Origin: an uncultured Chloroflexia bacterium
Lineage (GTDB): Bacteria > Chloroflexota > Limnocylindria > Limnocylindrales > CSP1-4
DNA: 64,000 bases
Assembly (NCBI GenBank): GCA_963712745.1
Contig: CAVQJC010000004.1
Coordinates: 233,791 to 297,790, forward strand
Direction: 5' to 3'
Shown here: one piece after another, positions 1 to 64,000 of the stretch
Layout of the letters: the number at the start of each line of letters is the position of its first letter
Position numbering within the stretch: the first letter of the stretch is position 1
The notes under the pieces: model-generated
Told to the model about the DNA's origin: nothing
Database searches by the model: none
What the model saw: only the letters and a program-made list of their open reading frames with translations
Program-made: the position numbers and the translations under genes

Positions 1-1146
1 GACGTGGAGCCCGGCCGCGTGGTCCGCCTCGAGGGCACGGTCACCTCGCTGACCCACGCCCAGGGCATCGAGATGATCGAGATCGCCGAGGGCGGGCCCG
101 GGGACATCGTGGCCGTGGCGGGCCTGCCCGAGATCACCATCGGCGACACCGTCACCGAGCCCGCCGACCCGCGTCCATTGCCCCGCCTGAGCGTGGACGA
201 GCCGACCCTGCGCATGACCTTCGGGGTCAACACTTCGCCCATGTCCGGCCGCGAAGGCAAGCTACTCACCTCGCGACAGATCCGCGCGCGCCTGGAACGC
301 GAAGTGCTGGGCAACGTAAGCATCGAGTTCCACCCCACCGGGTCCGCTGAGACGTTCGAGGTGCGTGGCCGCGGTGAGCTCCAACTGGCCGTGCTCATCG
401 AGCAGATGCGCCGCGAAGGCTTCGAGCTGCAGGTATCCCGGCCGGAGGTGCTGCTCCACCGCGTCGATGACCAGATACACGAACCCTACGAGCGGGTCAG
501 CATCGATATCCCTCCCGAGCACATCGGCACGGTCACGGCCTCGCTCGCAGCCCGTCGGGCTCGGGTCGAGCAGATGACCACCGATGCGGATGGACGCACG
601 CGCATCGAGGCCATCATGCCCACCCGCGGACTCGTCGGCTACCGCGGCCAGTTCCTGACCGAGACCCGCGGCACCGGCCTGCTGCACCAGATCGGCGAGG
701 GCTACGGACCCTGGGCCGGCGAGGTCGAGCACCGCACCAGCGGGGTGCTGGTGGCCGACCGGTCGGGCACCACCAACGCCTACGGGCTCTTCAACCTGCA
801 GGAGCGGGCCGCGCTCCTGGTCGGCGCGGGCGTGCCCGTCTACGAGGGCATGATCGTGGGCGAGAACTCGCGGCCAGGGGACATGGACGTGAACCCCACC
901 AAGGAGAAGAAGCTCACCAACATCCGCACCCACTCGCATGACGACGCATTGCGCCTGACGCCGCCGCCGCCGATGACGCTGGAGTCGGCCATCGAGTTCA
1001 TCGCGGCCGACGAGCTGGTCGAGGTGACGCCCCAGTCGATCCGGCTGCGCAAGCGGCTGCTGAGCCAGCACGATCGGCGGCGTGAGCGCGGCCGCGACGA
1101 AGACCTGCGACGGTCCAAGGAGCGGGAGGCTGCGGCGGCCCGCTAG
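1..1146 (+). CDS. typA: Translational GTPase TypA/BipA, C-terminal part (5' truncated by window)
   Basis: Motifs GRGELQLAVLIEQMRREGFEL, VYEGMIVGENSR, KKLTNIR and ELVEVTPQSIRLRK. Confidence 0.96.
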   Translation, partial: DVEPGRVVRLEGTVTSLTHAQGIEMIEIAEGGPGDIVAVAGLPEITIGDTVTEPADPRPLPRLSVDEPTLRMTFGVNTSPMSGREGKLLTSRQIRARLEREVLGNVSIEFHPTGSAETFEVRGRGELQLAVLIEQMRREGFELQVSRPEVLLHRVDDQIHEPYERVSIDIPPEHIGTVTASLAARRARVEQMTTDADGRTRIEAIMPTRGLVGYRGQFLTETRGTGLLHQIGEGYGPWAGEVEHRTSGVLVADRSGTTNAYGLFNLQERAALLVGAGVPVYEGMIVGENSRPGDMDVNPTKEKKLTNIRTHSHDDALRLTPPPPMTLESAIEFIAADELVEVTPQSIRLRKRLLSQHDRRRERGRDEDLRRSKEREAAAAR

Positions 1147-1170
1147 GACCTTGGCCGTATCATCTCCGCC

Positions 1171-2349
1171 GTGACCGTCTATCTCGACCACGCCGCCTCC
1201 GCCCCGTTGCGCCCCGAGGTGCTGGAGCAGATGTTGCCCCACCTCTCAGGGGTCCAGGCCAACCCGTCCTCCCCTCATGGGCCCGGACGCCGGGCACGCA
1301 TGGCGCTCGACGAAGCCCACGAGCGACTCGCGCGCGCCGTCGGCGCCGAGCCGCGCACGCTCGTCTTCACCGGTGGCGGCACGGAGGCCATCAACCTCGC
1401 GGTCAAGGGCGCTGCCTGGGCCGGCAAGGCGGAGGGCCACCGCATCGTCACCAGCGCGGTCGAACACAAGGCCGTGCTGGAGTCGTGTCTGCTGCTGGAG
1501 AAGTACGGCTTCGAGGTGCGGAGGCTGCCGGTCGACCGTTACGGGCGCGTAGACCCGGACGAGCTCACCGCGGCGCTGACGGACAAGACCGTGCTGGTGA
1601 GCCTGCAGTGGGCCAGCAACGAGGTGGGCACGATCCAGCCCCTGGCCGAGCTCATCACACGGGTGCGGACCGGCTGCCACGCGCGCGTCCACGTCGATGC
1701 CGTCCAGGCTGCTGCCTGGCTGCCGCTCGACGTGGAGACCATGGACGCCGACCTGGTCACCCTGGCTGCCCACAAGGTCGAAGGGCCCAAGGGCACCGGC
1801 GCCCTGTGGGTCCGTCGCGGCACGGCCATCCTGCCCCAGGTGCACGGTGGCTCGCAGGAGCGCTACCGCCGCGCCGGGACCGAGAACGTGGCTGGCGCCG
1901 TGGGCATGGCCGCTGCCTTCGAGCTGGCTGCCGCCGAGCGCGAGGCGACGACAGCCGCGGTGAGAGCGCGCCGGGACCGGCTGCGCGAGGCCTTGCTCGC
2001 CCTCGACGGGGTGGAGCTGACCGGCCACCCCACCGAACGGCTGCCCAACTCGCTATCGCTGGTGGTGCGCGACGTGTCCGGCGACGACATCGTCATCGCG
2101 CTCGACCTCGATGACGTGGCCTGCTCGACCGGCTCCGCCTGCACCAGCGGCTCGACCGAGCCCTCGCACGTGCTGAGCGCGATGGGCTACCCGCCGGCCG
2201 AGGCCAGGGGTGCGCTGCGCCTGTCCCTGGGGCGTACGACCACGGACGCCGAGGTCGCGACGGCGCTCGCTGCGCTGCCCGCGGTCATCGAGCGACTGCG
2301 GCAGGGCGAGGCCCGCCTGACCGGCGGGGCAGGGGAGCCCGGGTCGTGA
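1171..2349 (+). CDS. iscS: Cysteine desulfurase (IscS/NifS family)
   Basis: [13 protein letters not shown]-lysine, RAGTENV and [10 protein letters not shown]; directly upstream of mnmA. Confidence 0.95.
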
Positions 2350-3461
2350 CTCGCCAGCGCGTGCTGGCCGCGATGTCAGGCGGCGTGGACTCCTCGGCAG
2401 CGACGGCACTGCTCGTGGAACAGGGACACGACGTGGTCGGCGTGTGGATGCGCCTGCACGACGCGGCCGACAGCTACAGCACCACCAACCGCTCGTGCTG
2501 CTCCCTCGACGCCGCCGAAGACGCCCGTCGAGTGGCGGGCCAGCTGGGCATCCCGTTCTACGTGCTCAACCTCGAGCGCGAGTTCGCGGCCGGCGTGATG
2601 GAGCCGTTCTTCGCGGCCTATCTCGACGGGCGCACGCCCAGCCCCTGCGTGGAGTGCAACTCCCTGGTGAAGTTCGGAGCCCTGCTCGGACGAGCTCGCC
2701 ACCTCTATGACTGTGACGCGGTGGCCACCGGCCACTACGCCCGCATCGAGCGAGGCGATGATCCCGTGGGCCGGCCGCGATATCGTCTCCTGACCGGGCG
2801 AGACGAGGACAAGGACCAGACGTACTTCCTCTACGGGCTCGACCAGGAGCAGCTGGCCCACACCCGCTTCCCCCTGGGCGAGCTGACCAAGCCCGAGGCA
2901 CGCGCGGTCGCCCGCCGCCACGGGCTCGTCACCGCCGACAAGCCGGAGAGCCAGGAGATCTGCTTCGTCCGCGATGGCGACTATCGCACCGAGCTCCAGC
3001 AGCGCACCGAGTGGCGTCCCACCCCCGGACCGCTCGTCGACGCTGACGGCGAGACCGTCGGTGAGCATGTCGGCGCTCCTGCGTACACCGTGGGCCAGCG
3101 CAGCGGGCTCGGCGTGGCCCTCGGCGAGCGCCAGTACGTGGCTGCCATCGACCCGGGCGCCAACCTGGTGACGCTGGGGCGACGAGAGGACCTCTACCGT
3201 CGCTGTTTCGGAGTGACCGAGGCTTCGTTCATCGACGAGCGCCCCACGGAGCCGTTCCGGGCCCGTGTGCGCATCCGCCACCGCGCCGACCTGGTCCCGG
3301 GGCTTGTCCGCCCGGCCCCTGGTGTCGAGGGTGCCTGGCGGGTCGAGCTGGAGCGAGCGGCCTGGGCGCCGGCCCCCGGACAGGCGGCCGTGTTCTACGA
3401 CGACGCTGATGCGGTCATCGGGGGCGGACGCATCGACGTGTCCACCGACCGGGCCGCCTGA
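2346..3461 (+). CDS. mnmA: tRNA 2-thiouridine(34) synthase MnmA
   Basis: [38 protein letters not shown] and PGQAAVFY. Confidence 0.97.
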
Positions 3462-3481
3462 GCGACGCGGCGAGCGCCGGC

Positions 3482-3814
3482 ATGGACGACGGCCTGGCCA
3501 CCTTCGTGCTCAGTCCCGCCTTCGTGCTTTCCCTGCTCGTCGGTGCCTTCCACACCTGCATCTACATCTTCGTTCGCGGCAACCTCGGCTGGCATATCCC
3601 GGCGGTCCTGGTCGGAGGCATCCTGGGAGCCCTGGTGGGGCAGGCCATCGGCGCCCGAGTCGGCGACCCGTTGCGTATCGGCGACTACAGCCTGCTGTGG
3701 GCTTCGGCGATCGCCTGGATCGGCATCGGGCTGGCCATCGTGCTCAGCACGCTATCGGCACGCAAGGCGGAGCCCGATCCCGGAGGCGGCCGGATCCGCG
3801 CTCGCCGCGACTGA
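3482..3814 (+). CDS. Small membrane protein, hypothetical (about 3 TM)
   Basis: 110-aa ORF with three hydrophobic helices; typical codon usage. Confidence 0.7.
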   Translation: MDDGLATFVLSPAFVLSLLVGAFHTCIYIFVRGNLGWHIPAVLVGGILGALVGQAIGARVGDPLRIGDYSLLWASAIAWIGIGLAIVLSTLSARKAEPDPGGGRIRARRD

Positions 3815-3836
3815 CACTCGGCCCCCACGGGGGCGG

Positions 3837-4586
3837 TCAGCGCGTGAGACCAGCCCTTTCCGCTTCCTCCGCCTCGACCTCCGCCACTGCCTGCTCGTGC
3901 GGTTCGATGGCCGCCACCACGCCACCCATGCCGATGACCGCGGGCTTGACCGGCGCCTCCCTGGCCCGCGTCCTGTCGCGCCGGCGCTGGATGAAGTAGA
4001 TACCGCCGGCCAGGAGCGCGGAGAGGAAGAAGCCGAAGACCATGGCCAGCCAGGGCTGATCCTGGATGAGCGCACCTCCGATGAACCCCGGTAGCGCGGC
4101 CTGGAGGGCCCAGATGACCGCAGCGATAAGGTCGTAGAGGACGAACTGCGGCCAGCTGAAGCGGAGCACACCGGCACCGACGGCCACGGCTGTCCGTCCA
4201 CCCGGCACGAAGCGTCCGATGATGACGAACGTGCCCCCGCGCCGGTCGAACTGCTCCTGCACGACCTCGAGCTGCTCGGTGTTGCCGCGCAGGACCTTCT
4301 CCACCAGCGGGCGACCGGCTGCCCGGCCGATCCAGTAGGCGATGTTGTCACCGACGAAGGCGCCCAGGCCGGCCGCGACCATGACCCACAGGATGTTGAG
4401 GGTGCCCTGCCCGGCGAGCACGGCGGCCGCGGTGACAGTGCCCTCGGCGGGGATGACGGGCAGGAGCACGTCGATGGCGGCCATGGCGAAGATGACGAGG
4501 TAGGTGACGGGCGAGTCGGTGACCATGGCGGTCAGCGAGTCGATCAGCTCGGTGGCACGCGTGAGGAGGTCGGTCAGTGTGTCCAT
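3837..4586 (-). CDS. DedA family membrane protein
   Basis: LPVIPAEG, GAFVGDNIAYWIGR and GRFVPGGR DedA motifs; start placed at MDTLTD. Confidence 0.92.
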   Translation of the reverse strand: MDTLTDLLTRATELIDSLTAMVTDSPVTYLVIFAMAAIDVLLPVIPAEGTVTAAAVLAGQGTLNILWVMVAAGLGAFVGDNIAYWIGRAAGRPLVEKVLRGNTEQLEVVQEQFDRRGGTFVIIGRFVPGGRTAVAVGAGVLRFSWPQFVLYDLIAAVIWALQAALPGFIGGALIQDQPWLAMVFGFFLSALLAGGIYFIQRRRDRTRAREAPVKPAVIGMGGVVAAIEPHEQAVAEVEAEEAERAGLTR

Positions 4587-4747
4587 CGGTGCGGGCAAGA
4601 CTAGCGCCCTACCACGCTGGAGGAACGATGACGACGAGCGAAGCACCCACGGCCTCGTTCATCCCCGCGTCCATCCTGCCCAGTCGTTCCATCAGAATCC
4701 GGACACGCATTGCAGGCCGCCATCGGTGGCCGCCATACTGTCGAGTC

Positions 4748-7127
4748 ATGAGCACATCGCGCGACTCCACCGGCGCTGCCGAGCCCACCCAGGCGCAGAA
4801 GCCCGACAGCGAAGCGAAGCCGGGCGACCAGCCGGATCGAGGATCCCGAGCCCGTCGAAGACCTCGACCGAACTGCATTCGAGAAGCGACTCGGAACCAC
4901 GCCCCAGAAGCCCGGGCTCCTGCACCGCATCGCATCGGTCTGGAAGGATGAGTACGACACGGCCATGAACTGGCCGCGCGGCAAGCGACACCTCGTCATA
5001 CGCGGCTTGACCCTGCTCATCGTCAACACCATCGCCCTGCTGCTGGTGGCGGCGGTCATGGACGGCATCAGCTTCACCGGGGATCTGTGGAACATCGTCC
5101 CCGCCGCGCTGGTGACCCTCGTCGCAGGCGCTATCACGTTCCTGTTCCGACCGGTCGTGTTCGTGGCCCTCGGCATCAACAACGTCATCGTCACCGCGCT
5201 GCTGACCGTCCTCTCCATGGGCTTGACGCTGCTCGTCGCCAGCTGGCTCGTCAGGGGCATCGAGATCGATGGCTTCATCCCGGCCTTCGTCGCCTCGATC
5301 CTCATCGCGGCCGTCAACACCGTCATCGTGGCCATCATCGGTCTCGACGAGGACGAGTCGTTCTTCCGCCACTCGATGAAACGCATGGCGCGCGTCAGCG
5401 GCGACGTGGATGATCGACCGGGCCCGGGCTTCATCATCATCCAGATCGACGGCCTAAGCGAGCCAGTCATGCGCAACGCGCTGCGCACCGGCTACATGCC
5501 CTTCCTTAATGACTGGCTGGCCAGCGGCAGCCATCGGCTGGGCAAGTACGAAGCGCTCGCGCCGTCGATGACCAGCGCCGGCCAGGTCGGCCTCCTCCAT
5601 GGCGCACAGCCGGGCATCCCGGCCTTCCGCTGGTGGGAGAAGGAACGCAACTACCTGATGGTCTCGAACCATCCCGACGACGCCTTCGAGATCGAGCGGC
5701 GGTCATCGAACGAGAACGATCTGCTCAAGGACGGCGGGACAAGCATCAGCAACCTCGTCTCCGGCGGAGCCACGCGTGCCATCGCCACCAATAGCCAGTT
5801 GGCCAAGAGCGGGCAGGGCCTGCAGATGAAGTCGTTCAGCATGTTCCTCTACAACCCCTACAACCTCACGCGCGGCGCGGCGCAGTTCGTGGGCTCGGTC
5901 ATCAACGAGTACTTCCAGGCGCGACGCCAGCGCACCCGCGATGTGAAGCCGCGCATCGCGCGCGGCATGCCCTTCCCCTTCCTCAAGGCCAGCACGACCA
6001 CCATCATGCGCGACATGCTCGTCGACCTCATCATCGGCGAGATGGGCCGCGGCACTCCGATCGTCTACGCCGACTACCTCGGCTACGACGAGGTCGCCCA
6101 CCACGCCGGTCCCGAGCGGCCGGAGACGATGCAGCAGCTCGACGCGGTCGACCGCATCATGCGCTCACTCAGCCGAGCCGCCGAGGACGCCCCGCGCGAG
6201 TACCACTTCATCCTCGTCTCCGACCACGGTCAGACCCAGGGCGCACCGTTCGAGGATCGCTATGGCATCGGGCTCGAAGAGCTCACCCGGAGCCTGATGG
6301 AGGGAGATGTCTCAAGCCTCGATGCCAGCAATGACGTCGAGGGCTGGGGCCCGGTCAACACCTTCCTGACCGAGGCCAGCCGTGCTCCCGGTGCCAGCGG
6401 CAAGGTCGTCCAGCGTGCCCTTCGCAGCGATACCACCGACGGCGTGGTGGGCCTCGGCGATACCGAGGCCTTGCACAAGGGCGCCGAGCTCAAGACGGCC
6501 GACGGCGACGAGGACGAGATCCCCGACCTGGTCGTGGCCGCCTCCGGCAATCTGGCCAACATCTACTTCACCGAGATCCGCGAGCGGGTCAGCCTCGAGG
6601 GTATCGCCAAGATGCACCCCGAGCTCATGCCGGGGCTTGTCCGGCATGAGGGCATCGGTTTCATCATGGTCCATTCCGAGGAACACGGCCCCCTGGTCAT
6701 CAGCGCCCGCGGCGTGCGCAACCTCGAGACGGGCGAGGTCGAGGGCGAGGACCCCCTCGAGCATTTCGGCGAGCACGCCGCGGCGAACCTCAAGGAGCTC
6801 GACAGCTACAAGCACATCGGCGACATCTTCGTCATCAGCATGTATGACCCCTCGACCGACGAGGTCGCCCCGTTCGAGCACCAGGTCGGTTCCCACGGCG
6901 GCCTCGGAGGCATGCAGACCAAGGCCTTCGTGATGTATCCGGCCGCCTTCGCCACGCAGGACAAGACCGTGGACCTGGTGGGCGCGCCCGCCGTCAACCA
7001 CAAGTTCCATGAGTGGATCGGCCGGGCCAAGGAGATGTACGCGGCGGGCGAGACGCCCGAGACCAAGCCGGCCGAAGCGGAGCAGGAGCTGCCGTCCGTG
7101 CTGCGAGGGGAGACCGAGGCCGCCTGA
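4748..7127 (+). CDS. 4TM phage-holin-like membrane domain fused to alkaline-phosphatase-superfamily (type I phosphodiesterase) domain; apparent frameshift near 4833
   Basis: IIQIDGL, PSMTSAGQ, GYDEVAHHAGP, LVSDHGQ and GSHGGLGG. The main ORF 4965-7127 stays open upstream to about 4835. ATG 4748 follows a CATACT -10-like box. Confidence 0.85.
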
Positions 7128-7157
7128 TGGCCAGCCCGGCGGCGCTCCGGTTCGTGG

Positions 7158-8042
7158 CTAGCGGACGACCGTGCCCTCCGGCAACACCGGCAGGATGAGC
7201 ATGTACTTGCCATCCCGTCGCGGGTACCGGGCCCGGGGTCGCTGGTACGGAAGATAGTCCTCCTGGAGCTTGCCCACCGGCACCAGCGAGTCGGGCGGGC
7301 GTGATGCGCCCCAGATGGTGCTCACATAGGGGTACCACGTGTCCTGGATGTAGACGGCCTTGACCCGGAAGTCCTTGTCGTAGGCCGGATCGGCCGTGGC
7401 CGTGAAGCCGGACATGACCCAGGAATGGGCCCCACGCCATGTCACCAGCCCGACCGGCTTGTTGGTCATCCGCAGCGCCCTGGCGGCCTTGCGGATGGCG
7501 CTCTTCAGCGTGGGGGCGCCGACGACCTCGTAGGGTCCGTAGCCGCCCGTGTTGAGCAGCTCCTTCCAGCCGGTGAGGTCGACGCCGATGGGTCCCAGCT
7601 TGACCTTGTTGGGCGAGAGCCTGCGTCCTCGCTCGTAGAGCCGCTCCTGGAACCTGACCGAGCGGTTGGGCTCCGAGTCGATGATGTTCATCATCGTCTG
7701 GGTCGAGCCGGCCACACACCAGTCCTTGGTGGCCTGGTGCATGAAGTCTCCCTTGCGGTAGAGGTCGAGGTCGAACGGGCCAGGCTTGGGGCGCGGCTTC
7801 AGCTTCATCGTCTTCAGCTTGGCCTCGACCCTGTGGGGGTTCGTCTCGGACGCCGAGCGTGGCCGTGGCGTGACACTCGGGGCAGCGACCGGTGGAGCCG
7901 TGGGGACCTCGTCGCGAGCACGCTCGGTCGGCGGGACGGCCAGGAGGTTTGCCGGCAGCGCCGAGCAGGAACTCGCGACGAAGGCACCAACCAGTGCCAA
8001 GGCGAGCACACGGCCCGCAGAGGCGAGATCGTCGACACGCAT
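7158..8042 (-). CDS. Putative lipoprotein with papain-like (C39-type) peptidase domain
   Basis: Lipobox-like FVASSC; Q-x4-WC (HQATKDWCVAG), GAHSWV and YIQDTWYP fit a Cys-His-Asp arrangement. Confidence 0.6.
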   Translation of the reverse strand: MRVDDLASAGRVLALALVGAFVASSCSALPANLLAVPPTERARDEVPTAPPVAAPSVTPRPRSASETNPHRVEAKLKTMKLKPRPKPGPFDLDLYRKGDFMHQATKDWCVAGSTQTMMNIIDSEPNRSVRFQERLYERGRRLSPNKVKLGPIGVDLTGWKELLNTGGYGPYEVVGAPTLKSAIRKAARALRMTNKPVGLVTWRGAHSWVMSGFTATADPAYDKDFRVKAVYIQDTWYPYVSTIWGASRPPDSLVPVGKLQEDYLPYQRPRARYPRRDGKYMLILPVLPEGTVVR

Positions 8043-8267
8043 GAGGCCCAGACCGTATCGGTCGCCGAGCCGCCTGTGGGCCTTCGCTCAGGAATCTTCA
8101 CCCAAGCCTGTCTTCGGACAGGCGGGCCCAAGCTGCTTTCCTCCGGCGGACACTGCGTTGACGCCACCCCTGCCATCAGTGACCGGTGGCTGGCTCGGAT
8201 GCCTACGGGACCGAGGGCGCCGAGAGCGACGGGGGCGTCGACGACTGACCGAGGTGCGCGACTCGAT

Positions 8268-8328
8268 GCCCGCGGGAGCGAGGCTCCCGCGGGCTTGACT
8301 TTGTGCTGCCTGCCGCGTTCGCTACACT
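8268..8328 (+). promoter_or_regulatory. Perfect 12-bp hairpin followed by sigma70-type promoter for alaS
   Basis: gcccgcgggagc-gag-gctcccgcgggc at 8268-8294; TTGTGC-N16-TACACT at 8301-8328. Confidence 0.5.
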
Positions 8329-8374
8329 CGCGGTGATGCCAGAACAACACGACCGGGCCGCCCCGGAGGCCCGG

Positions 8375-11103
8375 ATGCAGCCCCTGTCCGCGGACGAGAT
8401 CCGCGCCCGCTTCCTGCGTTTCTTCGAGGAACGCGGCCATGAGGTCGTGCCCAGCGCCAGCCTGGTGCCCGGCGGTGACCAGACGCTGCTCTTCACCAAC
8501 AGCGGCATGGTCCAGTTCAAGGACGTCTTCCGCGGCGTCGAGAAGCGGTCATACACGCGAGCGGTCGACTCTCAGCGCTGCCTGCGCGTGGCCGGCAAGC
8601 ACAACGACTTCGAGGAGGTCGGGCGCACACCGCGGCACCACACGCTCTTCGAGATGCTCGGGAGCTGGTCCTTCGGCGACTACTTCAAGCGCGAGGCCAT
8701 CCACTGGGCCTGGGAGTTCCTGACGCAGGACCTGGGCATCCCCGGGGACCGGCTGGCGGCCACCACCTACACCGACGACGAGGAATCGTGGGCCATCTGG
8801 CGCGACGAGATCGGCCTGCCGCCCGACCGCATGGCCCGCTGGGGTGACGTGGACAAGGGCGACGACCACAACTTCTGGCGCATGGCCGACACCGGCCCCT
8901 GCGGCCCCAACAGCGAGATCCACTTCGATCGCGGTGAGCATCTCTCGGAGGGGCCCGGCTGCGTGCCAGATCACACCGAGACCTGTCCGCGCTGGCTCGA
9001 GATCTGGAATCTCGTGTTCATGGAGTTCGATCAGCCGGTCGACGGTCCGCGCACGGAGCTGCCCTTCAAGTCCGTCGACACCGGCATGGGCCTCGAGCGC
9101 CTCGCCTCGGTGCTGCAGGACGTGCCCAGCAACTACGACATCGACCTCTTCGCGCCTATCCACGAGCGCATGCGCGAGCTGCTCGGACACGATCCCGAGG
9201 CCTTCGAGAGCGAGCGCTTCAGCTACCAGGTCATCGCCGACCATTCGCGCGCCATCACCTTCCTCATCGCCGACGGCGTGACCCCTTCGAACGAGGGTCG
9301 CGGCTACGTGCTGCGCCGTATCGTCCGGCGCGCCGTGCGGCACGGCCGCCTGCTGGGGCGTCACGAGCCGTTCCTCGAGCACACCGCGGCGGTGGTCATC
9401 GATCTCATGGGTGAGGCCTACCCCGTCCTGGTCGAGCGCCGCGAAGCCATCCTCGGCACCATCGTGCGCGAGGAGACCGCCTTCGCCCGCACGCTCGATG
9501 CGGGCACCATCCAGCTGGAGGAGGCGCTCATCGGGCTGACCAGCGCCGAGCGCGTGGTAGGCCGCCGCCCCGAGGAGGTGCCGGCGGATGCGCCCGAGCT
9601 TGACGGGGAGACGGCCTTCCGCCTGCACGACACGTATGGCTTCCCCATCGACCTGACCATCGAGTTGGCGGCCGAGTACGGCGTGCGCGTCGACCGCGTG
9701 GGCTTCGAGGCTGCGCTCCAGCAGCAGCGTCAGCGGAGTCGCTCGGGCAAGAAGCTGGACCTCGCCCGCCAGGCCGAGCAGACCGCGCTCTTCGACGGCA
9801 TCGCCCGGCGCGTCGGCGATACCGTCTTCCACGGCTACCAGACGACCACGCACCCCGGTCGCGTCGTGGGCATCGTTCGTGACACCACCGAGTACGAGGA
9901 GCTCGAGGCGCGCGGCGACATCGAGGGCCGCACCGACACGTCGGCGGAGGCCCGCATCGTCCTCGACCAGACGCCCTTCTATGCCGAGGGCGGCGGGCAG
10001 ATCGGGATCGCGGGGTCTTCCGCGATGACGCTGGCCAGGTGGCCTTCAGCGTCGAGGACACGCAGCGGCCGGTGGCGGGGCTGGTGGTCCACCACGGCCG
10101 GCTCCACGGCAGCATCGCCTTGGGCCAGGAGGTGAGTGCGGAGGTCGATCCGGAGCGGCGGGCGCGCACGATGCGCAACCACACCGGCACGCACGTGCTC
10201 CACCGGGCCTTGCGCAACACGCTCGGCGATTCCGCCCGGCAGGCCGGTTCGCTGGTCACGCCCGACTACCTGCGATTCGACTACCCCTCCGACCGCGGAC
10301 TCACACCCGATGAGCGCGGCACCATCGAGCAAGAGGTGCGCCGCGTCATCCGCGAAGACCGGCCAGTCACGCCCGAGCACATGTCGATGGCCGAGGCCCA
10401 GGCGGCCGGGGCCGACGCGTTCTTCGACGAGAAGTACGGGGAGACGGTGCGCACGGTCCGGGTCGAGGGCTACAGTCACGAGCTCTGCGGCGGTACACAC
10501 TGCCGCGCCACGGGCCAGATCGGCGGCTTCATCATCACCGGCGAGCGCTCGATCGGCTCCGGCATGCGTCGCATCGAGGCCGTCACCGGCGAGGCCGCCG
10601 AAGCCCTCACCGAGGAGCGCTTCCGCCTGCTCGAGGCCGCCACCACCGCGGCCGGGGCGCAGACCAGCGAACAGCTGGTGGCGCGCATCGAGGAGCTCAG
10701 GGAGAAGAAGCGCCAGGCAGCTGCGCAGCAGACCGGCCTGCTGCCGACCGCACAGGCCGCGGTCAAGACCGCCGAGCTGCTGCACAAGGGCGCTTTCGTC
10801 TCGATGATGGGCGGGTTCCGCTCGATGGATGAGCTGCGGGCCTGGGCCAAGGAGGTGCGAGGGGCCATGAAGAGCGGCGTCATCGCGGCCGGGCTCGACG
10901 ATCCCGACAAGCCACAGCTCTTCGTGACCGTCAGCGACGACCTCATCGAGCAGGGCCTCGACGCGGGCGAGCTGGTCAGGGACGCAGTCAGCGAAGCCGG
11001 GGGCAAGGGCGGCGGCAAGGCCGGCATGGCGCAGGGCAAGGTGCCCGAGCCTGATGCGCTCCAGGTCGCGTTCCAGAGGCTGCGCGAGCGACTGCAGGGG
11101 TAG
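8375..11103 (+). CDS. alaS: Alanine--tRNA ligase (one apparent 1-nt frameshift near 10006)
   Basis: TLLFTNSGMVQFK, HHTLFEMLG, DTGMGLERL, TPFYAEGGGQIG, NHTGTH and ELCGGTH. Adding one G in atcgggatcg joins the two ORFs (GQIGDRGVF). Alternative start 8336. Confidence 0.95.
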
Positions 11104-11116
11104 GGGCGGCCAGAGC

Positions 11117-12382
11117 ATGTCCCTCGTGCGACGCCTGTTCCGAAGGGCACCTGCCGGTTCCGCCAGCGACGCCCATCTCGCGCTCGATATCGGCACCGAG
11201 TACGCCAAGGCCCTGCTCTTCGAGCACGACGACGGCGACGGCACCGTGGTCACCGGCGTCGGCCGTCAGCGACAGGGCCTGTCCCACATGCAGTCGGGCA
11301 CGGTGGCCGACATCCCCGCGGTGGTGAAGAACTGCCGGGCCGCGCTCGACGAGGCCGAGGAGATGTCCGGGCGTGCCGCGGATAAGGTCGTCATCGGCAT
11401 CGCCGGCGAGCTGGTCAAGGGCTTCACCACCACCCGCAGCGTCGAGCGCAAGCGACCGGACAGCTCGGTCACCCACTCGGAGCTGGAACGGCTGCTGGAG
11501 GAGATCGAGTCCGACGCCTCGGCCGAGGCCCAGCGGACGATCACCTGGGAGACGGGCCTGCCCAACGTCGACGTGCGGCTGGTGCATGCCAGCGTGGCCT
11601 CGGCCGGCATCGACGGCTACGCGGTCTCCAACCCGGTCGGCTTCCAGGGCCGCCACCTTCGCATCTCGGTCTTCAACGCCTACGCACCGCTGGTTCACCT
11701 GGGCGCGCTCGAATCGGTCGTGGAGCAGCTCGGCCTTGAGCTCATCAAGGTCGTGGCCGAGCCGTACGCGGTGGCCCGATCGATCTCCGGCGAGCAGGTC
11801 GGTCAGTCGGGCGCACTCTTCATCGACGTCGGGGGCGGTACCACCGACGTCGCACTCGTGCGCTCGGGCTCGGTCGAGGGCACTCGCATGTTCGCCCTCG
11901 GTGGCCGCGCCTTCACCAAGTCGCTGGCAGATCGTCTCGACGTGGGCTTCGAGGCGGCGGAGGCGGTCAAGATCGCCCATGCCGCAGGCAAGGACGTGGA
12001 AGACGCCGACGAGGTGGCCACCATCATCAGCGAGGACATCGCGGTCTGGGCTGCGGGCGTCGAACTCGTGCTCGAGGAGTTCGGGCAGGCGGGTCTGCTG
12101 CCCGGTCGCATCGAGCTCTGCGGGGGCGGGGCGGCGCTGCCGGAGATCCGGGCCGCGCTCGAGGACGAGCGGTTCGGCCGCGGCCTGCCCTTCGCGCGGC
12201 GCCCGCTGGTGTCGATGATGGATCCCGACTCGGTCAGCGAGATCACCGACGGGACCGGGCTGCTCGTCGACCAGCAGGACGTGACACCGATGGCCCTGGC
12301 CTACCAGGCAGTGGAGGCGGCCAAGCCCCAGGAGCCGCTCGATGCCGCCCTCACCCGCGTGCTCAAGGGGATGCGCGTCTAG
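11117..12382 (+). CDS. FtsA-like actin-fold ATPase (not adjacent to ftsZ)
   Basis: LALDIGTEYAKAL, VAEPYAVA, FIDVGGGTTDVA, GGRAFT and LCGGGAALP actin/Hsp70 motifs. Confidence 0.85.
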   Translation: MSLVRRLFRRAPAGSASDAHLALDIGTEYAKALLFEHDDGDGTVVTGVGRQRQGLSHMQSGTVADIPAVVKNCRAALDEAEEMSGRAADKVVIGIAGELVKGFTTTRSVERKRPDSSVTHSELERLLEEIESDASAEAQRTITWETGLPNVDVRLVHASVASAGIDGYAVSNPVGFQGRHLRISVFNAYAPLVHLGALESVVEQLGLELIKVVAEPYAVARSISGEQVGQSGALFIDVGGGTTDVALVRSGSVEGTRMFALGGRAFTKSLADRLDVGFEAAEAVKIAHAAGKDVEDADEVATIISEDIAVWAAGVELVLEEFGQAGLLPGRIELCGGGAALPEIRAALEDERFGRGLPFARRPLVSMMDPDSVSEITDGTGLLVDQQDVTPMALAYQAVEAAKPQEPLDAALTRVLKGMRV

Positions 12383-12431
12383 CGCGGCGCACCGCTGACG
12401 AAGAGTGCCCCGGTAGGGCAGACTGCGGACG

Positions 12432-13956
12432 ATGGCCGTCTGGTACCTGGACAACGACGACGAGATCACCGATGCCGTCGCACGCCTCCGCGGAGCGGAC
12501 GACGAGCACGTGGTCTTCGTGGTGCCGCCGGGCTCCCGTATCGCGACCGGACGCATGAACTTCAAGCTCCTGGCGCGCGAGGCCGAGAACCGCGCCCTGC
12601 ACCTGGCCATCGCCAGTCCCGATGAGCAGGTCCGCGCCCTGGCTGCTTCGGCCGGTGTGCTCGCAGCCGTCACGCCCGACGAGGCGGAAGCCGCGCTCGA
12701 GCGCGGTGACGAGGCCCCGGCCTCGACAGCGCCTCCGGCCGCCCCCACCATCGTCGCCGGCGAAGCCGGCAACGGCCAGACCAAGTCCGGTTCGGGTGGC
12801 GGCGTCCTCATGTGGCGCAGCCAGCGCCTGCGCGTCACTACCGTCGTCGTCCTTATCGCCGTGATCATCGGGGGCTATGCCACCCTCCAGACCGTACCTA
12901 CCGCGGAGGTCACGCTGAGCCCGCGACTCGCCCTGCTGGGACCGCTGGAGACGACGATCTCGGCGTCCGCCGAGACCTCCACCGTGGACCCCTCTTCTTC
13001 GACGGTGCCCGCCACCGTCATCACGGTGCCGCTCTCGGTGCAGGACGGCTATCCCGCCAGCGGGGTCGAGGCCACCGAGACGCGGGCCACCGGCGAGGTC
13101 GTCTTCTCCGCAACGGACCAGGAGTTCGACCAGGAGATCGCGGCCGGTACGCGCGTGCTGACACCGTCCGGCATAGCCTTCCAGACGACCGAGACGGTGG
13201 TGCTGCCGCGAGGCGATGACTCGGCCAGCGAGATCCGGACGCCGGTCGAGGCGCTCGAGAGCGGGGAGTCTGGGAACGTGCCGGCGGAGGCCATCAGTAT
13301 CGTGCCCTCGCTCGAGAGCCAGGGCATCGGCGTAGTCAACCCCGAAGCCGACCGGCGGCGGCCGCTTCGAGGAGGTGCCGTTGGTGACCGCCGCCGACTA
13401 CGACGCCGCCGCGGTCGACCTGCGCAACCGGCTGGCCGGGGCCCTGGCCGCGTACCTGCGTGACGAGGCCAACACGCCCGCGGGCCTGACGGTCTATCCG
13501 GAGACCGCACAGCTTGGCGCCGTCAGCCACGACCCCCCGGCCGACGAGCTGGTGGGCACGCGGGCTGCGGAGTTCACGCTGGGCGGATCGGTGGCGGCGA
13601 CGGTGATGGCTGTCGACGAAGCAAACGTGGACCAGGTCACTCGCACGCTCCTGCTCCTGTCAGCGCCCGCGGGCACGGAGGTCATGGTCGAGAGCGTGGC
13701 AGTGACCCACGGCGAGGGCGTCGTCGACGGCGACCGCATCGTGTTTGACGGCACCGCCAGCGGCAGTACCGTGCAGCTCATCGACCCCGATGAGCTGCGC
13801 ACGAAGATCGCTGGCCTGCCGGTTTCCGAAGCGCAGGCCATACTGGAGGGGCTCGGGACAGCGACCGTGAACGTCTGGCCCGGGTTCTTGGGCGATCTGC
13901 CGAACGATCGCGAACGCATCACGCTCGATGTCCTCGAGGCATCGACCATGGAGTGA
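12432..13956 (+). CDS. Single-TM protein with baseplate J/gp47-like extracytoplasmic domain (apparent frameshift near 13348)
   Basis: N-terminal YLDNDDEITDAVARL domain and TM helix, then ATGEVVF...IAAGTRV...FQTTETV...VEALESGESGNVPAEAI, a pattern I recognise from baseplate-J-annotated proteins. Continues in ORF 13375-13956. Confidence 0.7.
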
Positions 13957-14001
13957 GTCAACGTACCCCATGACCGTCGACACGCACCCGCGCGCGCCGA
14001 G

Positions 14002-14469
14002 GTGCCGGTGACCGTGCTACTCGGTATCGATCTCGGCGACCGCCGCATCGGCGTTGCCAGCGGTGACACCACCACCGGATCCGTCAGACCACTGCTCACC
14101 TTGCGCCGCGGCACGCCCGCGCAGGATGCCGAGGCCATCGGCCGCATCTGCGAGGAGCGCCGAGCCAACGCCCTCGTGGTGGGGCTGCCCCTGCACATCG
14201 ATGGCAGCGAGAGCGAGCAGTCAAAGCGCACGCGCGCCTGGGTGGCCACGGTGGCGCCGGCCCTGGGCCTGCCGGTGTCGCTGCGCGACGAACGCCTCAC
14301 CAGCGCCACTGCCGAAGCGAGCATGGGCCCGCCACCTCGCGGGCGTGCCGGCGGTCCGCCTTCGGCAACAGCGCGCAGGGCCTGGCGGGCCCGCGTCGAC
14401 CGCGAAGCCGCCGCCGCCATCGTCCAGAGCGAGCTCGACGCTCGTGCAGCCACGGAGGTGAATACGTGA
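14002..14469 (+). CDS. ruvX: YqgF/RuvX RNase H-fold nuclease
   Basis: LGIDLGDRRIGVA, VVGLPL, DERLTS and DREAAAAI. Confidence 0.93.
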   Translation: MPVTVLLGIDLGDRRIGVASGDTTTGSVRPLLTLRRGTPAQDAEAIGRICEERRANALVVGLPLHIDGSESEQSKRTRAWVATVAPALGLPVSLRDERLTSATAEASMGPPPRGRAGGPPSATARRAWRARVDREAAAAIVQSELDARAATEVNT

Positions 14470-15770
14470 GCAGCCCGCCAGAAGGCGGCAACGGCCGCGT
14501 CGGCATCGTCGAGGGCTGGGAGCTCCGCCAGCATCGTCAGCAGGATGCCAATTCGGGCGCGTTCAAGGGCCTGGTCTTCGTCGTCGTGGCGCTGCTGCTC
14601 ATCGTCGTCGGCGGTTGGTTCGCGGCGCGTCCGATGGTCGGGCCCTTCCTCACGGACGTCTTCGCTGAGAGCCCCGGCATCATCAACCTGCCGGTGGCCG
14701 GCGACCTCATCGCGGCGGAGTTCGCCGACCGTCTCGACAAGTCCGCCGCCGATAGCGACCGCGAGATCGAGTTCGTGGTCGAGACCGGTCAGTCGGTCGA
14801 CGAGATCCAAGAGGCCCTCGTCGAAGCGGGCCTTCTCGCCGACGAGCCTGCCTTCAAGTACGCGGTCGTGCGAGACCGGGTCGACCAGCTCATCAAGGCT
14901 GGCACCTACACCATGACCCCGCGCATCACGCCCGCAGGCATCGCAGCTCGCCTCGAGGGCGATCCCGATCCGCCCACGCCGGTGACGACGCTGGACATGC
15001 GCCTGGGCCGTCGCATCGAACAGGTCGTGGCCTACCTCCAGCAGGAGACCGAAGAGGTCGGCCTCGAGCTGGACCCCAAGGAATTCCTGCGCCTGGCACG
15101 CAGTCCCAGCGAAGCGCTGCGCAAGCGATACGCCTTCCTGAAGCAAGCGCCGGACGGCAGCAGCCTGGAGGGCTTCCTCTACGGAGGCACATACGAGGTA
15201 CCCGTCGACATCACGTCCGAGGAGCTCATCGGCCTGATGCTGGGCAAGTGGGATGACGCGGCCAGCAGGTACCTGGCCCAGTCGCGCAAGCAGGGCAAGG
15301 ACTTCTACGACGTGCTCACCATCGCCAGCCTGGTGGAGCGCGAGGCCAAGGCGGACAGCGACCGTGCCAAGATCGCCGGCGTCTACTGGAACCGACTCAA
15401 TCCCAAGATCAACAAGCAGACCGACGGGCTGCTACAGGCCGACCCCACCGTGGTCTACGCCACCGACTCCATGGCGCTCGAGAAGGTCCCCGTCAAGAAT
15501 TGGGACGAGTACGTCTTCTGGGACCTGCTCGGTATCAGCGACTACTCGACGGTGGACGTCGACAAGAGGTACGAGTCCTTCCAGACCTACCAGAACCCGG
15601 GCCTGCCAGATCTGCCCATCGTGAGCCCGTCGGCGAAGTCGTTGGCGGCTGCGCTCAATCCGAACACCAAGTCGAAGAACCTGTTCTTCTATGCCTGCCC
15701 CGGTTCGGACACGCACAAGTTCGCCAAGACCTTCAAGCAGCACCAGCGCAACATCAATAGCTGCAAGTAA
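14466..15770 (+). CDS. mltG: Endolytic transglycosylase MltG
   Basis: N-terminal TM, LEGFLY, LTIASLVEREA, LQADPTVVYA and TYQNPGLP. Confidence 0.92.
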   Translation: MSSPPEGGNGRVGIVEGWELRQHRQQDANSGAFKGLVFVVVALLLIVVGGWFAARPMVGPFLTDVFAESPGIINLPVAGDLIAAEFADRLDKSAADSDREIEFVVETGQSVDEIQEALVEAGLLADEPAFKYAVVRDRVDQLIKAGTYTMTPRITPAGIAARLEGDPDPPTPVTTLDMRLGRRIEQVVAYLQQETEEVGLELDPKEFLRLARSPSEALRKRYAFLKQAPDGSSLEGFLYGGTYEVPVDITSEELIGLMLGKWDDAASRYLAQSRKQGKDFYDVLTIASLVEREAKADSDRAKIAGVYWNRLNPKINKQTDGLLQADPTVVYATDSMALEKVPVKNWDEYVFWDLLGISDYSTVDVDKRYESFQTYQNPGLPDLPIVSPSAKSLAAALNPNTKSKNLFFYACPGSDTHKFAKTFKQHQRNINSCK

Positions 15771-15841
15771 CCGCCGTCGAGGCGCCTGACCGGCGCCGCA
15801 CCGCCCATCGCCACCAGCCCAAAGGGAGAACGTCACCACCC

Positions 15842-16399
15842 ATGATCTCAGTCGGAGACCTGCGCAGGGGCATCGTCATCGAGCTCGATGACGAGCTCTG
15901 GCAGATCCTGGAGTTCCACCACATCAAGATGGCCCGGGGCTCGGCCCAGATCCGGATCAAGCTGAAGAACGTCAAGCGCGGGCAGACCGTCGAGCGCACC
16001 TTCCAGGCCACGGCCAAGTGGCCGCGCGCCATCCTCGAGACTCGTCCCGTGCAGTTCCTGTACCAGGACGGCGACGAGTACCACTTCATGGAGAACGAGA
16101 CGTACGAGCAGTTCCACCTGACCGGGGAGCAGCTCGGCGATGTGACCCAGTACCTGGTCGAAGGCATGTCGGTCGACCGCACCACCTACGAGGGTGAGAC
16201 GATCGGGGTCGACCTGCCCATCTCGGTGGAGCTGAAGGTGGTCGAGACCGAGCCCGGCTTCGCCGGCGACACCCAGTCGGGTGCCAAGAAGCCGGCCACG
16301 CTCGAGTCCGGCCTTGTCGTCCAGGTGCCGATCTTCATCGGTGAGGGAGACACCATCAAGGTCGACACACGCACCGGGGAATACCAGACCCGCGTGTAG
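15842..16399 (+). CDS. efp: Elongation factor P
   Basis: HIKMARGSA loop (Arg-type tip), PGFAGDT, KPATLESG and DTRTGEY. Confidence 0.97.
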   Translation: MISVGDLRRGIVIELDDELWQILEFHHIKMARGSAQIRIKLKNVKRGQTVERTFQATAKWPRAILETRPVQFLYQDGDEYHFMENETYEQFHLTGEQLGDVTQYLVEGMSVDRTTYEGETIGVDLPISVELKVVETEPGFAGDTQSGAKKPATLESGLVVQVPIFIGEGDTIKVDTRTGEYQTRV

Positions 16400-16408
16400 C
16401 GGCCACTC

Positions 16409-17812
16409 ATGGAGCCGCGCAGCCTCTGGGACGACCCGCCTCCAGCGCCCGAGCGCGCTGAGGCTCCGCTGCCGCCTGAGCCCGGCTCCAAACCCCCGGC
16501 CGTGACAGAAGGCCCCGCGGGACCGACGGTGCTCTCGGTGGCCGCACTCAATCGACTGGTACGGGAAACACTGCGCCGGCAACCTCGCCTCAGTCCGGTG
16601 TGGGTCGAAGGTGAGATCGGCAGCGTCTCGGTCAGTGCTGCCGGCCACGCGTACTTCACGCTCAAGGACGACAAGGCCCAGCTGCGCTGCGTCGTCTTTC
16701 GCGAGGAGCGACTGGCGCTGCCGCTGGAGCCGCGAACCGGATTGCGGGTGGTGGCCCAGGGCCGGATCGACGTCTTCGAGCAGCAGGGTGCCTACCAGCT
16801 CTACGTCGACTCGCTACAGCCCGCGGGCGTCGGCGACCTGGCCCAGCGCTACGAGGCGCTGAAGGCGGAGCTGGAAGCCGAGGGCCTCTTCGACAGCTCG
16901 CGCAAGCGCGCGCTGCCGCCCTGGCCGAGGACCATCGGCGTGGTCACCTCCCTGAGTGGGGCCGTCCTCCACGACATCCAGCGCGTCATCGACCGGCGCT
17001 GGCCGTTGGCGCGGCTGCTCGTCAGCGCCTGCCGCGTGCAGGGTGCGGGGGCAGAGGCCTCGATCGTACGCGCCCTGCGCCGGCTGGGACGCTGGACCGA
17101 CCCCGAGAGCGGACGAGCCGTGGACGTGGTCATCGTGGCGCGCGGGGGTGGCTCGCTCGAGGACCTCTGGGCGTTCAACGAAGAAGCGGTCGTGCGTGCC
17201 ATCGCGACTCACCCTCGCCCGGTCATCGTGGGCGTCGGCCACGAGACCGACGTGACGCTGGCCGAGTTCGCCGGCGACAGGCGTGCCGCCACGCCGTCGG
17301 TGGCGGCGGAGCTGGCGGTCCCGGACCGGGCCGCTCAACGCCAGCAGCTGCGAGCGCTCGAGGCTGCGCTATCGGTGGGTGCGGGCCGGCGGCTGGGCAG
17401 CACGCGCGCGGCGCTGGAGACGGAGCGACGTGCCCTCGAGACGTTCCGGCCCGGTGCCTACCTGGCTACCGAGCGTGAGCGCGTCGGGCTGCTCCTCGAC
17501 CGGGCCTCGCGTGCCCTGCTGGGACGCCTCGCGGCAGATCGGGCCATGTTGGACCGCAGCGCCGACGGCCTGCCGTCCCTGCTGCGGACTCGCACCGCTG
17601 GCGCCCGCTCGGAGCTGACCCGCTATGCGGCCGGCCTGACTGCCCTCGACCCCTTCGGCACGCTCGAGCGCGGCTACGCCATCGTGCGCACGACCGATGG
17701 TCACGTGGTCGTCGACGCCGCCGGCCGTGTCCCCGGCGACCGGCTGGAGGTCCGCCTGGCCAGAGGCCTGTTGGACGTGTCGGTCGATACCGTGCGAGAC
17801 TCCCGCTCGTGA
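16409..17812 (+). CDS. xseA: Exodeoxyribonuclease VII large subunit
   Basis: VWVEGEI, GHAYFTLKD, ARGGGSLEDLWAFNEE, GVGHETD and LERGYA. Confidence 0.96.
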   Translation: MEPRSLWDDPPPAPERAEAPLPPEPGSKPPAVTEGPAGPTVLSVAALNRLVRETLRRQPRLSPVWVEGEIGSVSVSAAGHAYFTLKDDKAQLRCVVFREERLALPLEPRTGLRVVAQGRIDVFEQQGAYQLYVDSLQPAGVGDLAQRYEALKAELEAEGLFDSSRKRALPPWPRTIGVVTSLSGAVLHDIQRVIDRRWPLARLLVSACRVQGAGAEASIVRALRRLGRWTDPESGRAVDVVIVARGGGSLEDLWAFNEEAVVRAIATHPRPVIVGVGHETDVTLAEFAGDRRAATPSVAAELAVPDRAAQRQQLRALEAALSVGAGRRLGSTRAALETERRALETFRPGAYLATERERVGLLLDRASRALLGRLAADRAMLDRSADGLPSLLRTRTAGARSELTRYAAGLTALDPFGTLERGYAIVRTTDGHVVVDAAGRVPGDRLEVRLARGLLDVSVDTVRDSRS

Positions 17813-18108
17813 CCGAGACACCGACGGACGCCGCGAAGGCCGCGGGCCCCGACAGCACCCCCGACATCGCCTCGTTGACCTTCGACAAGGCGCTCGAAGA
17901 ACTCCGCCTCGTGGTGGCCCGCCTCGAGGAGGGCGGCCTCCCGCTGGAGGAGTCGATCGCCCTCTATGAGCGCGGCGCCGCCCTGCACGAACACTGCGGG
18001 CGGCTGCTCGACTCGGCCGAGCTGCGGGTGCAGCGTCTCGTCGACGGCGCCGGCGGCAGCGCGCCACGGGTGATGGACCTGCGCCCGGACGACGGCGACG
18101 AGCTCTAG
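17809..18108 (+). CDS. xseB: Exodeoxyribonuclease VII small subunit
   Basis: TFDKALEEL...LPLEESIALYERG. Confidence 0.95.
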   Translation: MTETPTDAAKAAGPDSTPDIASLTFDKALEELRLVVARLEEGGLPLEESIALYERGAALHEHCGRLLDSAELRVQRLVDGAGGSAPRVMDLRPDDGDEL

Positions 18109-18111
18109 CCC

Positions 18112-20094
18112 ATGGTCACGCTGCGTGACCTCCGTGGACCGGAGGACCTCAAGGACATCAGCCACGGAGAAGCCCGAGCGCTGTGCACGGAGATCCGCCG
18201 CGAGATCATCGACACCGTGGCTGCCACCGGCGGACATCTGGGCAGCTCGCTGGGTGTGGTCGAGCTGACCGTGGCACTCCACCGCATCCTCGACAGTCCC
18301 ACCGACCGCATCGTCTGGGACACCGGGCACCAGGCCTATGCGCACAAGCTCCTGACCGGCCGACTCGATCGTTTCGGGACGCTGCGCCAGCTGGGTGGCG
18401 TCGGCGGCTTTCCCAGGCGCGAGGAGAGCGTGCACGACGTCATGGACGGTGGCCACGCCGGCACCGGCATCTCCATCGCCGAGGGACTGGCGCTCGCGCG
18501 CGATGCCCGGGGCAGCGGCGAGCGCGTCGCGGTGGTGGTGGGCGACGCGGCCCTGATGAGCGGCCTCTCGCTCGAGGCACTCAACGACATCGGCCACCGC
18601 AAGACGCGCATGCTCATCCTGCTCAACGACAACGAGATGAGCATCAGCCCATCCGTAGGCGCGGTCAGCCAGTACCTCAGCCGCATCAAGCTGTCACGCC
18701 AATGGCGCCGCTCCAGGCGCCGCTTCGACAGCGACATCGCCCGCATCCCCCGCATCGGGCCGTTCCTGCTGGAGTGGTCCCGCCGCATCCGCCACGCGGT
18801 CGTCGACCTCAGCCAGCCCGGGCGCCTCTTCGAGGACCTGGGCGTTACCTACGTGGGGCCGATCCCCGGTCACGACCTGATCGCGCTCGACAGCACACTG
18901 CGCAAGGCCCTGGAAGAGGAAGAGGCGCCCATCATCGTGCACGTGCGCACGCGCAAGGGCTTCGGCTACCGCCCGGCGGAGGCCGACAAGGTCGGGTTCC
19001 ACGGTGCGGCCCTCCCTCCTATGCCCGAGCTGACGGTGGCAGCCTCGGCCGGCAACGGCGCCGCGCCGTCCGATGGCGATGCCGCGCCGCCGGCCCAGGA
19101 GCGTGTCGCGAGCAAGCTGCCCAACTACACCGCGGTCATGGCCGCCGAGCTCGTGCGCATCGCCGAAGAGGACGAGCGCGTGGTGGCCATCACCGCGGGC
19201 ATGCCCACCGGTACGGGCGTAGCCGCCTTCGGCGAGCGCTTTCCAAAGCGCACCTACGACGTCGGCATCGCCGAGCAGCACGCCATGACCATGGCGACCG
19301 GTCTTGCCTTGGCTGGCCAGCGGCCGTTCGTGGCGCTCTACTCGACGTTCCTGCAGCGCGCCTTCGACCAGGTGGTCCACGACGTCTGCCAGAACGACAC
19401 GCCGGTGGTCATCGGCATCGATCGCACCGGGCTGGTGGGCGAGGACGGCACCAGCCACCAGGGCATGTTCATGCTTGGGCCCCTGCGCCAGCTGCCCAAC
19501 CTGGTGATGGCCGCGCCCCGTCACGAGCAGGACCTGCGGTGCCTGCTGCGCACCGCCTTCGGCCAGGAGCACCCCTTCGCGCTGATGTATCCGCGCGATG
19601 CCGGCTTCGGGCTCGACGACGTCGATCCGGTCCCGCTCGAGGTCGGACGCGGCGAGGTCCTGCGCACCGGTTCAGACATCCTCATCGTCGGCCTCGGTCC
19701 CATCGTGGCCAGGGGCCTGGCCGTGGCCGGGCAACTCAGTACGGACGGCTGGTCGGTCGCTGTCGTCGACGCCCGCTTCGTCCGGCCTATCGACCGCGAC
19801 CTAATCCTGGACCAGGCCCAGGGCAAGCAGCTCGTGGTCACACTCGAGGAGAGCGTGCTGGCCGGTGGCTTCGGCTCGGCGGTGCTGGAGGTGCTGGCCG
19901 ACGCGGACGCCGCTACCGCCGCCGTCCCGGTCAAGCGCATCGGCCTGCCTGATGGCAAGTTCGTGGACCACGGTGCGGTCACCGACCTGCGCCGTACCGT
20001 GCGCATCGACGAGCCCGGCATCAGGTCCCAGGTCGAGGAGGCTCTGACCGCCCACGGGCTGACACCCGGCGCGCGCACCGCTGTCGAGGCCTGA
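18112..20094 (+). CDS. dxs: 1-deoxy-D-xylulose-5-phosphate synthase
   Basis: GGHLGSSLGVVEL, WDTGHQAYAHK, GDAALMSG, DVGIAEQHA and YSTFLQRAFDQ. Confidence 0.97.
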   Translation: MVTLRDLRGPEDLKDISHGEARALCTEIRREIIDTVAATGGHLGSSLGVVELTVALHRILDSPTDRIVWDTGHQAYAHKLLTGRLDRFGTLRQLGGVGGFPRREESVHDVMDGGHAGTGISIAEGLALARDARGSGERVAVVVGDAALMSGLSLEALNDIGHRKTRMLILLNDNEMSISPSVGAVSQYLSRIKLSRQWRRSRRRFDSDIARIPRIGPFLLEWSRRIRHAVVDLSQPGRLFEDLGVTYVGPIPGHDLIALDSTLRKALEEEEAPIIVHVRTRKGFGYRPAEADKVGFHGAALPPMPELTVAASAGNGAAPSDGDAAPPAQERVASKLPNYTAVMAAELVRIAEEDERVVAITAGMPTGTGVAAFGERFPKRTYDVGIAEQHAMTMATGLALAGQRPFVALYSTFLQRAFDQVVHDVCQNDTPVVIGIDRTGLVGEDGTSHQGMFMLGPLRQLPNLVMAAPRHEQDLRCLLRTAFGQEHPFALMYPRDAGFGLDDVDPVPLEVGRGEVLRTGSDILIVGLGPIVARGLAVAGQLSTDGWSVAVVDARFVRPIDRDLILDQAQGKQLVVTLEESVLAGGFGSAVLEVLADADAATAAVPVKRIGLPDGKFVDHGAVTDLRRTVRIDEPGIRSQVEEALTAHGLTPGARTAVEA

Positions 20095-20098
20095 TCGG

Positions 20099-20911
20099 CT
20101 GGCCACCACCAAGCGGCGCAAGCTGCGCCTCGACCAGCTCCTCGTGGAACGAGGGCTCGTGCCCTCGCGTGCTCGCGCCCAGGCCCTGCTGATGGCCGGA
20201 CAGGTGCGGGTCGGCGCGGGCGACGCCGCTCGGCGCGACCGGCGCCCGGGCGAGCAGGTGGACTCGGACGTCGAGATCGTCGTGGCGGCCGGCCCCCGCT
20301 ACGTGTCACGGGGAGGGGAGAAGCTGGCCGGCGCGCTCGACGCCTTCGGCGTGGACCCGGCGCAGCGCACCTGCCTGGATGTGGGTGCGTCGACCGGCGG
20401 CTTCAGCGACTGCCTGTTGCAGCGCGGCGCGCGCCGTGTCTATGCTCTCGACGTGGGCCGGGGTCAGCTGGCGGAGTCGCTGCGGCAGGACGGGCGCGTG
20501 GTGAGCATGGAGCGCACCCATGCCGGACGTCTTGACCCTGAGGACGACGAACCGTTGGTGCTGCCGGAGCAGGTCAGCCTGGCCGTGGCCGATGTCTCGT
20601 TCATCTCGCTCACACGCCTGCTTCGCGGCATGGCCGCGCACGTCGAGCCCGGGGGTGACATCCTGCCCATGGTGAAACCGCAGTTCGAGCTCAGCCCTCG
20701 CGAGGTGCCTAAGGGCGTCGTCCGGGACGCGGCCGCCCGAGCGGCCGCCGTCACGCGCGTCCGCGAGCACGCGCTCGAACTGGGCCTCGAAGTCCTTGCC
20801 CAGTCCGAGTCGGTGCTCCTCGGGCCCTCCGGCAACCACGAGTACTTCCTCCATCTGCGGGTGCCCGCCCGCTGGGCGCCGGTGGGCTCCCGCGGGGGAC
20901 CGGGCACATGA
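20099..20911 (+). CDS. tlyA: TlyA family rRNA (cytidine-2'-O)-methyltransferase
   Basis: YVSRGGEKL, LDVGASTGGF, DVSFISL and VKPQFE. The S4 motif RLDQLLVERG extends upstream of GTG 20144, so the start is uncertain (possibly CTG 20099). Confidence 0.92.
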   Translation: MATTKRRKLRLDQLLVERGLVPSRARAQALLMAGQVRVGAGDAARRDRRPGEQVDSDVEIVVAAGPRYVSRGGEKLAGALDAFGVDPAQRTCLDVGASTGGFSDCLLQRGARRVYALDVGRGQLAESLRQDGRVVSMERTHAGRLDPEDDEPLVLPEQVSLAVADVSFISLTRLLRGMAAHVEPGGDILPMVKPQFELSPREVPKGVVRDAAARAAAVTRVREHALELGLEVLAQSESVLLGPSGNHEYFLHLRVPARWAPVGSRGGPGT

Positions 20912-21747
20912 AGCGCATCGGCTTCGCCTTCAATCCCACCTCGGAGATGGCCGTCGAGCTGCGAGAGCGGGCCCTCCGCTGGTGCTCGGACCACGGCCTC
21001 GACGCCTGGGCGCTGCCCTCCGACGAGGCGCCTTCGGATCGCGAGGTGCTGGCCACCACGGACGCCATCGTCGTGCTCGGCGGCGACGGCACCTTCCTGC
21101 GAGCAGCCCAGACCGTGGCCGACGTCGACGTGCCCATCCTCGGCGTCAACGTGGGCAAGGTCGGCTTCCTATCCAAGGCAGAGCACCACGCCCTCGAGGG
21201 TGTGCTCGGACAGCTCAAGGACGACGACTACGAGCTGGAGCCGCGCCTGATGCTCGACGTCGGCGTGGTACCGGTCGATGGCCAGCGGGACGGACAGCTT
21301 CACGTCGCGCTCAACGAAGCAGCCGTCGTGCGCGGTCGCCACGCCCAGGTCATGCGTGTGGTCGTCGATGTCGGTGACTCCCGGGTGGCGACCTACATCT
21401 GCGATGGTGTGGTGGTGGCCTCGCCGACCGGCTCGACAGGCTACAGCTTCAGCGCGGGCGGACCCATCATCGAGCCCACCAGCCGAAGCCTCGTAGTCAC
21501 CCCGATCGCGGCCTACCTGACCCCGTTACGCTCGAGCGTAGTCGGGCCCCAGCACGTGGTGAAGGCCACGGTCGAGGCGGCCTACGACTGCCTGGTGAGC
21601 ATCGATGGGCGCCTGGACGTGGCCCTCGCGGTGGGGGACCGCGTGGAGGTGCGCGCCCGCGACAGGTCGATCGACTTCATCCAGCCGAGAGGGGCGCTGC
21701 CCTTCTGGGACCTGCTGCGCCACAAGGCCACGCTGCTGCCGGATTGA
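20908..21747 (+). CDS. nadK: NAD kinase
   Basis: LGGDGTFL, ALNE and DGVVVASPTGSTGYSFSAGGP. Confidence 0.96.
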   Translation: MKRIGFAFNPTSEMAVELRERALRWCSDHGLDAWALPSDEAPSDREVLATTDAIVVLGGDGTFLRAAQTVADVDVPILGVNVGKVGFLSKAEHHALEGVLGQLKDDDYELEPRLMLDVGVVPVDGQRDGQLHVALNEAAVVRGRHAQVMRVVVDVGDSRVATYICDGVVVASPTGSTGYSFSAGGPIIEPTSRSLVVTPIAAYLTPLRSSVVGPQHVVKATVEAAYDCLVSIDGRLDVALAVGDRVEVRARDRSIDFIQPRGALPFWDLLRHKATLLPD

Positions 21748-21749
21748 CG

Positions 21750-22742
21750 ATGATGGGCGGCCCCTCCGACGCCCGCAGCGGCGGCGGCAACAGCGAGAAC
21801 CAGCGCGGTGCACCACGCGACCTGGTCGCCGCCATCGAGGCCTATGCCGACTACCTGCGGGTAGAGCGCGGCCTGGCCGCGGCAACCATCCGCGCCTACG
21901 ACACCGACCTGCGGCTGTTCGGCCGCGACGCGCCGGGAGTGGGGCGCTGGGCAGCCTCGCCCGAGCCGGCCCGCGACTACCTCGGGGCCATGACCCGTCC
22001 GCCACGCCTGCTGCGGCCGACCAGCCTGCGGCGCAAGGCCGCCTCGATCCGGGCCTTCTACCGCTTCTGCTACGCCGAGGAGCTCATCGACGCCGACATC
22101 GCCGCGCTCATCGACCTGCCGCGCCAGATGCAGCGCCTGCCCGACACGCTCGATACGCAGGAGGTGGGGGCGTTGCTCGATGCGACCTCCGGCGACGACC
22201 TCGTGAGCCTGCGCGACCGCGCGCTGCTGGAGCTGCTCTACGCGGCCGGCTTGCGCATCAGCGAGGCCTTGCGCCTCGACCGGCAGGACCTGTCCTTGCG
22301 CGGCGGCTTCGTACGCGTCATCGGCAAAGGTGACAAGGAGCGGCTGGTGCCGGTGGGTGACCTGGCCGTGGCTGCGGTGGAGACCTACCTCGCCGAGCGG
22401 GACCGGCTACGCGAGCGTGAAGCCGCTGCCGGGGCGCCAACGATGGCCGAGTCCGAGGAGGGCCGGGAGCCGCTCTTCCTCTCGAAGCGGGGGCGACGCC
22501 TCGACCGCATGGCCGCCTGGCGCGTGATGCGAGCCGCCGCACTCCGCGCCGGGCTGCCCGGGCGTGTCACACCCCACACGTTGCGGCATAGTTTCGCTAC
22601 CCACCTGCTGGAAGGCGGAGCCGACCTGCGTGTGGTGCAGGAACTGCTCGGCCACGCCAGTATCACCACCACCCAGCTGTACACGCATATCACCGGAGAG
22701 CGGATCCGCCAGGTCTACGCCCGGGCCCACCCGCGCGCATGA
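21750..22742 (+). CDS. xerD: Tyrosine recombinase XerD
   Basis: RDRALLELLYAAGLRISE, GKGDKERLVP, TPHTLRHSFATHLLEGGADLR and LGHASITTTQLY; housekeeping context. Confidence 0.92.
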   Translation: MMGGPSDARSGGGNSENQRGAPRDLVAAIEAYADYLRVERGLAAATIRAYDTDLRLFGRDAPGVGRWAASPEPARDYLGAMTRPPRLLRPTSLRRKAASIRAFYRFCYAEELIDADIAALIDLPRQMQRLPDTLDTQEVGALLDATSGDDLVSLRDRALLELLYAAGLRISEALRLDRQDLSLRGGFVRVIGKGDKERLVPVGDLAVAAVETYLAERDRLREREAAAGAPTMAESEEGREPLFLSKRGRRLDRMAAWRVMRAAALRAGLPGRVTPHTLRHSFATHLLEGGADLRVVQELLGHASITTTQLYTHITGERIRQVYARAHPRA

Positions 22743-22763
22743 CAAGAAGGAGGAACGAGCGAG

Positions 22764-23546
22764 ATGGGTAGCTACGCCGAATCGCTGCTCACGCCTGACG
22801 AGAGGGTACTGACCCGTGAACGCCAGCATCCGATCGCGCTCATCCTCGACAGCTGGCCGGCCATCATCCTCTGGGGCATCACCATCCTGCTCGTCGTGGC
22901 CCGCATCATCGTGCCCGACGAGGTCGTCGGCTTCCGGCTCTTCGGTGACGAGACCTGGTTCGGCACCGCCGCCTTGAGCGTCACGCTCGTCACCCTCGTG
23001 CTCGGTATCGCCGTCGTCGCCTGGCGCTGGTGGTGGTGGCGTACCCAGGAGTTCCTGGTCACCAACCGGCGGCTGGTGCTGGCCTGGGGTGTGTTCAACA
23101 AGTCGGCCTCGGACAGCTCACTGGAGAAGATCAACGACGCCCAGCTGCGCGTGAGCTTCTTCGGGCGCATCCTCGACTACGGCCACCTCGAGGTGCTCAC
23201 CGCGGCGCCCATCCAGGGCGCGGACCTGCTGGACCGGCTGAACCACGCCAAGGCCTTCAAGAAGGCCATGATGACCGCCAAGCACGACCTCCAGCGCGAT
23301 GTCGGCGACGGTGAGGACTACCCCCGCTCCACTCCCTCAGCAGCGTCGGTGGCCACGACTCCGCCCGCCGCGGCCGAGCCCACCGCAGGACACATCGACG
23401 TTTCCGGTGGCCAGGATCCCCTGCGTGCAGACACGCCCGACGAGGTCACCGCCGTACTCGGCGAGCTGGCCAGGCTGCGCGACGCCGGCACGATCAGCGA
23501 CGAGGACTACGAAGCCAAGAAGACGGAGCTACTCGGTCGCCTGTGA
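22764..23546 (+). CDS. Membrane protein with bacterial PH domain and C-terminal SHOCT domain
   Basis: Two TM helices, VTNRRLV...GRILDYGHL (bPH_2-like) and LARLRDAGTISDEDYEAKKTELL (SHOCT). Confidence 0.8.
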   Translation: MGSYAESLLTPDERVLTRERQHPIALILDSWPAIILWGITILLVVARIIVPDEVVGFRLFGDETWFGTAALSVTLVTLVLGIAVVAWRWWWWRTQEFLVTNRRLVLAWGVFNKSASDSSLEKINDAQLRVSFFGRILDYGHLEVLTAAPIQGADLLDRLNHAKAFKKAMMTAKHDLQRDVGDGEDYPRSTPSAASVATTPPAAAEPTAGHIDVSGGQDPLRADTPDEVTAVLGELARLRDAGTISDEDYEAKKTELLGRL

Positions 23547-23565
23547 GCCGGCCGACTGATCGACC

Positions 23566-24243
23566 ATGACGCTCGACCCCCAAGACCTCTTCTCGGCGTT
23601 CATCGTGGTGGCCACGATGCTGCTGGTGGGATTCCCTGTGCACGAGGCGCTGCACGCCTGGACGGCCATGAAGCTGGGTGACAACACGGCCCGCTGGATG
23701 GGCCGCGTCACGCTGGACCCCAGGGTGCATTTCGACCAGATGGGCGCGATCGTGCTTGGCCTGACCGCGGTCTTCAGTGCCGCAGGCGGCGGCATCCTCT
23801 TCGGCTGGGCCAAGCCGACACCGGTCAACCCCATCAACATGCGCTATGGCCGCCGGGGGCATGCGCTCGTGGCCTTCGCCGGTCCGGCCAGCAACCTCGT
23901 CGTGGCCATCCTCGTGGCGGTCATCATGCGTGCCGTCCTCTGGCTCAATCCGCCGGTGTCGCCACTGGTGGACCTGTTGTGGACATCCCTTTGGCTGCTG
24001 CTGCGCCTCAACGTGGTGCTCTTCATCTTCAACCTCATCCCCATCCCACCGCTGGACGGCTGGAGCGTCTTGAAGGGAATCCTGCCGCGCTCAGCGGCGC
24101 GACGGCTCGAGGAGCTGGAGATCCAGTACGCGAACGTGGTGCCCATGCTCTTCTTCGGCTTCATCATCGTGCTGTTCCTGACCGGCGGCTCGATCCTGGG
24201 GCCACTGGTGTGGGACATCTCGCTGCTCCTGATCGGGCGCTGA
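23566..24243 (+). CDS. Site-2 protease (M50) intramembrane metalloprotease
   Basis: HEALH, AGPASN and FNLIPIPPLDG. Confidence 0.93.
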   Translation: MTLDPQDLFSAFIVVATMLLVGFPVHEALHAWTAMKLGDNTARWMGRVTLDPRVHFDQMGAIVLGLTAVFSAAGGGILFGWAKPTPVNPINMRYGRRGHALVAFAGPASNLVVAILVAVIMRAVLWLNPPVSPLVDLLWTSLWLLLRLNVVLFIFNLIPIPPLDGWSVLKGILPRSAARRLEELEIQYANVVPMLFFGFIIVLFLTGGSILGPLVWDISLLLIGR

Positions 24244-24244
24244 C

Positions 24245-24736
24245 GTGGGCTGGTGGGGCACCAAGGTCCGCCAAGCCATGCGTTACGTCTTCGGGCGGGT
24301 CAGCGACAGCGAGCGGCTCGATCTCGTGGGCTGGCTCAGTCCCTCGCAACTGGCCCTCTTCGACGCCATGCACCGGGCCGACCAGCGTCACGGGCTCGAC
24401 GTGAAAGCCACCCTGCGCACCGAGGGATACGACGATCCCGAGCTCCTGCTGGCGGCCCTCCTGCACGACTGCTCGAAGGGTCCGGCCGTGCGGCTGCCGC
24501 ATCGCGTCGCATGGTCGCTCGGGGAGCGCTACGGTGACGCCGTGACCGACACGTTCGCCCGGGTGCCGGGTTTCGACACCGCCTTCGAGCGCTTGCGCCA
24601 CCACGCTGTCGACTCCGCCCGGCTCGCGCTCGAGGCTGGCTGCAGCGAGCGGACGGCCGAGCTCATCCGCCACCAGGCCGACCCGCTGGACCCCGATGCC
24701 GGCGTGGCGCTGCGCATGGCCGATGAGGCATGCTGA
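24245..24736 (+). CDS. HD-domain protein
   Basis: DQRHGL, AALLHDCSK, HH and IRHQ...ADE. Confidence 0.75.
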   Translation: MGWWGTKVRQAMRYVFGRVSDSERLDLVGWLSPSQLALFDAMHRADQRHGLDVKATLRTEGYDDPELLLAALLHDCSKGPAVRLPHRVAWSLGERYGDAVTDTFARVPGFDTAFERLRHHAVDSARLALEAGCSERTAELIRHQADPLDPDAGVALRMADEAC

Positions 24737-24758
24737 GGCACATGATGGAGACCGATCG

Positions 24759-25612
24759 ATGACCGAGACGTTGGCCCGCGCGCCCCAGATCGGTGAGCTC
24801 GGGGTCGCCGCGCTGCCGCCGCTGCGTCCGCCGGTCCGCGGGGACACCACGGTGCGCTTCACCGACGCCGAGCATCCCGACCGGGCAGCACACATCTCCG
24901 TGGAGGGCTACGACGGGCCCCTGGGACTGCTGCTCGGGCTCATCGAGCAACGGGAGCTGGACATCCTGGAGGTGCCGCTGGGCGACCTCGCCGGCGCCTA
25001 CCTCGAGGCCCTGGCCGCGCTCGACGAGGAGCAGATGTCGCACATCAGCTCTTTCGTCACCGTCGCCAGCCAGCTCATCCTCATCAAGAGCCGGGCCATC
25101 CTGCCGCGCCCGCCGGTGGTAGCCATCCCGGTGGACGAAGGGCCAGACCCCGAGGCCGCCCTGCGCGAGCGGCTCATCCTCTACCGCCTGTACCGCGACG
25201 CCGGTCGCGACCTGCGCGGACGGCTCGAGAGCGCCTGGGAGGTCTTCCGCCGCGAGCCCATCGCCGCGGTGGCCTCGGCCAGGGCCGGCTCGCGTCCCGA
25301 CGAAGGGCCCCCGCTGGACCCCAATGTGTTGGCGCAGGCACTCGTGCGAGCGCTGCACCAGGTGCCTCCGCTACCGCCGTCGCCGGACGTGGTACCGCGC
25401 CTCGTCACGCTCGAGGAGCGCGCCCGCGTCATCCGCGCGGCGCTGACCGACACGCCGGTGGTCGTGTTGCAGGACCTGCTGGAGGACCTGACCGACAGGG
25501 TGGTGGTGGCGATCACCTTCCTGGCCATGCTCGAGATGGTCAAGGGCCGCGAACTCTCGGTCGAGCAGGAACAGCCCTTCGGACCGATCGTCTGCCGTTC
25601 CACGGCAACGGC

Positions 25613-25616
<4 letters not shown>
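24759..25616 (+). CDS. scpA: Segregation and condensation protein A (kleisin)
   Basis: YDGPLGLLLGLI, LILIKSRAILP and TFLAMLEM...QEQPFGPI. Confidence 0.93.
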
Positions 25617-26343
<727 letters not shown>

Positions 26344-26344
<1 letters not shown>

Positions 26345-27120
26345 TGTCTGAACCGGTCCGCGTGCAGAAGGCCCTGGCCGATGCCGGGGTGGCCTCTCGC
26401 CGGGCCGCCGACGCGCTGGTCGCGGCTGGGCGCGTGACCGTCAATGGGCAGCCCGCCGTGACCGGCCAGCGCGTGGACCCGGCGGTCGACGCGCTCGCGG
26501 TCGATGGCCGCCCGGTGCTGCCCGCGGGCAAACGCACCTACCTCGTGATGCACAAGCCCGCCGGTGTCACCAGCACCGTCAGCGACCGCCACGCCGAGCA
26601 GACGGTGCTGGACCTGCTGCCCGCCGAGCTACGTGGTTCCGGCTCGAGGCTGTACCCGGTCGGCCGTCTCGACAAGGACTCCGAGGGGCTCATCCTGCTC
26701 ACCGACGACGGCGACTGGACGCAGCACCTGCTGCACCCGCGCTACGGCGTCGAGCGCGAATACGCGGTCGGGCTACGGGCCCCGCTCGATCCGGCCAGCG
26801 CCCAGGCGCTGACCTCGGGCATCGAGCTTGACGAGGGCCTGGCCACGCTGGTCGGCCTGCGTCGGTCCACGCGCGTCGAGGCTGCGCGCCTGGAGGACCG
26901 AGATGACCCACGCGGACCGCTGGCCTGGTATCGGGCCGTGATCACGCAGGGCTGGAAGCGTCAGTTGCGGCGGATGTTCGCGGCCGTCGGGACCCCGGTT
27001 GAGCGGCTGGTCCGGGTCCGGATCGGCACGCTCCGCCTCGATGACATGGCGCCGGGTGCGGTGCGCCCCCTGAGCAGTCCCGAGCGCGAGCGGCTGGCAG
27101 CGACCCGGAAGGGCCGGTGA
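26344..27120 (+). CDS. rluB: rRNA pseudouridine synthase (RluB/RsuA family)
   Basis: S4 domain, PVGRLDKDSEGLILLTDDG and QLRRMF. Confidence 0.9.
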
Positions 27121-27803
27121 GCGGCCCCCGCGTGGCCCTCGACGGCCCCGGCTCGAGCGGCAAGACGTCGGTCGGTGCCGCCGCGGCCGCGCGTCTCGGC
27201 TATCACTTCCTCGACACCGGCGTCGTCTACCGGGCCGTCACCCTCCTGAGCGTGATACGGGGCATCGATGCGGAGGACCAGGATGCACTCGTGGCGGTCG
27301 TACCCGACCTGTCCCTCGCGCCCGATGAGCAAGGCAACATGAGACTGGTCCTCATCGACGGCGAGGACGTGACCGCACGGCTCCACGTGCCGGAGGTCGA
27401 CCGGCGGGTCAGCGCCGTCTCGGCCCAGCCGAAGGTGAGAGCGGCCCTGCTCGAGCGGCAGCGCGAGGTCGCGGCACCGGGCTACGTCATCCTCGCCGGC
27501 CGGGACATCGGCACGGTGGTACTGCCGGACGCGGAGCTCAAGCTTTGGCTGGAGGTGTCGGCCGAGGAGCGCGCTCGTCGGCGTGCCGCCCAGCGGGGCC
27601 ATTCGCTCGAGTCGGAAGAGGGCCAGACCATCCTCGCCGACCTGCGCCGTCGCGACCATCTCGACAGCACCCGCGAGACCGCGCCGCTGCGCGTCGCTGA
27701 CGACGCTGTCATCGTCCACAGTGACGGGCGGGACTTCGATGACACCGTGAACGAGGTCGTCCGTGTCATCCGGGAACACACGCAACAGGGGACCAGCGCA
27801 TGA
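27117..27803 (+). CDS. cmk: Cytidylate kinase
   Basis: DGPGSSGKTS, LDTGVVYRA and GRDIGTVVLPDA. Confidence 0.95.
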   Translation: MSGPRVALDGPGSSGKTSVGAAAAARLGYHFLDTGVVYRAVTLLSVIRGIDAEDQDALVAVVPDLSLAPDEQGNMRLVLIDGEDVTARLHVPEVDRRVSAVSAQPKVRAALLERQREVAAPGYVILAGRDIGTVVLPDAELKLWLEVSAEERARRRAAQRGHSLESEEGQTILADLRRRDHLDSTRETAPLRVADDAVIVHSDGRDFDDTVNEVVRVIREHTQQGTSA

Positions 27804-28477
27804 GTGAATTCCAGGCCATGGGCGCCTATCCCACCTTCGTCGCAGGCCTCTGCCGTTTCGTGGCCCAGTCGATCGCCCGGGTGAAGGTCGAGGGGCTCGA
27901 CGGCCTGCCCCGGCAGGGACCGCTCATCCTTGCGGCCAACCACATGAGCAACGCCGATCCGCCCTTCATCGGCGGCTGGCTCGGCCCGGCGCTCGGCCGC
28001 CGGCCCACCTTCCTGGCCAAGGACTCGTTGTTCAAGGGCCCCCTGGGTCTGCTCATCCGTTCGCTGGGGGCGGAGCCGGTGAAGGCCGGCGGCAGCGACA
28101 TCGGCGCCTACCGCGCAGCCAAGTCCATCCTTGACAGGGGTGGCGTGGTGGCCATCCTGCCGGAGGGTACGCGCTCGTTCGATGGTGTCATGGGCGACCC
28201 CAAGCCAGGCGTCTCGCTGCTGGCCACGCGCACCGGCACGCCCGTGCTGCCCATCGGCATCAGCGGCACCGACGACCTCATCGCCCGGGAGCAACTGCTG
28301 CCCAATATCGGTAGCCGCGTCATCTTGCGCGCCGGGCCCCCGTTCACGCTCACCATCCCGCCGGGGGCGGACCGCAGGGCAGCGCTGGCCGACGCCGATG
28401 AGGAGCTCATGCGCCGCATCGCGGCGCTGGTCGAACCCCGCCACCGCGGCGAGTGGGAGCCCTGGCCGGAGGCCTGA
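27800..28477 (+). CDS. plsC: 1-acyl-sn-glycerol-3-phosphate acyltransferase
   Basis: NHMSNAD (NHX4D) and PEGTRS. Confidence 0.92.
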   Translation: MSEFQAMGAYPTFVAGLCRFVAQSIARVKVEGLDGLPRQGPLILAANHMSNADPPFIGGWLGPALGRRPTFLAKDSLFKGPLGLLIRSLGAEPVKAGGSDIGAYRAAKSILDRGGVVAILPEGTRSFDGVMGDPKPGVSLLATRTGTPVLPIGISGTDDLIAREQLLPNIGSRVILRAGPPFTLTIPPGADRRAALADADEELMRRIAALVEPRHRGEWEPWPEA

Positions 28478-28547
28478 CGACCGCGCTCGGGGTAGGCGAA
28501 CCTGGTTTCACGCCATCGTCAAGAAGCGATGCGATACTTGCCGTCCC

Positions 28548-29495
28548 ATGGGAACCGTCTCCGAAGTCCGCATCGCCCGCCGCACCGGCTTCTGCTATGG
28601 CGTGCGCGAGGCCATCGACGCGGCGCGCATCAGCGCCGCCGAGGGCAAGAAGACGCACACGCTCGGCCAGGTCGTCCACAACGAGGGTGTCATCAAGGGC
28701 TTGCGCGACCAGGGCATCGTCTCGGTCAAGGAGCTCGACGAGGTCGATGAAGGCGCGGCCGTCGTCATCCGCGCCCACGGCGTGACGCCGGAGGTCATGG
28801 CCCGTGCGGAGGAGAAGGGTCTCGACGTCATCGACGGCACCTGCAGCTGGGTGACCCAGGAGCAGAAGGAGCTGGCCAAGCTGGTCGAGGAGGGCTACAC
28901 CATCGTCCTGCTCGGGACGCCCAACCACCCCGAGGTCGTGGGCCTGCTGGGCTACGCGCCGGACGCCATCCTCGTCGACGAAGAGGAGGACTGGGACCAG
29001 ATCCCGAGGCGCAAGCGCATGGCCCTGCTCACGCAGTCGACGCAGCCGCCGTGGAAGTTCGAGCAGCTGGCCGGCTACCTGACCACCCGCGCGCACGAGC
29101 TCAAGATCGTCAACACCGTCTGCCCGGTCACCATCCGCCGCCAGCAGGACACCACCGACCTGGCAGAGGCGGTCGACCTCGTGGTCGTCGTTGGCGGCCG
29201 CAACAGCGCCAACACCAAGGAGCTCACGCGCCTCGTGGGCATCGTGGGCAAGCCCGCCGTCCAGGTCGAACGCGCCGCGGATCTCGGTGACCCAGCCGCC
29301 TTCGACGGTCACGTCATTGTGGGCGTGACCGGCGGCACCTCCACGCCCATCGAAGACCTCGAAGCGGTGGCGGCGCGCATCTATGAGCTCGCCGGCGTGC
29401 CCGAGAGGCAGGAGCGTGCTGTTCAGCTGGCCCACCAGGCCGTCACCGCGGTGGCCGAGTCGGCCTACCGCAGCTCGTCGCTGCCCGCCGCCTAG
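28548..29495 (+). CDS. ispH: 4-hydroxy-3-methylbut-2-enyl diphosphate reductase
   Basis: [34 protein letters not shown] and GTSTP. Confidence 0.95.
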
Positions 29496-29506
29496 CTCCG
29501 ACCGCC

Positions 29507-31096
29507 ATGCCGACCCGCCGCACACGCCGTCGCCCCCGCTCCATCGACCGGGACACGCCCGCCGCGGGCCTGCCCGTGGTGGCCGTCGTGGGCCGGCCCA
29601 ACGTGGGCAAGTCGACGCTCTTCAACCGCATCGTCGGGGAGCGCAAGGCCATCGTCGAGGACCGGGCCCGCACCACGCGCGACCGTCTCTACGGCGTAGC
29701 CGAGTGGAACGGTCGCCGATACGTCGTCATCGACACGGGCGGCATGGAGATCGACCCCGGTGACGCCATCGAGGAGCGCGTGCAGGATCAGGCCAGACTG
29801 GCCATCGAGGAAGCCGAAGTCATCGTCTTCGTGGTCGATGCCGCGGCCGGCCAGACGCCCGCCGACCAGGAGGTGGCGCAGACGCTGCGACGCGCCCAGG
29901 CACCGGTGATCATGGCCATCAACAAGGCCGACAACGAGAAGCTCGAGCTGCAAGGCCACGAGTTCCTGCGCCTGGGCTGGGAGGATTGGCACGCAGTCAG
30001 CGCGCTCCACGGACGCGGCACCGGCGACCTGCTCGACGCCATCGTCGAAGCGCTCCCGGAGGAGTCCTTCGATGAGCTCGAGCGCAAGCGCCGCGAAGAC
30101 GAGGCCGACGACCTGGCCGAGCGTATCGACGAAGGCATCCTGCCCGAGAGCGAGCAAGAGGCGGCGGCCGCGGACGACGGACTGAGCGGCGAGGCCTGGT
30201 TCGACGAGGAGATGCCGACCCCGCGCATCGCCATCGTGGGCCGGCCCAACGTGGGCAAGTCGTCGCTGCTCAACCAGCTGCTGGGCGAGGAGCGCGCCAT
30301 CGTGAGCGACATCCCCGGCACCACCCGCGACGCCATCGACACCATGCTCACCTGGCAGGACCGCGAGGTACGGCTCGTCGACACCGCCGGCCTGCGCCGT
30401 CGTGGCAAGGTCGCGTCAGGGCCCGCGGCCGAACGCTACTCGGCGCTGCGGGCACTCAAGGCCATCGGCCGCGCCGACGTCTGCGTGCTCGTGCTCGACG
30501 CGCAGGACGGGCTGGCCGCTCAGGACGCCCACGTCGCCGGCTACGTCGTGGACGAGGGCGTGGGACTGGTCCTGGCCATCAACAAGTGGGACCTGGTGGA
30601 GAAGGACGACAAGACGTTCGAGGAGTACGTCGCCCGTGTCCGCAGGCAGGCCCCGTTCCTCCACTTCGCACCGGTGGTGGCCATCAGCGCGCTTACCGGC
30701 CAGCGGGCCGGGCGTGTGCTCGACGAGGCGCTGCTGATCGCCGCCGAGCGCCGCCGGCGCATCCCCACCGCACGCCTGAACAAGGTGCTCTCCGAGGCCG
30801 TCTCACGCCACCAGCCCCCAGCCGTCAAGGGCCGCCGGCCGCGTTTCTACTACGCCACCCAGGCCACCATCGAGCCGCCCACGTTCGTGCTTTTCGCAGC
30901 GGATGCGAAGTCCGTGCACTTCAGCTACCAACGCTTCCTCGAGAACCGCATCCGCGACGCCTTCGACTTCGAAGGCACGCCGCTGCGCCTCATCTTCCGC
31001 GAGCGCTCGAAGGTGCAGCTCGAGCCCAAGAAGCGCAAGCCGCGAGCGAAGCCGGGCAAGACACCGACCAAGAAGTCCCGACGCAAGGGCTCCTGA
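29507..31096 (+). CDS. der: Ribosome biogenesis GTPase Der/EngA
   Basis: Two GRPNVGKS P-loops, DTGG/DTAG, NKAD/NKWD and a KH-like C-terminus. Confidence 0.97.
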
Positions 31097-32115
31097 TGCC
31101 GAGCGACGGGCCCGGCGTGGCAGTCGTCGGCGCCGGCGCCTGGGGTACCACGCTGGCCTTGCTGTTGTCGAAGGCAGAGCCCGTGATGCTGCTGGCGCGC
31201 GACGAGGCGCACGCGGTCACACTGCGGAAGGACGGACAGAACCGGCACTACCTGCCGGGTGTGCCCATCGGCGAACGGGTCACCGTCACGGCCGACCCGA
31301 GCGCGCTGGCATCCGCCTCGGAGCTGGTGGTGCTGGCCGTGCCCTCGGTAGCCATGCGCGCGACCGCCGAGTCCGTGGCCCCGTTCCTGCCCCACGGCGC
31401 GGTCTTGCTGTCGGTGGCCAAGGGCATCGAGGGCGACACGCTCTTGCGCATGACCGAGGTCGTGGCAGCCGAGGTGCCGGCCGCGGCGGGTCGCGTGGCG
31501 GCGTTGTCGGGGCCGAACCTGGCCCTGGAGATCTCCCGGGGGTTGCCGGCGGCAGCCGTGGTGGCGGCGGAGGACGATGCCGTCAGCAGACGAGTAGTGG
31601 AACGGCTTGGCGGGCGGACGTTCCGCCTCTACCGCAACCGGGACCTGGTCGGCGTCGAGCTGGCGGGGGCGCTCAAGAACATCGTGGCCATCGTGGCCGG
31701 AGCGGTCGAGGAGCTCGGGGCAGGGGACAACGCCAAGGCCGCCATCACCACGCGCGGTCTGGCCGAGATGACCCGCCTGGGGGTAGCCATGGGCGCCAAC
31801 GCGCTGACCTTTGCCGGGCTCGCAGGGATCGGCGACATCCTCGCGACCTCGACCTCCGCGCTCTCGCGCAACCACCGCCTGGGCGTCGAGCTGGCCTCGG
31901 GCCGGGCCTGGCCAGAGATCGAGGGCACGCTACCCGGTGTGGCCGAGGGTGCCTATACCGTCAGGGCCGCGGTGGCGCTGGCCGAACGCCACCACGTGGA
32001 GATGCCCATCGCCCGCGAGGTGCACGCGGTGCTCTACGATGGCAAGGATGTCCGAGCCTCGGTCGTGGACCTTCTGGCTCGGGAGTCGAAGGATGAGCTG
32101 ACAGGAAGGGCCTGA
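31096..32115 (+). CDS. gpsA: NAD(P)H-dependent glycerol-3-phosphate dehydrogenase
   Basis: VGAGAWGTTLA, SGPNLA, GALKN, GLAGIGD, SRN and AEG. Confidence 0.96.
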   Translation: MPSDGPGVAVVGAGAWGTTLALLLSKAEPVMLLARDEAHAVTLRKDGQNRHYLPGVPIGERVTVTADPSALASASELVVLAVPSVAMRATAESVAPFLPHGAVLLSVAKGIEGDTLLRMTEVVAAEVPAAAGRVAALSGPNLALEISRGLPAAAVVAAEDDAVSRRVVERLGGRTFRLYRNRDLVGVELAGALKNIVAIVAGAVEELGAGDNAKAAITTRGLAEMTRLGVAMGANALTFAGLAGIGDILATSTSALSRNHRLGVELASGRAWPEIEGTLPGVAEGAYTVRAAVALAERHHVEMPIAREVHAVLYDGKDVRASVVDLLARESKDELTGRA

Positions 32116-32936
32116 TGTCTGCGCGGTTGGCCGCCCTCGCCCTGGCCATGTCGATCCTGGTCTTGCCAGCGTCCGTCGCCGCGGCAGACCAACCCGCGGC
32201 GGAGGGGTTCAGCTGGCCCATCCAGCGATGGCTGGAGGCGACCCAGCTGGAGGTGGACCCCTTGGCCCTGCTGAAGGACGAGCGCCCACGAGCGACCGCG
32301 GTGCGTGCCGGGCCCCGTGCCAGCGGCGCCGTCGCGCTGACCTTCGATGACGGCCTCAACAGCGGGGCCTGCGCCCGTATCGCTGACACCCTCCGCCTCC
32401 ACGAAGCGGTCGGCACGTTCTTCATCAACGGCAACTGGCTCAAGTCGGACCCGGCAGGCTGGCGCGGCATCCTCGACGGCATGGAAGTGGGCAATCACAC
32501 CCGCTCGCACTACGACCTGACCGGCGAACCGAACCGGGTCGTGCTCAAGCAGATCCTTGAGAACGAGAACATCCACGAGCAGGTCCTGGGCCGGCCGATG
32601 CTCAAGGTATTGCGGCCCCCGTACGGGGCCCACAACGACCGCATCCGGCGACTCGCCGCGGAAGCTGGCTACGACCGGCTCGCCATGTGGAACGTCGATA
32701 CGCAGGACTGGAAGCCCAAGAGCACCGCCCAGAAGATCGTGCGGCGTGCCATCGGAGCTCGGCCCGGCTCGATCATCCTGATGCACTGCTCGCGATCTGC
32801 CACCGTCAAGGCGCTGCCGGCGATCATCCGCCACTACCAGCGGCGCGGTATCGAGCTGGCCGGCCTGAGCAAGGTGATGAAGGGCGCCAAGGGGAACCGC
32901 GGGGCGCCGGCACCGGAACCATACGGCAGGCCCTGA
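32115..32936 (+). CDS. Secreted polysaccharide deacetylase (NodB/CE4)
   Basis: Signal peptide, ALTFDDG, GNHTRSH, RPPYG, WNVDTQDW and IILMH. Confidence 0.92.
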   Translation: MSARLAALALAMSILVLPASVAAADQPAAEGFSWPIQRWLEATQLEVDPLALLKDERPRATAVRAGPRASGAVALTFDDGLNSGACARIADTLRLHEAVGTFFINGNWLKSDPAGWRGILDGMEVGNHTRSHYDLTGEPNRVVLKQILENENIHEQVLGRPMLKVLRPPYGAHNDRIRRLAAEAGYDRLAMWNVDTQDWKPKSTAQKIVRRAIGARPGSIILMHCSRSATVKALPAIIRHYQRRGIELAGLSKVMKGAKGNRGAPAPEPYGRP

Positions 32937-33089
32937 CCGAACACGTAGGCCGTTCACGAGATCCGTTCAGTGGCCCAGCGGACGGGCAGGTGTGCAGACC
33001 ACCGGTCCGGTGGGCTCGAGTGCAGTACCTGTCGCCCATGGGCCCCGGGCCATCGCGCTGCCACCGTGACCGTCCCAAGCCTGCCAAGA

Positions 33090-33953
33090 GTGAGACGAGC
33101 CGTGGCCCACGCAAGCGTGACATCCGTAGCGACGACCTTCACACCGGCCAGACCACAGGAGCAGGCGGCCCCAACGCCTCACGACGACCACGCCGGCTTC
33201 ACGCTCTGGCTCCTTGGACTCAGCGCCATCACCCTCGTCTTCGCCTCGCTGCTCTCGCTGGGGCTGACCATCCGCGGCGGAGATCTCGCCGGCGCAGCCG
33301 CCGCGGTCGTCATCGGGTACGTCGTGTTCGTGTCGGTCGTCGGCGTCGTCTCACTCGCCTATTTCGTGGTCGTGGGACAGAAGAGCGGACTCCTCGCCTC
33401 GACCGAGCGGGGCACCCAGCTGGAAGCTGACCAGGCCAGCGGCCACGGACTGAGGGTCGCCCCGGTCGTGCCGCCGCGCAGAAGCATCGACAGCGCACTC
33501 GCGGCGTGGCCGCGCGAAACGGGACGGGCGTCTCCATCGCTGGTCTCCCAGCATCGACAGCTGCCCGCCGCGGCTGCGACGCATCGTCACCGCGCGAAGC
33601 CTGCACCGGGTCGCGATACCGCGCCTCGTCCGCTGCTTCCGTCCCGACCGGCCCCGCCCCTACGCCCTGCCGCTTCGCAGGCGGCAGCGCTCCAGCTGCG
33701 CGTGGCGAGCCTGCGAGTGCCTCCCCCGAGCGATCGGCCCTCGCACTTCTACGTCGACCGCCTCCGCGCCCAGGACATGCGTCGCGTGTACCCGGCGCCG
33801 GTCCGAAGGGCCTGGCCTGTCACTCCGGTCGCGCGCCCGCCGTATGTCCCACCCACGCCCGTCCGTCAGCCCGCACCGGAGGCGCGTCCATATCACGTGC
33901 CGACGGTGCCGATGGTGCCGCGCCACGTCGTGCAGCCGATGGCGCGACGGTAG
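33090..33953 (+). CDS. Hypothetical 2-TM protein with Pro/Arg-rich tail (start uncertain)
   Basis: Two clear hydrophobic helices followed by low-complexity sequence. Confidence 0.5.
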
Positions 33954-34014
33954 GCTCCACCCAGCGCTGGCGCCGAGCCTGCTCAGTGAGTCGGTGCTAG
34001 ACTCCGAGCGCCGT

Positions 34015-34091
34015 CGGGGCGTGGCGCAGCCTGGTAGCGCACTTGACTGGGGGTCAAGAGGTCGCTGGTTCAAATCCAGTCGCCCCGACCA
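34015..34091 (+). tRNA. tRNA-Pro (anticodon GGG)
   Basis: Cloverleaf: cggggcg/cgccccg acceptor stem, cttga-ct-GGG-gg-tcaag anticodon arm, GGTTCAAATCC T-loop, encoded CCA. Confidence 0.97.
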
Positions 34092-34110
34092 CAACTCCAA
34101 GCGTGAAACG

Positions 34111-34143
34111 GGCCTCCTTGGACACCAGGGAGGTCTTTCTTCA
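34111..34143 (+). terminator. Probable intrinsic terminator after tRNA-Pro
   Basis: ggcctcctt...agggaggtc stem followed by tttctttc. Confidence 0.6.
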
Positions 34144-34711
34144 TGGCTATGGTGGGGAGTCTGGTGGGGACGAGCGGCTGGCAATGCCGCTTCGCTCGAC
34201 GGGTTTCGACGCTGCGCTTGCCGATTTGCGGCGAGTGCGACCGCAACCGCAACATGGAAGCAGACCTTGGCGCCCTCGACTCACAGGATGGCTCGCTCGA
34301 CGGCATCATCGACTGGTAGCAGGAGGCTGAAGGCTCGATGGCTTCCGCACTCAGGTGTCTCGGTGTGACACCGGGTGTTGCCGGCATCACGGGTGACGCG
34401 GGTGATGCCGGCTGGAAGACGGTGCGCGGGGCGCTCCCTGGCCTTGCCGACGCACTCGTTGACCGCAACTGAGTGGGTCGCCACGAGGATGCCGGAGACC
34501 GTGCTCCGCCTGTCCACTTCGCTGGCCTGCGCCGATGCCGTCCTATCTTTCTGACTCGAGAGCGCGCATAGTGCAGGCATAGGACGCGGACCGCAGAGCC
34601 TCGGGCGGACTAGCTCACAGGGTCGCCGCGTGTCCACCGCGTACCCGCCAACCCCTGGCTGGGGCTGTTGCGTCGTCAGCTCGGGATGTGCATCGTCAAG
34701 GAGGTCAAGAC

Positions 34712-35068
34712 ATGGCCGGATTCAGCTACAAGTCGTTCGATTCACCGGATGAGACCCGAACACCGCCGAAGACACGGGTGGATGTCGTCAGGCTCGAAGG
34801 CGGGACGGCCGCCCGCTTCACGTTCCAGCCCGGCTGGAGATGGTCCGAGGCGGTGGGCCCGGTGGTCGGCACGGACTCCTGTCAGTCCCGTCACGTCGGC
34901 GCGGTCGCGAGCGGTCGGATGCACGTGGTCCACCAAGACGGCACGGAGGGCGAGACCGGCCCCGGCGACGCGTACGTCATCGAGCCCGGACACGACGCTT
35001 GGGTCGTAGGGGATGAGCCGTTCGTGGGGTACGAGTTCCAGAGCGCCGAGACGTACGCGAAGGGATAG
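34712..35068 (+). CDS. Cupin-domain protein
   Basis: AAGGAGG RBS; FQPGWRWSE...CQSRHVG...GPGDAYVIEPGHDAWVVGDEP. Confidence 0.88.
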   Translation: MAGFSYKSFDSPDETRTPPKTRVDVVRLEGGTAARFTFQPGWRWSEAVGPVVGTDSCQSRHVGAVASGRMHVVHQDGTEGETGPGDAYVIEPGHDAWVVGDEPFVGYEFQSAETYAKG

Positions 35069-35316
35069 CCCGTCAGCCACGGGGGCGGCCCACGTCACGG
35101 GGCGCTGGGTACGGTCGGTCCCCGGTCGATCCGATGAGGCCGTGCCGTGCTCTCAGCTGGTCGCGGGCAGGTCCCAAGGATGTGGCACGGTGGTCGTGAG
35201 ACCACCGTGCAACTGGAGGCCGATCTCGAATTCTACGAGCGGAGTAGGGGGCCAACTGAGCCTGTTCGAGCGTTTCCTCGACTGGCTGTGGTAGGTCTGG
35301 GCACTCGGACGGTGTC

Positions 35317-35556
35317 ATGATGGCTGGCCGTGGCCATCCCCGACTTCCGGACTTTGATGCTCCCCTCGATGACGAGGACCCGCTGATGCACTCGATATCG
35401 TTGGCCCACCACCTCAGGTTCCTCATCCCGGCCCTACTGCTAACGGTCGCCTTCGGCATCTTCGTCAGCCCGTGGACGGTCGTCCCGGTGCTCGCAGTGC
35501 TTCTCGTACTGGCCCTCGTCCTCATCGTCCTCATCGTCCTCAGGAGGACTCGCTGA
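35317..35556 (+). CDS. Small 2-TM hypothetical protein
   Basis: Hydrophobic hairpin with a basic C-terminus; start uncertain. Confidence 0.4.
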   Translation: MMAGRGHPRLPDFDAPLDDEDPLMHSISLAHHLRFLIPALLLTVAFGIFVSPWTVVPVLAVLLVLALVLIVLIVLRRTR

Positions 35557-35652
35557 ATGGCCGCCTGTGGACTCGCATCGTGGCTGTCAGGGGCTGAGAT
35601 ACGGCCAAAGGGCCCGTCCGCTGGACGGGGCCTTTCTCGACGTGGAGATACG

Positions 35653-36447
35653 TCAGCGCGACACGGGGTCGGGTACTGGCGGGCCGTCGCCGTTCGAGAT
35701 GAAGCCCATTACCGGAACCGTGCCCATGGGGCCCGAGTCCTCGATCGCGTTGATCACCAGGTAGGCGCGAAGCCCGTCGTACGCACCGGCTCCCTCACAC
35801 CAACCGCCCTGCACGTCGCCGGGCCCGTTGCTGAGCCCGATGAGGGAGCATGACCAGGTACCGTCCGTGTTCTCGATCGTGTCGAGCGTCTTCCAGATGC
35901 TGGCCCCGCCAGCGAGGTCGTCGAACCCGCTGTCACGTTCCAGGCGCCTGCCCGTCATCCGGGGATCGGTGGTCTCGAAGGTCTGGCCCTGCCAACCGCT
36001 ATTCAGTGACACGTTGAGACCATTCTCTGTGAACTCTTCGTCGGGCGGATAGGGAGGCATGGGCAGTGGGCGTCCGTCGTACGTGAGCGTCCCGCTGAAG
36101 AACGCCCATTCGTCAGGAACCACGACCTGCGCCTGGGCCCCCCGAGGAGTCAGCCCATCCTCGGGCCCTTGGACCAGCCCCGACAGGGCCAAGCCTGAGC
36201 CGATGGTGAGGACGGCGGCGGCAGCGATGACTCGCGTTGCACTGAACATGGATCTTGACCTCCCATGGATCTGTCGTGTACCGCTGAATGGCCACCACCG
36301 CAGGTGGTGGTGGTCCGCTCGAGGCGATGTCGTGGCGATCTCCCGGGCGAGAGCCATGGCATCAAGCTCGATGGGAGCGCGATCTGAGTAGCGGCGCAGC
36401 GCGTGAGCCAGCCGCAATTCGAATGTGCGTGGTTCAGGCACCGTCAA
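35653..36447 (-). CDS. Putative anti-sigma factor A: cytoplasmic N-domain, TM, extracytoplasmic DPR...GxGxYxGL domain
   Basis: Overlaps the stop of the upstream ECF sigma; single TM after RSMFSAT; N-terminus similar to the gene at 58600. Confidence 0.72.
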   Translation of the reverse strand: MTVPEPRTFELRLAHALRRYSDRAPIELDAMALAREIATTSPRADHHHLRWWPFSGTRQIHGRSRSMFSATRVIAAAAVLTIGSGLALSGLVQGPEDGLTPRGAQAQVVVPDEWAFFSGTLTYDGRPLPMPPYPPDEEFTENGLNVSLNSGWQGQTFETTDPRMTGRRLERDSGFDDLAGGASIWKTLDTIENTDGTWSCSLIGLSNGPGDVQGGWCEGAGAYDGLRAYLVINAIEDSGPMGTVPVMGFISNGDGPPVPDPVSR

Positions 36448-36976
36448 GGTCCCTCCGAAGTCGCTCGACGGCCCGCGCCAGTCGGCTGCGGACGCCAGAT
36501 GCGGTCATGCCGACCTGCTGCGCGATCTCGCGCGAATCGAGGCCGGTAACGTAACGCAGGGCGAGGAGGCTGCGGTCGTCAGGTCTGAGCCGTTGCAGGG
36601 CCCGCCGCAGGTCGACCATGTCGATCTCGTCGGCAGGGTCGTTCGAGCCCATCGATGGCTGGGCGCTCGTGAGTTCCATGATTTCACGACGCTTGTGCCG
36701 CCGGACCAGCTGTCGCGCCTCATTGGCACAGATAGCGACGAGCCAGGGGCGGACACGTTCCGGTTCCCGAAGCGATGGCAAGCGCTTCCAGGCGATCACC
36801 CAGGCACTCTGCGCAGCCTCTCGTGCGAGCTCGACGTCACCCACCACCACGTACGCTGCACGCACCATTGGTTCGTGGTGCTGCGCGATCAGACGCGCGA
36901 ACGCGACCTCGTCCCCGGAAGCAGCCTGGCTGACCGTGAACGTCGGATCTGTTGCGTCCAGGACGGTGCTCTCCAT
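36434..36976 (-). CDS. ECF sigma-70 factor A
   Basis: Region 2 (GDEVAFARL...AWKRLPSLREPERVRPWL) and region 4 (LDSREIAQQVGMTASGVRSRLARA). Confidence 0.92.
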   Translation of the reverse strand: MESTVLDATDPTFTVSQAASGDEVAFARLIAQHHEPMVRAAYVVVGDVELAREAAQSAWVIAWKRLPSLREPERVRPWLVAICANEARQLVRRHKRREIMELTSAQPSMGSNDPADEIDMVDLRRALQRLRPDDRSLLALRYVTGLDSREIAQQVGMTASGVRSRLARAVERLRRDLDGA

Positions 36977-37010
36977 GGTAAGGAGATGTCCCCCGCAGGC
37001 AGAGTGTCCC
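36977..37010 (-). promoter_or_regulatory. Putative autoregulated leaderless ECF promoter GGGACA-N16-CATCT-N7-ATG
   Basis: Same geometry as the element upstream of the paralogous sigma at 58058. Confidence 0.55.
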
Positions 37011-38045
37011 AGAATCGATCGAGCTGCCTGCCGCTTCCGTGGGAGGAGGGGACTGCCCGAAGACGGGGACCCGCTCCCGCTCGCTCGTGGCGTCGCGGAG
37101 GCGGACCTTGGCTCGTCGATGCCGGCTCGTTGACGGGCTTGCTTCCCGGCCTCGCGCAAAGGTGCCCGGGCGGTCCGGTGGGGTTCGTCACGGTTAGGTG
37201 AGCGCGGCCGTTGCCGGGGCACACCACGACCGCCGCGACAGGGCTTGTGCCGATGCCGAACGGCCCCGACGCTGGTAGGAGCCGGACGCACAGGCAGGCG
37301 TGCGTCCGGCTATCTCTCCCAGCGATGCGGAAGCAGGCCCTTGCTCGTCCACCAGAGGAGGGTCGACGGGTGCCAACCCGTCGATGGCACCCTGGTGAAC
37401 GCCGGACAACCACCCAGGTCTCCGTGCCTGGTCTCGTCCCGACAGCGGGTCGCCTCACCCCTGTCTCGGGTCGCTCGGGTTCGCGACGGTGAGAGCCCCG
37501 CACACGCCTTCCTCCCGGGTGATGCCGTTCCCCGCCGTCGTCTCCGGGTCCCAGATCACGCCCTTGCTGGAGAAACGGAGCGTGAACGGGACAGGCTCGT
37601 TCGCTTCGGCCTCTGCGGCACCCGGGGCCAAGCCCCGCGCGATCCTCTACAGGGTATGGGGGTCTCAACCGAGTGATCGGCCAAGTTCCCCCTTCACGGC
37701 CGTTGGCGTGGCGCTGGATGCCGGAATCGAGACTCGGCGAGGGGCCGCATCGAGGCCTTCCTGGAAGTCGAGTAATCTGACCGCCCGTCGACCGGTCGTA
37801 CTGGTCGACGAACTCGGGCCTCCCTCAGGGGTGTCCAGCCCATGGTTCGCGTTGCCATGATCGGGCCGTCAACTCCTTGGCCCGACCGACTGCCTGACAT
37901 CAGATCCGAACGGAGGACCATCACCGATGCGATCCCTCAGGACCGATAGGCCGACCGCCGGTGTCGCCGCCGTGGCATGTCCATGCATGTGGCGAACGTA
38001 TGGTGACTCGGCGCGCGCCGTCGCCCGTCACGCTGGGACCCGTTG

Positions 38046-38606
38046 ATGGACGTCGGCACGATCACCGACATCTACGGGGCGCTCGGCCTCGTCGCGATCC
38101 TGATGGTGATGTGGTTCGGAGTGATGTTCGTGGCATCGCTGATCTCGTCGTCTGCCGGCGAGAGCTACGCCCACTTGCGCCGACGCATCGGCCCGTCCGC
38201 CATCGCAGGGGCCTGGGTCGTGGCATCGCTAGCGATGGCCGGAAGCCTCTACTTCTCCGAGGTGGCCAACTACACGCCGTGCACCCTGTGCTGGTACCAG
38301 AGGATCGCCATGTATCCGCTCGTGCTCATCCTGGGCATCGCTGCCATCCGGCGTGACATCGGCATCCGCATCTACGCCATCCCCGTGGCCGCGGTCGGCC
38401 TGGTCATCTCCAGCTACCACTACCTGCTCGAGTGGTTCCCCGAGATCGACGCCGGCGTCTGCAAGGTCGGCATCCCGTGCTCGCAGGTGTGGTTCCGCGA
38501 GTTCGGCTTCGTCAGCCTCCCATTCCTCGCGCTGATCGCGTTCGCGCTGGTGATCACCCTGCTACTGATCCCGATGCGGACGCCACCGCAGGGGTCGTCC
38601 GCCTAG
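38046..38606 (+). CDS. Disulfide bond formation protein DsbB/BdbC family
   Basis: GSLYFSEV...[15 protein letters not shown], a second Cys pair (CKVGIPC) and 4-5 TM helices. Confidence 0.92.
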
Positions 38607-39436
38607 CTCGGAACGGGGACGAGCGTCTCCGAGTCGCCACGCACGACCGCGTCCATCTGGACCGACTCGGCGTCGTCAGGCACGGGCTCATCGGGCCCGA
38701 GCTCGGCATCGGCGGCAGCCGCGAGAGCCGCGGCCATGGCCGCCTCTTCGACGATCGAGCGCTCCGCCTCGACGGCGTCGGCAGCGCGCTGGGCCTTGAG
38801 CTCGCTGAGATCGGCTTCACCGGCGAGCTCCCAGCGCATCTCCTGGAACCGCGCCGAGCTGGCCTGGTAGCGTTCGTCGACGTCGGCCCACTTGGCCAGG
38901 CATACCACGGCCGCCTCGCGGTACACGCGCCAAGCACGGACGAGCGCCACTTCCAGCGCCGGCTCGGCTTCAGCCGGGGCCACGGCCAGGCCGGCCACGG
39001 CCAGGCCACGACGCAGAGGGTGCAGGCAACGCTCGAAGAGGAAGACGAGCGACTGGGGGATACCGGAGGCGGAGTCCTTCGGACGCGGCATGAGAGCGGC
39101 GCCGAACCCGTTCACGTCGGTCGGGCTCATGCCAGGTGTCGGCGCGATCCAGAAGTCACAGGACTCGATCTCCCGCTCGACTTCCGCGCGCATGGCCGCG
39201 ACCTGCTCCTCGGTCCAGAAGCGCAGCTCGGCGATGTCTCTGTCGCTGAGCTTGGCCATGACCTCGACCGAGGCACCGCGCGCAGCGTCGACACGGCGCT
39301 GCGCCACGGATCCGATGTACTCCACCGCAGCGGACGTCAGCGCCGCCTGTGGCTTGACGAGAGCATCGAGTGCCGCGGTCGCGAGGCGGCGGGCCTCGGC
39401 GATGGCCAGATCGAGTTGCCGGAGCTCTTCATCCAT
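38603..39436 (-). CDS. Hypothetical helical protein
   Basis: 277-aa ORF from MDEELRQL with typical codon usage; no family recognised. Confidence 0.65.
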   Translation of the reverse strand: MDEELRQLDLAIAEARRLATAALDALVKPQAALTSAAVEYIGSVAQRRVDAARGASVEVMAKLSDRDIAELRFWTEEQVAAMRAEVEREIESCDFWIAPTPGMSPTDVNGFGAALMPRPKDSASGIPQSLVFLFERCLHPLRRGLAVAGLAVAPAEAEPALEVALVRAWRVYREAAVVCLAKWADVDERYQASSARFQEMRWELAGEADLSELKAQRAADAVEAERSIVEEAAMAAALAAAADAELGPDEPVPDDAESVQMDAVVRGDSETLVPVPS

Positions 39437-39620
39437 GACGCTACCCTGACGAGACCGATACAGGTCGGCCGACGCGAGTATCCGGTGGTGCCCGATACTC
39501 GTCACGACGACCATCGGGCCATCTCCGGTCGACCGACCGGACCAGCAGCGCCTCCGCACGACGCTGACGACCTCCCCGCAAGAGGAGGTCTTGGGGCCTG
39601 TGGCCGGTTCTGGTGGTCGT

Positions 39621-39824
39621 CTAAGCGGCCGTCCGGCGCGCCGCGGACGTCGTCTCTGGACGCTCGGTGAACGCGGGGTGGCCACCGGCGGCGGTGCAGG
39701 CCTCGACCCACCGGTGCGTGCCGTTGCAGAGATAGCACCAGGCGGTGGCCGGCGTGGGCCAGCCTGCCTTGCGTTCCTTCTGCCCGATGGTTCGTCCGTA
39801 CTTGCCGGCTGTGTGCTTGGTCAT
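39621..39824 (-). CDS. Small hypothetical protein with CxxC-x3-H-x5-C motif
   Basis: GAGGGAG RBS before ATG 39824; MTKHTAGKYG...WCYLCNGTHRWVEAC. Confidence 0.5.
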   Translation of the reverse strand: MTKHTAGKYGRTIGQKERKAGWPTPATAWCYLCNGTHRWVEACTAAGGHPAFTERPETTSAARRTAA

Positions 39825-40011
39825 GGCGCTCCCTCGGTCGTGGTCAGGCCCGATCGGGGCGCTGTTCGAGACTGATGGTCGCCGCCGCAGGGTCTTGCGG
39901 TCATGGGTCCAGGTCGGCAGAACGGGGCGCCCGGGCATTGCCGAGAGTGTGCAGCGTCGAGGTGACCGCAGGGCTATTGACGGCTGTGCGCCCAAACCCG
40001 AAGGTGCGCGC

Positions 40012-40299
40012 ATGGACGGACTCGTGTTCGCACTGCTCGCGCTCATCGTGGCCATCGTGGCTGCGGCAGCCCTAATCGTGATGTTCTTCAAGCGTCGCGA
40101 TCTGCCTGAGAGTCAGACCGTGGATTTCCGCGCCTACTTCGTCGTCGGCGTGGTGCTGCTGCTGATGGGCGTGGGCATGGCCGTGCTGCTGGTCACGACC
40201 ATGGACGGCTGGTGGATCCCCACGATCCCGCTATTCGTCCTCGGCGCTGTGTACGTGTTCCTTGGCTGGTCGAACCGCGAGAAGTGGCTCCAACGCTAG
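40012..40299 (+). CDS. Small 3-TM membrane protein
   Basis: GAAGGT RBS; three hydrophobic helices; ends GWSNREKW. Confidence 0.7.
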   Translation: MDGLVFALLALIVAIVAAAALIVMFFKRRDLPESQTVDFRAYFVVGVVLLLMGVGMAVLLVTTMDGWWIPTIPLFVLGAVYVFLGWSNREKWLQR

Positions 40300-40445
40300 G
40301 CCGGCTCTCTTGCGTCCGGATACCTTCGCACGCAGGCCCGCCTGACCCGGTGGAGGTTCACGCGGCTGACATCGGGCCCTGAGGAAGGGGGCGGACTGCC
40401 CCACAACTGCCGCCGGGCCAATTCGAAGGCCCCGGAGTACCATCG

Positions 40446-41975
40446 ATGCACGTGCACGAACGGGACTCGGAAGACGCGGGCGTGGGGGCTGACGGCCTCG
40501 ACGCCGCACAACGCTCCGCCACGGGTGACATGCCCGCACCCGAGCTTCGGGCTGCGCTCCACCACGCGGCCGACATCGTGGCCGACTACCTCGAGCGGGT
40601 CGAGGACTTCGCGGTGCTGCCGAAGGTCCATCCGGGCGAGCTGACCGAACAGCTCGACGGCCCGCCACCGGAGGACCCCCAGCCACTGGCCGACATCCTG
40701 CGTGACCTGGTGACCGAGGTCGTGCCCAACGTCACCCACTGGCAGAGCCCGCACAACCTCGCCTACTTCAGCTCGAACGCCTCGGGCGTCGGCATCATCG
40801 GCGAGCTCATCAGCAGCGGGCTCAACAGCAACGCCTTCCTCTGGCGCGTCTCGCCGGCCGGTACGGAACTGGAGGGCATCACCGTGAACTGGCTGCGTGC
40901 GGGTCTCGGGCTGCCGGACACGTTCGACGGCGTCTTCAACGACACGGCCTCCATCAGCACGCTCTCCGGGCTCGCCTGCGCGCGACAGCAAGCCACCGGC
41001 AACGCCGCCCAGGCCGGCCTTCGCGCCTGGCCACCGCTGCGCATCTACAGCTCCAGCCAGGCCCACTCCTCGGTCGCGCGGGCGGCCATGATCCTGGGCA
41101 TCGGCCGGGATGGGGTCCGCGCCATAGACGTCGACGATCGGCTGGCCATGGATCCCGCGGCACTGCGGGCTGCCATCACCGAGGACCGCGAGAACGGCTG
41201 GCTGCCGGCCGGCCTGGTGGCCACCGTGGGCACCACCTCGACTACCGCGGTCGACCCTGTCGACGCCATCGCCGACGTGGCCGAGGATGAAGGGCTGTGG
41301 CTGCACGTGGACGCGGCCTATGCCGGCTCCACCGCCCTCATCCCGTCGATGCGCCACTACTTCAGCGGCTGGGAGCGCGCCGATTCCATCGTGGTCAACC
41401 CGCACAAGTGGATGTTCACGCCCTTCGACTGCTCGCTGCTGCTGACCCGTCGCATGGGGGTGCTGCGTGATGCCCTCAGCCTCGTGCCCGAGTACCTGCG
41501 CTCATACGACGAGAGGGGCACCGGGCGCGACTACAGCGAGTACGTACCCCAGCTCGGCCGGAAGGCCCGCGGCATCAAGATGTGGATGCAGCTGCGCTAC
41601 TTCGGCCTGTCCGGCCTGCGCCGGCGGCTGCAGGTGCATCTCGACCTGGCCCAGGAGCTGGCCGGCTGGATCGAGGCCGACCCCGATGCCGAGCTGCTCT
41701 TCCCAGTGCCCTTCGGAGTCGTCTGCTTCCGGCTGCGGCCCTCTCGCTACTCGGGCAGGGAAGGGGAGCCGGAGGTGGCTGCGGCCGTCGACCACCTGAA
41801 CGAACGCGTGATGAACCAGGTCAATGACAGCGGCGAGCTCTTCCTCTCACACACGAAGATCGAAGGCCGGTTCGTGCTGCGCGCGGCCATCGGCAATATC
41901 CGCACCGAGCGGCGCCACATCGAACAAGCCTGGACCTCACTCCGGGCGGCGGCCGATCGGCTGGACGGCGCGTGA
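40446..41975 (+). CDS. Group II PLP-dependent decarboxylase (aromatic-L-amino-acid decarboxylase-like)
   Basis: THWQSP, SPAGTELE, AHSSV, GTTSTTAVD, WLHVDAAYAG and VNPHKW. Confidence 0.92.
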   Translation: MHVHERDSEDAGVGADGLDAAQRSATGDMPAPELRAALHHAADIVADYLERVEDFAVLPKVHPGELTEQLDGPPPEDPQPLADILRDLVTEVVPNVTHWQSPHNLAYFSSNASGVGIIGELISSGLNSNAFLWRVSPAGTELEGITVNWLRAGLGLPDTFDGVFNDTASISTLSGLACARQQATGNAAQAGLRAWPPLRIYSSSQAHSSVARAAMILGIGRDGVRAIDVDDRLAMDPAALRAAITEDRENGWLPAGLVATVGTTSTTAVDPVDAIADVAEDEGLWLHVDAAYAGSTALIPSMRHYFSGWERADSIVVNPHKWMFTPFDCSLLLTRRMGVLRDALSLVPEYLRSYDERGTGRDYSEYVPQLGRKARGIKMWMQLRYFGLSGLRRRLQVHLDLAQELAGWIEADPDAELLFPVPFGVVCFRLRPSRYSGREGEPEVAAAVDHLNERVMNQVNDSGELFLSHTKIEGRFVLRAAIGNIRTERRHIEQAWTSLRAAADRLDGA

Positions 41976-43045
41976 GAATGCGCCGCTCCACCTTCGCCGG
42001 TCTGCTGGGGGCAGCGTCATTCCTGGCCGCCACGCTCGTCGTCGCTCCCGATGGCGCGAGGCCGGTACTCGGGCAGGGGGTCGGTGGGGCCACCTGGACG
42101 CCGGCCTCGTCCTCCACGACCGCCATGCCCAGCCGCTTCCTGCTCTCGGGCGACTCCATCACCTATCGCACGGAGGCGGTGTGGGACACGGCGCAGGCAC
42201 GCGGGTTGGCTCGCTACGAGGACGATGGACTGCGCTACACGCTCGAGGCCAACGACCGCAGCGGACGACTCAGTGCCACCGGCTACTGGGCCACCAACCT
42301 GCCCGACCCGGCCTACGATCGCGACGACGACGATGGCGACCGTCGCTGGGAGGAAGCCGAGATCGTGGCGGGGAAGCAGGGTCCAAAGGCCGACCACACC
42401 TACACCACCAGCGTGCAGTTCTCCCGCTGGTACCCCAAGCGCGTCAAGGGTGTCTGCGAATGGGCCTGGGACCGCCGCCGGGGCAGCACGGAGATCCTCT
42501 CACAGCTCTCGCGTGACCTGTTCGGCGAGTGGCAGGCTGAGCGCTACACGTTGACCTACGAGACGCTGCCGTACGAACGCGTAGAGGTGGGCCCCCCTGT
42601 CCCCCAGGGCGCCTCACGCGCTCGCTGTCGCGACGCCGACCCCGGGGTCAACCAGTCTGGCTACACCATCACCTTCAGCCGGCCTTTGAGCTGGTCCGAG
42701 TTCCGGGCGCTGGTCAGTGCGGGCGTCGTCCGCTGGACGGCGTGGGAGGCGGTCGGAAGTAGTGCCCAGGACAAGCTCGTGTGGACCTGTGGCGGCCCCG
42801 CCGACGACGTCAAGCGATTGGGTCCCTGTCGTGCCTTGGGCATGTCGGTCGACGGCGTCAGCGCCGCCGTCGGCTACCTCGACGACATCGCCGTGAGCCA
42901 GCTCCGTGCGCATGACCAGGTGGTCTCGGTAGAGGGCCTGCGGGATCCGCTGACCGGTCTGCTCTACGACTTCGGCGGATTCGGCGTGGAGCGGCCGGGC
43001 CTGACCGTCAACGACCGCTACTGGGACCTCGTCCTCGCCGACTGA
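41972..43045 (+). CDS. Secreted hypothetical protein
   Basis: N-terminal signal (RR plus hydrophobic stretch), acidic DRDDDDGD loop, paired Cys. Confidence 0.7.
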   Translation: MRMRRSTFAGLLGAASFLAATLVVAPDGARPVLGQGVGGATWTPASSSTTAMPSRFLLSGDSITYRTEAVWDTAQARGLARYEDDGLRYTLEANDRSGRLSATGYWATNLPDPAYDRDDDDGDRRWEEAEIVAGKQGPKADHTYTTSVQFSRWYPKRVKGVCEWAWDRRRGSTEILSQLSRDLFGEWQAERYTLTYETLPYERVEVGPPVPQGASRARCRDADPGVNQSGYTITFSRPLSWSEFRALVSAGVVRWTAWEAVGSSAQDKLVWTCGGPADDVKRLGPCRALGMSVDGVSAAVGYLDDIAVSQLRAHDQVVSVEGLRDPLTGLLYDFGGFGVERPGLTVNDRYWDLVLAD

Positions 43046-43096
43046 CCTCATCCATGCGAACATTCGCACTCCCGACTCACGAACGAAGGAGATGAC

Positions 43097-43540
43097 ATGG
43101 CCCAGGTCCGACGAGCTGAAGCGAACTGGAGCGGCGATCTGCTCAGCGGCGGCGGTGCCGTGAGCGCGGCCACCAGCGGTATCTTCGACAACCAGGCCAT
43201 CACCTGGCGCGCACGCACGGAGGCCTCCGAGGGCAAGACCAGCCCCGAAGAGTTGCTGGCCGCAGCGCACGCCGCCTGCTACTCGATGGCGGTCAGCAAC
43301 GAGCTGGCCAAGGCCGGCTTCCCGCCCGCCCGTGTCGACGTCACGGTCGTGGTCAGCGCCGACAAGACCGACGCGGGCTGGACGGTGCTCACGAGCGCGA
43401 TCAGCCTGCGCGCCACGGTCCCCGGCGTCGATGAGGCCACGTTCAATCAGCAGGCCGAGGCAGCCAAGGGCGGCTGCCCCATCTCGCGCGCCATCAGCGG
43501 CTCGGTCGAGATCACGCTGGACGCAGTCCTGGAGGGCTAA
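43097..43540 (+). CDS. osmC: OsmC family peroxiredoxin
   Basis: AAGGAG RBS; TSPEELLAAAHAACYSMA and AKGGCPISRA. Confidence 0.93.
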   Translation: MAQVRRAEANWSGDLLSGGGAVSAATSGIFDNQAITWRARTEASEGKTSPEELLAAAHAACYSMAVSNELAKAGFPPARVDVTVVVSADKTDAGWTVLTSAISLRATVPGVDEATFNQQAEAAKGGCPISRAISGSVEITLDAVLEG

Positions 43541-43707
43541 GGCACAGGCGCCGACACCCGGGCTAGGGAGTCTTCACATTCCGGCAACCCCGCATTCACC
43601 AGCCGTCAGGTACAACTGCAACCAAGCCGCCACGAGTCCCTCGTGCGCCGGCCCAACAGAGCCGCGCCGCTCCTCGGTGCGGGTGTTGGACTTGACGAAA
43701 GGTTGGC

Positions 43708-44985
43708 ATGGAGACTCCCTTGCGCATCCCTATGAACCACCGACCGCGCGTGCTCGTCGCGCTCGCGGGCGCCATCAGTATCAGCAGCGTCGCACTCATC
43801 GGCCCCTCCGCAGCCTTCGCGGCGCAGGGCGACAACGACATCGTCATCGATGTCATCGAGCGGGTGACGCCCGCCGTGGTGACCATCCAGTCACCCCCTG
43901 GCTCATTCGCCATCGTTTCCGACGAGCGCCAGCTACCCCAGGACTTCGAGTTGCCCGAGGATCTGGGTCTGCCGCCGGACTTCGAACTGCCGGAAGGTGC
44001 CCAGATGCCGCGCGACCTGCAGGAGCTCATGGACCTGTTGCCGGACGGATTCCAGTTGCCCGAAGGGTTCGAGATGCCCGAGGGCCTCGATATCCCCTTC
44101 GGCGGGCCCCAGGGCTTCGGCTTCGGCGGCAGCGGCTCCGGCGTGGTCATCTCCCAGGACGGGCTCATCATCACCAACGGCCACGTGGTCGGTGATGCGG
44201 AGACCGTCAACGTCATCCTCGATGACGGCTCGGTCCTGGAGGGCACGGTCACGGGCGTGGACACGCTCACCGACTTCGCCTTCGTCGACGTCGAGGCCAG
44301 CGACCTGCCCGCGGTGACGCTCGGCGACTCCAGCGGTGTCAAGGTCGGCCAGCTGGCCATCAGCATCGGCAACCCCCTGGGCCGCTTCCCCAGCAGCGCG
44401 GCGGTCGGCATCATCAGCGGCCTCGACCGCAGCATCGACGTCTTCGGTAGCAGCCAGAGCGGCAACCGCCTCAACCATCTGATGCAGACCGACGCCGCCA
44501 TCAACTCGGGCAACTCCGGAGGGGCGCTCTTCAACGGTGACGGCGAGCTCATCGGCATCACCACCGCCGAGGCCGGCATCAATGACGGCATCGGCTTCGC
44601 ACTACCCATCGACCTGGCCAAGCCGATCATCGATCAGGCCCGTGCCGGGGAGGCTATCTCCCGTCCCTACGTCGGCGTCATCTACAGCGAGATCGACGCT
44701 CGAGTGGCCGAGGAGGAGTCGCTGCCGGTGACGTCCGGTGCCTGGATCGGCGGTGCATCGGAGGGTCAGGATCCGATCGTCGAGGGCAGTCCGGCGGATG
44801 AGGCCGGCCTCCAGCCCGGCGACATCATCACGGCCGTAGAGGGCCTCGCGGTCGATCGCAGCAACCCGCTCGACCTGCAGGTCCTGCGTTTCGCGCCGGG
44901 GGACGAGATCACGCTCGACGTCCTGCGTGATGGCGAGGCCCTGGAACTGCAGGCAACCCTCGGCGAGCGCCCGGCCGACCTCTAG
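43708..44985 (+). CDS. HtrA/DegP-like serine protease with one PDZ domain
   Basis: GSGSGVVI, ITNGHVV, TDFA, QTDAAINSGNSGG and PDZ (GSPADEAGLQPGDII). Confidence 0.94.
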   Translation: METPLRIPMNHRPRVLVALAGAISISSVALIGPSAAFAAQGDNDIVIDVIERVTPAVVTIQSPPGSFAIVSDERQLPQDFELPEDLGLPPDFELPEGAQMPRDLQELMDLLPDGFQLPEGFEMPEGLDIPFGGPQGFGFGGSGSGVVISQDGLIITNGHVVGDAETVNVILDDGSVLEGTVTGVDTLTDFAFVDVEASDLPAVTLGDSSGVKVGQLAISIGNPLGRFPSSAAVGIISGLDRSIDVFGSSQSGNRLNHLMQTDAAINSGNSGGALFNGDGELIGITTAEAGINDGIGFALPIDLAKPIIDQARAGEAISRPYVGVIYSEIDARVAEEESLPVTSGAWIGGASEGQDPIVEGSPADEAGLQPGDIITAVEGLAVDRSNPLDLQVLRFAPGDEITLDVLRDGEALELQATLGERPADL

Positions 44986-45001
44986 CACCGCTCGCACCCA
45001 C

Positions 45002-45037
45002 AGCGGCCCTGTCAGTCGTCGACAGGGCCGCTTCTTC
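45002..45037 (+). terminator. Intrinsic terminator after htrA
   Basis: 12-bp stem agcggccctgtc/gacagggccgct followed by tcttc. Confidence 0.7.
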
Positions 45038-45103
45038 ATGCTCCGGGCCCTGCTAGCATGGCCCGATCCCGCCCACCGTCAGCAGAGGAGGCCAGCCGAG
45101 TCG

Positions 45104-45493
45104 ATGCCCCCCACCGAGCACCTCCAGCGCGTCCCGCAGGTGGCCCTCGGCCGCCTGCTGCACCAGGGGCTGTTCACGACCGGTCTTTTCCTCGAGGTCT
45201 CCGAGACACCGACCCGGCGCCTGTACCTGGCCGACCAGATCGGCGTAAGCATCAACGAGATCAACGACTGGCGCGACGAGGCGCTCCTGCTGAACCTCGC
45301 CAACTTCGGCCCGCAGGAACAGCGCATCCTTACCCAGGCTGGCATCGTGGGGCTCGAGGACGTGCTCGAGTGTGATGCCGACTCATTCCACGATCGTGTG
45401 GTCGAGGCGGCCTACGCGCTCAGCGTCGATGCCCCCGAGGACCTGGCCATCCAGGGCTGGTACGACCAGGCACACGTCCTCGCAGAGGGCTAG
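45104..45493 (+). CDS. DUF4332-like helix-hairpin-helix protein
   Basis: RRLYLADQIGVS...W...LLNLANFGPQEQRILTQAGI pattern. Confidence 0.6.
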   Translation: MPPTEHLQRVPQVALGRLLHQGLFTTGLFLEVSETPTRRLYLADQIGVSINEINDWRDEALLLNLANFGPQEQRILTQAGIVGLEDVLECDADSFHDRVVEAAYALSVDAPEDLAIQGWYDQAHVLAEG

Positions 45494-45494
45494 T

Positions 45495-46184
45495 CCGGCG
45501 ATCCCTGCACTGGGTCTACCCGCCCGCATCGGTCTCTTCGTCGCCACCATCCTGGCCATCGTGGCGCTTGCGCTGCTTCCCCTGCTGACACCCTGGTTCA
45601 TCCATGCCGCCCTCGATGCGGCAGGCTCGGCCGACCGGCTCGGCCTGACCCCCGACCAGGTCCACAGCATCTCCGACCGCTCTGTCGCGGAGCTGGTGCT
45701 GGGTCCGGGCAGCTTCGAGATCGAGGGCCCGGACGGCCAGCCCTTCTACGACGCCGATGAGCGCGCCCATCTCGGCGATGCCCGCCTGCTGCTGGGCGTC
45801 GCCCTCCTCCTTGGCGGCATCGCCATCGTCGGCATCGGGGCTGCTCTCGGACGCTGGCGCGACCGGCGTCGGGCAGTCTGGACCGTCATCCGCCGAGCCG
45901 GCCTGACCACCGCCATCGCCGTGGTCCTGCTCGGCTTCATCTCCCTGGTGGCGTTCGACTCGCTCTTCACGCTCTTCCACCAGGTCGTCTTTCCGGGCGG
46001 CAACTGGTCCTTCGACCCGTCGACGCAACGGCTGGTCCAGCTCTATCCATTCCGCTTCTGGCAGATCGCCGCGGCCGCGTTGGGTGTGCTGGTGTTCCTC
46101 CTCGGCCTTGCGACGTGGGCCCTGGGTCGCTGGCTGAGCCGAGCCGGGCTGGCCGGTTCGACACCGTACGGCGATGAGGGCTAG
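45495..46184 (+). CDS. DUF1461/TIGR01906-like integral membrane protein (start uncertain)
   Basis: ERAHLGDAR, FDSLFTLFHQVVFPGGNWSFDP and LVQLYP..FW. Confidence 0.75.
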   Translation, partial: PAIPALGLPARIGLFVATILAIVALALLPLLTPWFIHAALDAAGSADRLGLTPDQVHSISDRSVAELVLGPGSFEIEGPDGQPFYDADERAHLGDARLLLGVALLLGGIAIVGIGAALGRWRDRRRAVWTVIRRAGLTTAIAVVLLGFISLVAFDSLFTLFHQVVFPGGNWSFDPSTQRLVQLYPFRFWQIAAAALGVLVFLLGLATWALGRWLSRAGLAGSTPYGDEG

Positions 46185-46193
46185 TCTCGGGTC

Positions 46194-47471
46194 ATGGCCG
46201 GGACCGATCTGCTGACACTGGAGCAGGCTCGCGCGCGCATGCTCGAGGACGTGCTGCCGCTGCGGGCCGGGTCGTTGCCGCTGGCCGAGGCACTCGGACG
46301 CGTGCTGGCAGAGGAGTCGGTGGCCTTGCTGACACTGCCACCCTGGGACAACTCCGCCATGGACGGGTTCGCCGTCCGCAGCCACGACGTCGCAGCTGCG
46401 AGCGCCGACGACCCGGTCACGCTCCGGGTGGTGGGCGAGGTCGCAGCCGGGCACGAGCCCGAGGCCTCCGTCGAGCCCGGCACGGCCATGCGCGTGTTGA
46501 CCGGCGGGATGCTGCCGCCCGGAGCCGATGCCGTGGTCAAGGTCGAGGACACCGACGCTCCCCCGGGTGTTGCCGAGCTGCCGGCCACGATCGCGGTCCG
46601 GTCTGCCGTGGCCCGGGGCAAGGACATCCGGCTGGCCGGCAGCGACATGCGCCAGGGCGACCGCCTGCTCGCCCCCGGGACCCGCATCAACCCGCGCACC
46701 ATCTCCGTGCTGGCGGCGGCCGGACACGCTCGAGTCAACGTCCATCGCCTCCCGCGAGTGGGCATCCTCTCGACCGGTGACGAGCTGACAGCGATCGGCG
46801 AGCCGCTTGGGCCGGCCTCGATCGCCGACAGCAACAGCGAGTCGCTCGCCGCGCAGGTCACGGCCGCCGGTGCCGAACCGGTGCGACTCGGCATCGCCGC
46901 CGACGATCGCGAGACCATCCGCGAGCGGGTCCTCCAAGGCATCCTGGCGACCGACGTGCTCGTGGTCAGCGGCGGCGTTTCCGTGGGCGCCCACGACCAC
47001 GTCAAGGAGGTCTTCGAAGAGGTCGGCACGCTCGATCTCTGGCGCGTGGCCATCCAGCCGGGCAAGCCGCTGGCCTACGGCAGCGCCCCCCGACCAGACG
47101 GTGGCTACTGCCTGCTCTTCGGCCTGCCGGGCAATCCGGTGAGCAGTTTCGTGACCTTCGAGCTGTTCGTCCGCCCGGTGCTGCGGCGTCTGCGTGGCGA
47201 GTCCGGAGACCAGGGTCGCCTGACGGTCCGGGCACGACTGGCCGAGGCAGTCTCGAAGTCGGCACAACGCCGTGCCTTCATCCGCGTGCGCCTGGAGCCC
47301 GATCCCGACCGTGCCGGGGGCCTGCTCGCCAGGCCGTCCGGCGCGCAGGGCTCCCACGTGCTCTCGGCACTGGCCCAGGCCGACGGACTGGCCGTCATCC
47401 CCGAGGGCCCGCCGAGCGTGTCCGCCGATACCGAAGTGGAGGTCATCCGACTTGACGTCGAAGTCGCGTGA
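46194..47471 (+). CDS. moeA: Molybdopterin molybdenumtransferase MoeA
   Basis: DNSAMDGFAV, TGGMLPPGADAVV, STGDEL, SGGVSVG, PGKP and GLPGNPVS. Confidence 0.96.
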   Translation: MAGTDLLTLEQARARMLEDVLPLRAGSLPLAEALGRVLAEESVALLTLPPWDNSAMDGFAVRSHDVAAASADDPVTLRVVGEVAAGHEPEASVEPGTAMRVLTGGMLPPGADAVVKVEDTDAPPGVAELPATIAVRSAVARGKDIRLAGSDMRQGDRLLAPGTRINPRTISVLAAAGHARVNVHRLPRVGILSTGDELTAIGEPLGPASIADSNSESLAAQVTAAGAEPVRLGIAADDRETIRERVLQGILATDVLVVSGGVSVGAHDHVKEVFEEVGTLDLWRVAIQPGKPLAYGSAPRPDGGYCLLFGLPGNPVSSFVTFELFVRPVLRRLRGESGDQGRLTVRARLAEAVSKSAQRRAFIRVRLEPDPDRAGGLLARPSGAQGSHVLSALAQADGLAVIPEGPPSVSADTEVEVIRLDVEVA

Positions 47472-48066
47472 GTCGTGGCCGGGAGGCCAGAAGAACCAAG
47501 CGCCGGCCAGTCGCAAGGAGCGCCGCCGTCTGAGCCACGTCGACCGCGTGGGCAGACCACGCATGGTCGACGTGAGCGACAAGCCGGTGAGCCCGCGGCG
47601 CGCGGTCGCCGAAGCCACGGTCAAGATGGACCAGGACACGCTCACGCTCATCATCGACGGATCGGGGTCCAAGGGCGACGTGCTCAGCGTGGCCGAGCTG
47701 GCCGGGATCATGGCCGCCAAGCGCACGGCCGAGCTCATCCCGCTGTGTCATCCGCTCCCCCTCACCGATCTGAGCGTGGAGATCACGCCCGACCGCAAGG
47801 CAGGGACGTTGACCATCACCACCGCGGCCGCGACGACGGCGCAGACCGGGGTCGAGATGGAGGCCATGACCGCAGCCGCGGTGGCCGCACTCACCGTCTA
47901 CGACATGGTCAAGAGCGCCGACCGTTTCGTGACCATCACCGCGGTCCGGTTGCTCGAGAAGAGCGGCGGCGAGAGCGGCCACTGGAAGCGACCCGCGCCC
48001 AAGGAGACCGCTGCCGGAGCGGAAGCCCAGCCGGCCAAGCGGGCCCGCAGCCCGCGGAAGGGATAG
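47468..48066 (+). CDS. moaC: Cyclic pyranopterin monophosphate synthase MoaC (5' end probably frameshifted near 47483)
   Basis: LSHVD...MVDVSDK, KGDVL, AAKRTAELIPLCHP and TGVEMEAM...YDMVKS. Confidence 0.93.
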
Positions 48067-48075
48067 GGCAGCGCC

Positions 48076-48576
48076 ATGCCGCACGAATCGAGCGTCGAGG
48101 GCCTGGGCGCGCTGGTGCTGACCGTCAGCGACGGAGTCAGTGCCGGCGCCCGCGAGGACCGCAGCGGAGCGGTGGTAGCGGAGCGCCTGAGCGCGCTGGG
48201 CTTCGCGGTCCGGCGCGCGGTGGTGGCAGACGAGCCGGACCAGATCGCACGCATCGTGGCCGAGGCCGCGGACGGCGGGACCAGACTCGTGGTCACCTCC
48301 GGCGGCACCGGGCTCGGGCCGCGTGATCGCACGCCCGAAGGCGTTGGCACGATCGTCGACTACGTCGTGCCCGGCTTCGGCGAGGCCATGCGCGCGGAGG
48401 GCCGCACGCACACGCCACTCGCCTCGCTCTCGCGCTCGTTCGGGGCCGTCCGCGGGCAGACCCTCATCATCTGCGTGCCGGGCAGCCCGAAAGGTGCCCT
48501 CGAGTCACTTGACGCGGTCGACATGATCCTGGGCCACACGCTTGAGACGCTGGGCGGCCGGACGGCTCACTCCTAG
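48076..48576 (+). CDS. MogA/MoaB molybdopterin adenylyltransferase
   Basis: LTVSD, DRSG, TSGGTGLGPRDRTPE, LSRS and VPGSP. Confidence 0.92.
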   Translation: MPHESSVEGLGALVLTVSDGVSAGAREDRSGAVVAERLSALGFAVRRAVVADEPDQIARIVAEAADGGTRLVVTSGGTGLGPRDRTPEGVGTIVDYVVPGFGEAMRAEGRTHTPLASLSRSFGAVRGQTLIICVPGSPKGALESLDAVDMILGHTLETLGGRTAHS

Positions 48577-48617
48577 AGGCAGGGCCCGCCCGTCGGCGTG
48601 GTGTAACCTCACGAGCG

Positions 48618-49181
48618 ATGCGCTGTCCACACTGCGGGACGCTGGACGGCCGGGTCATCGACTCCCGGGATCTCGACGATTCGACCACCGTCCGCCGGCG
48701 CCGCGAATGCTCTTCCTGCCGTTCGCGCTACACGACCTATGAGCGCGTCGAATCGGCGCGCCTCATCGTGGTCAAGAACAACGGCAGCCGCGAGGAGTTC
48801 GACCGCGACAAACTCGCCGAGGGCCTCGGCAAGTCGCTCGTGCGCCGGCCGGTGGGGGAGGGTGCCGCCGATGAAGCCGCCGATGACATCGAAGCCACCC
48901 TCCGCGCCGGCGGTGTCAACGAAGTCACCTCCAGGGAGATCGGCGAGATGGCCATGGAACGGCTGCGAGCGCTCGACCACATCGCCTTCATCCGCTTCAT
49001 GAGCGTGTACCAGTCGTTCGACGACATCGAGCAACTCAAGCAGGAGGTCGACGCGCTCTACGACGAGCGCAGTGACCGCGTGCCGGGCCAGACGACGCTG
49101 AGGCTGGTAGCGGAAGATGGGGCCATCACACCCATCGGCCCGCGCGGGACTCCCAGGCGGCGACCGACCAAGCGCAAGTAG
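48618..49181 (+). CDS. nrdR: Transcriptional repressor NrdR
   Basis: MRCPHC...VIDSR...[20 protein letters not shown] cone and AFIRFMSVY. Confidence 0.96.
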
Positions 49182-49188
49182 GGAGCCC

Positions 49189-50832
49189 ATGAGCGTCCTC
49201 GCCGACCGCGACATCCGTACCGCCCTGCAGGAGGGGCGGATTCGTATCGACCCCTTCGACGAGGATTGCCTCCAGCCGTCCTCGGTCGACCTCCACCTCG
49301 ACCGGGAGTTCCGCGTCTTCCACAACTATCGCTACGACCGTATCGACCCGCGCACCGAGCAGCCCGACCTGACCGAAGCCACCGCCATCGACGGCGACGA
49401 GCCCTTCATCCTCCACCCGGGCGAGTTCGTGCTCGGCCAGACGCTCGAATGGGTGGAGCTGCCCGACGACCTCGTCTCCCGACTGGAAGGGAAGGCGCTG
49501 GCGCTCGACACACCGGTCCCCACCCCGACCGGATGGCGGACGATGGGCGACCTGATGCCGGGCGACTACGTCTTCGATGAGCGGGGGGCACCGACGCCGG
49601 TCGTCGCGGCCACCGCGCCCATGTTGGATCGACCGTGCCGCGAAGTGACATTCTCGGATGGAGGACGAGTCGTGGCCGATGCGGCGCATCGATGGGTGAC
49701 CGTCGACAGGAACAGCCACCTGAGGGCCCGGAGTATCTCGCGGATCCGCACCACCGATGAGATCGCCCGCACGATCCGGGTGCGGGGAGAGATGAACCAC
49801 CACGTCGCGCTCGCCGGACCGGTCCAGTACCCGCATCGGCTGGACCTTCCCATCGACCCGTACACGCTCGGTGCGTGGCTGGGAGATGGCGCAACGACCG
49901 CTGCTGAGATCACCTGCTCTGACGAGCAGATCCTCGAGCGGATCAGCGGTGACGGCTACGAGGTCAGGCGACTCTCGTACGCCCCCGGACTGCACCGGAT
50001 CGGCGGTATCGGCCAGACGCGAGATCCCCGGACCGGGCGCAATGTGCGCAACGGAGCGCTCGCGAGCAGCCTGCGCGGCCTCGGTCTGCTGGAGGGCAAG
50101 TTCGTGCCCCGCCCGTACCTGGAGGCAGGCATCGAGCAGCGGCAGGCGCTGCTCGGCGGTCTCATGGACACAGACGGGTTCGTGGAAGACCGCGCCGGTC
50201 GGTGCGAATTCACGAGTACCCGGGAGGGGCTGGCCGACGACGTCGTAGAACTGGCGGCAAGCCTCGGCTTCCGGCCGGTCAAGTCCGTCGGTCGGGCGAT
50301 GCTCGATGGCATCGACCATGGGCCGACGTATCGGGTCAGGTTCACCCCCGACCGGCCGGTGTTCGGGCTATCCCGAGAACTGCGACGTCAGCAGCCGGCG
50401 GATGCCCGTTTCCACCGCTTCCGCGCAGTCGACGTTGTCCGAGAGATACCGTCGGTCCCGGTCCGCTGCATCCAGGTGGGTTCGCCCAGCGGTCAGTTCC
50501 TCATCACCAAGTCGTTCATCCCGACACACAACAGCTCGCTGGGCCGCCTGGGCCTGCTCATCCACTCGACGGCCGGCTACGTGGACCCCGGATGGAAGGG
50601 CAACCTCACGCTCGAGCTCTCGAACGTGGCAAACCTGCCCATCGCCCTCTTCTTCGGCATGCGCATCGGCCAGATCTCGTTCTTCGAGATGTCCAGCCCG
50701 GTCGAGCGGCCCTATGGCAGCAAGGGCCTGGGTTCGCGCTACCAGGGCCAATCGACGCCCACCGCATCGGGCGCCTACCGCGACTTCGAGGCCAACCGGC
50801 GCATGACCAGGGGCGGACCCAGCAGCCCATGA
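49189..50832 (+). CDS. dcd: dCTP deaminase precursor containing an intein (spliced product about 201 aa)
   Basis: N-extein [10 protein letters not shown]...LHPGEFVLG...SRLEGK and C-extein [29 protein letters not shown]...RIGQ...YQGQ. Confidence 0.95.
49495..50532 (+). mobile_element. Class-3 intein (Ala1, WCT triad) with LAGLIDADG homing endonuclease, 346 aa
   Basis: Begins [14 protein letters not shown]; block B DAAHRW; LAGLIDADG motifs LGAWLGDG and [10 protein letters not shown]; block F PVRCIQV; ends IPTHN followed by Ser. Confidence 0.95.
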
Positions 50833-51689
50833 CCATCGACGCCAGCGCCGAGTGGCGCGCCGATCTCGGTGGCGGCACCAGCATCACCCTCATACAGGCC
50901 GGCCTCTTCACGACCGACGCCGGCACGATCCTGGGCCCGGTCCCACGCGAGATGTGGGAACACCTCGTCGACGATGAGCTCGACGAGCGGCACCGTATCC
51001 CTCAGGCCCTCAACTGCCTCGTGGTCGAGACGCCGTCTGGCCGTGTCCTCGTCGAGACCGGCATCGGCGAACGCATGGACGACCACCACATGGAGCAGCG
51101 CGGCGTGCGCGGCGAGCCCATCCTGCCTTCACTCCGGACGGCCGGCTTCGACCCTCGGTCGGTCGACTACGTGGCGCTCTCACACCTGCACTTCGACCAC
51201 GCCGGCGGGCTGCTGACCGCGGCCGGGGAGTACGCCTTTCCCCGTGCGCGCATCGTGGCCCAGGCGGACGAGTGGGACTACGCCCTGGGCTCCAACCCGC
51301 GCCTGGTGGCCTCGTACGAGCAGGCCGAGCTTCGCCTCGCCGAAGCCTGGGCCCGGCCGGGTTCCGCAGACGGAGACGAGGAGCTCATGCCCGGCGTCGA
51401 GGTGCGCCGCACCAGCGGCCACTCGGGCGGTCACCAGGCCATCATCGTGCGCGGCCGCGACGAGACCGTGGCCTTCATCGGCGACCTCTTCATGCGCCCG
51501 TGGTCGGCCAACCCGCGCTGGATCACCTCGTTCGACGACTTCCCGCTGACGAGCGTGGAAGTCAAGGCCGCGCTCTTCGCGGAGGCTGCGGCCGAGGACT
51601 GGACCATCGTGCTCTCGCATGAGCCGCGCCGGCCGGTGGGCAAGCTGCGCCCGTACAAGGACAAGTACCGCTTCGAATCGCTCCTCTAG
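50829..51689 (+). CDS. MBL-fold metallo-hydrolase (YtnP-like)
   Basis: [20 protein letters not shown] and SHE. Confidence 0.9.
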
Positions 51690-51892
51690 CCGGCGCCGTC
51701 GAGCAGTGTCATTCGCGCCAGACGTCGCCAAGGGCGACCGTAGTCGCGCACGTAGCCACTGTGAACACTGGTGAGGGGCGACGGCGCATGCGGAGCGGGT
51801 CCATTCGATAGCCAGGCGTCGCCAGAGGCGACATGTGGCCTGGTCGCCTGCCCCGATGTGCGACTACCGTCGGCCGGGGCGACGTATGTCGA

Positions 51893-52594
51893 TCAGGGCG
51901 CGCTCGTCGGCTCGCTAGCGTCGCTGTCCGCGACGCCTGGCCACGAGGCCGAGTCGAGCAGGGGCTCGATGATGCCGGCGGCCGTCTCGCGATCCACGGG
52001 ACCGTAGCGCAAGTGGTGGATGGCACCGTCGGCGTCGATGAAGACATGCGTCGGCAACCCGAAGCCCCGATACGTCTCGAAGACCGCGCCCGTGGCGTCG
52101 AAACCGATGATGTAGGGGAGTGAGTATTGCTCGGCGTAGGCCGCGACGTCCTCGGCGGTCGTCTCCTGCACGCTCACCGCGATCATCTCGAGGCCGTCCT
52201 CGTGGTAGACCGCGTAGGTGTCACGCAGGACGGGTGTTTCCTCCTGGCACGGCGGGCACCAGGTGGCGAAGAAGCTGAGCCATACGGGACTGCCGCGCAG
52301 GGCGGCGAGGCTGATGGGAGCGCCGTCCAGGCCGAGCAAGGGCTCGGTCCGGCCCTCGACCTCGGCTTCCAGCTCCGGCGCCAGCTGGCCGAGCTCCAGG
52401 CCGGTCGTCCGCTCGCCGGTCTGGTAGAAACCCGATCCGGGGGACGCGATCTGCGCCTCGGGCGCGCTGACGGGCGTGGCCAGCAATGCCAGCAGGCCGG
52501 CTGCCACGACGAGCACGACCACGAGGATGACAAGGTGGCCGAGCGTGAACGGACCGATGACCTGTCGTTGCCATCGTGAGGCGGGGGTCGACAT
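51893..52594 (-). CDS. Membrane-anchored TlpA/ResA thiol-disulfide oxidoreductase
   Basis: TM helix, [12 protein letters not shown] and GLPTHVFID. Confidence 0.92.
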
Positions 52595-52621
52595 GCCCGG
52601 CCATTGTGGCCCGGGTCGGCG

Positions 52622-53431
52622 TCAGACGCTGGGGATGAGCCAGGCCAGCTCGCGTGCCACCAGGCCCAGCCAGTCGAAGATGAGCGCGAAACCGAGGAAG
52701 ACCACCAGCGCGCCACCGACGATCTCGATGAGGCGGCTGTAGCGCAGCAACGGCCTGGTGATGAGCGGGGCGCGGTCCACCGCCAGGGCCATCAGGATGA
52801 AGGGGATGCCGAGGCCGATGGAGTAGGCCACCAGCAGACCCACGACCTGCGGGCTGGTGCCGACCGCGGCCATGGTGAGGATGGCGCCCAGCGTGGGCCC
52901 GATGCACGGCGTCCAGCCGATGGCGAAGACGGCGCCGAGCGCGAAGCCACCGATGACCCCGCCACGCCTGGCGCCGGGTCGCTCACCACCGAAGCGCTCC
53001 AGAGGCTTCCACGAGCGTGCCAGGGTGCGGAAGCGGAGCACACCCATGAGGTTGAGGCCCAGGATGATCAGGATGACACCGCCGATCTGGCGAAGCAGCG
53101 GCAGGTTCTCGCGCAACGGGCCGGCGGCAGCGTAGACGGCCACGCCGAAGACCGTGAAGACCACCGAGAAGCCCAGCACGAACGCGAAGGCGTTGGGCAT
53201 AGCCCGCCAGCCGGTGCGGGCCGGCCGAGCCGGGGTCGGGGCGGGTGTGTCGCTACCGCTGCTCAGCGCCGTGGCGCCAGCAGTGGCCAGGGCGGGGGAG
53301 GCCATGCCGATCGGATTCGACACCGCGAGGATGCCCAGCTGACCCAGGTACGCCGGCACCACCGGCAGCACGCACGGCGAGAGGAAGCTGATGATCCCCG
53401 CCAGCAGCGCCGCTCCGAGCGTCAGGTCCAC
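52622..53431 (-). CDS. ccdA: Cytochrome c biogenesis protein CcdA
   Basis: AGIISFLSPCVLP and GWTPCIGPTL; 6 TM helices. Confidence 0.94.
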   Translation of the reverse strand: MDLTLGAALLAGIISFLSPCVLPVVPAYLGQLGILAVSNPIGMASPALATAGATALSSGSDTPAPTPARPARTGWRAMPNAFAFVLGFSVVFTVFGVAVYAAAGPLRENLPLLRQIGGVILIILGLNLMGVLRFRTLARSWKPLERFGGERPGARRGGVIGGFALGAVFAIGWTPCIGPTLGAILTMAAVGTSPQVVGLLVAYSIGLGIPFILMALAVDRAPLITRPLLRYSRLIEIVGGALVVFLGFALIFDWLGLVARELAWLIPSV

Positions 53432-53447
53432 GAGCGCTCCGCGGGCC

Positions 53448-53723
53448 CTAGCTCGGCGTCGGCAAGGCGCGCTCCAGGAACTCGCGTACCTGGCGGCCGC
53501 TGGTCACGAGCTCGCTCTCGGTATCGCCGATGGCGAACACGGGGATGCGCCGGCGGTAGCGCCGTTCGAGCTCGGGATCGGCCGAGATGTCGATGCGCTC
53601 GACCCCCACGGGCCCCAGGCCCGCGCGTGCTCGCTGCGCGAGCTCGTCGCGGAGGAGCAACTCGGCGTCGTCGCACAGATGGCAGCCCGGGCGGCGGTAG
53701 ATGATCAGCGTGGGACGGGTCAT
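53448..53723 (-). CDS. Glutaredoxin-like protein (DUF836)
   Basis: YRRPGCHLCDDA...IDI...Y...IPV. Confidence 0.88.
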   Translation of the reverse strand: MTRPTLIIYRRPGCHLCDDAELLLRDELAQRARAGLGPVGVERIDISADPELERRYRRRIPVFAIGDTESELVTSGRQVREFLERALPTPS

Positions 53724-53774
53724 GTCGTTCATCGGTCTGGCCTGATTCTACGGTGCGCTACGATTCCATTCTGC

Positions 53775-53850
53775 GCCCCCGTAGCTCAGTGGATAGAGCG
53801 GCAGCGTCCTAAGCTGCGCGTCGGCGGTTCGAATCCGTCCGGGGGCGCCA
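53775..53850 (+). tRNA. tRNA-Arg (anticodon CCT)
   Basis: gcccccg/cgggggc acceptor stem, TAGCTCAGTGGATAGAGC D-arm, gcagc-gt-CCT-aa-gctgc anticodon arm, GGTTCGAATCC, CCA. Confidence 0.95.
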
Positions 53851-53913
53851 TGCCACCCTGTTCGACCTCGTCGTCCAGGCGCCTGACGCACTCCCCAGCC
53901 ACCGGGCGGCGAT

Positions 53914-53954
53914 GAAGCGAAACGGCCCTCCGAGCTCGCGGCTCGAAGGGCCGT
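53914..53954 (-). terminator. Hairpin terminator between tRNA-Arg and the convergent island gene
   Basis: acggccctccgagc/gctcgaagggccgt stem, T-containing tail on the minus strand. Confidence 0.6.
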
Positions 53955-53966
53955 AGGAGTGAAGTC

Positions 53967-55243
53967 TCAGGGGTGCGGCTGCCAGCTGGGCCACTCGGCA
54001 TCCGCGACGCCCTCGATCTTGGTCGCCACCAGCGCCATCGGGTCGGTCACATCCACCATCGTCAAGATCCCGTCGGGCCATTGGCCGAGGATGGAACGGC
54101 CGTCCGGCGACCAGCCAAGCACGGAGAGCGAGATGTCGAGCGAGGTCACGTCCGCCGAGGCCACGTCGTAGAGCATCGGCCGTGGGTCAGCGGCACCCCA
54201 GCTCGTGAAGGCGATCAGCGAGCCGTCAGGGGACCAGTACGGCTCGAACTCGTCCCCCTGCTCGCCGGCGATGAGCGTGTCCTCACCGGTGGCCAGGTCC
54301 ACGAGATAGACGTCCCATGCCTCGGCGCCGGTGAAGACGGCCAACGTCGATCCATCTGGGGAGATGGAGAGCTGGTCTAACCCGGAGCGGCCGGTCAGGT
54401 CGCCGATCCGCTCGACGTTCGCGCCATCGGCGTCCATGCGATAGATGCCGTAGTCGATCTCGCCGAGCGTCCTGCCGGCGAAGATGATGCTCTTGCCATC
54501 CGGCGTCCACACCGGCGCGCGCGCATCCAGCTCGGGAACACCGATGACCTGGGCCAGCTCGATGCCGTCGGTGGGCGCGCTCCAGATCCGCTGTCCGCGT
54601 CGGCGAGTTCGTCGGTGTCATCCAGCCGCTCGGCGGCGTAGACGAGCCTCGAGCCGTCGGGGCTCCAGGCGTGGATGTTGGGCTTGGTGCCCCTTGAGTG
54701 TGGAGCGATCGGCTCGCCGACCGCGACGGGGTTGGAGCCGTCGGCATCCCGGACCGTCATCGTGATCGGGCCATCGCGGCCGGCCCACGACTGGTAGGCG
54801 AAGCGCGTTCCGTCGGGCGACCACCTGGGAAGGAAGGCGCCTTCGTCGGCCCCCGTCAGTCGGACCGGCTCACCGGGACTGCCGGTCGGATGCGTGTAGA
54901 CGTCGCCGTCATAGGTCGAGTAGGTGAGTCCAGCGAGCGGATCACCACCGTCGGAGGCGTCGACGAGGCCGCTGCCGATGGCATAGCCGCCGATGGCGCC
55001 GATGGACAGGAGCGCGATGGTGAGCAGGACGATCGCGACGCGGGGCACGACCCCGAGCTGTGCGCGGGTTTCCATGGAGATCCACCTTTCCGTGGTGGCC
55101 CAGGCGGGTCGCTGTCGCGTAGCCGCGAGACGCTCGACGAATGCAGTCTCGAGGCTCTCGGGCGCCCGGGGGGCGGCGTCCGCTTCGAGCCAGTTGGTCA
55201 GGAGGCGGTCCAGATTGACATCGGGTGCGTCTTTGACGCTCAT
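53967..55243 (-). CDS. Putative anti-sigma factor B with TolB-like (PD40) beta-propeller; frameshift near 54590
   Basis: ATGA overlap with the sigma gene; N-terminal LDRLLTNWL...RQRPAW..ERWISM, TM helix, repeated WSPDG motifs across two ORFs. Confidence 0.78.
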
Positions 55244-55791
55244 GCCGGACCCCCTTCCTGCAATGGCAGCCGCGCGTCCGCCTCGAGCGAGGCGCGCATC
55301 TGCGTCTTGGTGCGGTTGAGTCGGGACTTGACGGTGCCGACCGGGAGGCCCAGGGCCAGCGCGGTCTCGTGCATCGGCAGCCCGAGGTAGTAGTGGAGGA
55401 CGATGAGTGCCCGCTGCTCGGGCTTGAGCGTCATGAAGACCCGTTCGAGCTGGTCGCGATCGGCGGTCACGGTGGCGGGGTCGACAGCCTCGGTCTCGAT
55501 CGGCCGGACCTGTCCTTCCGCGCGGGCGCGCCGCTTCTCCTTGCGTGCCTCGCGATAGCACGCGTGGACCAGCAAACGTCGGATCCAGGCGTCGAAGGCA
55601 TCGGGGTCACGCAGGCCCGCGAGGTCACGCCAGGCGCCGATGAGGGCCTCCTGGGTGGCGTCATGGGCGCGGTCGTCGTCCCGGAGGATGAGCCGTGCGA
55701 TGGCGTAGAGCCGGTCGATCTGGCCGCGTCCCAGCTCCGTGAACGCGGCCCGATCACCCGCCATCGCCCGTTCGACGAGATCCCGCTGCAT
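55240..55791 (-). CDS. ECF sigma-70 factor B
   Basis: AGGAG RBS; GDRAAFTEL...DATQEALIGAWRDL..LRDPDAFDAW and ETALALGLPVGTVKSRL. Confidence 0.93.
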   Translation of the reverse strand: MQRDLVERAMAGDRAAFTELGRGQIDRLYAIARLILRDDDRAHDATQEALIGAWRDLAGLRDPDAFDAWIRRLLVHACYREARKEKRRARAEGQVRPIETEAVDPATVTADRDQLERVFMTLKPEQRALIVLHYYLGLPMHETALALGLPVGTVKSRLNRTKTQMRASLEADARLPLQEGGPA

Positions 55792-55835
55792 CGGGTCTCC
55801 TGTTGCGGCGGCCCGTTTGGCCGCTCTCGAACCAT

Positions 55836-55862
55836 AGGACCCGCTGCAAGGGCATGGGTTCC
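55836..55862 (-). promoter_or_regulatory. Putative ECF promoter GGAACC-N16-GTCCT upstream of sigma B
   Basis: Matches the general ECF -35 GGAAC / -10 GTC pattern with a 16-nt spacer. Confidence 0.5.
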
Positions 55863-56085
55863 ATCTTCGTGCGGGCCGCCGTCGGCCGGCCCTGCTCTGC
55901 ATCGGGTCGCGGCTCCGCCCGAACGTCGTGCCATTGGCATGGCATCGGCTTCGATCGGTTCGTCGGCCAGCAAATCGGGAACCTTCTCCGCACCCCAGTA
56001 CCCCGACGGGTGGGCGCGACCCACGGCGGGCGCCTCGCCGCGACATCCAGTCGTGAGAAAGGATCATGCAAGCAGGAGGCACCTG

Positions 56086-56823
56086 ATGAGACGACAGCAA
56101 GCGGCCAGCCTCGCTTTCGCAGCGGCACTGGCCACTACCGTCGCCCCAAGCACCCTCGCTCAGGGTGAGCCGGCCGATGCGGACCACCCCGTGTGGAAGA
56201 TCGTCCCACCGAACAAGTCCGTCGGCGGGCAGACCTACGAGGAGTGGGCCAGGGACTATGCCGACTGGCTCCTCTGGACGCGCACGCCGGAGAACCCGCC
56301 TCCGGCCGCGACGCTGGACTGCCAGGGCGGCCAGCACGGTGGCGATGTCTTCTTCGTGCCGCACACGATGATCGGCACCACGACCGAGTATGCCTGCACC
56401 GTGGGTGCCGACCAGCATCTGCTCCTCTTCCTCGGCGGATGGATCGACTGGGCCGACGACGGCCAGACCGGCGAGCAGATGCTCGACGAGTTCTACGATC
56501 CCCACTACCAGTTCCACGATTTCGAGTTCACGCTCGACGGCGTGACGGTGCCAGTCGGTAGTCACCTGACTCTCCAGCCGGACCTGTACTCGGTCGACTT
56601 CGCCGAGGACAACCTCTTCGGGTTGCCGGCGGGGCCGCGCGATGTCCTGCTGGCGGCCTTGACTGTCGCCATGCTGGAACCGCTCGAGCCCGGCGGGCAC
56701 GAGCTGACGGTGAAGAACACCAACTTCGATCCGGGTCTCAATGACGGGGACAGCCAGTTTGCCGACGCCGTGTCCATCGTGACGCTCACCGTCGAGGAGC
56801 CCACCACGGCCTCCGCTTCCTAG
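56086..56823 (+). CDS. Secreted hypothetical protein
   Basis: AGGAGG RBS, signal peptide ending TLA-Q, intact acidic 245-aa ORF with two Cys. Confidence 0.8.
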   Translation: MRRQQAASLAFAAALATTVAPSTLAQGEPADADHPVWKIVPPNKSVGGQTYEEWARDYADWLLWTRTPENPPPAATLDCQGGQHGGDVFFVPHTMIGTTTEYACTVGADQHLLLFLGGWIDWADDGQTGEQMLDEFYDPHYQFHDFEFTLDGVTVPVGSHLTLQPDLYSVDFAEDNLFGLPAGPRDVLLAALTVAMLEPLEPGGHELTVKNTNFDPGLNDGDSQFADAVSIVTLTVEEPTTASAS

Positions 56824-57440
56824 CCGCCCTCACTGCAGAGTCAACGCTCCCGACTCCGCCGACCGCCGGAGCGGGAGCGTAGCCATGCCATCGGGTGGCG
56901 TATCGCCCGCTTTCCGGTGGCTGCGGCGAGGGCGAACTTCGCCTTGAGTGGTGACGTCGACAGTCCGGGCGGCGACGGGATGATCCTCGGCTGCCTGCTG
57001 CTGGCGGCGCCACTCCGGCCGCCCACGATGTCCTTGTGGCTGTGGTACGTGCTCAAGCGGCACGGGAACGCCACGAGTCGAGAATGGTGACGAGCGTCCT
57101 GTGCGTCGATGCCGCTACAGGTACGCGGCGAGCTTCTCCTCGGGTTTGGCAGCTAGCGCCCCGCGCCCGTCCGGGGGCGCCAGGCCAACCTGGTCTTCTT
57201 CGCCGTGTGCTGGCTCCACGAGCCGCAGCCGAGTAGGTGGGTCTTTCTCGGTCATCGCTCTGTGGCTAGGTTCGATGTTCGGCATGCAGGCCCCGATGGT
57301 ACGCTCGCCCTGACGCCCCAGTCGGCGTCTCCCATCCAGAGCGGACGAGGGACTCGGCCCCGTGACTCCGCAGCAACCAGTCGGCTCCCTCAGCCGACAC
57401 GGTGCTCCCGCCGAGTGCGATGGTCGAAGGAGGACCACTC

Positions 57441-57720
57441 ATGGGCGTCAAGCTCAGCATCGAGATCGATCAGTCCCCTCGAACCGGACGACCGGGAGTT
57501 GCTCACCGGCCTCTCCATCATGGTCATGGCTATCGCCAACCACGAGATGGCGAAGCAGCACTTCCCCGGCGCCTTCGACACGGAAGAGGAGCCGGAGCCG
57601 ATGCCCTGCATGGCCGAGGGCCAGGGCGCAGACGAGGGCAAGTACTGCGTGAGCGAGGTCGCCCACAAGGGCCGCCACAGGTTCCGCGTCATCCTGCCGC
57701 CGACCGAGGGCCTGAACTAG
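57441..57720 (+). CDS. Small hypothetical protein with C-x12-C-x5-H-x3-H motif (frameshift near 57477)
   Basis: AAGGAGG RBS; MGVKLSIEIDQS joins PLEPDDRELL... if one C is added to a C-run. Confidence 0.6.
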
Positions 57721-58023
57721 GCCTGCCCTTCAGGAGGTGGCTGTAGCCAGCCGCCGCCATACGCCGCTACCTGTGCGACGAGGCCGGCTGCGATCACCGC
57801 GACTGTCCGCCCCGACGTCGGGCCGACGAGGACCAGCAGCCCTTCGGCGTTCCCTACCAGGGACCCGCCCTGCCGCAGCACGTCGTGGATCTCGACGGTG
57901 TCCCGCTCGGTGCCCCGATGTACGCGGTACAGGGTGCGGCGGGGAGCTGGCGACTGGTGCCGCTGGACGACTGACATGCGGACCGCTTCACGTCCCGAGA
58001 TGCCAGCGAAGTTGCATCCGCCT

Positions 58024-58057
58024 GAGACAGTAGGCGCTCGACAAGGCTCTATAGGAC
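58024..58057 (+). promoter_or_regulatory. Putative autoregulated leaderless ECF promoter GAGACA-N16-GCTCT-N7-ATG
   Basis: Same geometry as 36977-37010. Confidence 0.55.
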
Positions 58058-58607
58058 ATGGATGCGGTGACACGAACGGCAGACCGGGGGCGGGCTGGCT
58101 TGCTGGCGGCTGCCGCTGCCGGTGACGAGCTCGCCTTCCGCCGCATCATCGTCGATCACCACGACGACATGCGCCGCGTGGCCGCCTACGTCGCAGGTGA
58201 CCACGCCATCGCGGACGAGGCCACGCAGGCCGCGTGGCTGATCGCCTGGAAGAAGATCGGCAGCGTCCGCGACGAGGCTTCCCTGCGCCCGTGGCTCGTG
58301 TCGGTCGCGGCCAACGAGGCCAAGCGCGTCCTGCGAACAGCAACGTCGGCGGGCCGCGTTCGAGGGCGCGGCTGCGGCAGGGGTCGAGTCGAGCGGCGTC
58401 GATCCCGCGACGGGTGTCGATGCGATGGACCTGTACGCGGCGATGGCACGGCTCGATCCCGACGACCGTGCCCTCCTCGCCATGCGCTACGTCGCGGGCT
58501 TCGACTCGAACGAGCTGGCGAAGGCCACCGGCATCAGCGCGTCGGGCACCCGCAGCCGCATCGAGCGGGCACTGAAGCGGCTCAGGAAGGATCTCAGCGA
58601 TGGATGA
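58058..58607 (+). CDS. ECF sigma-70 factor C, paralog of sigma A (frameshift around 58340-58380)
   Basis: GDELAFRRI...AWKKIGSVRDEASLRPWL; second frame LDPDDRALLAMRY...GTRSRIERA. Confidence 0.88.
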
Positions 58608-59982
58608 CATGAACGCCTTCGAGCGCCAGGTCGTGGGCCAGATCCGCCGCTTCGCGGGTCCGTCGCGTCCGGTCGATGACGCCGCGATCTTCACCGCCAT
58701 CACCGCCACCCGGTCCCCCAAGTGGAGGTTCAGGTCCATGTTCAGCGCGACCAAGTTCGTCGTCGCGGGTGCCATCGTGGCGCTGTTCGGCGGCTTCCTG
58801 CTGGCGGGGGTCCTGACACAGCCGAGCGAAGATCGGGTGCCGGCAGCCGGCGCGGCAACCCCTGCATCGATATCGTCTGTCGACCCGACCCGTGCGCTGG
58901 ATCGATACCTGGACATGCGTGCGCGTCTGACCACCAAGAATCGCTCCCGGGGTCCAGGCGGTCATCAACGACGGCGCGGGCCACGAGCTGACCGTCTCTC
59001 GGCGACGACGGACTCGGCGGGAGTATCACCGTCGCCCCCGACGGGTCGGTCTGGCTGCTGGGCCAGGAGCGCTTCGTCGAGCTCGGACGACCTGGGACGT
59101 GTCCGGGAGCCCCTTCAAGGGACGCCGGCTACGACCTCGCCTTCGCCCCGGACGGCACGCCGTGGGCCCTCTCGGGGGACCGGGTCCACCGTTTCTCTGA
59201 CAGCGACTGGCTCAGGGTCAGTCGCGGACTGAGGCCGCTGGAAGAGCTCGAGGTCGGCGATCTTGCGCTCGAGGTCCTGTCGGACGGCTCGGTCTGGACC
59301 AGGGACCAGGAGGAGCTGGCCCGACTGGACGGCGACACCTGGACGACGTTCCGCTTCGCTGACACGGCGAATCCCGCTGCCCAGCGAGGACCTGTGGGTC
59401 TTCCCGGTCGACCTCGCCTCCACCCCCGACGGCAGCCTGTGGGTCGCGTTCAGTACGTGGGAGCGGAACAGTCCGCTGCGGGGTGGGTTGGCACGCTTCG
59501 ACGGATCGTCCTGGAAACTTGTCGAGCCGCTGGGAGAGGGTCATCGGCACATGCCGATGTCGCTCGCGAGCGGCAAGGACGGGAGCTTGTGGGCGGCCCT
59601 GTACGGCTGTGAAGGTGAGGGCTGCGAGGAGGACACGAGCCGCTGGCACCCGTTCCTCGCTCGTCTGGACGAGGATGGATGGACCGTGCTGGGTGAAGCG
59701 GACGGCGTGGCCCCGGTCGGAAAGCCCGGTTGGTGGGTCGGACAGATGGCCATCACTGCCGACGGTCGCCTGCTCGCAGACGTCGATGATGGAGACTTCG
59801 GCTCCGTCTGGAGGCCGAGTCACCTCGCCATCTTCGACCTCGACGGGCGAGAGGCGACCCTGCCCAACCTCGATGGGAGAGACGGCGTGGCATCCATGGC
59901 GGGCGCCCCGGACGGCACGTTCTGGGTGCTCGACGGGAGCCTCTTCATCATCGATTCCGAGGCCGTGGCGGGCATCGAGTAG
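58600..59982 (+). CDS. Putative anti-sigma factor C with extracytoplasmic beta-propeller (several frameshifts)
   Basis: Overlaps the sigma stop; RSMFSAT plus TM; repeated (A/T)PDGxxW blades in pieces up to 59982. Confidence 0.68.
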
Positions 59983-60033
59983 GATCGCGGCAGCCGCCAA
60001 CCCGGCCACCATCCGTCCACTGCCCGACACCCT

Positions 60034-60056
60034 CCACGCTCAGCGCCGTGAGCCAG
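60034..60056 (+). repeat. Repeat block R1, copy 1 (short core only)
   Basis: ccacgctcagcgccgtgagccag, 1 mismatch to copies 3 and 4. Confidence 0.75.
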
Positions 60057-60240
60057 GTGCATGTCGGTCGAGGGTCGCGGCAGGCTCGCCCTGAGTCGCT
60101 CCGAGCCGATGACGACCCCGGCTCATCGCGGCCCGGTCGCGGCTAGACAGCCCTGATAGCCTGACGGCTTGCGCCGGTCTGACGGGCAGCGGAGGGCTGC
60201 TCCGCCCCCGGACGCAACACGGGGGGCAGGGAGGATGCCC

Positions 60241-60762
60241 GTGCGGGCCATCAAGACCACCACCATCTCCATCCTTGCGCTCGGCCTGCTGGCCGGCTCG
60301 GCGGTCGGGGCCGCGGCACAGGATGCCGATGCCGATGGCACCGAGCGTCTGGTCGGGCGAGCTCGTGCCCGGCGGGGGCGAACAGATCTTCCCGTGGAGG
60401 AGACGCCCGCGTAAGATGAAGTGGTCGGTCGAGACACCGGCCGGATCGATGCGACCGACCAGCGCATCAGCGGTGACTGGGAGCAAGTGCTCGCGTTCCG
60501 TGTGTTCGATCCTGAAGGAGATCGGGCGATCGTTCGACCCGGCGACGATCCGAGTCAGAGAATGACGCTGGGTCATGGAGCGGCACCTACGAGCGGCTGG
60601 GCCGGCGGTCCGTCCAACGAGGGGATGAACGTGCTCACGGGCGAAGGCGACTACGAGGGCCTCACGGCTGTCTTCAGCCGGACGGGCGAGGGCGCTCTGG
60701 AGGGCCTGATCGTGCCTGGAGTCGCGCCGGCCGCGCCGGAGGCAGGACCCGCCGCCGAGTAA
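60241..60762 (+). CDS. Secreted protein with DxR...GxGxYEGL domain (frameshifted)
   Basis: GGGAGG RBS, signal RAIKTTTISILALGLLAGSAVGAAAQ; ATDQRISG and LTGEGDYEGLTA. Confidence 0.65.
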
Positions 60763-60827
60763 CCCCATCCCGCCACCTCGGCTGCCTGCGGTGGTCGCGG
60801 CCCTGCTTGGTACCTCGCCGGCCAGGG

Positions 60828-61199
60828 CCACGCCCATCGCCGCGAACCAGCTCCACCTTACCCATAGACACCGACTCGCTGGACGCCTGCCCGCGTTGGA
60901 CCTGAGCGGACACCATGACGGTGTGCTGGAACAGCGCCCTTGGACCCTGAGGACAGCCGCCTCGGACCCTGAGAACAGCGCCGCCAGCCCACGCGCATCC
61001 ACCACCCTCGAAGGCTTCTGTGGCTTGTCGCGAGGAGGAGAATGGTCAGAGCGGGAGGCGATGAGGCACGGCCCACACCCTGGCCGCCTGGACCGCGCCG
61101 AGCCACTGGCGAACCCGGCCCGCGCATGAGAAGGGGGTTGACCATGCGTACGTTGCGGCTGTCCCTGGTCGGGACGGTCATCGTGGCGCTGCTCGGCGG
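60828..61199 (+). repeat. Composite repeat unit: degenerate R1 (60828-60914), R2 (60967-61035), R3 (61048-61125), RBS and conserved leader
   Basis: Blocks align with 61711-62078 and 62999-63245. Confidence 0.88.
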
Positions 61200-61690
61200 G
61201 CTGGGTGGCGCGGTGCTGGGACAGGAAGAGGAGGACGCGCCCGTATGGGTGACCCTCCTCTCGCAGGAGAACTGCCCGGATGGAGGCGGACCCCGGCACC
61301 TACGAGCCAGGCGCGGGACTCGCCAAGAAGTACGCGAGATCTGCCCCTCGCCTGTGACAACACCTACAGCGATGCTCGCCTCGATGGAACGAGTCACATG
61401 CTCTACAACGAGGACTGCTTCGAGTCGGGCATCTGCGTCGGCTGGGGGACCAATCAGATCGACGGCTCCGATGGATCGTGGAGCGGGTGGTGGCACGAGA
61501 TCGATGACGACGAGACGGACGGGGAGGACAACACGAGCTTCCACATCGTGCTGACCGGCGACGGCGGCTACGAGGGACTCACCGCCATCATCTACTCGCT
61601 CGGCGTCTGGGAGGCGTTCCCAACGAGTACGGAGTCATCTACCGGGGCGATCCGCCGCCAGGCCCGGACGTGCTGTTGGCTGCCGAGTAG
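61144..61690 (+). CDS. Secreted protein, MRTLRLSL leader plus DxR...GxGxYEGL domain (frameshifted)
   Basis: Leader MRTLRLSLVGTVIVALLGGLGGAVLGQ; YSDARLDG, GSWSG and LTGDGGYEGLTA. Confidence 0.68.
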
Positions 61691-61710
61691 CAGTCCGCCA
61701 CGCGACCGCG

Positions 61711-62078
61711 CCACGCTCAGCGCCGCGAGCCAGATCCATGCAGGGATGGACACCGACACGACCGTCATCTGCCCCTGCTCGAGCTGAGCCACCGACATCG
61801 CGTCCACGGCGATGCCTTGAGAGCGCCGTCTGCACCAAGGACAGCACTGACCGATGCCGCGATCAGCACGCCGCGTCGGTGACCTCCGCCGCTTGAACCG
61901 AGTGCTAACTCTGTGGCCTCATACCGGGTAGAGCGGGAGGCGATGAGGCGCGGCCCACACCCTGGCCGCCTGGACCGCGCCGAGCCACTGGCGAACCCGT
62001 CCCGCGCCTGGAGGGGGATGTCATGCGTACGTTGCGACTGTCCCTGGCAGGGACGGTCATCTTGGCGCTGCTCGGCGG
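61711..62078 (+). repeat. Composite repeat unit: R1 (61711-61820), R3 (61930-62007), RBS and conserved leader
   Basis: R3 is 76/78 identical to 61048-61125; leader DNA is 52/56 identical to 61144-61199; R1 closely matches 62999-63110. Confidence 0.9.
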
Positions 62079-62932
62079 CCTCAGTGGAGCCGTCATTGGC
62101 GCAGGACGACACTTGGCCCAAGCACGAGCTGTACGTCGTCTACGGGGACGACGACCCGGTATCGGCAGTACATGCACATCTACAAGCCGGAACCCCGCGA
62201 GGATCCGCGCCCCGCGCTCATCTTCTTCCACGGCGGCGGCCTGGAGGTCGGCGTCACGCCCGACGACGCGATGCTCGTTCGGGGAAGATCGCCGCCGGCG
62301 GCGGGCTGGGCGAGCCGTACGTCACGTTCCTCGCTGGCTATCGGCTGCTCGACCAGGCCACCGGGCGAGGTCCGCTGGCCGGCCCAGCTCCACGATGCCC
62401 AGCGTGTCGTGCGCTGGGTGCGTGCCCACGCCGACGAGTACAACGTCGACCCGGATCGCATCTGCTCCATCGGCGACTCATCGGGCGGCCACCTCGCCGC
62501 CATGCTCGGCGTGATCGGACACCGTCGACGACTCCGATCCCGAGCTGGCCGGCATCTCCAGCCGGGTGGACTGCGCCATCGCCATCGCCGGCGTCTACGA
62601 CATGACCATCCCGCTCGTTCGACCCCGACGAGTGGTACGAGGCCATCCCGATGGCCGAGATCGAGGCCGACCCGACCATCGCGCTCGAGGCCTCGCCCGT
62701 CTTCCACGTCGATGAGGACACCGTGCCGATGCTCGTCCTCCACGGCAACCGGGACACCGTCGTGCCCATCGAGCAGTCGCGCAACCTCGCCGACGCGCTC
62801 GGAGCCGCCGGCATCGAGTTCGCCTACGCCGAGCTGCCGACCGGACACGGTGCCGCAGAGTACTTCCAGGAGCAGGGGACCTTCGAGCTCATCGAGGCGT
62901 TCCTCAACTACCAGGTGCACCCGGAGCAGTAG
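62023..62932 (+). CDS. Secreted alpha/beta hydrolase (HSL-like esterase) with MRTLRLSL leader (frameshifted)
   Basis: LIFFHGGG, GDSSGGHLA, HGNRDTVVP and TGH. Confidence 0.8.
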
Positions 62933-62998
62933 TCGGTCCTGCCGCTCAGGTCTTCGGCAGTCGCGCAGCGGCACACCAGGCCAGAACCCGACCACCCG

Positions 62999-63245
62999 CC
63001 ACGCTCAGCGCCGCGAGCCAGACCTATGCAGGGATAGACACCGCCACGACGGTCGTCTGCCCCTGCTCGAGTTGAGCCACACCGACATCGGCGCCATGGC
63101 GGTGCCCTGAGGACTGCGCCGCCAGCCCACGCGAATCGACCACCCTCGAAGGCTTCTGTGGCTTGTCGCGAGGGGGAAGATCTGGGTACGAGCGGGGAGG
63201 CGACGACGCGCGGCCCACCACCATGGCCGCCTGGACCGCGCCGAG
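62999..63245 (+). repeat. Composite repeat unit R1+R2+partial R3, truncated by IS110
   Basis: 35-bp accaccctcgaaggcttctgtggcttgtcgcgagg is identical to 61001-61035; similarity ends abruptly after gaccgcgccgag. Confidence 0.9.
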
Positions 63246-63875
63246 TAGCCCTGAAGGTCAACCCCTGGTCACGCCGCGGGTCGAGCGTCACCCGCTGCAG
63301 GGCACCGTGGCGGGCCGGGTCTAGAGGGACGCGGTCCTGCCAGCAACGCCAGATGACGTAGACCCTGATGCCCGGGGGCGAGCACGCGCACGGCATGGGG
63401 GTGGCTCTTGCCGCGCGCACGTGCCCAGGCGGTACACCTCCTCGGCCCAGGGGTTCGCACGACGGCTGTCCTGCGCGAAGTCGACGAGCGCCTCGCGCAG
63501 CTTCTTGTCGCACGTCCAGCGGAACGACACCACCCGGTGCTGGCCCGAGGCACGGGTGGACGGGGTCACGCCGGCCAGGCAGGCGAGCGATGCGGGCGTG
63601 GGGAACCGCTCGCGACGGTCGCCGATCTCGGCGAGCAGCGCCGCGGCGCGCACCCGACCGGCCCGCGGCAGGCCGGTGAAGATGGCGCGGTCGGGGTCGC
63701 GCCCAGCTGCTCGGCGATGCGCGTCTCGAGCGCCTGGCCTGCTCGTCGATGGCGCGGCCACGGCGGCGAGCGAGGGCGAGGGTCACGGCCGCGAGCGCGT
63801 CGGCGTTCGGCCCGCTCACCCCGGGCGGGGCGGCTGCGAGCCGGGCGTGGAGCTCGGCGCCGCTGGAGCCGACAG
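63246..63875 (-). mobile_element. IS110-family transposase, C-terminal fragment (frameshifted)
   Basis: FTGLPRAGRVRAAALLAEIGD..RFPTPASLACLAGVTPSTRASG...CDKKLR, HPHAVRVLA and IWRCWQD; the N-terminal DEDD domain is not seen. Confidence 0.85.
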
Positions 63876-64000
63876 GTCGTGAGTCAGATCCATCACTTCG
63901 TTGGTCCCGTCGCCCGGTCGATAGTGCGGTCTTCGACGCCGTCATCACCGCGAGCCGATCGCAGAGATGGGGGTTCACGATGTCCTCCGCAGTCAAGTTC

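Follow-up and report, generated by a model that had tools for sequence, protein, structure and literature searches.

Directly ahead of the membrane helix, many membrane anti-sigma factor genes in a lineage of soil Chloroflexota, beyond the three described in detail here, have a conserved start codon with its own ribosome-binding site. Since both signals are kept at this position, each such gene probably makes a full regulator as well as a shorter form that would be unable to hold the sigma factor. We consider it likely that translation also begins internally and gives an isoform that is anchored in the membrane but blind to sigma.

The DNA comes from an uncultured Chloroflexia bacterium (CSP1-4, Limnocylindrales; GCA_963712745.1, contig CAVQJC010000004.1, 233,791-297,790). 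Positions below are those of the window, i.e. the whole 64,000-nucleotide stretch that was analysed. It hosts three loci (A, B and C), each with a single-pass anti-sigma factor gene that is translationally coupled to the ECF sigma factor gene upstream. Pairing energies are predictions for the 18 nt before each ATG against the genome's own 16S rRNA 3′ tail (CACCTCCTTTCT). The features are as follows.

36434..36976, minus strand: ECF sigma factor A, 180 aa plus stop (Pfam Sigma70_r2 and r4_2; TIGR02937)
35653..36441, minus strand: anti-sigma A, full-length ORF (translation, ORF layout)
36259..36263, minus strand: internal Shine–Dalgarno (SD) core of gene A, GGAGG, with 9 nt between it and the ATG (pairs with the 16S tail at -11.4 kcal/mol)
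36247..36249, minus strand: in-frame internal ATG of gene A (sequence)
36172..36231, minus strand: membrane helix of A, 20 hydrophobic residues, starting 6 residues past the internal Met (hydropathy scan)
55240..55791, minus strand: ECF sigma factor B, 183 aa plus stop (Pfam r2, r4_2 and Sigma70_ECF)
53967..55243, minus strand: anti-sigma B; its start ATG (55243) and the sigma B stop overlap in ATGA
55082..55090, minus strand: internal SD of gene B, GAAAGGTGG, encoding Glu-Arg-Trp (-11.9 kcal/mol against the 16S tail)
55073..55075, minus strand: in-frame internal ATG of gene B, 6 nt past the SD block (sequence)
54974..55039, minus strand: membrane helix of B, 22 residues, starting 12 residues past the internal Met
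58058..58607, plus strand: ECF sigma factor C (Pfam), stop TGA at 58605-58607
58609..59982, plus strand: anti-sigma C, ATG at 58609 (or 58600)
58724..58728, plus strand: internal SD core of gene C, GGAGG, likewise with 9 nt between it and the ATG (pairs with the 16S tail at -10.5 kcal/mol)
58738..58740, plus strand: in-frame internal ATG of gene C (sequence)
58756..58815, plus strand: membrane helix of C, 20 residues including a GG pair, near-identical across many paralogues

The three sites given in the preliminary description are all present: GGG AGG TCA AGA TCC ATG in gene A (minus, 36264-36247), GAA AGG TGG ATC TCC ATG in gene B (minus, 55090-55073) and TGG AGG TTC AGG TCC ATG in gene C (plus, 58723-58740). 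All three lie in frame within ORFs whose first codon falls at, or overlaps, the stop of an ECF sigma gene, and a hydrophobic helix lies downstream of each.

Sigma A scores 76.5 bits against the NCBIfam model TIGR02937 (cut-off 42.9), and anti-sigma A probably starts with the GTG at 36441, which overlaps the sigma A stop, although a TTG at 36447 is also possible. The protein consists of an N-terminal part of ~65 aa, one membrane helix and an ectodomain of ~160 aa. It matched no Pfam or NCBIfam family; the ectodomain is modelled as an all-beta fold of 8 strands, with weak fold matches only. The predicted short form spans 35653-36249 (198 aa). Among the orthologues GGAGG is kept even though the encoded residue changes from G to W. 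In anti-sigma B, 56 N-terminal residues precede the helix and a PD40/TolB-like beta-propeller; two Arg lie between the internal Met and the helix, and the GAAAGG of the SD is a perfect complement of the 16S tail. Anti-sigma C has 43 N-terminal residues, the helix and a propeller-like ectodomain. Reading frames are interrupted in the last two loci: gene B shifts frame near 54587-54608 (a homologue aligns in frame -1 to 54608 and in frame -3 from 54587), sigma C has regions 2 and 4 in separate frames (shift near 58336-58383) and anti-sigma C changes frame twice (58860-58995 and 59345-59455). Gene decay may account for these shifts in locus C and part of B, or the assembly may be in error there.

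The three sites are far beyond chance, given how rare their components are in this genome. AGG makes up 5.25% of Arg codons (2,143/40,836), in-frame internal ATGs of coding ORFs pair at -9.5 kcal/mol or better in 4.2% of cases and at -10 or better in 2.6% (n=12,563), and GGAGG at spacing 9 (frame nGG AGG) is found at 0.25 per 1,000 internal ATG or GTG codons. When a site is defined as an ATG within -16 to +3 codons of the helix with a pairing of -9.5 or better, 19 of the 33 sigma-adjacent single-pass genes carry one, compared with 2/207 of the other coding frames in which a hydrophobic helix lies internally, and with 14.4% of 215 unambiguous gene starts. Most ordinary starts in the genome have weak SDs, so a strong SD is no general requirement here. 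Nor is the block a general feature of anti-sigma genes: it clusters in a small number of families within a single Chloroflexota class, and other anti-sigma families and helix-bearing proteins lack it.

Codon patterns show that purifying selection at the internal site, in several anti-sigma families of this class, acts on nucleotides rather than amino acids. The enrichment of AGG over synonymous Arg codons, put forward as a test in the preliminary description, is strongly positive. Because paralogues and kin are among the sites, the counts that follow overstate the number of independent events. In the B family, 37 distinct sequences with a median amino-acid identity of 37% have GAA in 37/37 and AGG in 36/37 at the Glu-Arg before the Met, and AGG is found in 0/126 codons of the four other conserved Arg columns. 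Among 78 non-redundant sequences GAA and AGG each occur in 77, as does the pair GAA-AGG, while AGA, the rarer codon, is used in 0/78. An independent set of 74 metagenome sites, picked by peptide pattern, gives GAA in 73/74 and AGG in 74/74; AGR accounts for 3 of the 472 other Arg codons. C-type and related modules behave similarly. AGR makes up 86 of 105 Arg codons at positions -7 to -1 and 15/228 at -8 to -30, and Gly is GGG or GGA in 52/62 codons at -7 to -1 against 39/122 further upstream. For 89 sites, from the C-type family and one other module family, we also re-coded the same peptides with synonymous codons drawn at genome usage. The mean pairing was -10.78 kcal/mol before and -4.73 after re-coding, and 65/89 sites paired better than 95% of their re-codings, compared with 1/89 in a control window 14-21 codons upstream.

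The start codon is constrained too. ATG is present at 93/106 C-type sites, and a further 10/106 are clear sites without it (CTG 5, ATC 2, GTG 1, AAG 1, ACG 1); 7 of these 10 still pair at -9.3 or better, so that the SD may have a role independent of the ATG, or the ATG may have been lost recently. B homologues have ATG in 34/37 and GTG in 3/37, and the codons that substitute for Met in B and related families are GTG (4/4) and TTG (1/1), against genome usages of 42% and 5.3%. In 150 library representatives the internal Met column holds M (136), V (9), L (4) or a gap (1) and no other residue. GC3 falls to 0.46 at the codon after the ATG and is 0.74-0.91 over the next twelve. No stretch is less paired than the SD (0.74-0.78 unpaired), and there is no conserved structure hiding it. 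These results uphold the preliminary reading of the SD-like signal and start codon as genuine. Two details of it apply to genes A, B and C themselves and do not extend to relatives: the codon before the ATG, TCC in all three, may also be ACC, ACG, CCC, CCG or AGC, and the spacing, given there as 9 nt from AGG to ATG, ranges over 6-10 nt.

Two explanations would do without an internal start. According to one, the codons are incidental, and selection acts on the protein, favouring a Met and positive charges where the helix meets the cytoplasm, through the positive-inside rule or through recognition by a protease or insertase. Arg or Lys before a membrane helix is indeed expected, and the motif partly coincides with conserved residues (Trp, Arg, Phe; Glu-Arg-Trp); in the WRF class only the Arg codon is synonymously free, giving a per-site p of ~0.05. 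The extreme codon bias, with GAA at 14.6% of Glu codons in the genome, contradicts this reading, as does the finding that the purine block occurs in different frames, encoding WRF, RGF, GGS, EGG or GRT, and that GGRGG survives frequent Arg-to-Gly changes. Add to this the other anti-sigma families and helix-bearing proteins that do without the block, and we regard it as the least probable of the alternatives; what looks like a protein motif, Glu-Arg-Trp-x-Pro-Met, seems to be the product of a constraint on the nucleotides. A more serious suggestion, though an unlikely one, is that the block acts in elongation, where rare codons or anti-SD binding would pause the ribosome before the membrane helix, letting the N-terminal domain fold or catch new sigma factor, or timing membrane targeting. 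The block is built of rare codons (AGG as above, GGA 7.9%, GGG 16.7%, GAA 14.6%), lies at a domain boundary and is kept at most ATG-less C-type sites, and co-translational assembly is conceivable since translation of sigma and anti-sigma is coupled. However, SD-driven pausing in cells has been disputed, and a pause leaves unexplained the ATG 6-10 nt downstream in most C-type and B-family sites, the GTG and TTG substitutes of B-type families and the AT-rich third base of the next codon. Nor does it explain why another rare codon, AGA, goes unused in the B family, or why the same unit of SD, ATG and helix is the sole start of stand-alone genes.

The upstream domain is genuine and, on a complex model, a plausible sigma binder. 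In 105/105 B-family genes the start overlaps the upstream (sigma) stop 49-58 codons before the internal site and is served by a separate SD (mean -10.5). The N-terminal part shows protein-level conservation and coding GC3 periodicity, although by sequence it matched no family in Pfam or NCBIfam, none of the known anti-sigma domain families and no solved structure. A complex model of a C-type paralogue pair, i.e. neither A nor B, predicts that residues 4-32 bind sigma regions 2 and 4, with a score of 0.84 against 0.02 for the best control; in a benchmark this mark was reached by 58/80 solved complexes and 2/110 mismatched pairs. Agreement between runs is 94% of contacts or more, the partner has a pLDDT of 78 or higher and the SD-bearing linker lies outside the modelled interface. 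Among the 150 best library representatives, most align to the family profile from about their own residue 1, hence gene callers begin those genes at the upstream start.

The short unit also works as a gene of its own. One stand-alone gene (L084), a 399-aa ORF, opens with this SD, ATG and helix, the ATG being its first start codon, with an in-frame stop 22 codons upstream and no sigma gene directly before it; a second (L042) resembles it. Such copies keep anti-sigma linker codons ahead of the SD, which suggests that they were derived from anti-sigma genes and not the reverse. The helix module is common to paralogues with differing ectodomains, and has thus been shuffled.

With both gene forms in view, two further explanations can be weighed. 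The internal ATG might be the only true start, the upstream frame being untranslated and open by chance, and the products ordinary secreted or anchored proteins instead of anti-sigma factors. Long spurious upstream frames are typical of high-GC genomes, several unrelated secreted-protein genes of this genome have them, and the N-terminal parts lack a family match. Yet this is hardly credible when all 105 B-family starts overlap the upstream stop with an SD of their own, the N-terminal part is conserved and predicted to contact sigma, and library proteins match from their first residues. The other explanation was an alternative in the preliminary description: a sigma-binding module was fused in frame onto secreted-protein genes, whose old ribosome-binding site has not decayed. 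The part of this that stands is module exchange between gene forms, since this SD, ATG and helix also occur in stand-alone genes and the helix is shuffled among ectodomains. A passive relic, on the other hand, is disfavoured and very improbable. B-family proteins are ~37% identical and their other conserved columns are synonymously scrambled, but GAA-AGG is fixed; with synonymous sites around the signal saturated, a relic cannot account for it. Neutrality is rejected by the re-coding tests as well, and the linker codons of the stand-alone copies suggest an anti-sigma origin. As for the earlier proposal of two products, its grounds hold in that the signal is selected and the upstream part is a predicted sigma-binding module, so that both a long and a short product are plausible; the short one would be, as that description proposed, a putative exported decoy, co-receptor or output.

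Some parts of this arrangement are familiar. ECF sigma factors paired with single-pass anti-sigma factors under intramembrane proteolysis (the RseA, RsiW and RslA type) likewise have overlapping, co-translated genes, and their anti-sigma proteins bind sigma through a cytoplasmic N-terminus, cross the membrane by one helix and carry an extracytoplasmic domain; a Peptidase_M50 (site-2-protease family) gene is present in this genome. In contrast to that type, the sigma-binding part here is very short (43-65 aa, modelled contacts 4-32) and has no sequence match to known anti-sigma domains. It resembles the short class II domains of CnrY and NepR in being a small helical element of ~30-45 residues modelled on sigma regions 2 and 4; sequence comparison found no relation to them. 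Long and short forms from an in-frame internal start are known for CheA. Isoforms of this kind also arise from an SD and start within a longer ORF and lack one functional domain, and the short form is thought to cooperate with the long one. Here, however, the short form begins exactly at the membrane helix, so the two forms differ in their cytoplasmic regulator-binding head, and the arrangement is kept across large paralogous families and a whole bacterial class rather than in a single gene. In the phage lambda holin and antiholin (S107/S105) two starts at the cytoplasmic edge of a membrane helix also give two membrane proteins per gene, and their ratio sets a threshold. Only two codons separate the lambda starts, which differ by one charge, whereas here ~45-90 residues, a whole domain, would be omitted; the lambda proteins have opposing activity. 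We searched the literature for a conserved internal start at the boundary of anti-sigma domain and helix and found no description, and we know of no report of a conserved initiation region there.

We therefore return to the internal start. We infer both initiation at this site and a role for its product. The proposed second initiation region sits precisely where the sigma-binding part gives way to the membrane helix. It consists of an accessible SD matching the 16S 3′ end, a spacer of 6-10 nt and a start codon in frame, mostly ATG and in rare cases GTG or TTG. Ribosomes already translating from the upstream start could block it. Those starting internally would make a shorter protein: a Met, a few residues including Lys or Arg, the helix and the whole extracytoplasmic domain, with the sigma-binding domain left out. 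Our preferred guess is that this short form shares a signal, protease or partner with the long form, and by doing so would set the threshold or gain of the sigma response.

The window holds three gene pairs, here called A, B and C, in each of which an ECF sigma factor gene is followed by a gene for a membrane anti-sigma factor. The preliminary description placed a Shine–Dalgarno (SD)-like block with an in-frame ATG inside each anti-sigma gene, just before the membrane helix, and a direct reading of the sequence finds all three strings exactly there:

36264-36247, minus strand: internal SD-ATG site of anti-sigma A
55090-55073, minus strand: internal SD-ATG site of anti-sigma B
58723-58740, plus strand: internal SD-ATG site of anti-sigma C

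Each string lies within an open reading frame (ORF) whose start is at the ECF sigma stop codon, and a hydrophobic helix of 20-22 residues comes after each string. The genome, G000, comprises 4.2 Mb in 20 contigs with 68.5% GC and is 84.6% complete; the window lies in contig C4. Passages of PMC13212565 contrast a small-genome freshwater family with a larger-genome sister family, and the G000 lineage probably belongs to the latter, within the order Limnocylindrales of the Chloroflexota; the small genomes sampled here are of about 1.1 Mb. The 3′ end of the G000 16S rRNA, CACCTCCTTTCT, is a canonical anti-Shine–Dalgarno tail, and the 18 nt 5′ of the internal ATG pair with it at -11.4 (A), -11.9 (B) and -10.5 (C) kcal/mol. 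The in-frame start codon stands 6-10 nt after the 16S-complementary block; around early candidate start codons of this genome GGAGG is enriched at spacings of 4-10.

We call the product of the sigma-overlapping start the long form, and the putative product of the internal Met, which would lack the sigma-binding domain, the short form. In translation, the short forms of A and C have five residues after the Met with one Arg or Lys, followed by 20 hydrophobic residues, while that of B has 11 residues with two Arg, followed by 22. All three thus combine a short, positively charged n-region with a hydrophobic core, as in Sec-type signals. The length of the cores, 20-22 residues, suggests an uncleaved anchor rather than a cleaved signal peptide.

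The family of anti-sigma B illustrates the selection acting on these sites. Its members share a conserved Arg-Gln-Arg-Pro-x-Trp and, later, Glu-Arg-Trp-[Ile/Leu]-[Pro/Ser]-Met. Across 37 distinct sequences with a median amino-acid identity of 37%, the Glu is GAA in 37/37 and the following Arg is AGG in 36/37, whereas in four further Arg columns conserved in this alignment all 126 codons are CGN, with synonymous variation free. Filtering the family to less than 85% nucleotide identity gives GAA and AGG in 77/78 each. An independent set of 74 metagenome sites, collected with the peptide pattern W[AR]xxERW[IL][PS]M, has GAA in 73/74 and AGG in 74/74; elsewhere in these sites AGR accounts for 3 of 472 Arg codons and GAA for 51 of 209 Glu codons. 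The pattern was assumed to be fully degenerate in its back-translation of Arg and Glu (one GAG came back) and it fixes the Met, so that this set is uninformative on Met conservation; the B-family sets built with HMMs and tblastn are free of this limit. The check proposed in the preliminary description, enrichment of AGG at this position over synonymous Arg codons, is therefore strongly positive. GAAAGG pairs perfectly with the final bases of the 16S tail. Since codon choice at the Glu-Arg pair is fixed here and free elsewhere, the apparent protein motif Glu-Arg-Trp-x-Pro-Met is best read as a putative ribosome-binding site in translation.

The same constraint can be seen in the C-type and the second module families, two groups of anti-sigma factors that share the SD-ATG-helix arrangement. 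We collected 106 distinct module sites from G000 and about 20 related genomes, 89 of which were analysable. These pair with the 16S tail at a mean of -10.78 kcal/mol, as against -4.73 for the same seven-residue peptides re-coded with the codon usage of the genome, and 65/89 are better than 95% of their synonymous re-codings (1/89 in a control window 14-21 codons upstream). The purine block occurs in varying frames and over varying residues, e.g. TGG AGG TTC, A AGG GGG TTC, GGA GGT TCC, GAA GGA GGC and GGG AGG ACC. Replacement of Arg by Gly is frequent and proceeds via AGG to GGG, which preserves the pairing through G-U. At codons -7 to -1, AGR makes up 86 of 105 Arg codons, and GGG and GGA together 52 of 62 Gly codons; further upstream in the same genes the counts are 15 of 228 and 39 of 122, respectively. 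By synonymous re-coding and codon tables alike, the element is conserved beyond the needs of the protein.

The start position itself behaves like a start codon. It is ATG in 34/37 and GTG in 3/37 of the B-family sequences, and the related families of the class add one Val encoded by GTG and one Leu encoded by TTG; for comparison, GTG makes up 42% of the Val codons and TTG 5.3% of the Leu codons of G000. In the 150 top matches among 2,106 library clusters, ranked by the family profile with no selection for the motif, this position is Met in 136, Val in nine, Leu in four and gapped in one, with no other residue. The codon right after the internal ATG has a GC3 of 0.46, compared with 0.74-0.91 over the next twelve codons. 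In the C-type and second families the start position is ATG in 93/106 sites. Speaking against a start codon, ten clear C-type sites have another codon (CTG in five, ATC in two, and GTG, AAG and ACG), and seven of the ten retain a strong SD; possible readings are recent loss, weak near-cognate initiation or an SD that is important by itself.

Could such sites arise by chance, or through some other constraint on these genes? In G000, a pairing of -9.5 kcal/mol or better is seen for 4.2% of the distal in-frame ATGs of coding ORFs (n=12,563), and one of -10 or better for 2.6%. Of the internal ATG and GTG codons, 0.25 per 1,000 have GGAGG 9 nt upstream in the frame nGG AGG, and AGG makes up 5.25% of Arg codons. 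There are 45 matches to sigma region 2; in 33 cases the adjacent gene downstream encodes a membrane helix. An ATG lies within codons -16 to +3 of the helix in 27 of these 33 genes, and in 19 the pairing is -9.5 or better. The trait is not general to proteins with an internal hydrophobic helix: of 207 other coding frames in which the first such helix lies 120 or more codons from the start, 64 have a nearby ATG and 2 a pairing of -9.5 or better. Just 14.4% of 215 unambiguous gene starts (first start codon at most 10 codons past the preceding stop, with no other start among the 30 codons that follow) reach -9.5. The internal sites do so more often and are therefore stronger than most real starts in G000, and because strong SDs are exceptional in this genome their concentration inside anti-sigma genes is all the more striking. 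A feature general to anti-sigma genes is ruled out by counts from other groups and genomes. In an orthologous anti-sigma group whose helix lies at about residue 100-115 (29 loci from as many other genomes of the family, 17 with a hydrophobic segment at 20-200 residues) the feature is found in 1/17, and that one probably has no membrane helix. Strong sites occur in 2/15 and 1/23 of the adjacent helix-bearing genes of two genomes from another family in the class (3/38), and in 1/6, 0/8 and 0/9 of those of three Chloroflexota genomes outside it (1/23), in a five-genome comparison that used the 100 strongest of 130 sigma matches.

Two further readings concern the local nucleic acid. For the B family, a conserved RNA structure that hides or exposes the SD can be rejected: in 72 of its sequences, filtered to below 85% identity, RNAalifold finds no consensus structure, and none over the SD. 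No stretch of the region is less paired than the SD (0.74-0.78 unpaired), and the local folding energy has only a slight dip at the internal ATG. An internal promoter of the sigma-70 type can also be rejected: a search for sigma-70-type sites found no sigma-70-like promoter in the N-terminal coding regions of A, B and C, and there is no second conserved nucleotide block upstream of the B-family SD. We consider that the function of the element is probably internal initiation of translation.

The low counts in other families and outside the class indicate a lineage- and family-restricted trait. The C-type module is found in 11/24 other genomes sampled from the genus and in 5/301 genomes of the phylum, including G000; by these sequence matches it is confined to the genus. 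The B type is present in 11/23 and 11/16 genomes of two families of the class and in 25/401 genomes of a phylum sample, including G000, nearly all within the class, and its family is large, with 2,106 library clusters found at an E cut-off of 0.001. A tblastn search of plasmids gave two chance-level matches only (E 0.9), and a protein atlas search gave only unnamed clusters. A similar Arg-Trp-x-Pro-Met-Asn motif is known from Actinobacteria.

The long form is real, as judged by several kinds of evidence. Sigma A and sigma B match Pfam r2 and r4_2, as expected of ECF-type sigma factors, and sigma A scores 76.5 bits on TIGR02937 (cut-off 42.9); regions 2 and 4 of sigma C lie in different frames, so this gene is frame-shifted. 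In G000, 19/33 of the helix-bearing sigma-adjacent genes have their start 4 nt ahead of the end of the sigma stop, and most of the rest start within 40 nt. Among the B-family genes listed, 25/25 begin with ATGA, GTGA or TTGA, and a stop-overlapping start lies 49-58 codons upstream of the internal site in 105/105 B-family sites. These overlapping starts point to co-transcription and translational coupling of the anti-sigma gene with the sigma gene. The upstream start has its own SD, with a B-family mean of -10.5 kcal/mol, compared with -11.5 for the internal start. The N-terminal parts are conserved at the protein level and show the GC3 periodicity of coding sequence.

A model of the complex completes this evidence. 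For an intact C-type paralogue pair from G000 the score is 0.84, compared with 0.02 for the best of three controls; 58/80 solved complexes and 2/110 mismatched pairs attain 0.84, a calibration that is only rough because our own small alignments were used. Between runs, 94% or more of the contacts are shared, and the pLDDT of the partner is 78 or higher. Anti-sigma residues 4-32 contact sigma residues 23-63 and 121-175, i.e. regions 2 and 4. For this one modelled pair, the prediction supports binding of the N-terminal domain to both of these sigma regions. The SD-encoded residues fall in the linker, outside the modelled interface. No Pfam or NCBIfam match to a recognised anti-sigma domain (zf-HC2, RskA etc.) was found in the N-terminal parts of A, B and C, and profile searches of these parts against the sequences of solved structures gave nothing better than E 0.06. 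In a hydropathy window scan, a single membrane helix separates the binding domain from the ectodomain. The overall layout matches known pairs of an ECF sigma and a single-pass anti-sigma, but the binding domain here is very short and unclassified. Release of sigma by proteolysis is a candidate step only; Peptidase_M50 genes are present in G000. A partial match to this site-2 protease family lies in the window at about 23980-24153 on the plus strand (G000:C4:257770-257943, 30.8 bits), and the main copy, C10:117015-118203, is split over two open frames.

The SD-ATG-helix unit can also be found by itself. A good example is L084, a locus from a related set with a stand-alone copy:

13-561: sigma gene
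558-1397: overlapping anti-sigma gene
1528-2727: stand-alone ORF of 399 aa, whose first start codon is the SD-ATG-helix unit

The stand-alone ORF has an in-frame stop 22 codons upstream, with a remnant of the anti-sigma linker between this stop and the SD. A second locus, L042, is similar, and at four further loci the N-terminal domain lies in another frame. At G000:C17:375934-376146 (minus strand) a piece of sigma region 2 runs in frame straight into the SD-ATG-helix unit of an open frame of 704 codons; from its sequence it looks like a deletion product in which the short form alone is possibly functional. Compared with intact homologues, the genes of the window also contain frame changes:

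58336-58383, plus strand: frame change in sigma C
58860-58995, plus strand: frame change in anti-sigma C
59345-59455, plus strand: second frame change in anti-sigma C
54587-54608, minus strand: frame change in anti-sigma B

The same kind of change occurs in the N-terminal domains of several related loci. These are either decaying genes or assembly indels. A fourth C-type N-terminal domain is truncated by the edge of the window (63911-64000, plus strand; G000:C4:297701-297790).

The ectodomains are diverse. That of B is a PD40/TolB-like propeller and that of C is propeller-like. The A ectodomain (35653-36170, minus strand, with its C17 paralogues) has about 160 aa and no Pfam family, and is common to the second anti-sigma family at 27-33% identity. 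It is modelled as all-beta with eight strands (mean pLDDT 68.6, from a 6-row alignment). Foldseek found no match to this model among solved structures at E up to 0.001; the weak best matches, eight-stranded barrels (dirigent, DUF3224, Diels-Alderase; target-normalised TM-score 0.43-0.62), are a lead only. The C-type helix (58756-58815, plus strand), with its Gly-Gly pair, is nearly invariant across paralogues with different ectodomains. Such conservation is unusual in a single-pass helix and may reflect a specific membrane partner.

Several RNA genes and elements lie nearby. A tRNA-Arg(CCT), the reader of the rare AGG, is located at 53775-53850 (plus strand), about 120 nt from the end of anti-sigma B, and a tRNA-Pro(GGG) at 34015-34091. 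Two matches to the c-di-GMP-II-GCG riboswitch variant (61046-61129 and 61927-62011, plus strand; 63.7 and 62.3 bits, gathering score 47.9) sit among several ORFs for secreted-looking proteins, and a SAM riboswitch match (51 bits, gathering score 44.4) lies at 57329-57426 on the plus strand.

The earlier suggestion that these are dual-product genes is partly supported: the signal is functional at the RNA level, as the re-coding and codon tables indicate, and the short form and its role are putative. The operon mRNA would carry sigma, a coupled start for the long anti-sigma and an independent internal start. Initiation at the last of these would give a protein whose N-terminus is short and positively charged and is followed by a hydrophobic core (20-22 residues) and the entire ectodomain. 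Such a short form would be incapable of holding sigma. The simplest idea is that it competes with the long form for signal, proteases or partner subunits; since a sigma factor of this kind commonly activates the operon that encodes it, such competition would have a buffering effect on the switch. Equally open is that the short-form ectodomain is an independent output of the operon. Extending the competition idea, a whole set of anti-sigma families of the class might be nested two-in-one genes, in which the motifs Glu-Arg-Trp-x-Pro-Met and Trp-Arg-Phe-x-Ser-Met are disguised ribosome-binding sites and a sigma-blind anchored decoy competes for the signal, the site-1 and site-2 proteases and partners, thereby setting the threshold and damping ECF positive feedback. 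We offer this full picture tentatively and regard it as rather unlikely to be correct in all its parts. The decoy would parallel, in bacteria, the decoy-receptor isoforms that splicing produces in eukaryotes.

In-frame internal starts that yield truncated isoforms are already known. The titles, abstracts and passages of the literature that we covered contain no description of one in an anti-sigma gene, and supplementary start-site tables might hold cases. The sites are a clean example of an RNA-level constraint masquerading as a protein motif, and a warning for motif-based function prediction. The SD is canonical, which makes the two-product claim directly testable. The annotation of such genes would change, as current gene calls give the long form only. 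ECF sigma/anti-sigma pairs are among the commonest signalling devices of bacteria and have been modelled with one sigma and one anti-sigma per operon. If the short form is made, a conserved second start, placed so that exactly the sigma-binding head is lost, would mean a third player hidden inside the anti-sigma gene, and the stoichiometry, threshold and feedback of ECF switches would be understood differently.

Follow-up and report, generated by a model that had tools for sequence, protein, structure and literature searches.

The best solved relatives of the intein considered here are the mini-inteins of mycobacterial DnaB, M. smegmatis DnaBi1 (6bs8) and M. chimaera DnaB-1 (6rix/6riy), which are about 139-146 aa long, carry no endonuclease and sit in the Walker-A loop of a helicase. 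In DnaBi1 the WCT triplet has been named, Cys118 is reported to be the catalytic nucleophile, and the Ser+1 of the GK|S junction is described as itself a functional host residue (Kelley 2018). Full-length class-3 inteins with a LAGLIDADG endonuclease occur in the P-loops of DnaB-like helicases and of the large terminase subunits of phages (the ‘classic’ K|T insertion, Kelley 2016 mBio; the Bethlehem DnaB intein, Tori 2010), and a class-3 intein is reported to have switched from a terminase to a Cas4 exonuclease via similar nucleotide-binding sites (bioRxiv 10.1101/2025.01.02.630785). The dCTP deaminase (Dcd) intein of cyanophage vB_AphaS-CL131, which reportedly splices when expressed in E. coli, is unlike the present one in that it combines HintN with an HNH endonuclease in a phage gene and is not of the class 3/LAGLIDADG type (PMC6293099); with its insertion after residue 132 of a Dcd of roughly 204 aa, it apparently occupies a different site.

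The intein described here lies in the dcd gene of the window, the whole 64-kb stretch of DNA that was analysed, with the following features.

48618..49181, + strand: nrdR, the upstream neighbour (Pfam Zn_ribbon_NrdR and ATP-cone)
49189..49494, + strand: dcd N-extein, Dcd residues 1-102, ending in ...RLEGK (Pfam DCD; 91% identical to the intein-free orthologue L001)
49495..49794, + strand: N-terminal splicing region of the intein, residues 1-100, blocks A and B (6bs8/6rix alignment; the end at 100 is approximate)
49795..50394, + strand: LAGLIDADG homing-endonuclease domain, intein residues about 101-300 (Pfam and PI-SceI match; boundaries approximate)
49867-49893, + strand: LAGLIDADG motif 1, LGAWLGDGA, intein residues 125-133, holding Asp131
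50149-50181, + strand: LAGLIDADG motif 2, 11 residues, intein residues 219-229, holding Asp227
50395..50532, + strand: C-terminal splicing region of the intein, residues 301-346, blocks F and G (aligned to 6bs8)
50533..50832, + strand: dcd C-extein and stop codon, beginning Ser-Ser-Leu-Gly-Arg (TIGR02274; joined to EGK in intein-free orthologues)
50829..51689, + strand: gene for an MBL-fold hydrolase, the downstream neighbour (Pfam Lactamase_B, E 3e-18)

The dcd gene is the open reading frame 49189-50832 (+), which yields 547 aa when translated from 49189. This ATG has a GGGAG Shine-Dalgarno sequence upstream, with the nrdR stop codon 8 nt earlier; from the mechanical start of the frame at 49117 the gene would run into nrdR. 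The dCTP deaminase profile TIGR02274 matches the frame at E 7.8e-58 (195 bits, cut-off 92.8) in two separate stretches, the second of which pairs residues 448-527 with profile positions 101-178, and positions 1-100 of the Pfam DCD profile fall on residues 3-102. These split matches delimit the insert as residues 103-448 (346 aa, DNA 49495-50532). The host family is dCTP deaminase (TIGR02274) and, judged from the sequence, nearest to the bifunctional Dcd:dUTPases; L001 matches the M. tuberculosis Dcd:dUTPase 2qxx at E 1e-71, and the intein junction corresponds to K101|S102 of that enzyme. Structure papers on the E. coli and M. tuberculosis enzymes reportedly assign catalytic roles to the SSxxR motif's Ser and Arg. 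The 346-aa insert that the initial annotation had seen between EGK and SSLGR is thus present, and its location in the active site is upheld by TIGR02274, Pfam DCD and 2qxx. The host belongs to the dUTPase superfamily (Pfam DCD, PDB 2qxx), so its motif is not the Walker-A loop of a P-loop NTPase, and family searches matched the host protein to no P-loop NTPase family. A tblastn search of the 64-kb window gave no second intein copy (next best E 0.29). The ATG of the MBL-fold gene overlaps the dcd stop codon (ATGA), and an MBL neighbour also stands beside dcd in loci L027 and L073; the long proteins of these loci (544 and 347 aa), considered as further inteins, are really frameshift fusions of dcd with the downstream MBL gene.

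The residues at both ends of the insert are those of a class-3 intein. Position 1 is Ala and so supplies no Cys/Ser/Thr nucleophile, and the WCT triplet is complete, with Trp67 (block B:12; codon 49693-49695), Cys325 (block F:4; codon 50467-50469) and Thr344 (block G:5) aligning with Trp67, Cys118 and Thr137 of 6bs8. The block B His65 (HRW), the Cys325 of VRC, the penultimate His345, the terminal Asn346 and the Ser+1 that follows the terminal Thr-His-Asn (codon AGC, 50533-50535) were all found, and Asp62 and His65 make up the DxxH form, as described for DnaBi1 (Kelley 2018). By phmmer against the PDB, the class-3 DnaB mini-inteins 6rix, 6riy and 6bs8 are matched at E 5e-28 to 9e-27. Over intein residues 1-70 the alignment with 6bs8 and 6rix is gap-free (E about 1e-21 for this stretch), with Ala1, Cys48, Asp62, His65 and Trp67 under the same numbers, and SVPVRC...PTHN aligns to 6bs8 residues 105-139, Cys325 falling on Cys118 and Thr-His-Asn on 137-139. 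Both the class-3 assignment and the likeness of the N-terminus to mycobacterial DnaB P-loop inteins, as first proposed, are borne out by these alignments. The junction also resembles theirs, EGK|SS being a Gly-Lys-then-Ser context as in the ‘classic’ P-loop insertion.

Unlike the DnaB mini-inteins, the Dcd intein keeps a LAGLIDADG domain of roughly 200 aa, in a host of the dUTPase fold. Over this domain Pfam LAGLIDADG_3 (E 3.3e-6) and Hom_end (E 1.3e-4) both score above their cut-offs, PI-SceI matches the insert at E 2e-6 by sequence (phmmer; 2.4e-6), and the two LAGLIDADG motifs noticed earlier are indeed there, each with its catalytic Asp. The AlphaFold model of the precursor has a mean pLDDT of 79.8. 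Its splicing domain matches 6rix, 6riy and 6bs8 with a target TM of 0.84-0.86 (0.85-0.86 for 6rix and 6bs8), as expected of a HINT fold, the model matches 2qxx with a TM of 0.84, and Foldseek returns PI-SceI (1ef0, E 5e-17) and the TliVMA intein (7qsu, E 3e-13). Model and fold search together confirm the three-part fold. PI-SceI, the VMA1 intein, is the best whole-fold match of the intein part and shares the combination of HINT with a two-motif LAGLIDADG domain; it differs in being class 1 (Cys1) and in having an extra DNA-recognition region, and the identity is merely 17-18%.

In a sample of 124 Dcd inteins, Ala1, His65, Trp67, Cys325, Thr344, Asn346, Asp131 and Asp227 are present in all, His345 in 99% and Cys48 in at least 98%; the length is exactly 346 aa in 118, and the EGK|SSLGR flanks recur in 123. 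Median dN/dS, taken over 44-45 pairs from 10 alleles, is 0.18 for the N-terminal splicing region, 0.16 (0.158) for the endonuclease and 0.13 for the C-terminal splicing region, compared with 0.21 and 0.14 for the two exteins. Synonymous divergence is greater in the intein, with a median dS of 1.09-1.22 against 0.72-0.78 for the exteins.

Where did such an intein come from? A search of 1.84 billion representatives with the intein alone gave 18,230 relatives at E<=1e-3, with very diverse hosts and lengths. Of the 105 proteins that hold full-length copies, 94 were scanned with Pfam, and the hosts identifiable in this way are terminase large subunits, DnaB, primase-helicases, FtsK, AAA_5, XPD and portal proteins. 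Among 131 related full-length inteins, 125 end in Thr-His-Asn and 76 are inserted at GK|S/T/C, one of the DnaB hosts carrying GK|SSLG, a hexapeptide identical to the Dcd junction; the other 55 lie elsewhere, so that a look-alike site is not obligatory for the family. In a tree of 147 rows (unrooted, from a quick search, with SH-aLRT 88-90 on the relevant deep branches, which are not starred), a single clade (SH-aLRT 99) among terminase, DnaB and primase-helicase inteins takes in 19 of the 20 Dcd inteins. It is enclosed in turn by a clade of 109 rows (SH-aLRT 96) and by a group of 65 rows whose remaining members come from at least nine other host kinds. A single Dcd origin of all sampled rows is not rejected by the AU test (p-AU 0.67) on a subset of 65 rows, in which nine Dcd rows out of the 20 were combined with 45 neighbours and 11 outgroups. 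The sister group of the Dcd clade is a polytomy, hence the tree does not single out DnaB as donor, and the nearest non-Dcd relatives of the intein are at most 51% identical to it, which argues that the host switch was not recent.

These sequence comparisons support a host switch into dcd from a P-loop-type intein family. The initial annotation had suggested checking the nearest relatives by a search and tree of the intein alone; they are other Dcd inteins, and beyond them the clade is nested among terminase, DnaB and primase-helicase inteins. Of the jump that it had proposed, from a Walker-A GK/S site to a look-alike one in dcd, the change of host is supported by the nested clade and the frequency of GK|S/T/C insertion in the family; ectopic homing at the DNA level is what we infer as its mode. 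The full-length class-3 inteins of phage terminases and DnaB-like helicases are 37-51% identical to the Dcd intein over 346 residues and share its ALALDTP...THN termini and GK|S/T junction; unlike them, the Dcd intein occupies a cellular host of nucleotide metabolism without a P-loop and forms its own clade. Four phage relatives were compared at the DNA level, the DnaB of Brevibacterium phage Rousseau and the terminases of JonJames, YungMoney and Tomaszewski. Their flanks agree with the dcd site at only 8-11 of the 18 core bases, in essence those of the GK|S/T codons, and this comparison says nothing about the donor. The inteins of these four phages are merely 37-38% identical to the window's, and one of them sits at ADE|T, not GK|S/T. 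The notion of a phage dcd gene as the bridge is so far unsupported; a relative of the Dcd N-extein occurs in 35 phage records, the best being Saccharomonospora phage PIS 136 with an uninterrupted CDS of 582 bp, and among the 40 listed of 778 phage records matching the intein there was no dCTP deaminase annotation. The idea is the one put forward for the Cas4 switch, in which nucleotide-binding-motif DNA in an unrelated gene resembles the original site and supplies Ser/Thr/Cys at +1; that switch, however, is described as recent, the donor and recipient phages being named and 10+2 bases being identical at the site (bioRxiv 10.1101/2025.01.02.630785), whereas the Dcd case is old, has no named donor, crosses from a P-loop into a non-P-loop fold and concerns a cellular chromosome.

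Dcd inteins are rare in print and common in sequence data. The initial annotation had called Dcd an uncommon host, and this holds for the literature, a 2016 survey reporting a single bacterial Dcd intein, from Chloroflexi (Novikova 2016), but not for the databases, where the best 119 matches are all Dcd inteins and at least 119 further clusters at 90% identity are present. The proposed survey of dcd genes with and without the intein gave both occupied and empty alleles: 11 of the 80 nearest genes carry it, chiefly in Chloroflexota MAGs, and in the other 69 EGK (or EGR) is followed directly by an SSLGR-type C-extein. Two of these 69 uninterrupted genes have a frameshift at the junction. The three exteins nearest to the window's (88-91% identity) are intein-free, and on the extein tree 12 intein-bearing rows need 11 changes against a mean of 11.4 for shuffled labels; the presence of the intein is no more clustered than random labels would be. 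Its identities between alleles nevertheless correlate with those of the exteins (Pearson 0.47, Spearman 0.32, 45 pairs), so part of the distribution may reflect vertical descent with losses. Of the intein-bearing alleles, 10 have a 3' flank that can be read, and in every one the Ser+1 codon is AGC, while the empty alleles have 34 AGY and 33 TCN, a difference with p 0.004 in a naive Fisher test; under phylogenetic control the association does not hold up (median p 1), the control having little power with three independent pairs on well-supported branches. Because these junction codons are synonymous, a bias among them would point to a process at the DNA level rather than to a splicing constraint, but we regard this signal as suggestive only.

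Taken together, we consider it probable that dcd in this Chloroflexota-like genome holds a class-3 intein that is intact and competent to splice, carries a two-motif LAGLIDADG endonuclease, derives from an old switch out of the P-loop family and has been mobile since. By homology to experimentally studied class-3 inteins, we infer the following pathway. With the intein between Lys102 and Ser103 (mature numbering), in the conserved GK-SS loop, the 547-aa precursor would be inactive, its loop being split. Cys325 of block F would attack the Lys102-Ala1 bond to give a thioester branch, the N-extein would be transferred to Ser+1, cyclisation of Asn346 would free the intein, and an O-to-N shift would remake the Lys-Ser bond in a Dcd of about 201 aa. 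Once excised, the intein might serve as a homing endonuclease against dcd alleles that lack it, at or near AAG|AGCTCG, and recombinational repair would copy the intein into the cut allele. As to ancestry, a large class-3 family at the GK|S/T of Walker-A loops in phage terminases, DnaB and primase-helicases would have given rise, probably once and long ago, to a lineage that entered the same dipeptide-plus-serine context of a non-P-loop enzyme, and afterwards persisted and moved among the dcd alleles of Chloroflexota and of some Actinomycetota and Dormibacterota.

The most serious competitor to this proposal, although one that we regard as rather unlikely, is an intein that entered dcd once in a Chloroflexota ancestor and was since passed on mostly vertically, with repeated losses by precise deletion, its endonuclease no longer driving homing and being kept for another reason or slowly decaying. 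The positive correlation of intein and extein identities (r 0.47) fits this picture, as does the possibility that all Dcd inteins are one clade, and the lack of non-Dcd relatives above 51% identity leaves no mark of recent host traffic. An endonuclease with a dN/dS of 0.16 and both catalytic Asp in 124/124 inteins is, however, difficult to reconcile with decay, and presence on the extein tree is as scattered as random labels; the higher dS seen in the intein is not expected from simple co-descent, and the synonymous-codon bias at the junction, for what it suggests, speaks in the same direction. The opposite history, in which the family was born in dcd and then spread to P-loop ATPases, is allowed by an unrooted tree and yet seems to us very improbable, considering that the Dcd inteins make one tight clade enclosed by groups from at least nine other host kinds and that the thousands of relatives span very diverse hosts and lengths.

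Two further readings concern function rather than history. An insert that does not splice, leaving dcd a pseudogene, would be hard to square with the intact frame, with catalytic residues all conserved, with dN/dS values reported below 0.2 for intein and exteins (one extein median being 0.21), or with the retained Shine-Dalgarno sequence and overlapping downstream gene; we found nothing in its favour and give it hardly any weight. A domesticated redox switch, in which a Cys48-Cys325 disulfide would gate splicing, and hence Dcd activity and the dUMP/dTTP supply, is by analogy a somewhat less remote prospect, though still a doubtful one, and it would be compatible with mobility. Cys48 and Cys325 align with Cys48 and Cys118 of M. 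smegmatis DnaBi1, where an H2O2-induced disulfide between them is reported to block splicing (Kelley 2018); Cys48 is conserved in at least 98% of the Dcd inteins, and dcd adjoins nrdR, a regulator of dNTP synthesis. On the other hand, all Cys48 substitutions in DnaBi1 are reported to have abolished splicing (Kelley 2018), so the conservation may reflect catalysis or folding instead of sensing, and 69 of the 80 nearest dcd genes do without the intein.

Lastly, we consider what this intein may mean for its family. Class-3 inteins, their clustering in P-loops and the switching of exteins are already accepted, and the Dcd case extends rather than overturns this view. On the practical side it offers a full-length class-3 intein with an intact endonuclease and Ser+1, where the class-3 structures returned by our PDB searches with this protein (phmmer, Foldseek) were mini-inteins alone, and the empty and occupied dcd alleles, which differ in synonymous junction codons, are ready substrates for cleavage assays. 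One may speculate, with little confidence, that the endonuclease reads little beyond the short DNA core for Gly-Lys|Ser/Thr, so that the intein could home to this motif in a protein of any fold, Dcd being the first documented landing outside P-loop NTPases, and that Cys48-Cys325 could make the dUMP supply for thymidylate synthesis redox-conditional. The DNA target of the endonuclease, the residues at the splice junction and selection for nucleotide-binding sites are all candidates for what limits where inteins land, and closely related class-3 inteins at one GK|S/T tripeptide junction, shared by nine or more kinds of P-loop protein and one enzyme of another fold, amount to a natural experiment in host switching.

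In the window, dCTP deaminase (Dcd) is encoded as a precursor in which an insert of 346 residues separates the two parts of the enzyme. The relevant features are:

48618-49181, plus strand: nrdR, the upstream neighbour of dcd
49189-50832, plus strand: dcd precursor reading frame, ATG 49189 to TGA, 547-aa product
49495-50532, plus strand: intein insert, precursor residues 103-448, 346 aa, matching LAGLIDADG_3 and Hom_end (Pfam)

Only 8 nt separate nrdR from the dcd reading frame, whose ATG is preceded by a Shine-Dalgarno sequence, GGGAG. The dCTP deaminase match of the product falls into two separate pieces, residues 3-102 corresponding to positions 1-100 of the Pfam DCD profile and residues 448-527 to positions 101-178 of TIGR02274 (E 7.8e-58, 195 bits, cut-off 92.8). 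Together with uninterrupted orthologues at 69 of the 80 nearest dcd loci, this split bears out the initial annotation, which had placed the insert between EGK and SSLGR of Dcd. An intein-free orthologue (L001) aligns with the M. tuberculosis Dcd:dUTPase 2qxx at E 1e-71, which puts the insertion point between K101 and S102 of 2qxx. In Dcd of E. coli and of M. tuberculosis, the Ser of the insertion-site motif and the Arg four residues later have a catalytic or substrate-binding role. The gene order nrdR-dcd-MBL hydrolase is conserved (48618-51689), and the dcd stop overlaps the MBL start in ATGA at 50829-50832; frameshifts join reading frames of the dcd/MBL neighbourhood in several public assemblies (loci L027 and L073; protein P0158). 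Genes for the molybdenum cofactor (moeA, moaC and one resembling MoaB/Mog; 46194-48576) form an ordinary-looking cluster immediately 5' of nrdR.

Among all PDB chains, the best phmmer matches of the insert were the class-3 DnaB mini-inteins 6rix, 6riy and 6bs8 (E 5e-28 to 9e-27), with residues 1-70 aligned free of gaps and the C-terminal SVPVRC...PTHN also aligned; the proposed resemblance to mycobacterial DnaB P-loop inteins thus stands. In the account of Kelley et al. (2018), the WCT triplet of 6bs8 is Trp67, Cys118 and Thr137, its DxxH motif Asp62 plus His65, and its C-terminal end His138-Asn139; Cys118 is the nucleophile attacking the N-terminal junction and forms an inhibitory disulfide with Cys48. 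The window intein shares Ala1, Cys48, Asp62, His65 and Trp67 at identical numbers, its Cys325 corresponds to Cys118, and its Thr344-His345-Asn346, followed by Ser+1, to residues 137-139, so that the class-3 signature noted at the outset is the one found in the alignment. Cys48 (codon 49636-49638) and Cys325 (codon 50467-50469) are counterparts of the pair that, in M. smegmatis DnaBi1, forms an H2O2-induced, splicing-blocking disulfide. The precursor was modelled with AlphaFold from a 72-sequence alignment (mean pLDDT 79.8, pTM 0.62, with pLDDT below 50 at junction residues 449-454), and the model matched PI-SceI in fold (E 5e-17), 2qxx with a target TM of 0.84 and the three mini-inteins with 0.84-0.86. 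The insert accordingly has every sequence and fold feature examined for a class-3 intein and for a LAGLIDADG endonuclease; its insertion point is not a P-loop, because the host is not a P-loop NTPase.

The same residues are conserved throughout 124 Dcd inteins (120 from the region search, the window's included, and four divergent representatives). Ala1, His65, Trp67, Cys325, Thr344 and Asn346 are invariant, as are Asp131 and Asp227 of the two LAGLIDADG motifs that had been read from the sequence; His345 is conserved at 99% and Cys48 at 98% or more, and 118 of the 124 are exactly 346 aa long. For ten alleles with DNA at hand, median dN/dS was 0.18 in the N-terminal splicing region, 0.16 in the endonuclease and 0.13 in the C-terminal splicing region, the exteins giving 0.21 and 0.14. 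From these invariant residues and low ratios the intein looks active. Median dS in the same alleles was about 1.6-fold higher in the intein (49495-50532; 1.09-1.22) than in the exteins (49189-49494 and 50533-50778; 0.72-0.78), a difference that may stem from intein lineages predating the host alleles they occupy, from codon bias or from saturation.

The initial annotation also considered Dcd an uncommon host, and this holds for print and not for databases. The searchable part of the Novikova et al. (2016) supplement lists a single bacterial Dcd intein, from Chloroflexi, and a single euryarchaeal one; a cyanophage Dcd intein that splices in E. coli carries an HNH endonuclease and apparently occupies a different site (PMC6293099). 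In the literature searched, the searchable part of that supplement included, no class-3 Dcd intein is described. In the intein-region search, in contrast, 3,804 of the 8,000 proteins scored reached E<=1e-3, and all 119 other proteins among the matches listed have a DCD domain (461-563 aa, 70-77% identity over the intein). Their sources, mostly Chloroflexota and Limnocylindrales MAGs and one from Frankiales, annotate them as plain dCTP deaminase; one JGI record reads 'deaminase/intein/homing endonuclease'. Dcd is therefore a rare intein host in print only. In two Dcd proteins, P0275 (1023 aa) and P0278 (690 aa), the class-3 intein at EGK|SS is accompanied by a second, unrelated intein 12 residues further downstream, between ...LLIHS and TAGFVD, which starts with Ser and ends ...VSN|T; it has LAGLIDADG motifs in P0275 and is a mini-intein in P0278. 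This double occupancy implies at least two intein sites in the active-site region of Dcd.

The proposed survey of dcd alleles was made with the 102-aa N-extein as query, which gave the 80 nearest loci in one-genome-per-species contigs, mostly Chloroflexota MAGs; with 91% identity for the best of them, the set does not include the window's own genome. An intein occupies EGK| in 11 of the 80 (L005, L009, L010, L013, L026, L028, L033, L038, L046, L049 and L057; L013 is truncated where its contig stops, and a frameshift affects L033 close to the intein end). At the 69 empty loci, which include the three closest exteins, EGK or EGR is joined directly to an SSLGR-type C-extein. On an extein tree of 79 rows (L003 and L078 omitted), the 12 intein-bearing rows need 11 state changes against a mean of 11.4 with shuffled labels, well-supported branches alone force at least three, and the window's extein falls in a group (SH-aLRT 99) whose other members are one occupied and three empty alleles. 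Intein and extein identities are moderately correlated over 45 pairs (Pearson 0.47, Spearman 0.32). Vertical inheritance with losses and lateral spread thus both contribute to the distribution. Three loci binned as Sulfotelmatobacter (Acidobacteriota; L007), Pleomorphomonadaceae (Pseudomonadota; L059) and Polarisedimenticolia (L060) have dcd genes that cluster with those of Chloroflexota MAGs, L007 and L059 on zero-length end branches beside Chloroflexota rows; the odd labels are probably binning errors.

At the junction itself, Ser+1 is AGC and Ser+2 TCG or TCC in all ten occupied alleles whose 3' flank is readable (window 50533-50538), whereas Ser+1 of 67 empty alleles is AGY in 34 and TCN in 33 (Fisher p 0.004, kinship ignored; a phylogenetic pairs test had only three usable pairs). 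All 12 occupied alleles encode Lys-1 by AAG, and Arg at -1 occurs in empty alleles only (7 of 67). Since the serine codons are synonymous, splicing chemistry is ruled out as the source of the AGC bias, which could come from target preference of the endonuclease, co-conversion of the flank or shared ancestry. Two intein-free dcd genes are frameshifted at the insertion point (about 3307 in L003, 3001-3760, and L078, 3001-3630), L003 by one surplus base right after AAG and L078 by small indels inside the next 15 bases. These may be sequencing errors in MAG assemblies or, alternatively, could be scars of endonuclease cutting.

As to origin, 1.84 billion representative proteins searched by HMMER with only the intein as query gave 18,230 relatives at E<=1e-3 (4,091 at E<=1e-30), the best 150 of which yielded 131 full-length copies in 105 proteins. 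Of these copies, 101 have Ala as their first residue, 125 have THN as their last three, and 76 are inserted at GK|S/T/C. Pfam hosts, assigned on 94 of the 105 proteins (11 left out; 70 of the 131 copies without a label), were large subunits of terminases from four families, DnaB, primase-helicases, FtsK, AAA_5, a helicase of XPD type and a portal protein. A quick maximum-likelihood tree of 147 inteins unites 19 of the 20 Dcd inteins in a single clade (SH-aLRT 99). It is nested in a group of 65 rows (support 90) and a clade of 109 rows (support 96) whose remaining members are inteins of this wider family. The search and tree thus support the host switch from P-loop inteins that had been proposed; the sister group is a polytomy and no DnaB donor is singled out. 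The closest non-Dcd relatives among the matches listed are at most 51% identical (terminase P0285), and among Dcd inteins identity to the one in the window spans 44-77%. The lowest of these, P0174 (44-47%, flanks GK|STLAR), is the single Dcd intein outside the clade; forcing it in costs nothing (log-likelihood 17 above a short free search, p-AU 0.67, 65-row subset). The DnaB host P0216 bears the hexapeptide of the dcd site, GK|SSLG, and three more hosts match five of six residues; the P0216 intein shows no special closeness to the Dcd clade.

Kelley et al. (2016) name K|T in the Walker-A loop as the classic P-loop insertion, infer that the class-3 inteins of DnaB and of terminases share ancestry, and explain transfer by an endonuclease that tolerates site variation. 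For the Dcd intein homing is the putative mechanism; the Dcd case fits that framework, but here the switch is old and led into a cellular enzyme with a different fold. The intein tree requires 44 or more changes of host label, and host switching is thus frequent in this family.

What the first reader, a model, noticed from the sequence alone, without database searches (positions are those of the whole stretch)
60034..63245. Cassette-like array: conserved multi-block intergenic repeat and shared leader in front of interchangeable secreted cargo
Seen: after each of four consecutive genes (stops at 59982, 60762, 61690 and 62932) the same element R1 (ccacgctcagcgccgcgagccag...) starts 20-70 bp downstream, at 60034, 60828, 61711 and 62999. 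Block R2 includes an identical 35-mer with cctcg/cgagg arms (61001 and 63139). Block R3 is 76/78 identical (61048 and 61930; partial at about 63190). Then come an RBS and a 56-bp leader that is 52/56 identical (MRTLRLSLxGTVIxALLGG), after which the proteins are unrelated (novel beta domain versus alpha/beta hydrolase). Conserved non-coding DNA and leader around non-homologous cargo is the reverse of ordinary tandem duplication. Inference: a system that captures or swaps mature domains behind a standard expression and export module, either integron-like with R1 as recombination site or by homologous recombination between repeats. It is not CRISPR and I see no canonical attC ends.
Basis: partly seen in the sequence, partly recalled or inferred. 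Interest (0 to 1): 0.85.

Follow-up and report, generated by a model that had tools for sequence, protein, structure and literature searches.

The report
Riboswitch-gated secreted-protein gene array
The repeated "intergenic cassette" is mainly a known type of RNA switch (a variant cyclic-di-GMP riboswitch) followed by a shared export signal, copied in front of dozens of different genes in this bacterium, rather than a gene-capture machine.

Summary
The repeats are real and far beyond chance. Block R3 is not a recombination site. It is the aptamer of the Rfam family c-di-GMP-II-GCG (RF03170): 62.3 and 63.7 bits against a cut-off of 47.9, plus a third, truncated copy. This genome holds 48 matches at E<=0.01, 32 of them over the cut-off. 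That is the most among the 41 genomes scored. A ribosome-binding site and ATG follow the aptamer within about 12 nt. The "leader" is a Sec-type signal peptide. A DNA profile of it finds 21 copies, and 19 sit directly behind an aptamer. The cargo is diverse: esterase, a beta-barrel family without Pfam, a weak Cupin_2 match (below Pfam's cut-off), BNR, a sugar-binding protein, methyltransferases and others. R1 occurs in only 8 strong and 5 weak places and R2 comes in two variants, so neither is a universal site. No integron integrase lies near the arrays. The only recombinase at the array is an IS110-family remnant that cuts the third aptamer. The same junction occurs at two further places. Block mosaicism points to ordinary homologous recombination among paralogous 5' regions. 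This is a known element in an unusually large regulon.

The parts
58058..58612 (+). ECF-type sigma factor gene (frame-shifted in this assembly)
   Evidence: NCBIfam sigma-70/ECF models match the N-terminal piece below their curated cut-offs (TIGR02937 29.0 bits against 42.9). ORFs, frame change.
58600..59982 (+). Anti-sigma-like membrane protein with a propeller-repeat C-terminus (frame-shifted). Its stop at 59982 precedes the first R1.
   Evidence: ORFs. Weak Reg_prop/DUF7133 matches. The N-terminal 250 nt recur next to riboswitch arrays in relatives and at C8:16090.
60034..60063 (+). R1, first copy. Only the first ~40 nt are like the others, and no riboswitch follows.
   Evidence: The nhmmer hit is weak (E 2e-4).
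60235..60762 (+). Gene 1: secreted protein with its own signal peptide (MPVRAIKTTTISILALGLLAGSAVGAAAQD). It is a paralogue of gene 2 and is frame-shifted.
   Evidence: (D13). A short-read contig of a relative lacks single bases at 60539, 60557 and 60591.
60824..60946 (+). R1, second copy (divergent)
   Evidence: nhmmer E 4e-22. 73% identity to the reference. It does not fold like the others.
60967..61039 (+). R2 variant a, ending in a GAGAAT box a few nt before the aptamer. It is a possible promoter region (inferred).
   Evidence: The sigma-70 consensus scan found no promoter.
61046..61129 (+). R3 = c-di-GMP-II-GCG riboswitch aptamer, copy 1
   Evidence: RF03170 62.3 bits against a gathering score of 47.9. 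Canonical RF01786 gives only 41.5 bits.
61130..61146 (+). Shine-Dalgarno (GAAGGGGG) and ATG of gene 2
61144..61690 (+). Gene 2: MRTLRLSL... signal peptide plus a beta-barrel domain without Pfam. It is frame-shifted. An intact 243-aa orthologue exists in G053.
61702..61827 (+). R1, third copy. It folds as an imperfect long hairpin.
   Evidence: nhmmer E 2e-31. Fold -29.9 kcal/mol, z -1.48.
61880..61926 (+). R2 variant b (..CTTGAACC..CTGTGGCCTCATACC..). It differs from variant a.
   Evidence: Alignment. The same variant occurs at C2_108374, C17_173582 and C20_4101.
61927..62011 (+). R3 = c-di-GMP-II-GCG riboswitch aptamer, copy 2
   Evidence: RF03170 63.7 bits. RF01786 gives 40.3 bits.
62010..62025 (+). 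Shine-Dalgarno (GGAGGGGGA) and ATG of the esterase gene
62023..62932 (+). Gene 3: secreted alpha/beta hydrolase (esterase) with the same signal peptide. It is frame-shifted.
   Evidence: The intact relative in G021 matches BD-FAE (1e-37) and Abhydrolase_3. Orthologues at 80-86% in G021, G056 and G048.
62987..63118 (+). R1, fourth copy
   Evidence: nhmmer E 5e-35. Fold z -2.76.
63105..63177 (+). R2 variant a, second copy
   Evidence: 93% identical to 60967-61039.
63187..63245 (+). R3, third copy: only the 5' two thirds of the aptamer, cut after ..GGACCGCGCCGAG
   Evidence: RF03170 29.1 bits, E 0.028. Junction shown.
63246..63860 (-). Remnant of an IS110-family insertion sequence: the end of the element plus the C-terminal part of its transposase
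   Evidence: PF02371 Transposase_20, 3.8e-19. Relatives match query bases 1-616. The same junction occurs at C10:~41100 and in G050.
63830..64000 (+). Start of a second anti-sigma-like gene, a paralogue of 58600-58850. It runs off the contig end.
   Evidence: Reading. Window 63870-64000 hits the same places in relatives as 58605-58830.

Best explanation
The array is a run of separately regulated genes for exported proteins. Each has the same kind of 5' region. After the stop of the previous gene comes R1, a block that can fold into an imperfect long hairpin. It may act as a terminator or insulator (inferred). Next comes R2, which exists in two variants and ends in a -10-like box just before the aptamer. 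It may be the promoter (inferred).

Then comes R3, the aptamer of a c-di-GMP-II-GCG variant riboswitch (shown). A Shine-Dalgarno sequence lies 6-10 nt behind its closing stem and an ATG about 12 nt behind it (shown). The aptamer therefore most likely gates translation. When the ligand locks stem P1, the C-rich 3' strand can no longer mask the G-rich ribosome-binding site (inferred, weakly supported). The ligand is presumably a cyclic dinucleotide or a relative. It is not known to me for this variant.

The first ~27 codons encode a Sec-type signal peptide (MRTLRLSLxGTVIxxLLGGLxGAVxAQ-D/E), which sends the product out of the cytoplasm. This aptamer-SD-signal-peptide module has been multiplied in this genus. 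It sits in front of several unrelated mature proteins. The copies are kept alike, and their blocks are reshuffled, by ordinary homologous recombination or gene conversion between paralogous 5' regions (inferred from mosaic blocks). The third unit is dead: an IS110-family element inserted into its aptamer.
For: Riboswitch identity:
- R3 is RF03170: 63.7 and 62.3 bits against a cut-off of 47.9.
- The canonical c-di-GMP-II model scores lower. None of its 41 matches in the genome reaches its cut-off.
- In 43 distinct own-genome copies, stems P2 and P3 and the pseudoknot are kept. P3 shows two-sided changes, for example GC 30 / AT 8 at pair 27-49 and CG 32 / TA 8 at pair 29-47.

Scale:
- There are 48 matches at E<=0.01 in this genome, 32 over the cut-off.
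- 23 of 24 genus relatives have 1-31 copies.
- Outside the genus, 29 of 150 phylum genomes have 1-8.

Module:
- SD plus ATG follow directly behind most copies.
- The leader DNA profile gives 21 hits, 19 of them directly behind an aptamer.
- The leader is also the consensus N-terminus of the gene-2 family in metagenomes.
- Leader-bearing cargo includes a BD-FAE esterase, a beta-barrel family without Pfam, BNR, a weak Cupin_2 match and a weak DUF4886 match (both below Pfam's cut-offs). Other aptamer copies precede a sugar-binding protein, rhodanese, methyltransferases, GNAT, META, Fer4, SRPBCC and a GTPase.

Context:
- The genome has 8 GGDEF proteins.
- The intergenic blocks show no codon periodicity.
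- Mosaicism: unit 4 has R1 of unit 3 (92%) and R2 of unit 2 (93%).
- The esterase aptamer is 93% like its neighbour's but 70% and 77% like those of its cargo orthologues.
- The IS junction is shown.
Against:
- The thermodynamic model of the switch is weak. Mean probability that the SD is unpaired is 0.61 with P1 enforced, 0.475 with P1 blocked and 0.49 unconstrained (28 copies, no pseudoknot term).
- No sigma-70-type promoter was found in 59900-63400, so the promoter role of R2 is a guess.
- The R1 hairpin is only modestly better than shuffles (z -1.5 to -2.8 in 4 of 6 copies; the two divergent copies gave +0.3 and +0.6). It has no real covariation: the alifold covariation term is +1.34.
- The aptamer-identity argument for gene conversion is soft. 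The esterase aptamer is of the common consensus type (89% to an aptamer in G053), and leader identities do not differ: 84% to the neighbour against 81% to the G021 orthologue.
- Entropy by codon position in the leader does not separate peptide-level from RNA-level constraint (0.51, 0.53 and 0.71).
- All three genes of this array are frame-shifted, while many paralogues elsewhere are intact. This particular array may be decaying, or badly assembled near the contig end.
Confidence: 0.78

Rival explanations
1. Integron-like or other site-specific cassette system. R1 (or another block) is a recombination site at which a dedicated recombinase inserts, excises or swaps mature-domain cassettes behind a fixed expression and export module.
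For: Sharp repeat boundaries sit shortly after each stop codon. Unrelated cargo lies behind the same module. R1 can fold into a hairpin. Gene order is not collinear in any of the 48 genus relatives searched.
Against: R3 is a riboswitch. R1 occurs at only 8 strong and 5 weak sites, against 48 aptamer matches. The genome has 4 tyrosine and 1 serine recombinase matches, none beside an array, and the one in the window is XerD-like. Each gene carries its own aptamer, SD and signal peptide, unlike promoterless cassettes. Cargo orthologues in other species keep their own module. IntegronFinder itself could not be run.
Confidence: 0.04
2. The R1-R2-R3-leader unit is, or was, a small non-autonomous mobile element (MITE-like, or moved by the IS110-family element). 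It carries a promoter, a riboswitch and a signal sequence into new places.
For: The unit has many dispersed copies on 11 contigs. An IS110-family element is joined to the aptamer at one and the same position in three places. Two such elements in different aptamers could recombine and exchange what lies downstream (inference).
Against: No terminal inverted repeats or target duplications flank the unit. The upstream blocks fall into at least three unrelated classes, A, B and C, so only the aptamer plus leader is common. The IS interrupts aptamers rather than flanking intact units. Other IS110 copies in the genome are not in aptamers.
Confidence: 0.08
3. The order and the frame shifts of this array are assembly artefacts. 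Repeated modules near a contig end were collapsed or mis-joined in a long-read metagenome assembly.
For: The window ends at the contig end. Contig C8 starts inside an aptamer. There are several frame shifts per gene here. A relative's short-read contig lacks single bases at 60539, 60557 and 60591. Near-identical duplicates exist on different contigs, and contamination is 5%.
Against: The pair gene 2 - R1 - R2b - R3 - esterase recurs as a diverged paralogous copy (75%) at C17:172722-174577. The modules themselves occur in 23 of 24 genus relatives. An artefact could change the order but not the nature of the elements.
Confidence: 0.1

Closest known systems
c-di-GMP-II-GCG riboswitch candidates (Rfam RF03170), variants of the c-di-GMP-II (GEMM-II) riboswitch RF01786
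   Same: Scores are above the gathering threshold. The P1-P2-P3 fold and the pseudoknot are kept, with covariation in P3. The element sits in a 5' UTR directly before an SD and start codon.
   Different: Copy number is 48 matches in a 4.2-Mb genome, against 1-8 in the phylum genomes outside the genus that have any. The copies are arranged in tandem arrays. 19 copies are linked to one conserved signal peptide. As far as I recall, the ligand of the GCG variant is not established. The paper that defined it (PMC5358364) is not held.
Large c-di-GMP-I riboswitch regulons of some Geobacter and Clostridium species (recalled, not checked in a paper here)
   Same: One second-messenger riboswitch class is multiplied in front of many unrelated genes, many of them for surface or exported proteins.
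   Different: The aptamer class is different. Here part of the coding region (the signal peptide) travels with the aptamer.
Multigene families with a conserved 5' UTR plus signal peptide and divergent mature parts, such as the variable surface lipoprotein genes of Mycoplasma (recalled)
   Same: Non-coding DNA and signal sequence are conserved in front of divergent or unrelated mature proteins. Recombination occurs between copies.
   Different: There is no sign of phase or antigenic variation, of a single expression site, or of a site-specific invertase. The conserved 5' element is a riboswitch.
Integron gene cassettes
   Same: Tandem short genes are separated by repeats that can fold.
   Different: There is no IntI-type integrase at the arrays. 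R1 is not universal. Every gene has its own regulatory leader.
IS110/IS1111-family elements that insert into one fixed sequence, such as REP elements or integron attC sites (recalled)
   Same: The remnant has a Transposase_20 domain. It inserts at one exact position of a repeated sequence without terminal inverted repeats.
   Different: The repeated target is a riboswitch aptamer. I found no paper describing this (search; passages of one preprint).

Membership tests
c-di-GMP-II-GCG riboswitch (Rfam RF03170) | Covariance-model score at or above the curated gathering score | tested here: met
   63.7 and 62.3 bits against 47.9 for 61927-62011 and 61046-61129. The truncated third copy scores 29.1 bits.
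c-di-GMP-II-GCG riboswitch (Rfam RF03170) | Better fit to the variant than to the canonical c-di-GMP-II model | tested here: met
   RF01786 gives 41.5 and 40.3 bits for the same places. None of its 41 matches in the genome is over its cut-off of 53.5.
c-di-GMP-II-GCG riboswitch (Rfam RF03170) | Conserved stems and pseudoknot maintained through compensatory change | tested here: met
   43 distinct own-genome copies were compared. The P1 core is paired in 40-43 of 43, P2 in 41-43 and the pseudoknot in 41-42. P3 pairs 24-52, 27-49 and 29-47 show GC/AT or CG/TA alternation. The outer six pairs of the model's P1 are not kept.
c-di-GMP-II-GCG riboswitch (Rfam RF03170) | Cis position: 5' of a gene on the same strand, with an expression platform | tested here: met
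   SD and start codon follow within about 12-18 nt in most of the 48 copies. The switching model is only weakly supported.
c-di-GMP-II-GCG riboswitch (Rfam RF03170) | Specific ligand binding that changes gene expression | not testable with these tools
   This needs in-line probing or ITC and reporter assays. The genome does encode 8 GGDEF domains.
Integron | IntI-type tyrosine recombinase next to the array | tested here: not met
   PF00589 has 4 matches in the genome, none at an array. The one in the window (21744-22739) passes the generic tyrosine-recombinase model NF001399, with XerD (313.2 bits against 329.6) as its best specific model; integron-integrase models are far below cut-off.
Integron | attC-type imperfect palindromes at every cassette boundary | tested here: inconclusive
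   R1 can form an imperfect hairpin in 4 of 6 copies. It occurs at only 8 strong and 5 weak sites and shows no covariation. IntegronFinder was not available.
Integron | Promoterless cassettes read from one common promoter | tested here: not met
   Each gene has its own aptamer, SD and conserved upstream block. That these blocks hold promoters is inferred.
MITE / small mobile element | Terminal inverted repeats and target-site duplications around the unit | tested here: not met
   None of the 14 inverted-repeat pairs found in 59000-64000 brackets a unit.
IS110-family insertion sequence (the flanking remnant) | DEDD (RuvC-like) N-domain plus Transposase_20 C-domain | tested here: inconclusive
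   Only the Transposase_20 part is present in the window (PF02371, 3.8e-19). The element is truncated at about 63860. A full 1.48-kb copy exists in G050.
IS110-family insertion sequence (the flanking remnant) | Insertion at one defined target sequence | tested here: met
   The junction ..CCGAG|T(A)GCCCT.. sits at the same aptamer position in the window, at C10:~41100 and in G050, with different flanks. In G050 the other aptamer half follows the other IS end. Three junctions only.
Sec-type (signal peptidase I) signal peptide | Basic n-region, hydrophobic h-region, A-x-A cleavage motif | tested here: met
   This is by inspection only: MRTLR / LSLVGTVIVALLGGLGG / AVLA-QDEE in 18 copies listed and in the family consensus. 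No signal-peptide predictor was available. There is no twin-arginine motif.

The most novel reading that the evidence does not exclude
In this genus a riboswitch aptamer, its ribosome-binding site and a signal peptide behave as one portable "sense-and-export" module. The module has been recombined onto at least five unrelated protein families. Its copies are homogenised by gene conversion. It is multiplied to about 50 copies per genome, so a whole secretome is placed under one (still unidentified) nucleotide signal. A bridge-RNA-guided IS110 element has in turn specialised on the aptamer as its landing site, and it may help to reshuffle what lies downstream.
Probability: 0.3. Interest if true: 0.7.

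Novelty: new member of a known kind. Interest (0 to 1): 0.45.

Why it matters
The striking repeat is explained by a curated RNA family, so the cassette-capture idea can be set aside. Three things remain of interest.

1. This genus carries the largest regulon of the c-di-GMP-II-GCG variant among the genomes I searched. Its gene list is rich (exported esterase, beta-barrel proteins, a binding protein, methyltransferases, SRPBCC and others). That list could help to identify the ligand and the physiology this variant controls.

2. The tight linkage of an aptamer with one signal peptide across unrelated cargo shows how a regulatory element and an export signal can spread together.

3. An IS110-family element that lands at one position of a riboswitch aptamer would be a new kind of natural target for these RNA-guided recombinases.

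Tried and rejected
Known RNA family for R1 or R2: the Rfam scan of 59900-63400 at E<=1 found only the three RF03170 matches.

Homology between R1 and the conserved block upstream of the class B copies: I suspected this by eye. The R1 profile did not hit any class B copy, so I dropped it.

R2 hairpin (cctcg/cgagg): there are only four copies. In C10_175348 the 5' arm changes without compensation. It has no support.

Sigma-70 promoter and intrinsic terminator scan: 0 promoters. The 1 terminator-like site lies on the minus strand inside gene 2 and is at chance level.

Cargo clustering by tblastx: the first run merged nearly everything through the next repeat unit. I repeated it with truncated cargo. 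The big cluster there is still partly held together by short matches, so cargo family counts are approximate.

Gene conversion test by identities: suggestive for the aptamer, not for the leader. I did not build a tree and ran no formal test.

Codon-position entropy of the leader: not decisive.

Public runs:
- No run holds more than 0.11 of the sampled words.
- What was laid is mostly relatives piling up on the repeated modules. It gives no habitat, strain or expression claim and no transcript ends.
- One contig of an RNA library (X19) covers 61338-61574 with 1 difference. This does not prove transcription.
- Parts without cover mean nothing.

Structure of the gene-2 family: AlphaFold2 on 35 sequences gave mean pLDDT 85.5. 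Foldseek against the PDB gave no match at E<=0.001. The best match was FlgA at 2.1e-3 on the SAF part, followed by weak barrel matches.

Rfam on the G050 IS locus found nothing, so no bridge RNA was identified. A target-like string in the IS left end is only an eye observation.

Other IS110 copies of the genome were checked for aptamer halves: none of 6 places.

Literature:
- The term c-di-GMP-II-GCG occurs in 2 held papers, only in lists of Rfam models (passages seen).
- c-di-GMP-II-GAG occurs in 2 papers (listing only).
- The 224-RNA paper does not treat the variant (passages).
- c-di-GMP-II + riboswitch + Chloroflexi gave 0 papers.
- IS110 + riboswitch + target site gave 7 papers. I read passages of one preprint and found no such case.
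Tables of the variant-riboswitch paper, and of surveys that list riboswitch counts per genome, may bear on the claims about copy number and ligand.

Full report
1. The observation

The 23-mer of R1 occurs four times in the 64-kb window with up to 3 mismatches (60034, 60828, 61711, 62999). All four are on the + strand. Chance expectation is 0.01. The four sites lie 52, 66, 21 and 67 nt behind the stops at 59982, 60762, 61690 and 62932.

R2 (60967-61039 against 63105-63177) is 93% identical. R3 (61048-61128 against 61930-62010) is 96% identical, and a third partial copy ends at 63245. The start of the two coding regions (61143-61214 against 62022-62093) is 88% identical. The 25-mer at the ATG occurs exactly twice. 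The intergenic stretches show no third-position G+C periodicity, so they are non-coding.

Some details need correcting:
- Genes 1 and 2 are paralogues. They share a ..VLTGxGxYEGLTA.. block (D13).
- Gene 1 has no R3 and a different signal peptide.
- The R1 copies at 60034 and 60828 are much weaker than the other two.
- The R2 before the esterase is a different sequence variant.
- All three genes are broken by several frame shifts.

2. What R3 is

A scan against Rfam identifies R3 as the aptamer of the c-di-GMP-II-GCG riboswitch family RF03170. The scores are 62.3 bits (61046-61129) and 63.7 bits (61927-62011), against a gathering score of 47.9. The third copy (63187-63259) reaches only 29.1 bits because its 3' third is missing. 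The canonical c-di-GMP-II model RF01786 gives 41.5 and 40.3 bits at the same places, and none of its 41 matches in the genome reaches its cut-off. So these are the variant.

I mapped the Rfam structure onto 43 distinct copies from this genome:
- The core of P1 (5 pairs) is paired in 40-43 of 43 copies, P2 in 41-43 and the four pseudoknot pairs in 41-42.
- P3 shows two-sided compensatory alternation, for example GC 30 / AT 8 and CG 32 / TA 8.
- The outer six pairs of the model's P1 are not kept.

3. The scale

The window's genome has 4.2 Mb in 20 contigs and is 84.5% complete. It contains 48 matches at E<=0.01, 32 of them above the cut-off. This is a lower bound, because only 150 of 4415 first-look candidates were scored. 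By their coordinates, most copies sit in clusters. Examples are seven within 12 kb on C7, six within 15 kb on C17 and four within 7 kb on C10. The three copies in this window lie at the end of C4.

In the genus, 23 of 24 relatives searched have the family, with 1 to 31 matches. None of 16 small genomes of a sister family has it. In a draw of 150 other genomes of the phylum, 29 have it, with 1 to 8 matches. That call scored at most 27 candidates per genome, and the count includes the unpublished G208.

Records of two relatives are titled uncultured Chloroflexia bacterium MAGs. The genome encodes 8 GGDEF domains, so c-di-GMP signalling is present.

4. What follows the aptamer

In most copies a G-rich Shine-Dalgarno sequence starts 6-10 nt after the 3' strand of P1, and an ATG or GTG follows about 12 nt after the aptamer. 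There is no room for a terminator, and none was found. Control of translation initiation is therefore the likely mode.

I modelled 28 copies. The mean probability that the SD is unpaired is 0.61 when P1 is enforced, 0.475 when its 5' strand is blocked and 0.49 unconstrained. This is a weak hint towards an ON switch, and the model has no pseudoknot term.

5. The leader

The shared 56-72 nt encode MRTLRLSLxGTVIxxLLGGLxGAVxAQ(D/E)E. By inspection this is a basic n-region, a hydrophobic core and an A-x-A site, which is a Sec-type signal peptide.

A DNA profile of the leader finds 21 copies in the genome, and 19 stand directly behind an aptamer. The same peptide is the consensus N-terminus of the gene-2 family in public metagenomes.

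Leader-bearing cargo is not one family. It includes:
- the BD-FAE/Abhydrolase_3 esterase (three copies);
- the beta-barrel family of genes 1 and 2, which has no Pfam match; the G053 orthologue has a SAF domain at its end;
- a 283-293-aa group (the one scanned gave a weak Cupin_2 match below Pfam's cut-off);
- a BNR-repeat protein;
- a protein with a weak DUF4886 match (below Pfam's cut-off).

Other aptamer copies precede genes with other signal peptides or none. These encode a periplasmic sugar-binding protein, rhodanese, five or six class I methyltransferases, GNAT, a META domain, a 4Fe-4S protein, SRPBCC proteins and a dynamin-like GTPase.

Whether the leader is conserved as peptide or as RNA could not be decided. 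Entropy at codon positions 1, 2 and 3 is 0.51, 0.53 and 0.71 in the 13 closest copies.

The AlphaFold2 model of the gene-2 family is confident (mean pLDDT 85.5) and mostly beta. It has no significant match in the PDB by Foldseek.

6. R1 and R2

These blocks are not part of the general module. A profile of R1 finds 8 strong and 5 weak places in the genome. The regions upstream of the 48 aptamers fall into at least three unrelated classes:
- class A carries R1 and R2 (eight copies);
- class B carries another conserved block (16 copies aligned);
- class C is found on contig C5.

Within class A, R2 has two variants. Variant a ends in GAGAAT 4-8 nt before the aptamer, and class B has GCGAGAGAATC in the same position. 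Variant b has CATACC there. I read this as a possible -10 region, but the consensus scan found no sigma-70 promoter.

R1 can fold into an imperfect long hairpin (GCTCAG..CGAGC..AGGGATAGA / TCTGCCCCT..GCTCG..CTGAGC). Four of six copies folded somewhat better than shuffles (z -1.5 to -2.8), and the two divergent copies did not. The alignment shows no real covariation. A terminator or insulator hairpin behind the preceding gene is a reasonable but unproven reading.

ECF sigma and anti-sigma gene pairs flank the array (58058-59982, and another anti-sigma start at about 63830). A paralogous anti-sigma gene precedes R1 at C8:16090-17506. The anti-sigma N-terminus recurs next to riboswitch clusters in relatives. 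Whether these sigma factors drive the units is open.

7. Capture, swapping or plain duplication

No relative has the array in the same order. However, the esterase has orthologues at 80-86% identity in G021, G056 and G048. Gene 2 has orthologues at 81% in G051 and G053. In those that include the gene's 5' end (the esterase in G021 and G056, gene 2 in G051 and G053) homology starts at the aptamer, and each has its own aptamer and leader. The fusions of module and cargo are therefore older than these species.

A diverged copy of the pair gene 2 - R1 - R2b - R3 - esterase lies at C17:172722-174577 (75% identity).

Recombination between units is indicated by block mosaicism. Unit 4 combines the R1 of unit 3 (92%) with the R2 of unit 2 (93%), while units 2 and 3 differ in both.

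The esterase aptamer is 93% identical to its neighbour's, but 70% and 77% identical to the aptamers of its cargo orthologues, whose coding regions are 82% and 80% identical. This fits gene conversion. The argument is soft, because the aptamer is of the common consensus type and the leader shows no such contrast (84% against 81%).

Nothing points to a dedicated recombinase. The genome has four tyrosine-recombinase matches and one resolvase match, none at an array. The one in the window (21744-22739) is XerD-like.

8. The end of the array

The third aptamer stops after ..GGACCGCGCCGAG at 63245. What follows (63246 to about 63860, minus strand) is the end and the C-terminal Transposase_20 part of an IS110-family element (PF02371, 3.8e-19). 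It is a remnant.

The same junction, at the same aptamer position but with a different aptamer and different upstream DNA, occurs at C10:~41100. It occurs again in relative G050. There a complete 1.48-kb element separates the two halves of an aptamer, and a second, 75%-identical element sits at another GAG inside the same aptamer. More distant elements (70-75% identical) in four other relatives end at ..TGAG in non-aptamer DNA. Six other IS110 places in this genome are not in aptamers.

Three junctions are few, but they suggest that this element uses the multicopy aptamer as its landing site.

9. Caveats

The window's three genes are frame-shifted, whereas many paralogues elsewhere in the genome are intact. 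Overlapping same-strand ORFs elsewhere in the window suggest further indels. The array lies at a contig end, and contig C8 begins inside an aptamer. A short-read contig of a relative lacks single bases at three places in gene 1. I cannot tell decay from assembly error.

Public runs gave no usable evidence on expression.

10. Verdict

The element is a member of a curated riboswitch family, in an unusually large and modular regulon, with an IS110 element that appears to target the aptamer as a by-product finding.

Noticed in passing
window 63246-63860; G000 C10:40873-41143; L020 (G050) 600-2160: An IS110-family element is joined to the riboswitch aptamer at the same position (..CCGAG|T(A)GCCCT..) in three places with different flanks. 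In G050 a full 1.48-kb copy splits one aptamer, and a second, related copy sits at another GAG of the same aptamer. The aptamer may be the element's preferred target.
   Followed up: partly
window 57329-57426: A SAM (S-box) riboswitch aptamer on the + strand: RF00162, 51 bits against a cut-off of 44.4.
   Followed up: no
window 34015-34088 and 53775-53847: Two tRNA genes on the + strand.
   Followed up: no
window 58058-59982 and 63830-64000; G000 C8:16090: ECF sigma and anti-sigma-like gene pairs flank the array. Paralogues of the anti-sigma N-terminus lie next to riboswitch clusters in this genome and in relatives. A regulatory link is possible.
   Followed up: partly
16 own-genome copies, e.g. 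G000 C17:164950-165052 and C7:68316-68420: A second conserved block of about 100 nt sits upstream of class B aptamers. It reads GCCATGGCGGCGACGACCAGA..CATGGCGATTC, then a variable hairpin, then GATGGACGCCCGCGAGAGAATC. It is unrelated to R1 and R2 by profile search. Its function is unknown.
   Followed up: partly
G000 C20:~2900-4185 vs C2:~107170-108458; C17:173582-174650 vs C7:67250-68315: Near-identical duplicates of riboswitch-plus-cargo units lie on different contigs (99% and 100% at protein level). They may be recent duplications, or redundancy or strain mixture in the assembly (contamination 5%).
   Followed up: no
G000 C8:1-130: Contig C8 begins inside an aptamer (CTGAGCCACTGGCG..), followed by the SD and the MRTLRLSL leader. 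The repeated modules break the assembly.
   Followed up: no
window 8249-12379, 27045-31093 and elsewhere: Consecutive same-strand ORFs overlap by 100-250 nt in different frames. This suggests single-base indels across the window, not only in the array.
   Followed up: no
control genomes of the genome search: Among the 14 named control genomes, both RF03170 and RF01786 ring only in Deinococcus radiodurans.
   Followed up: no
G000 C5:71079-71546: One of the 8 GGDEF genes lies about 5 kb from the riboswitch cluster on C5 at 76.8-112.6 kb.
   Followed up: no
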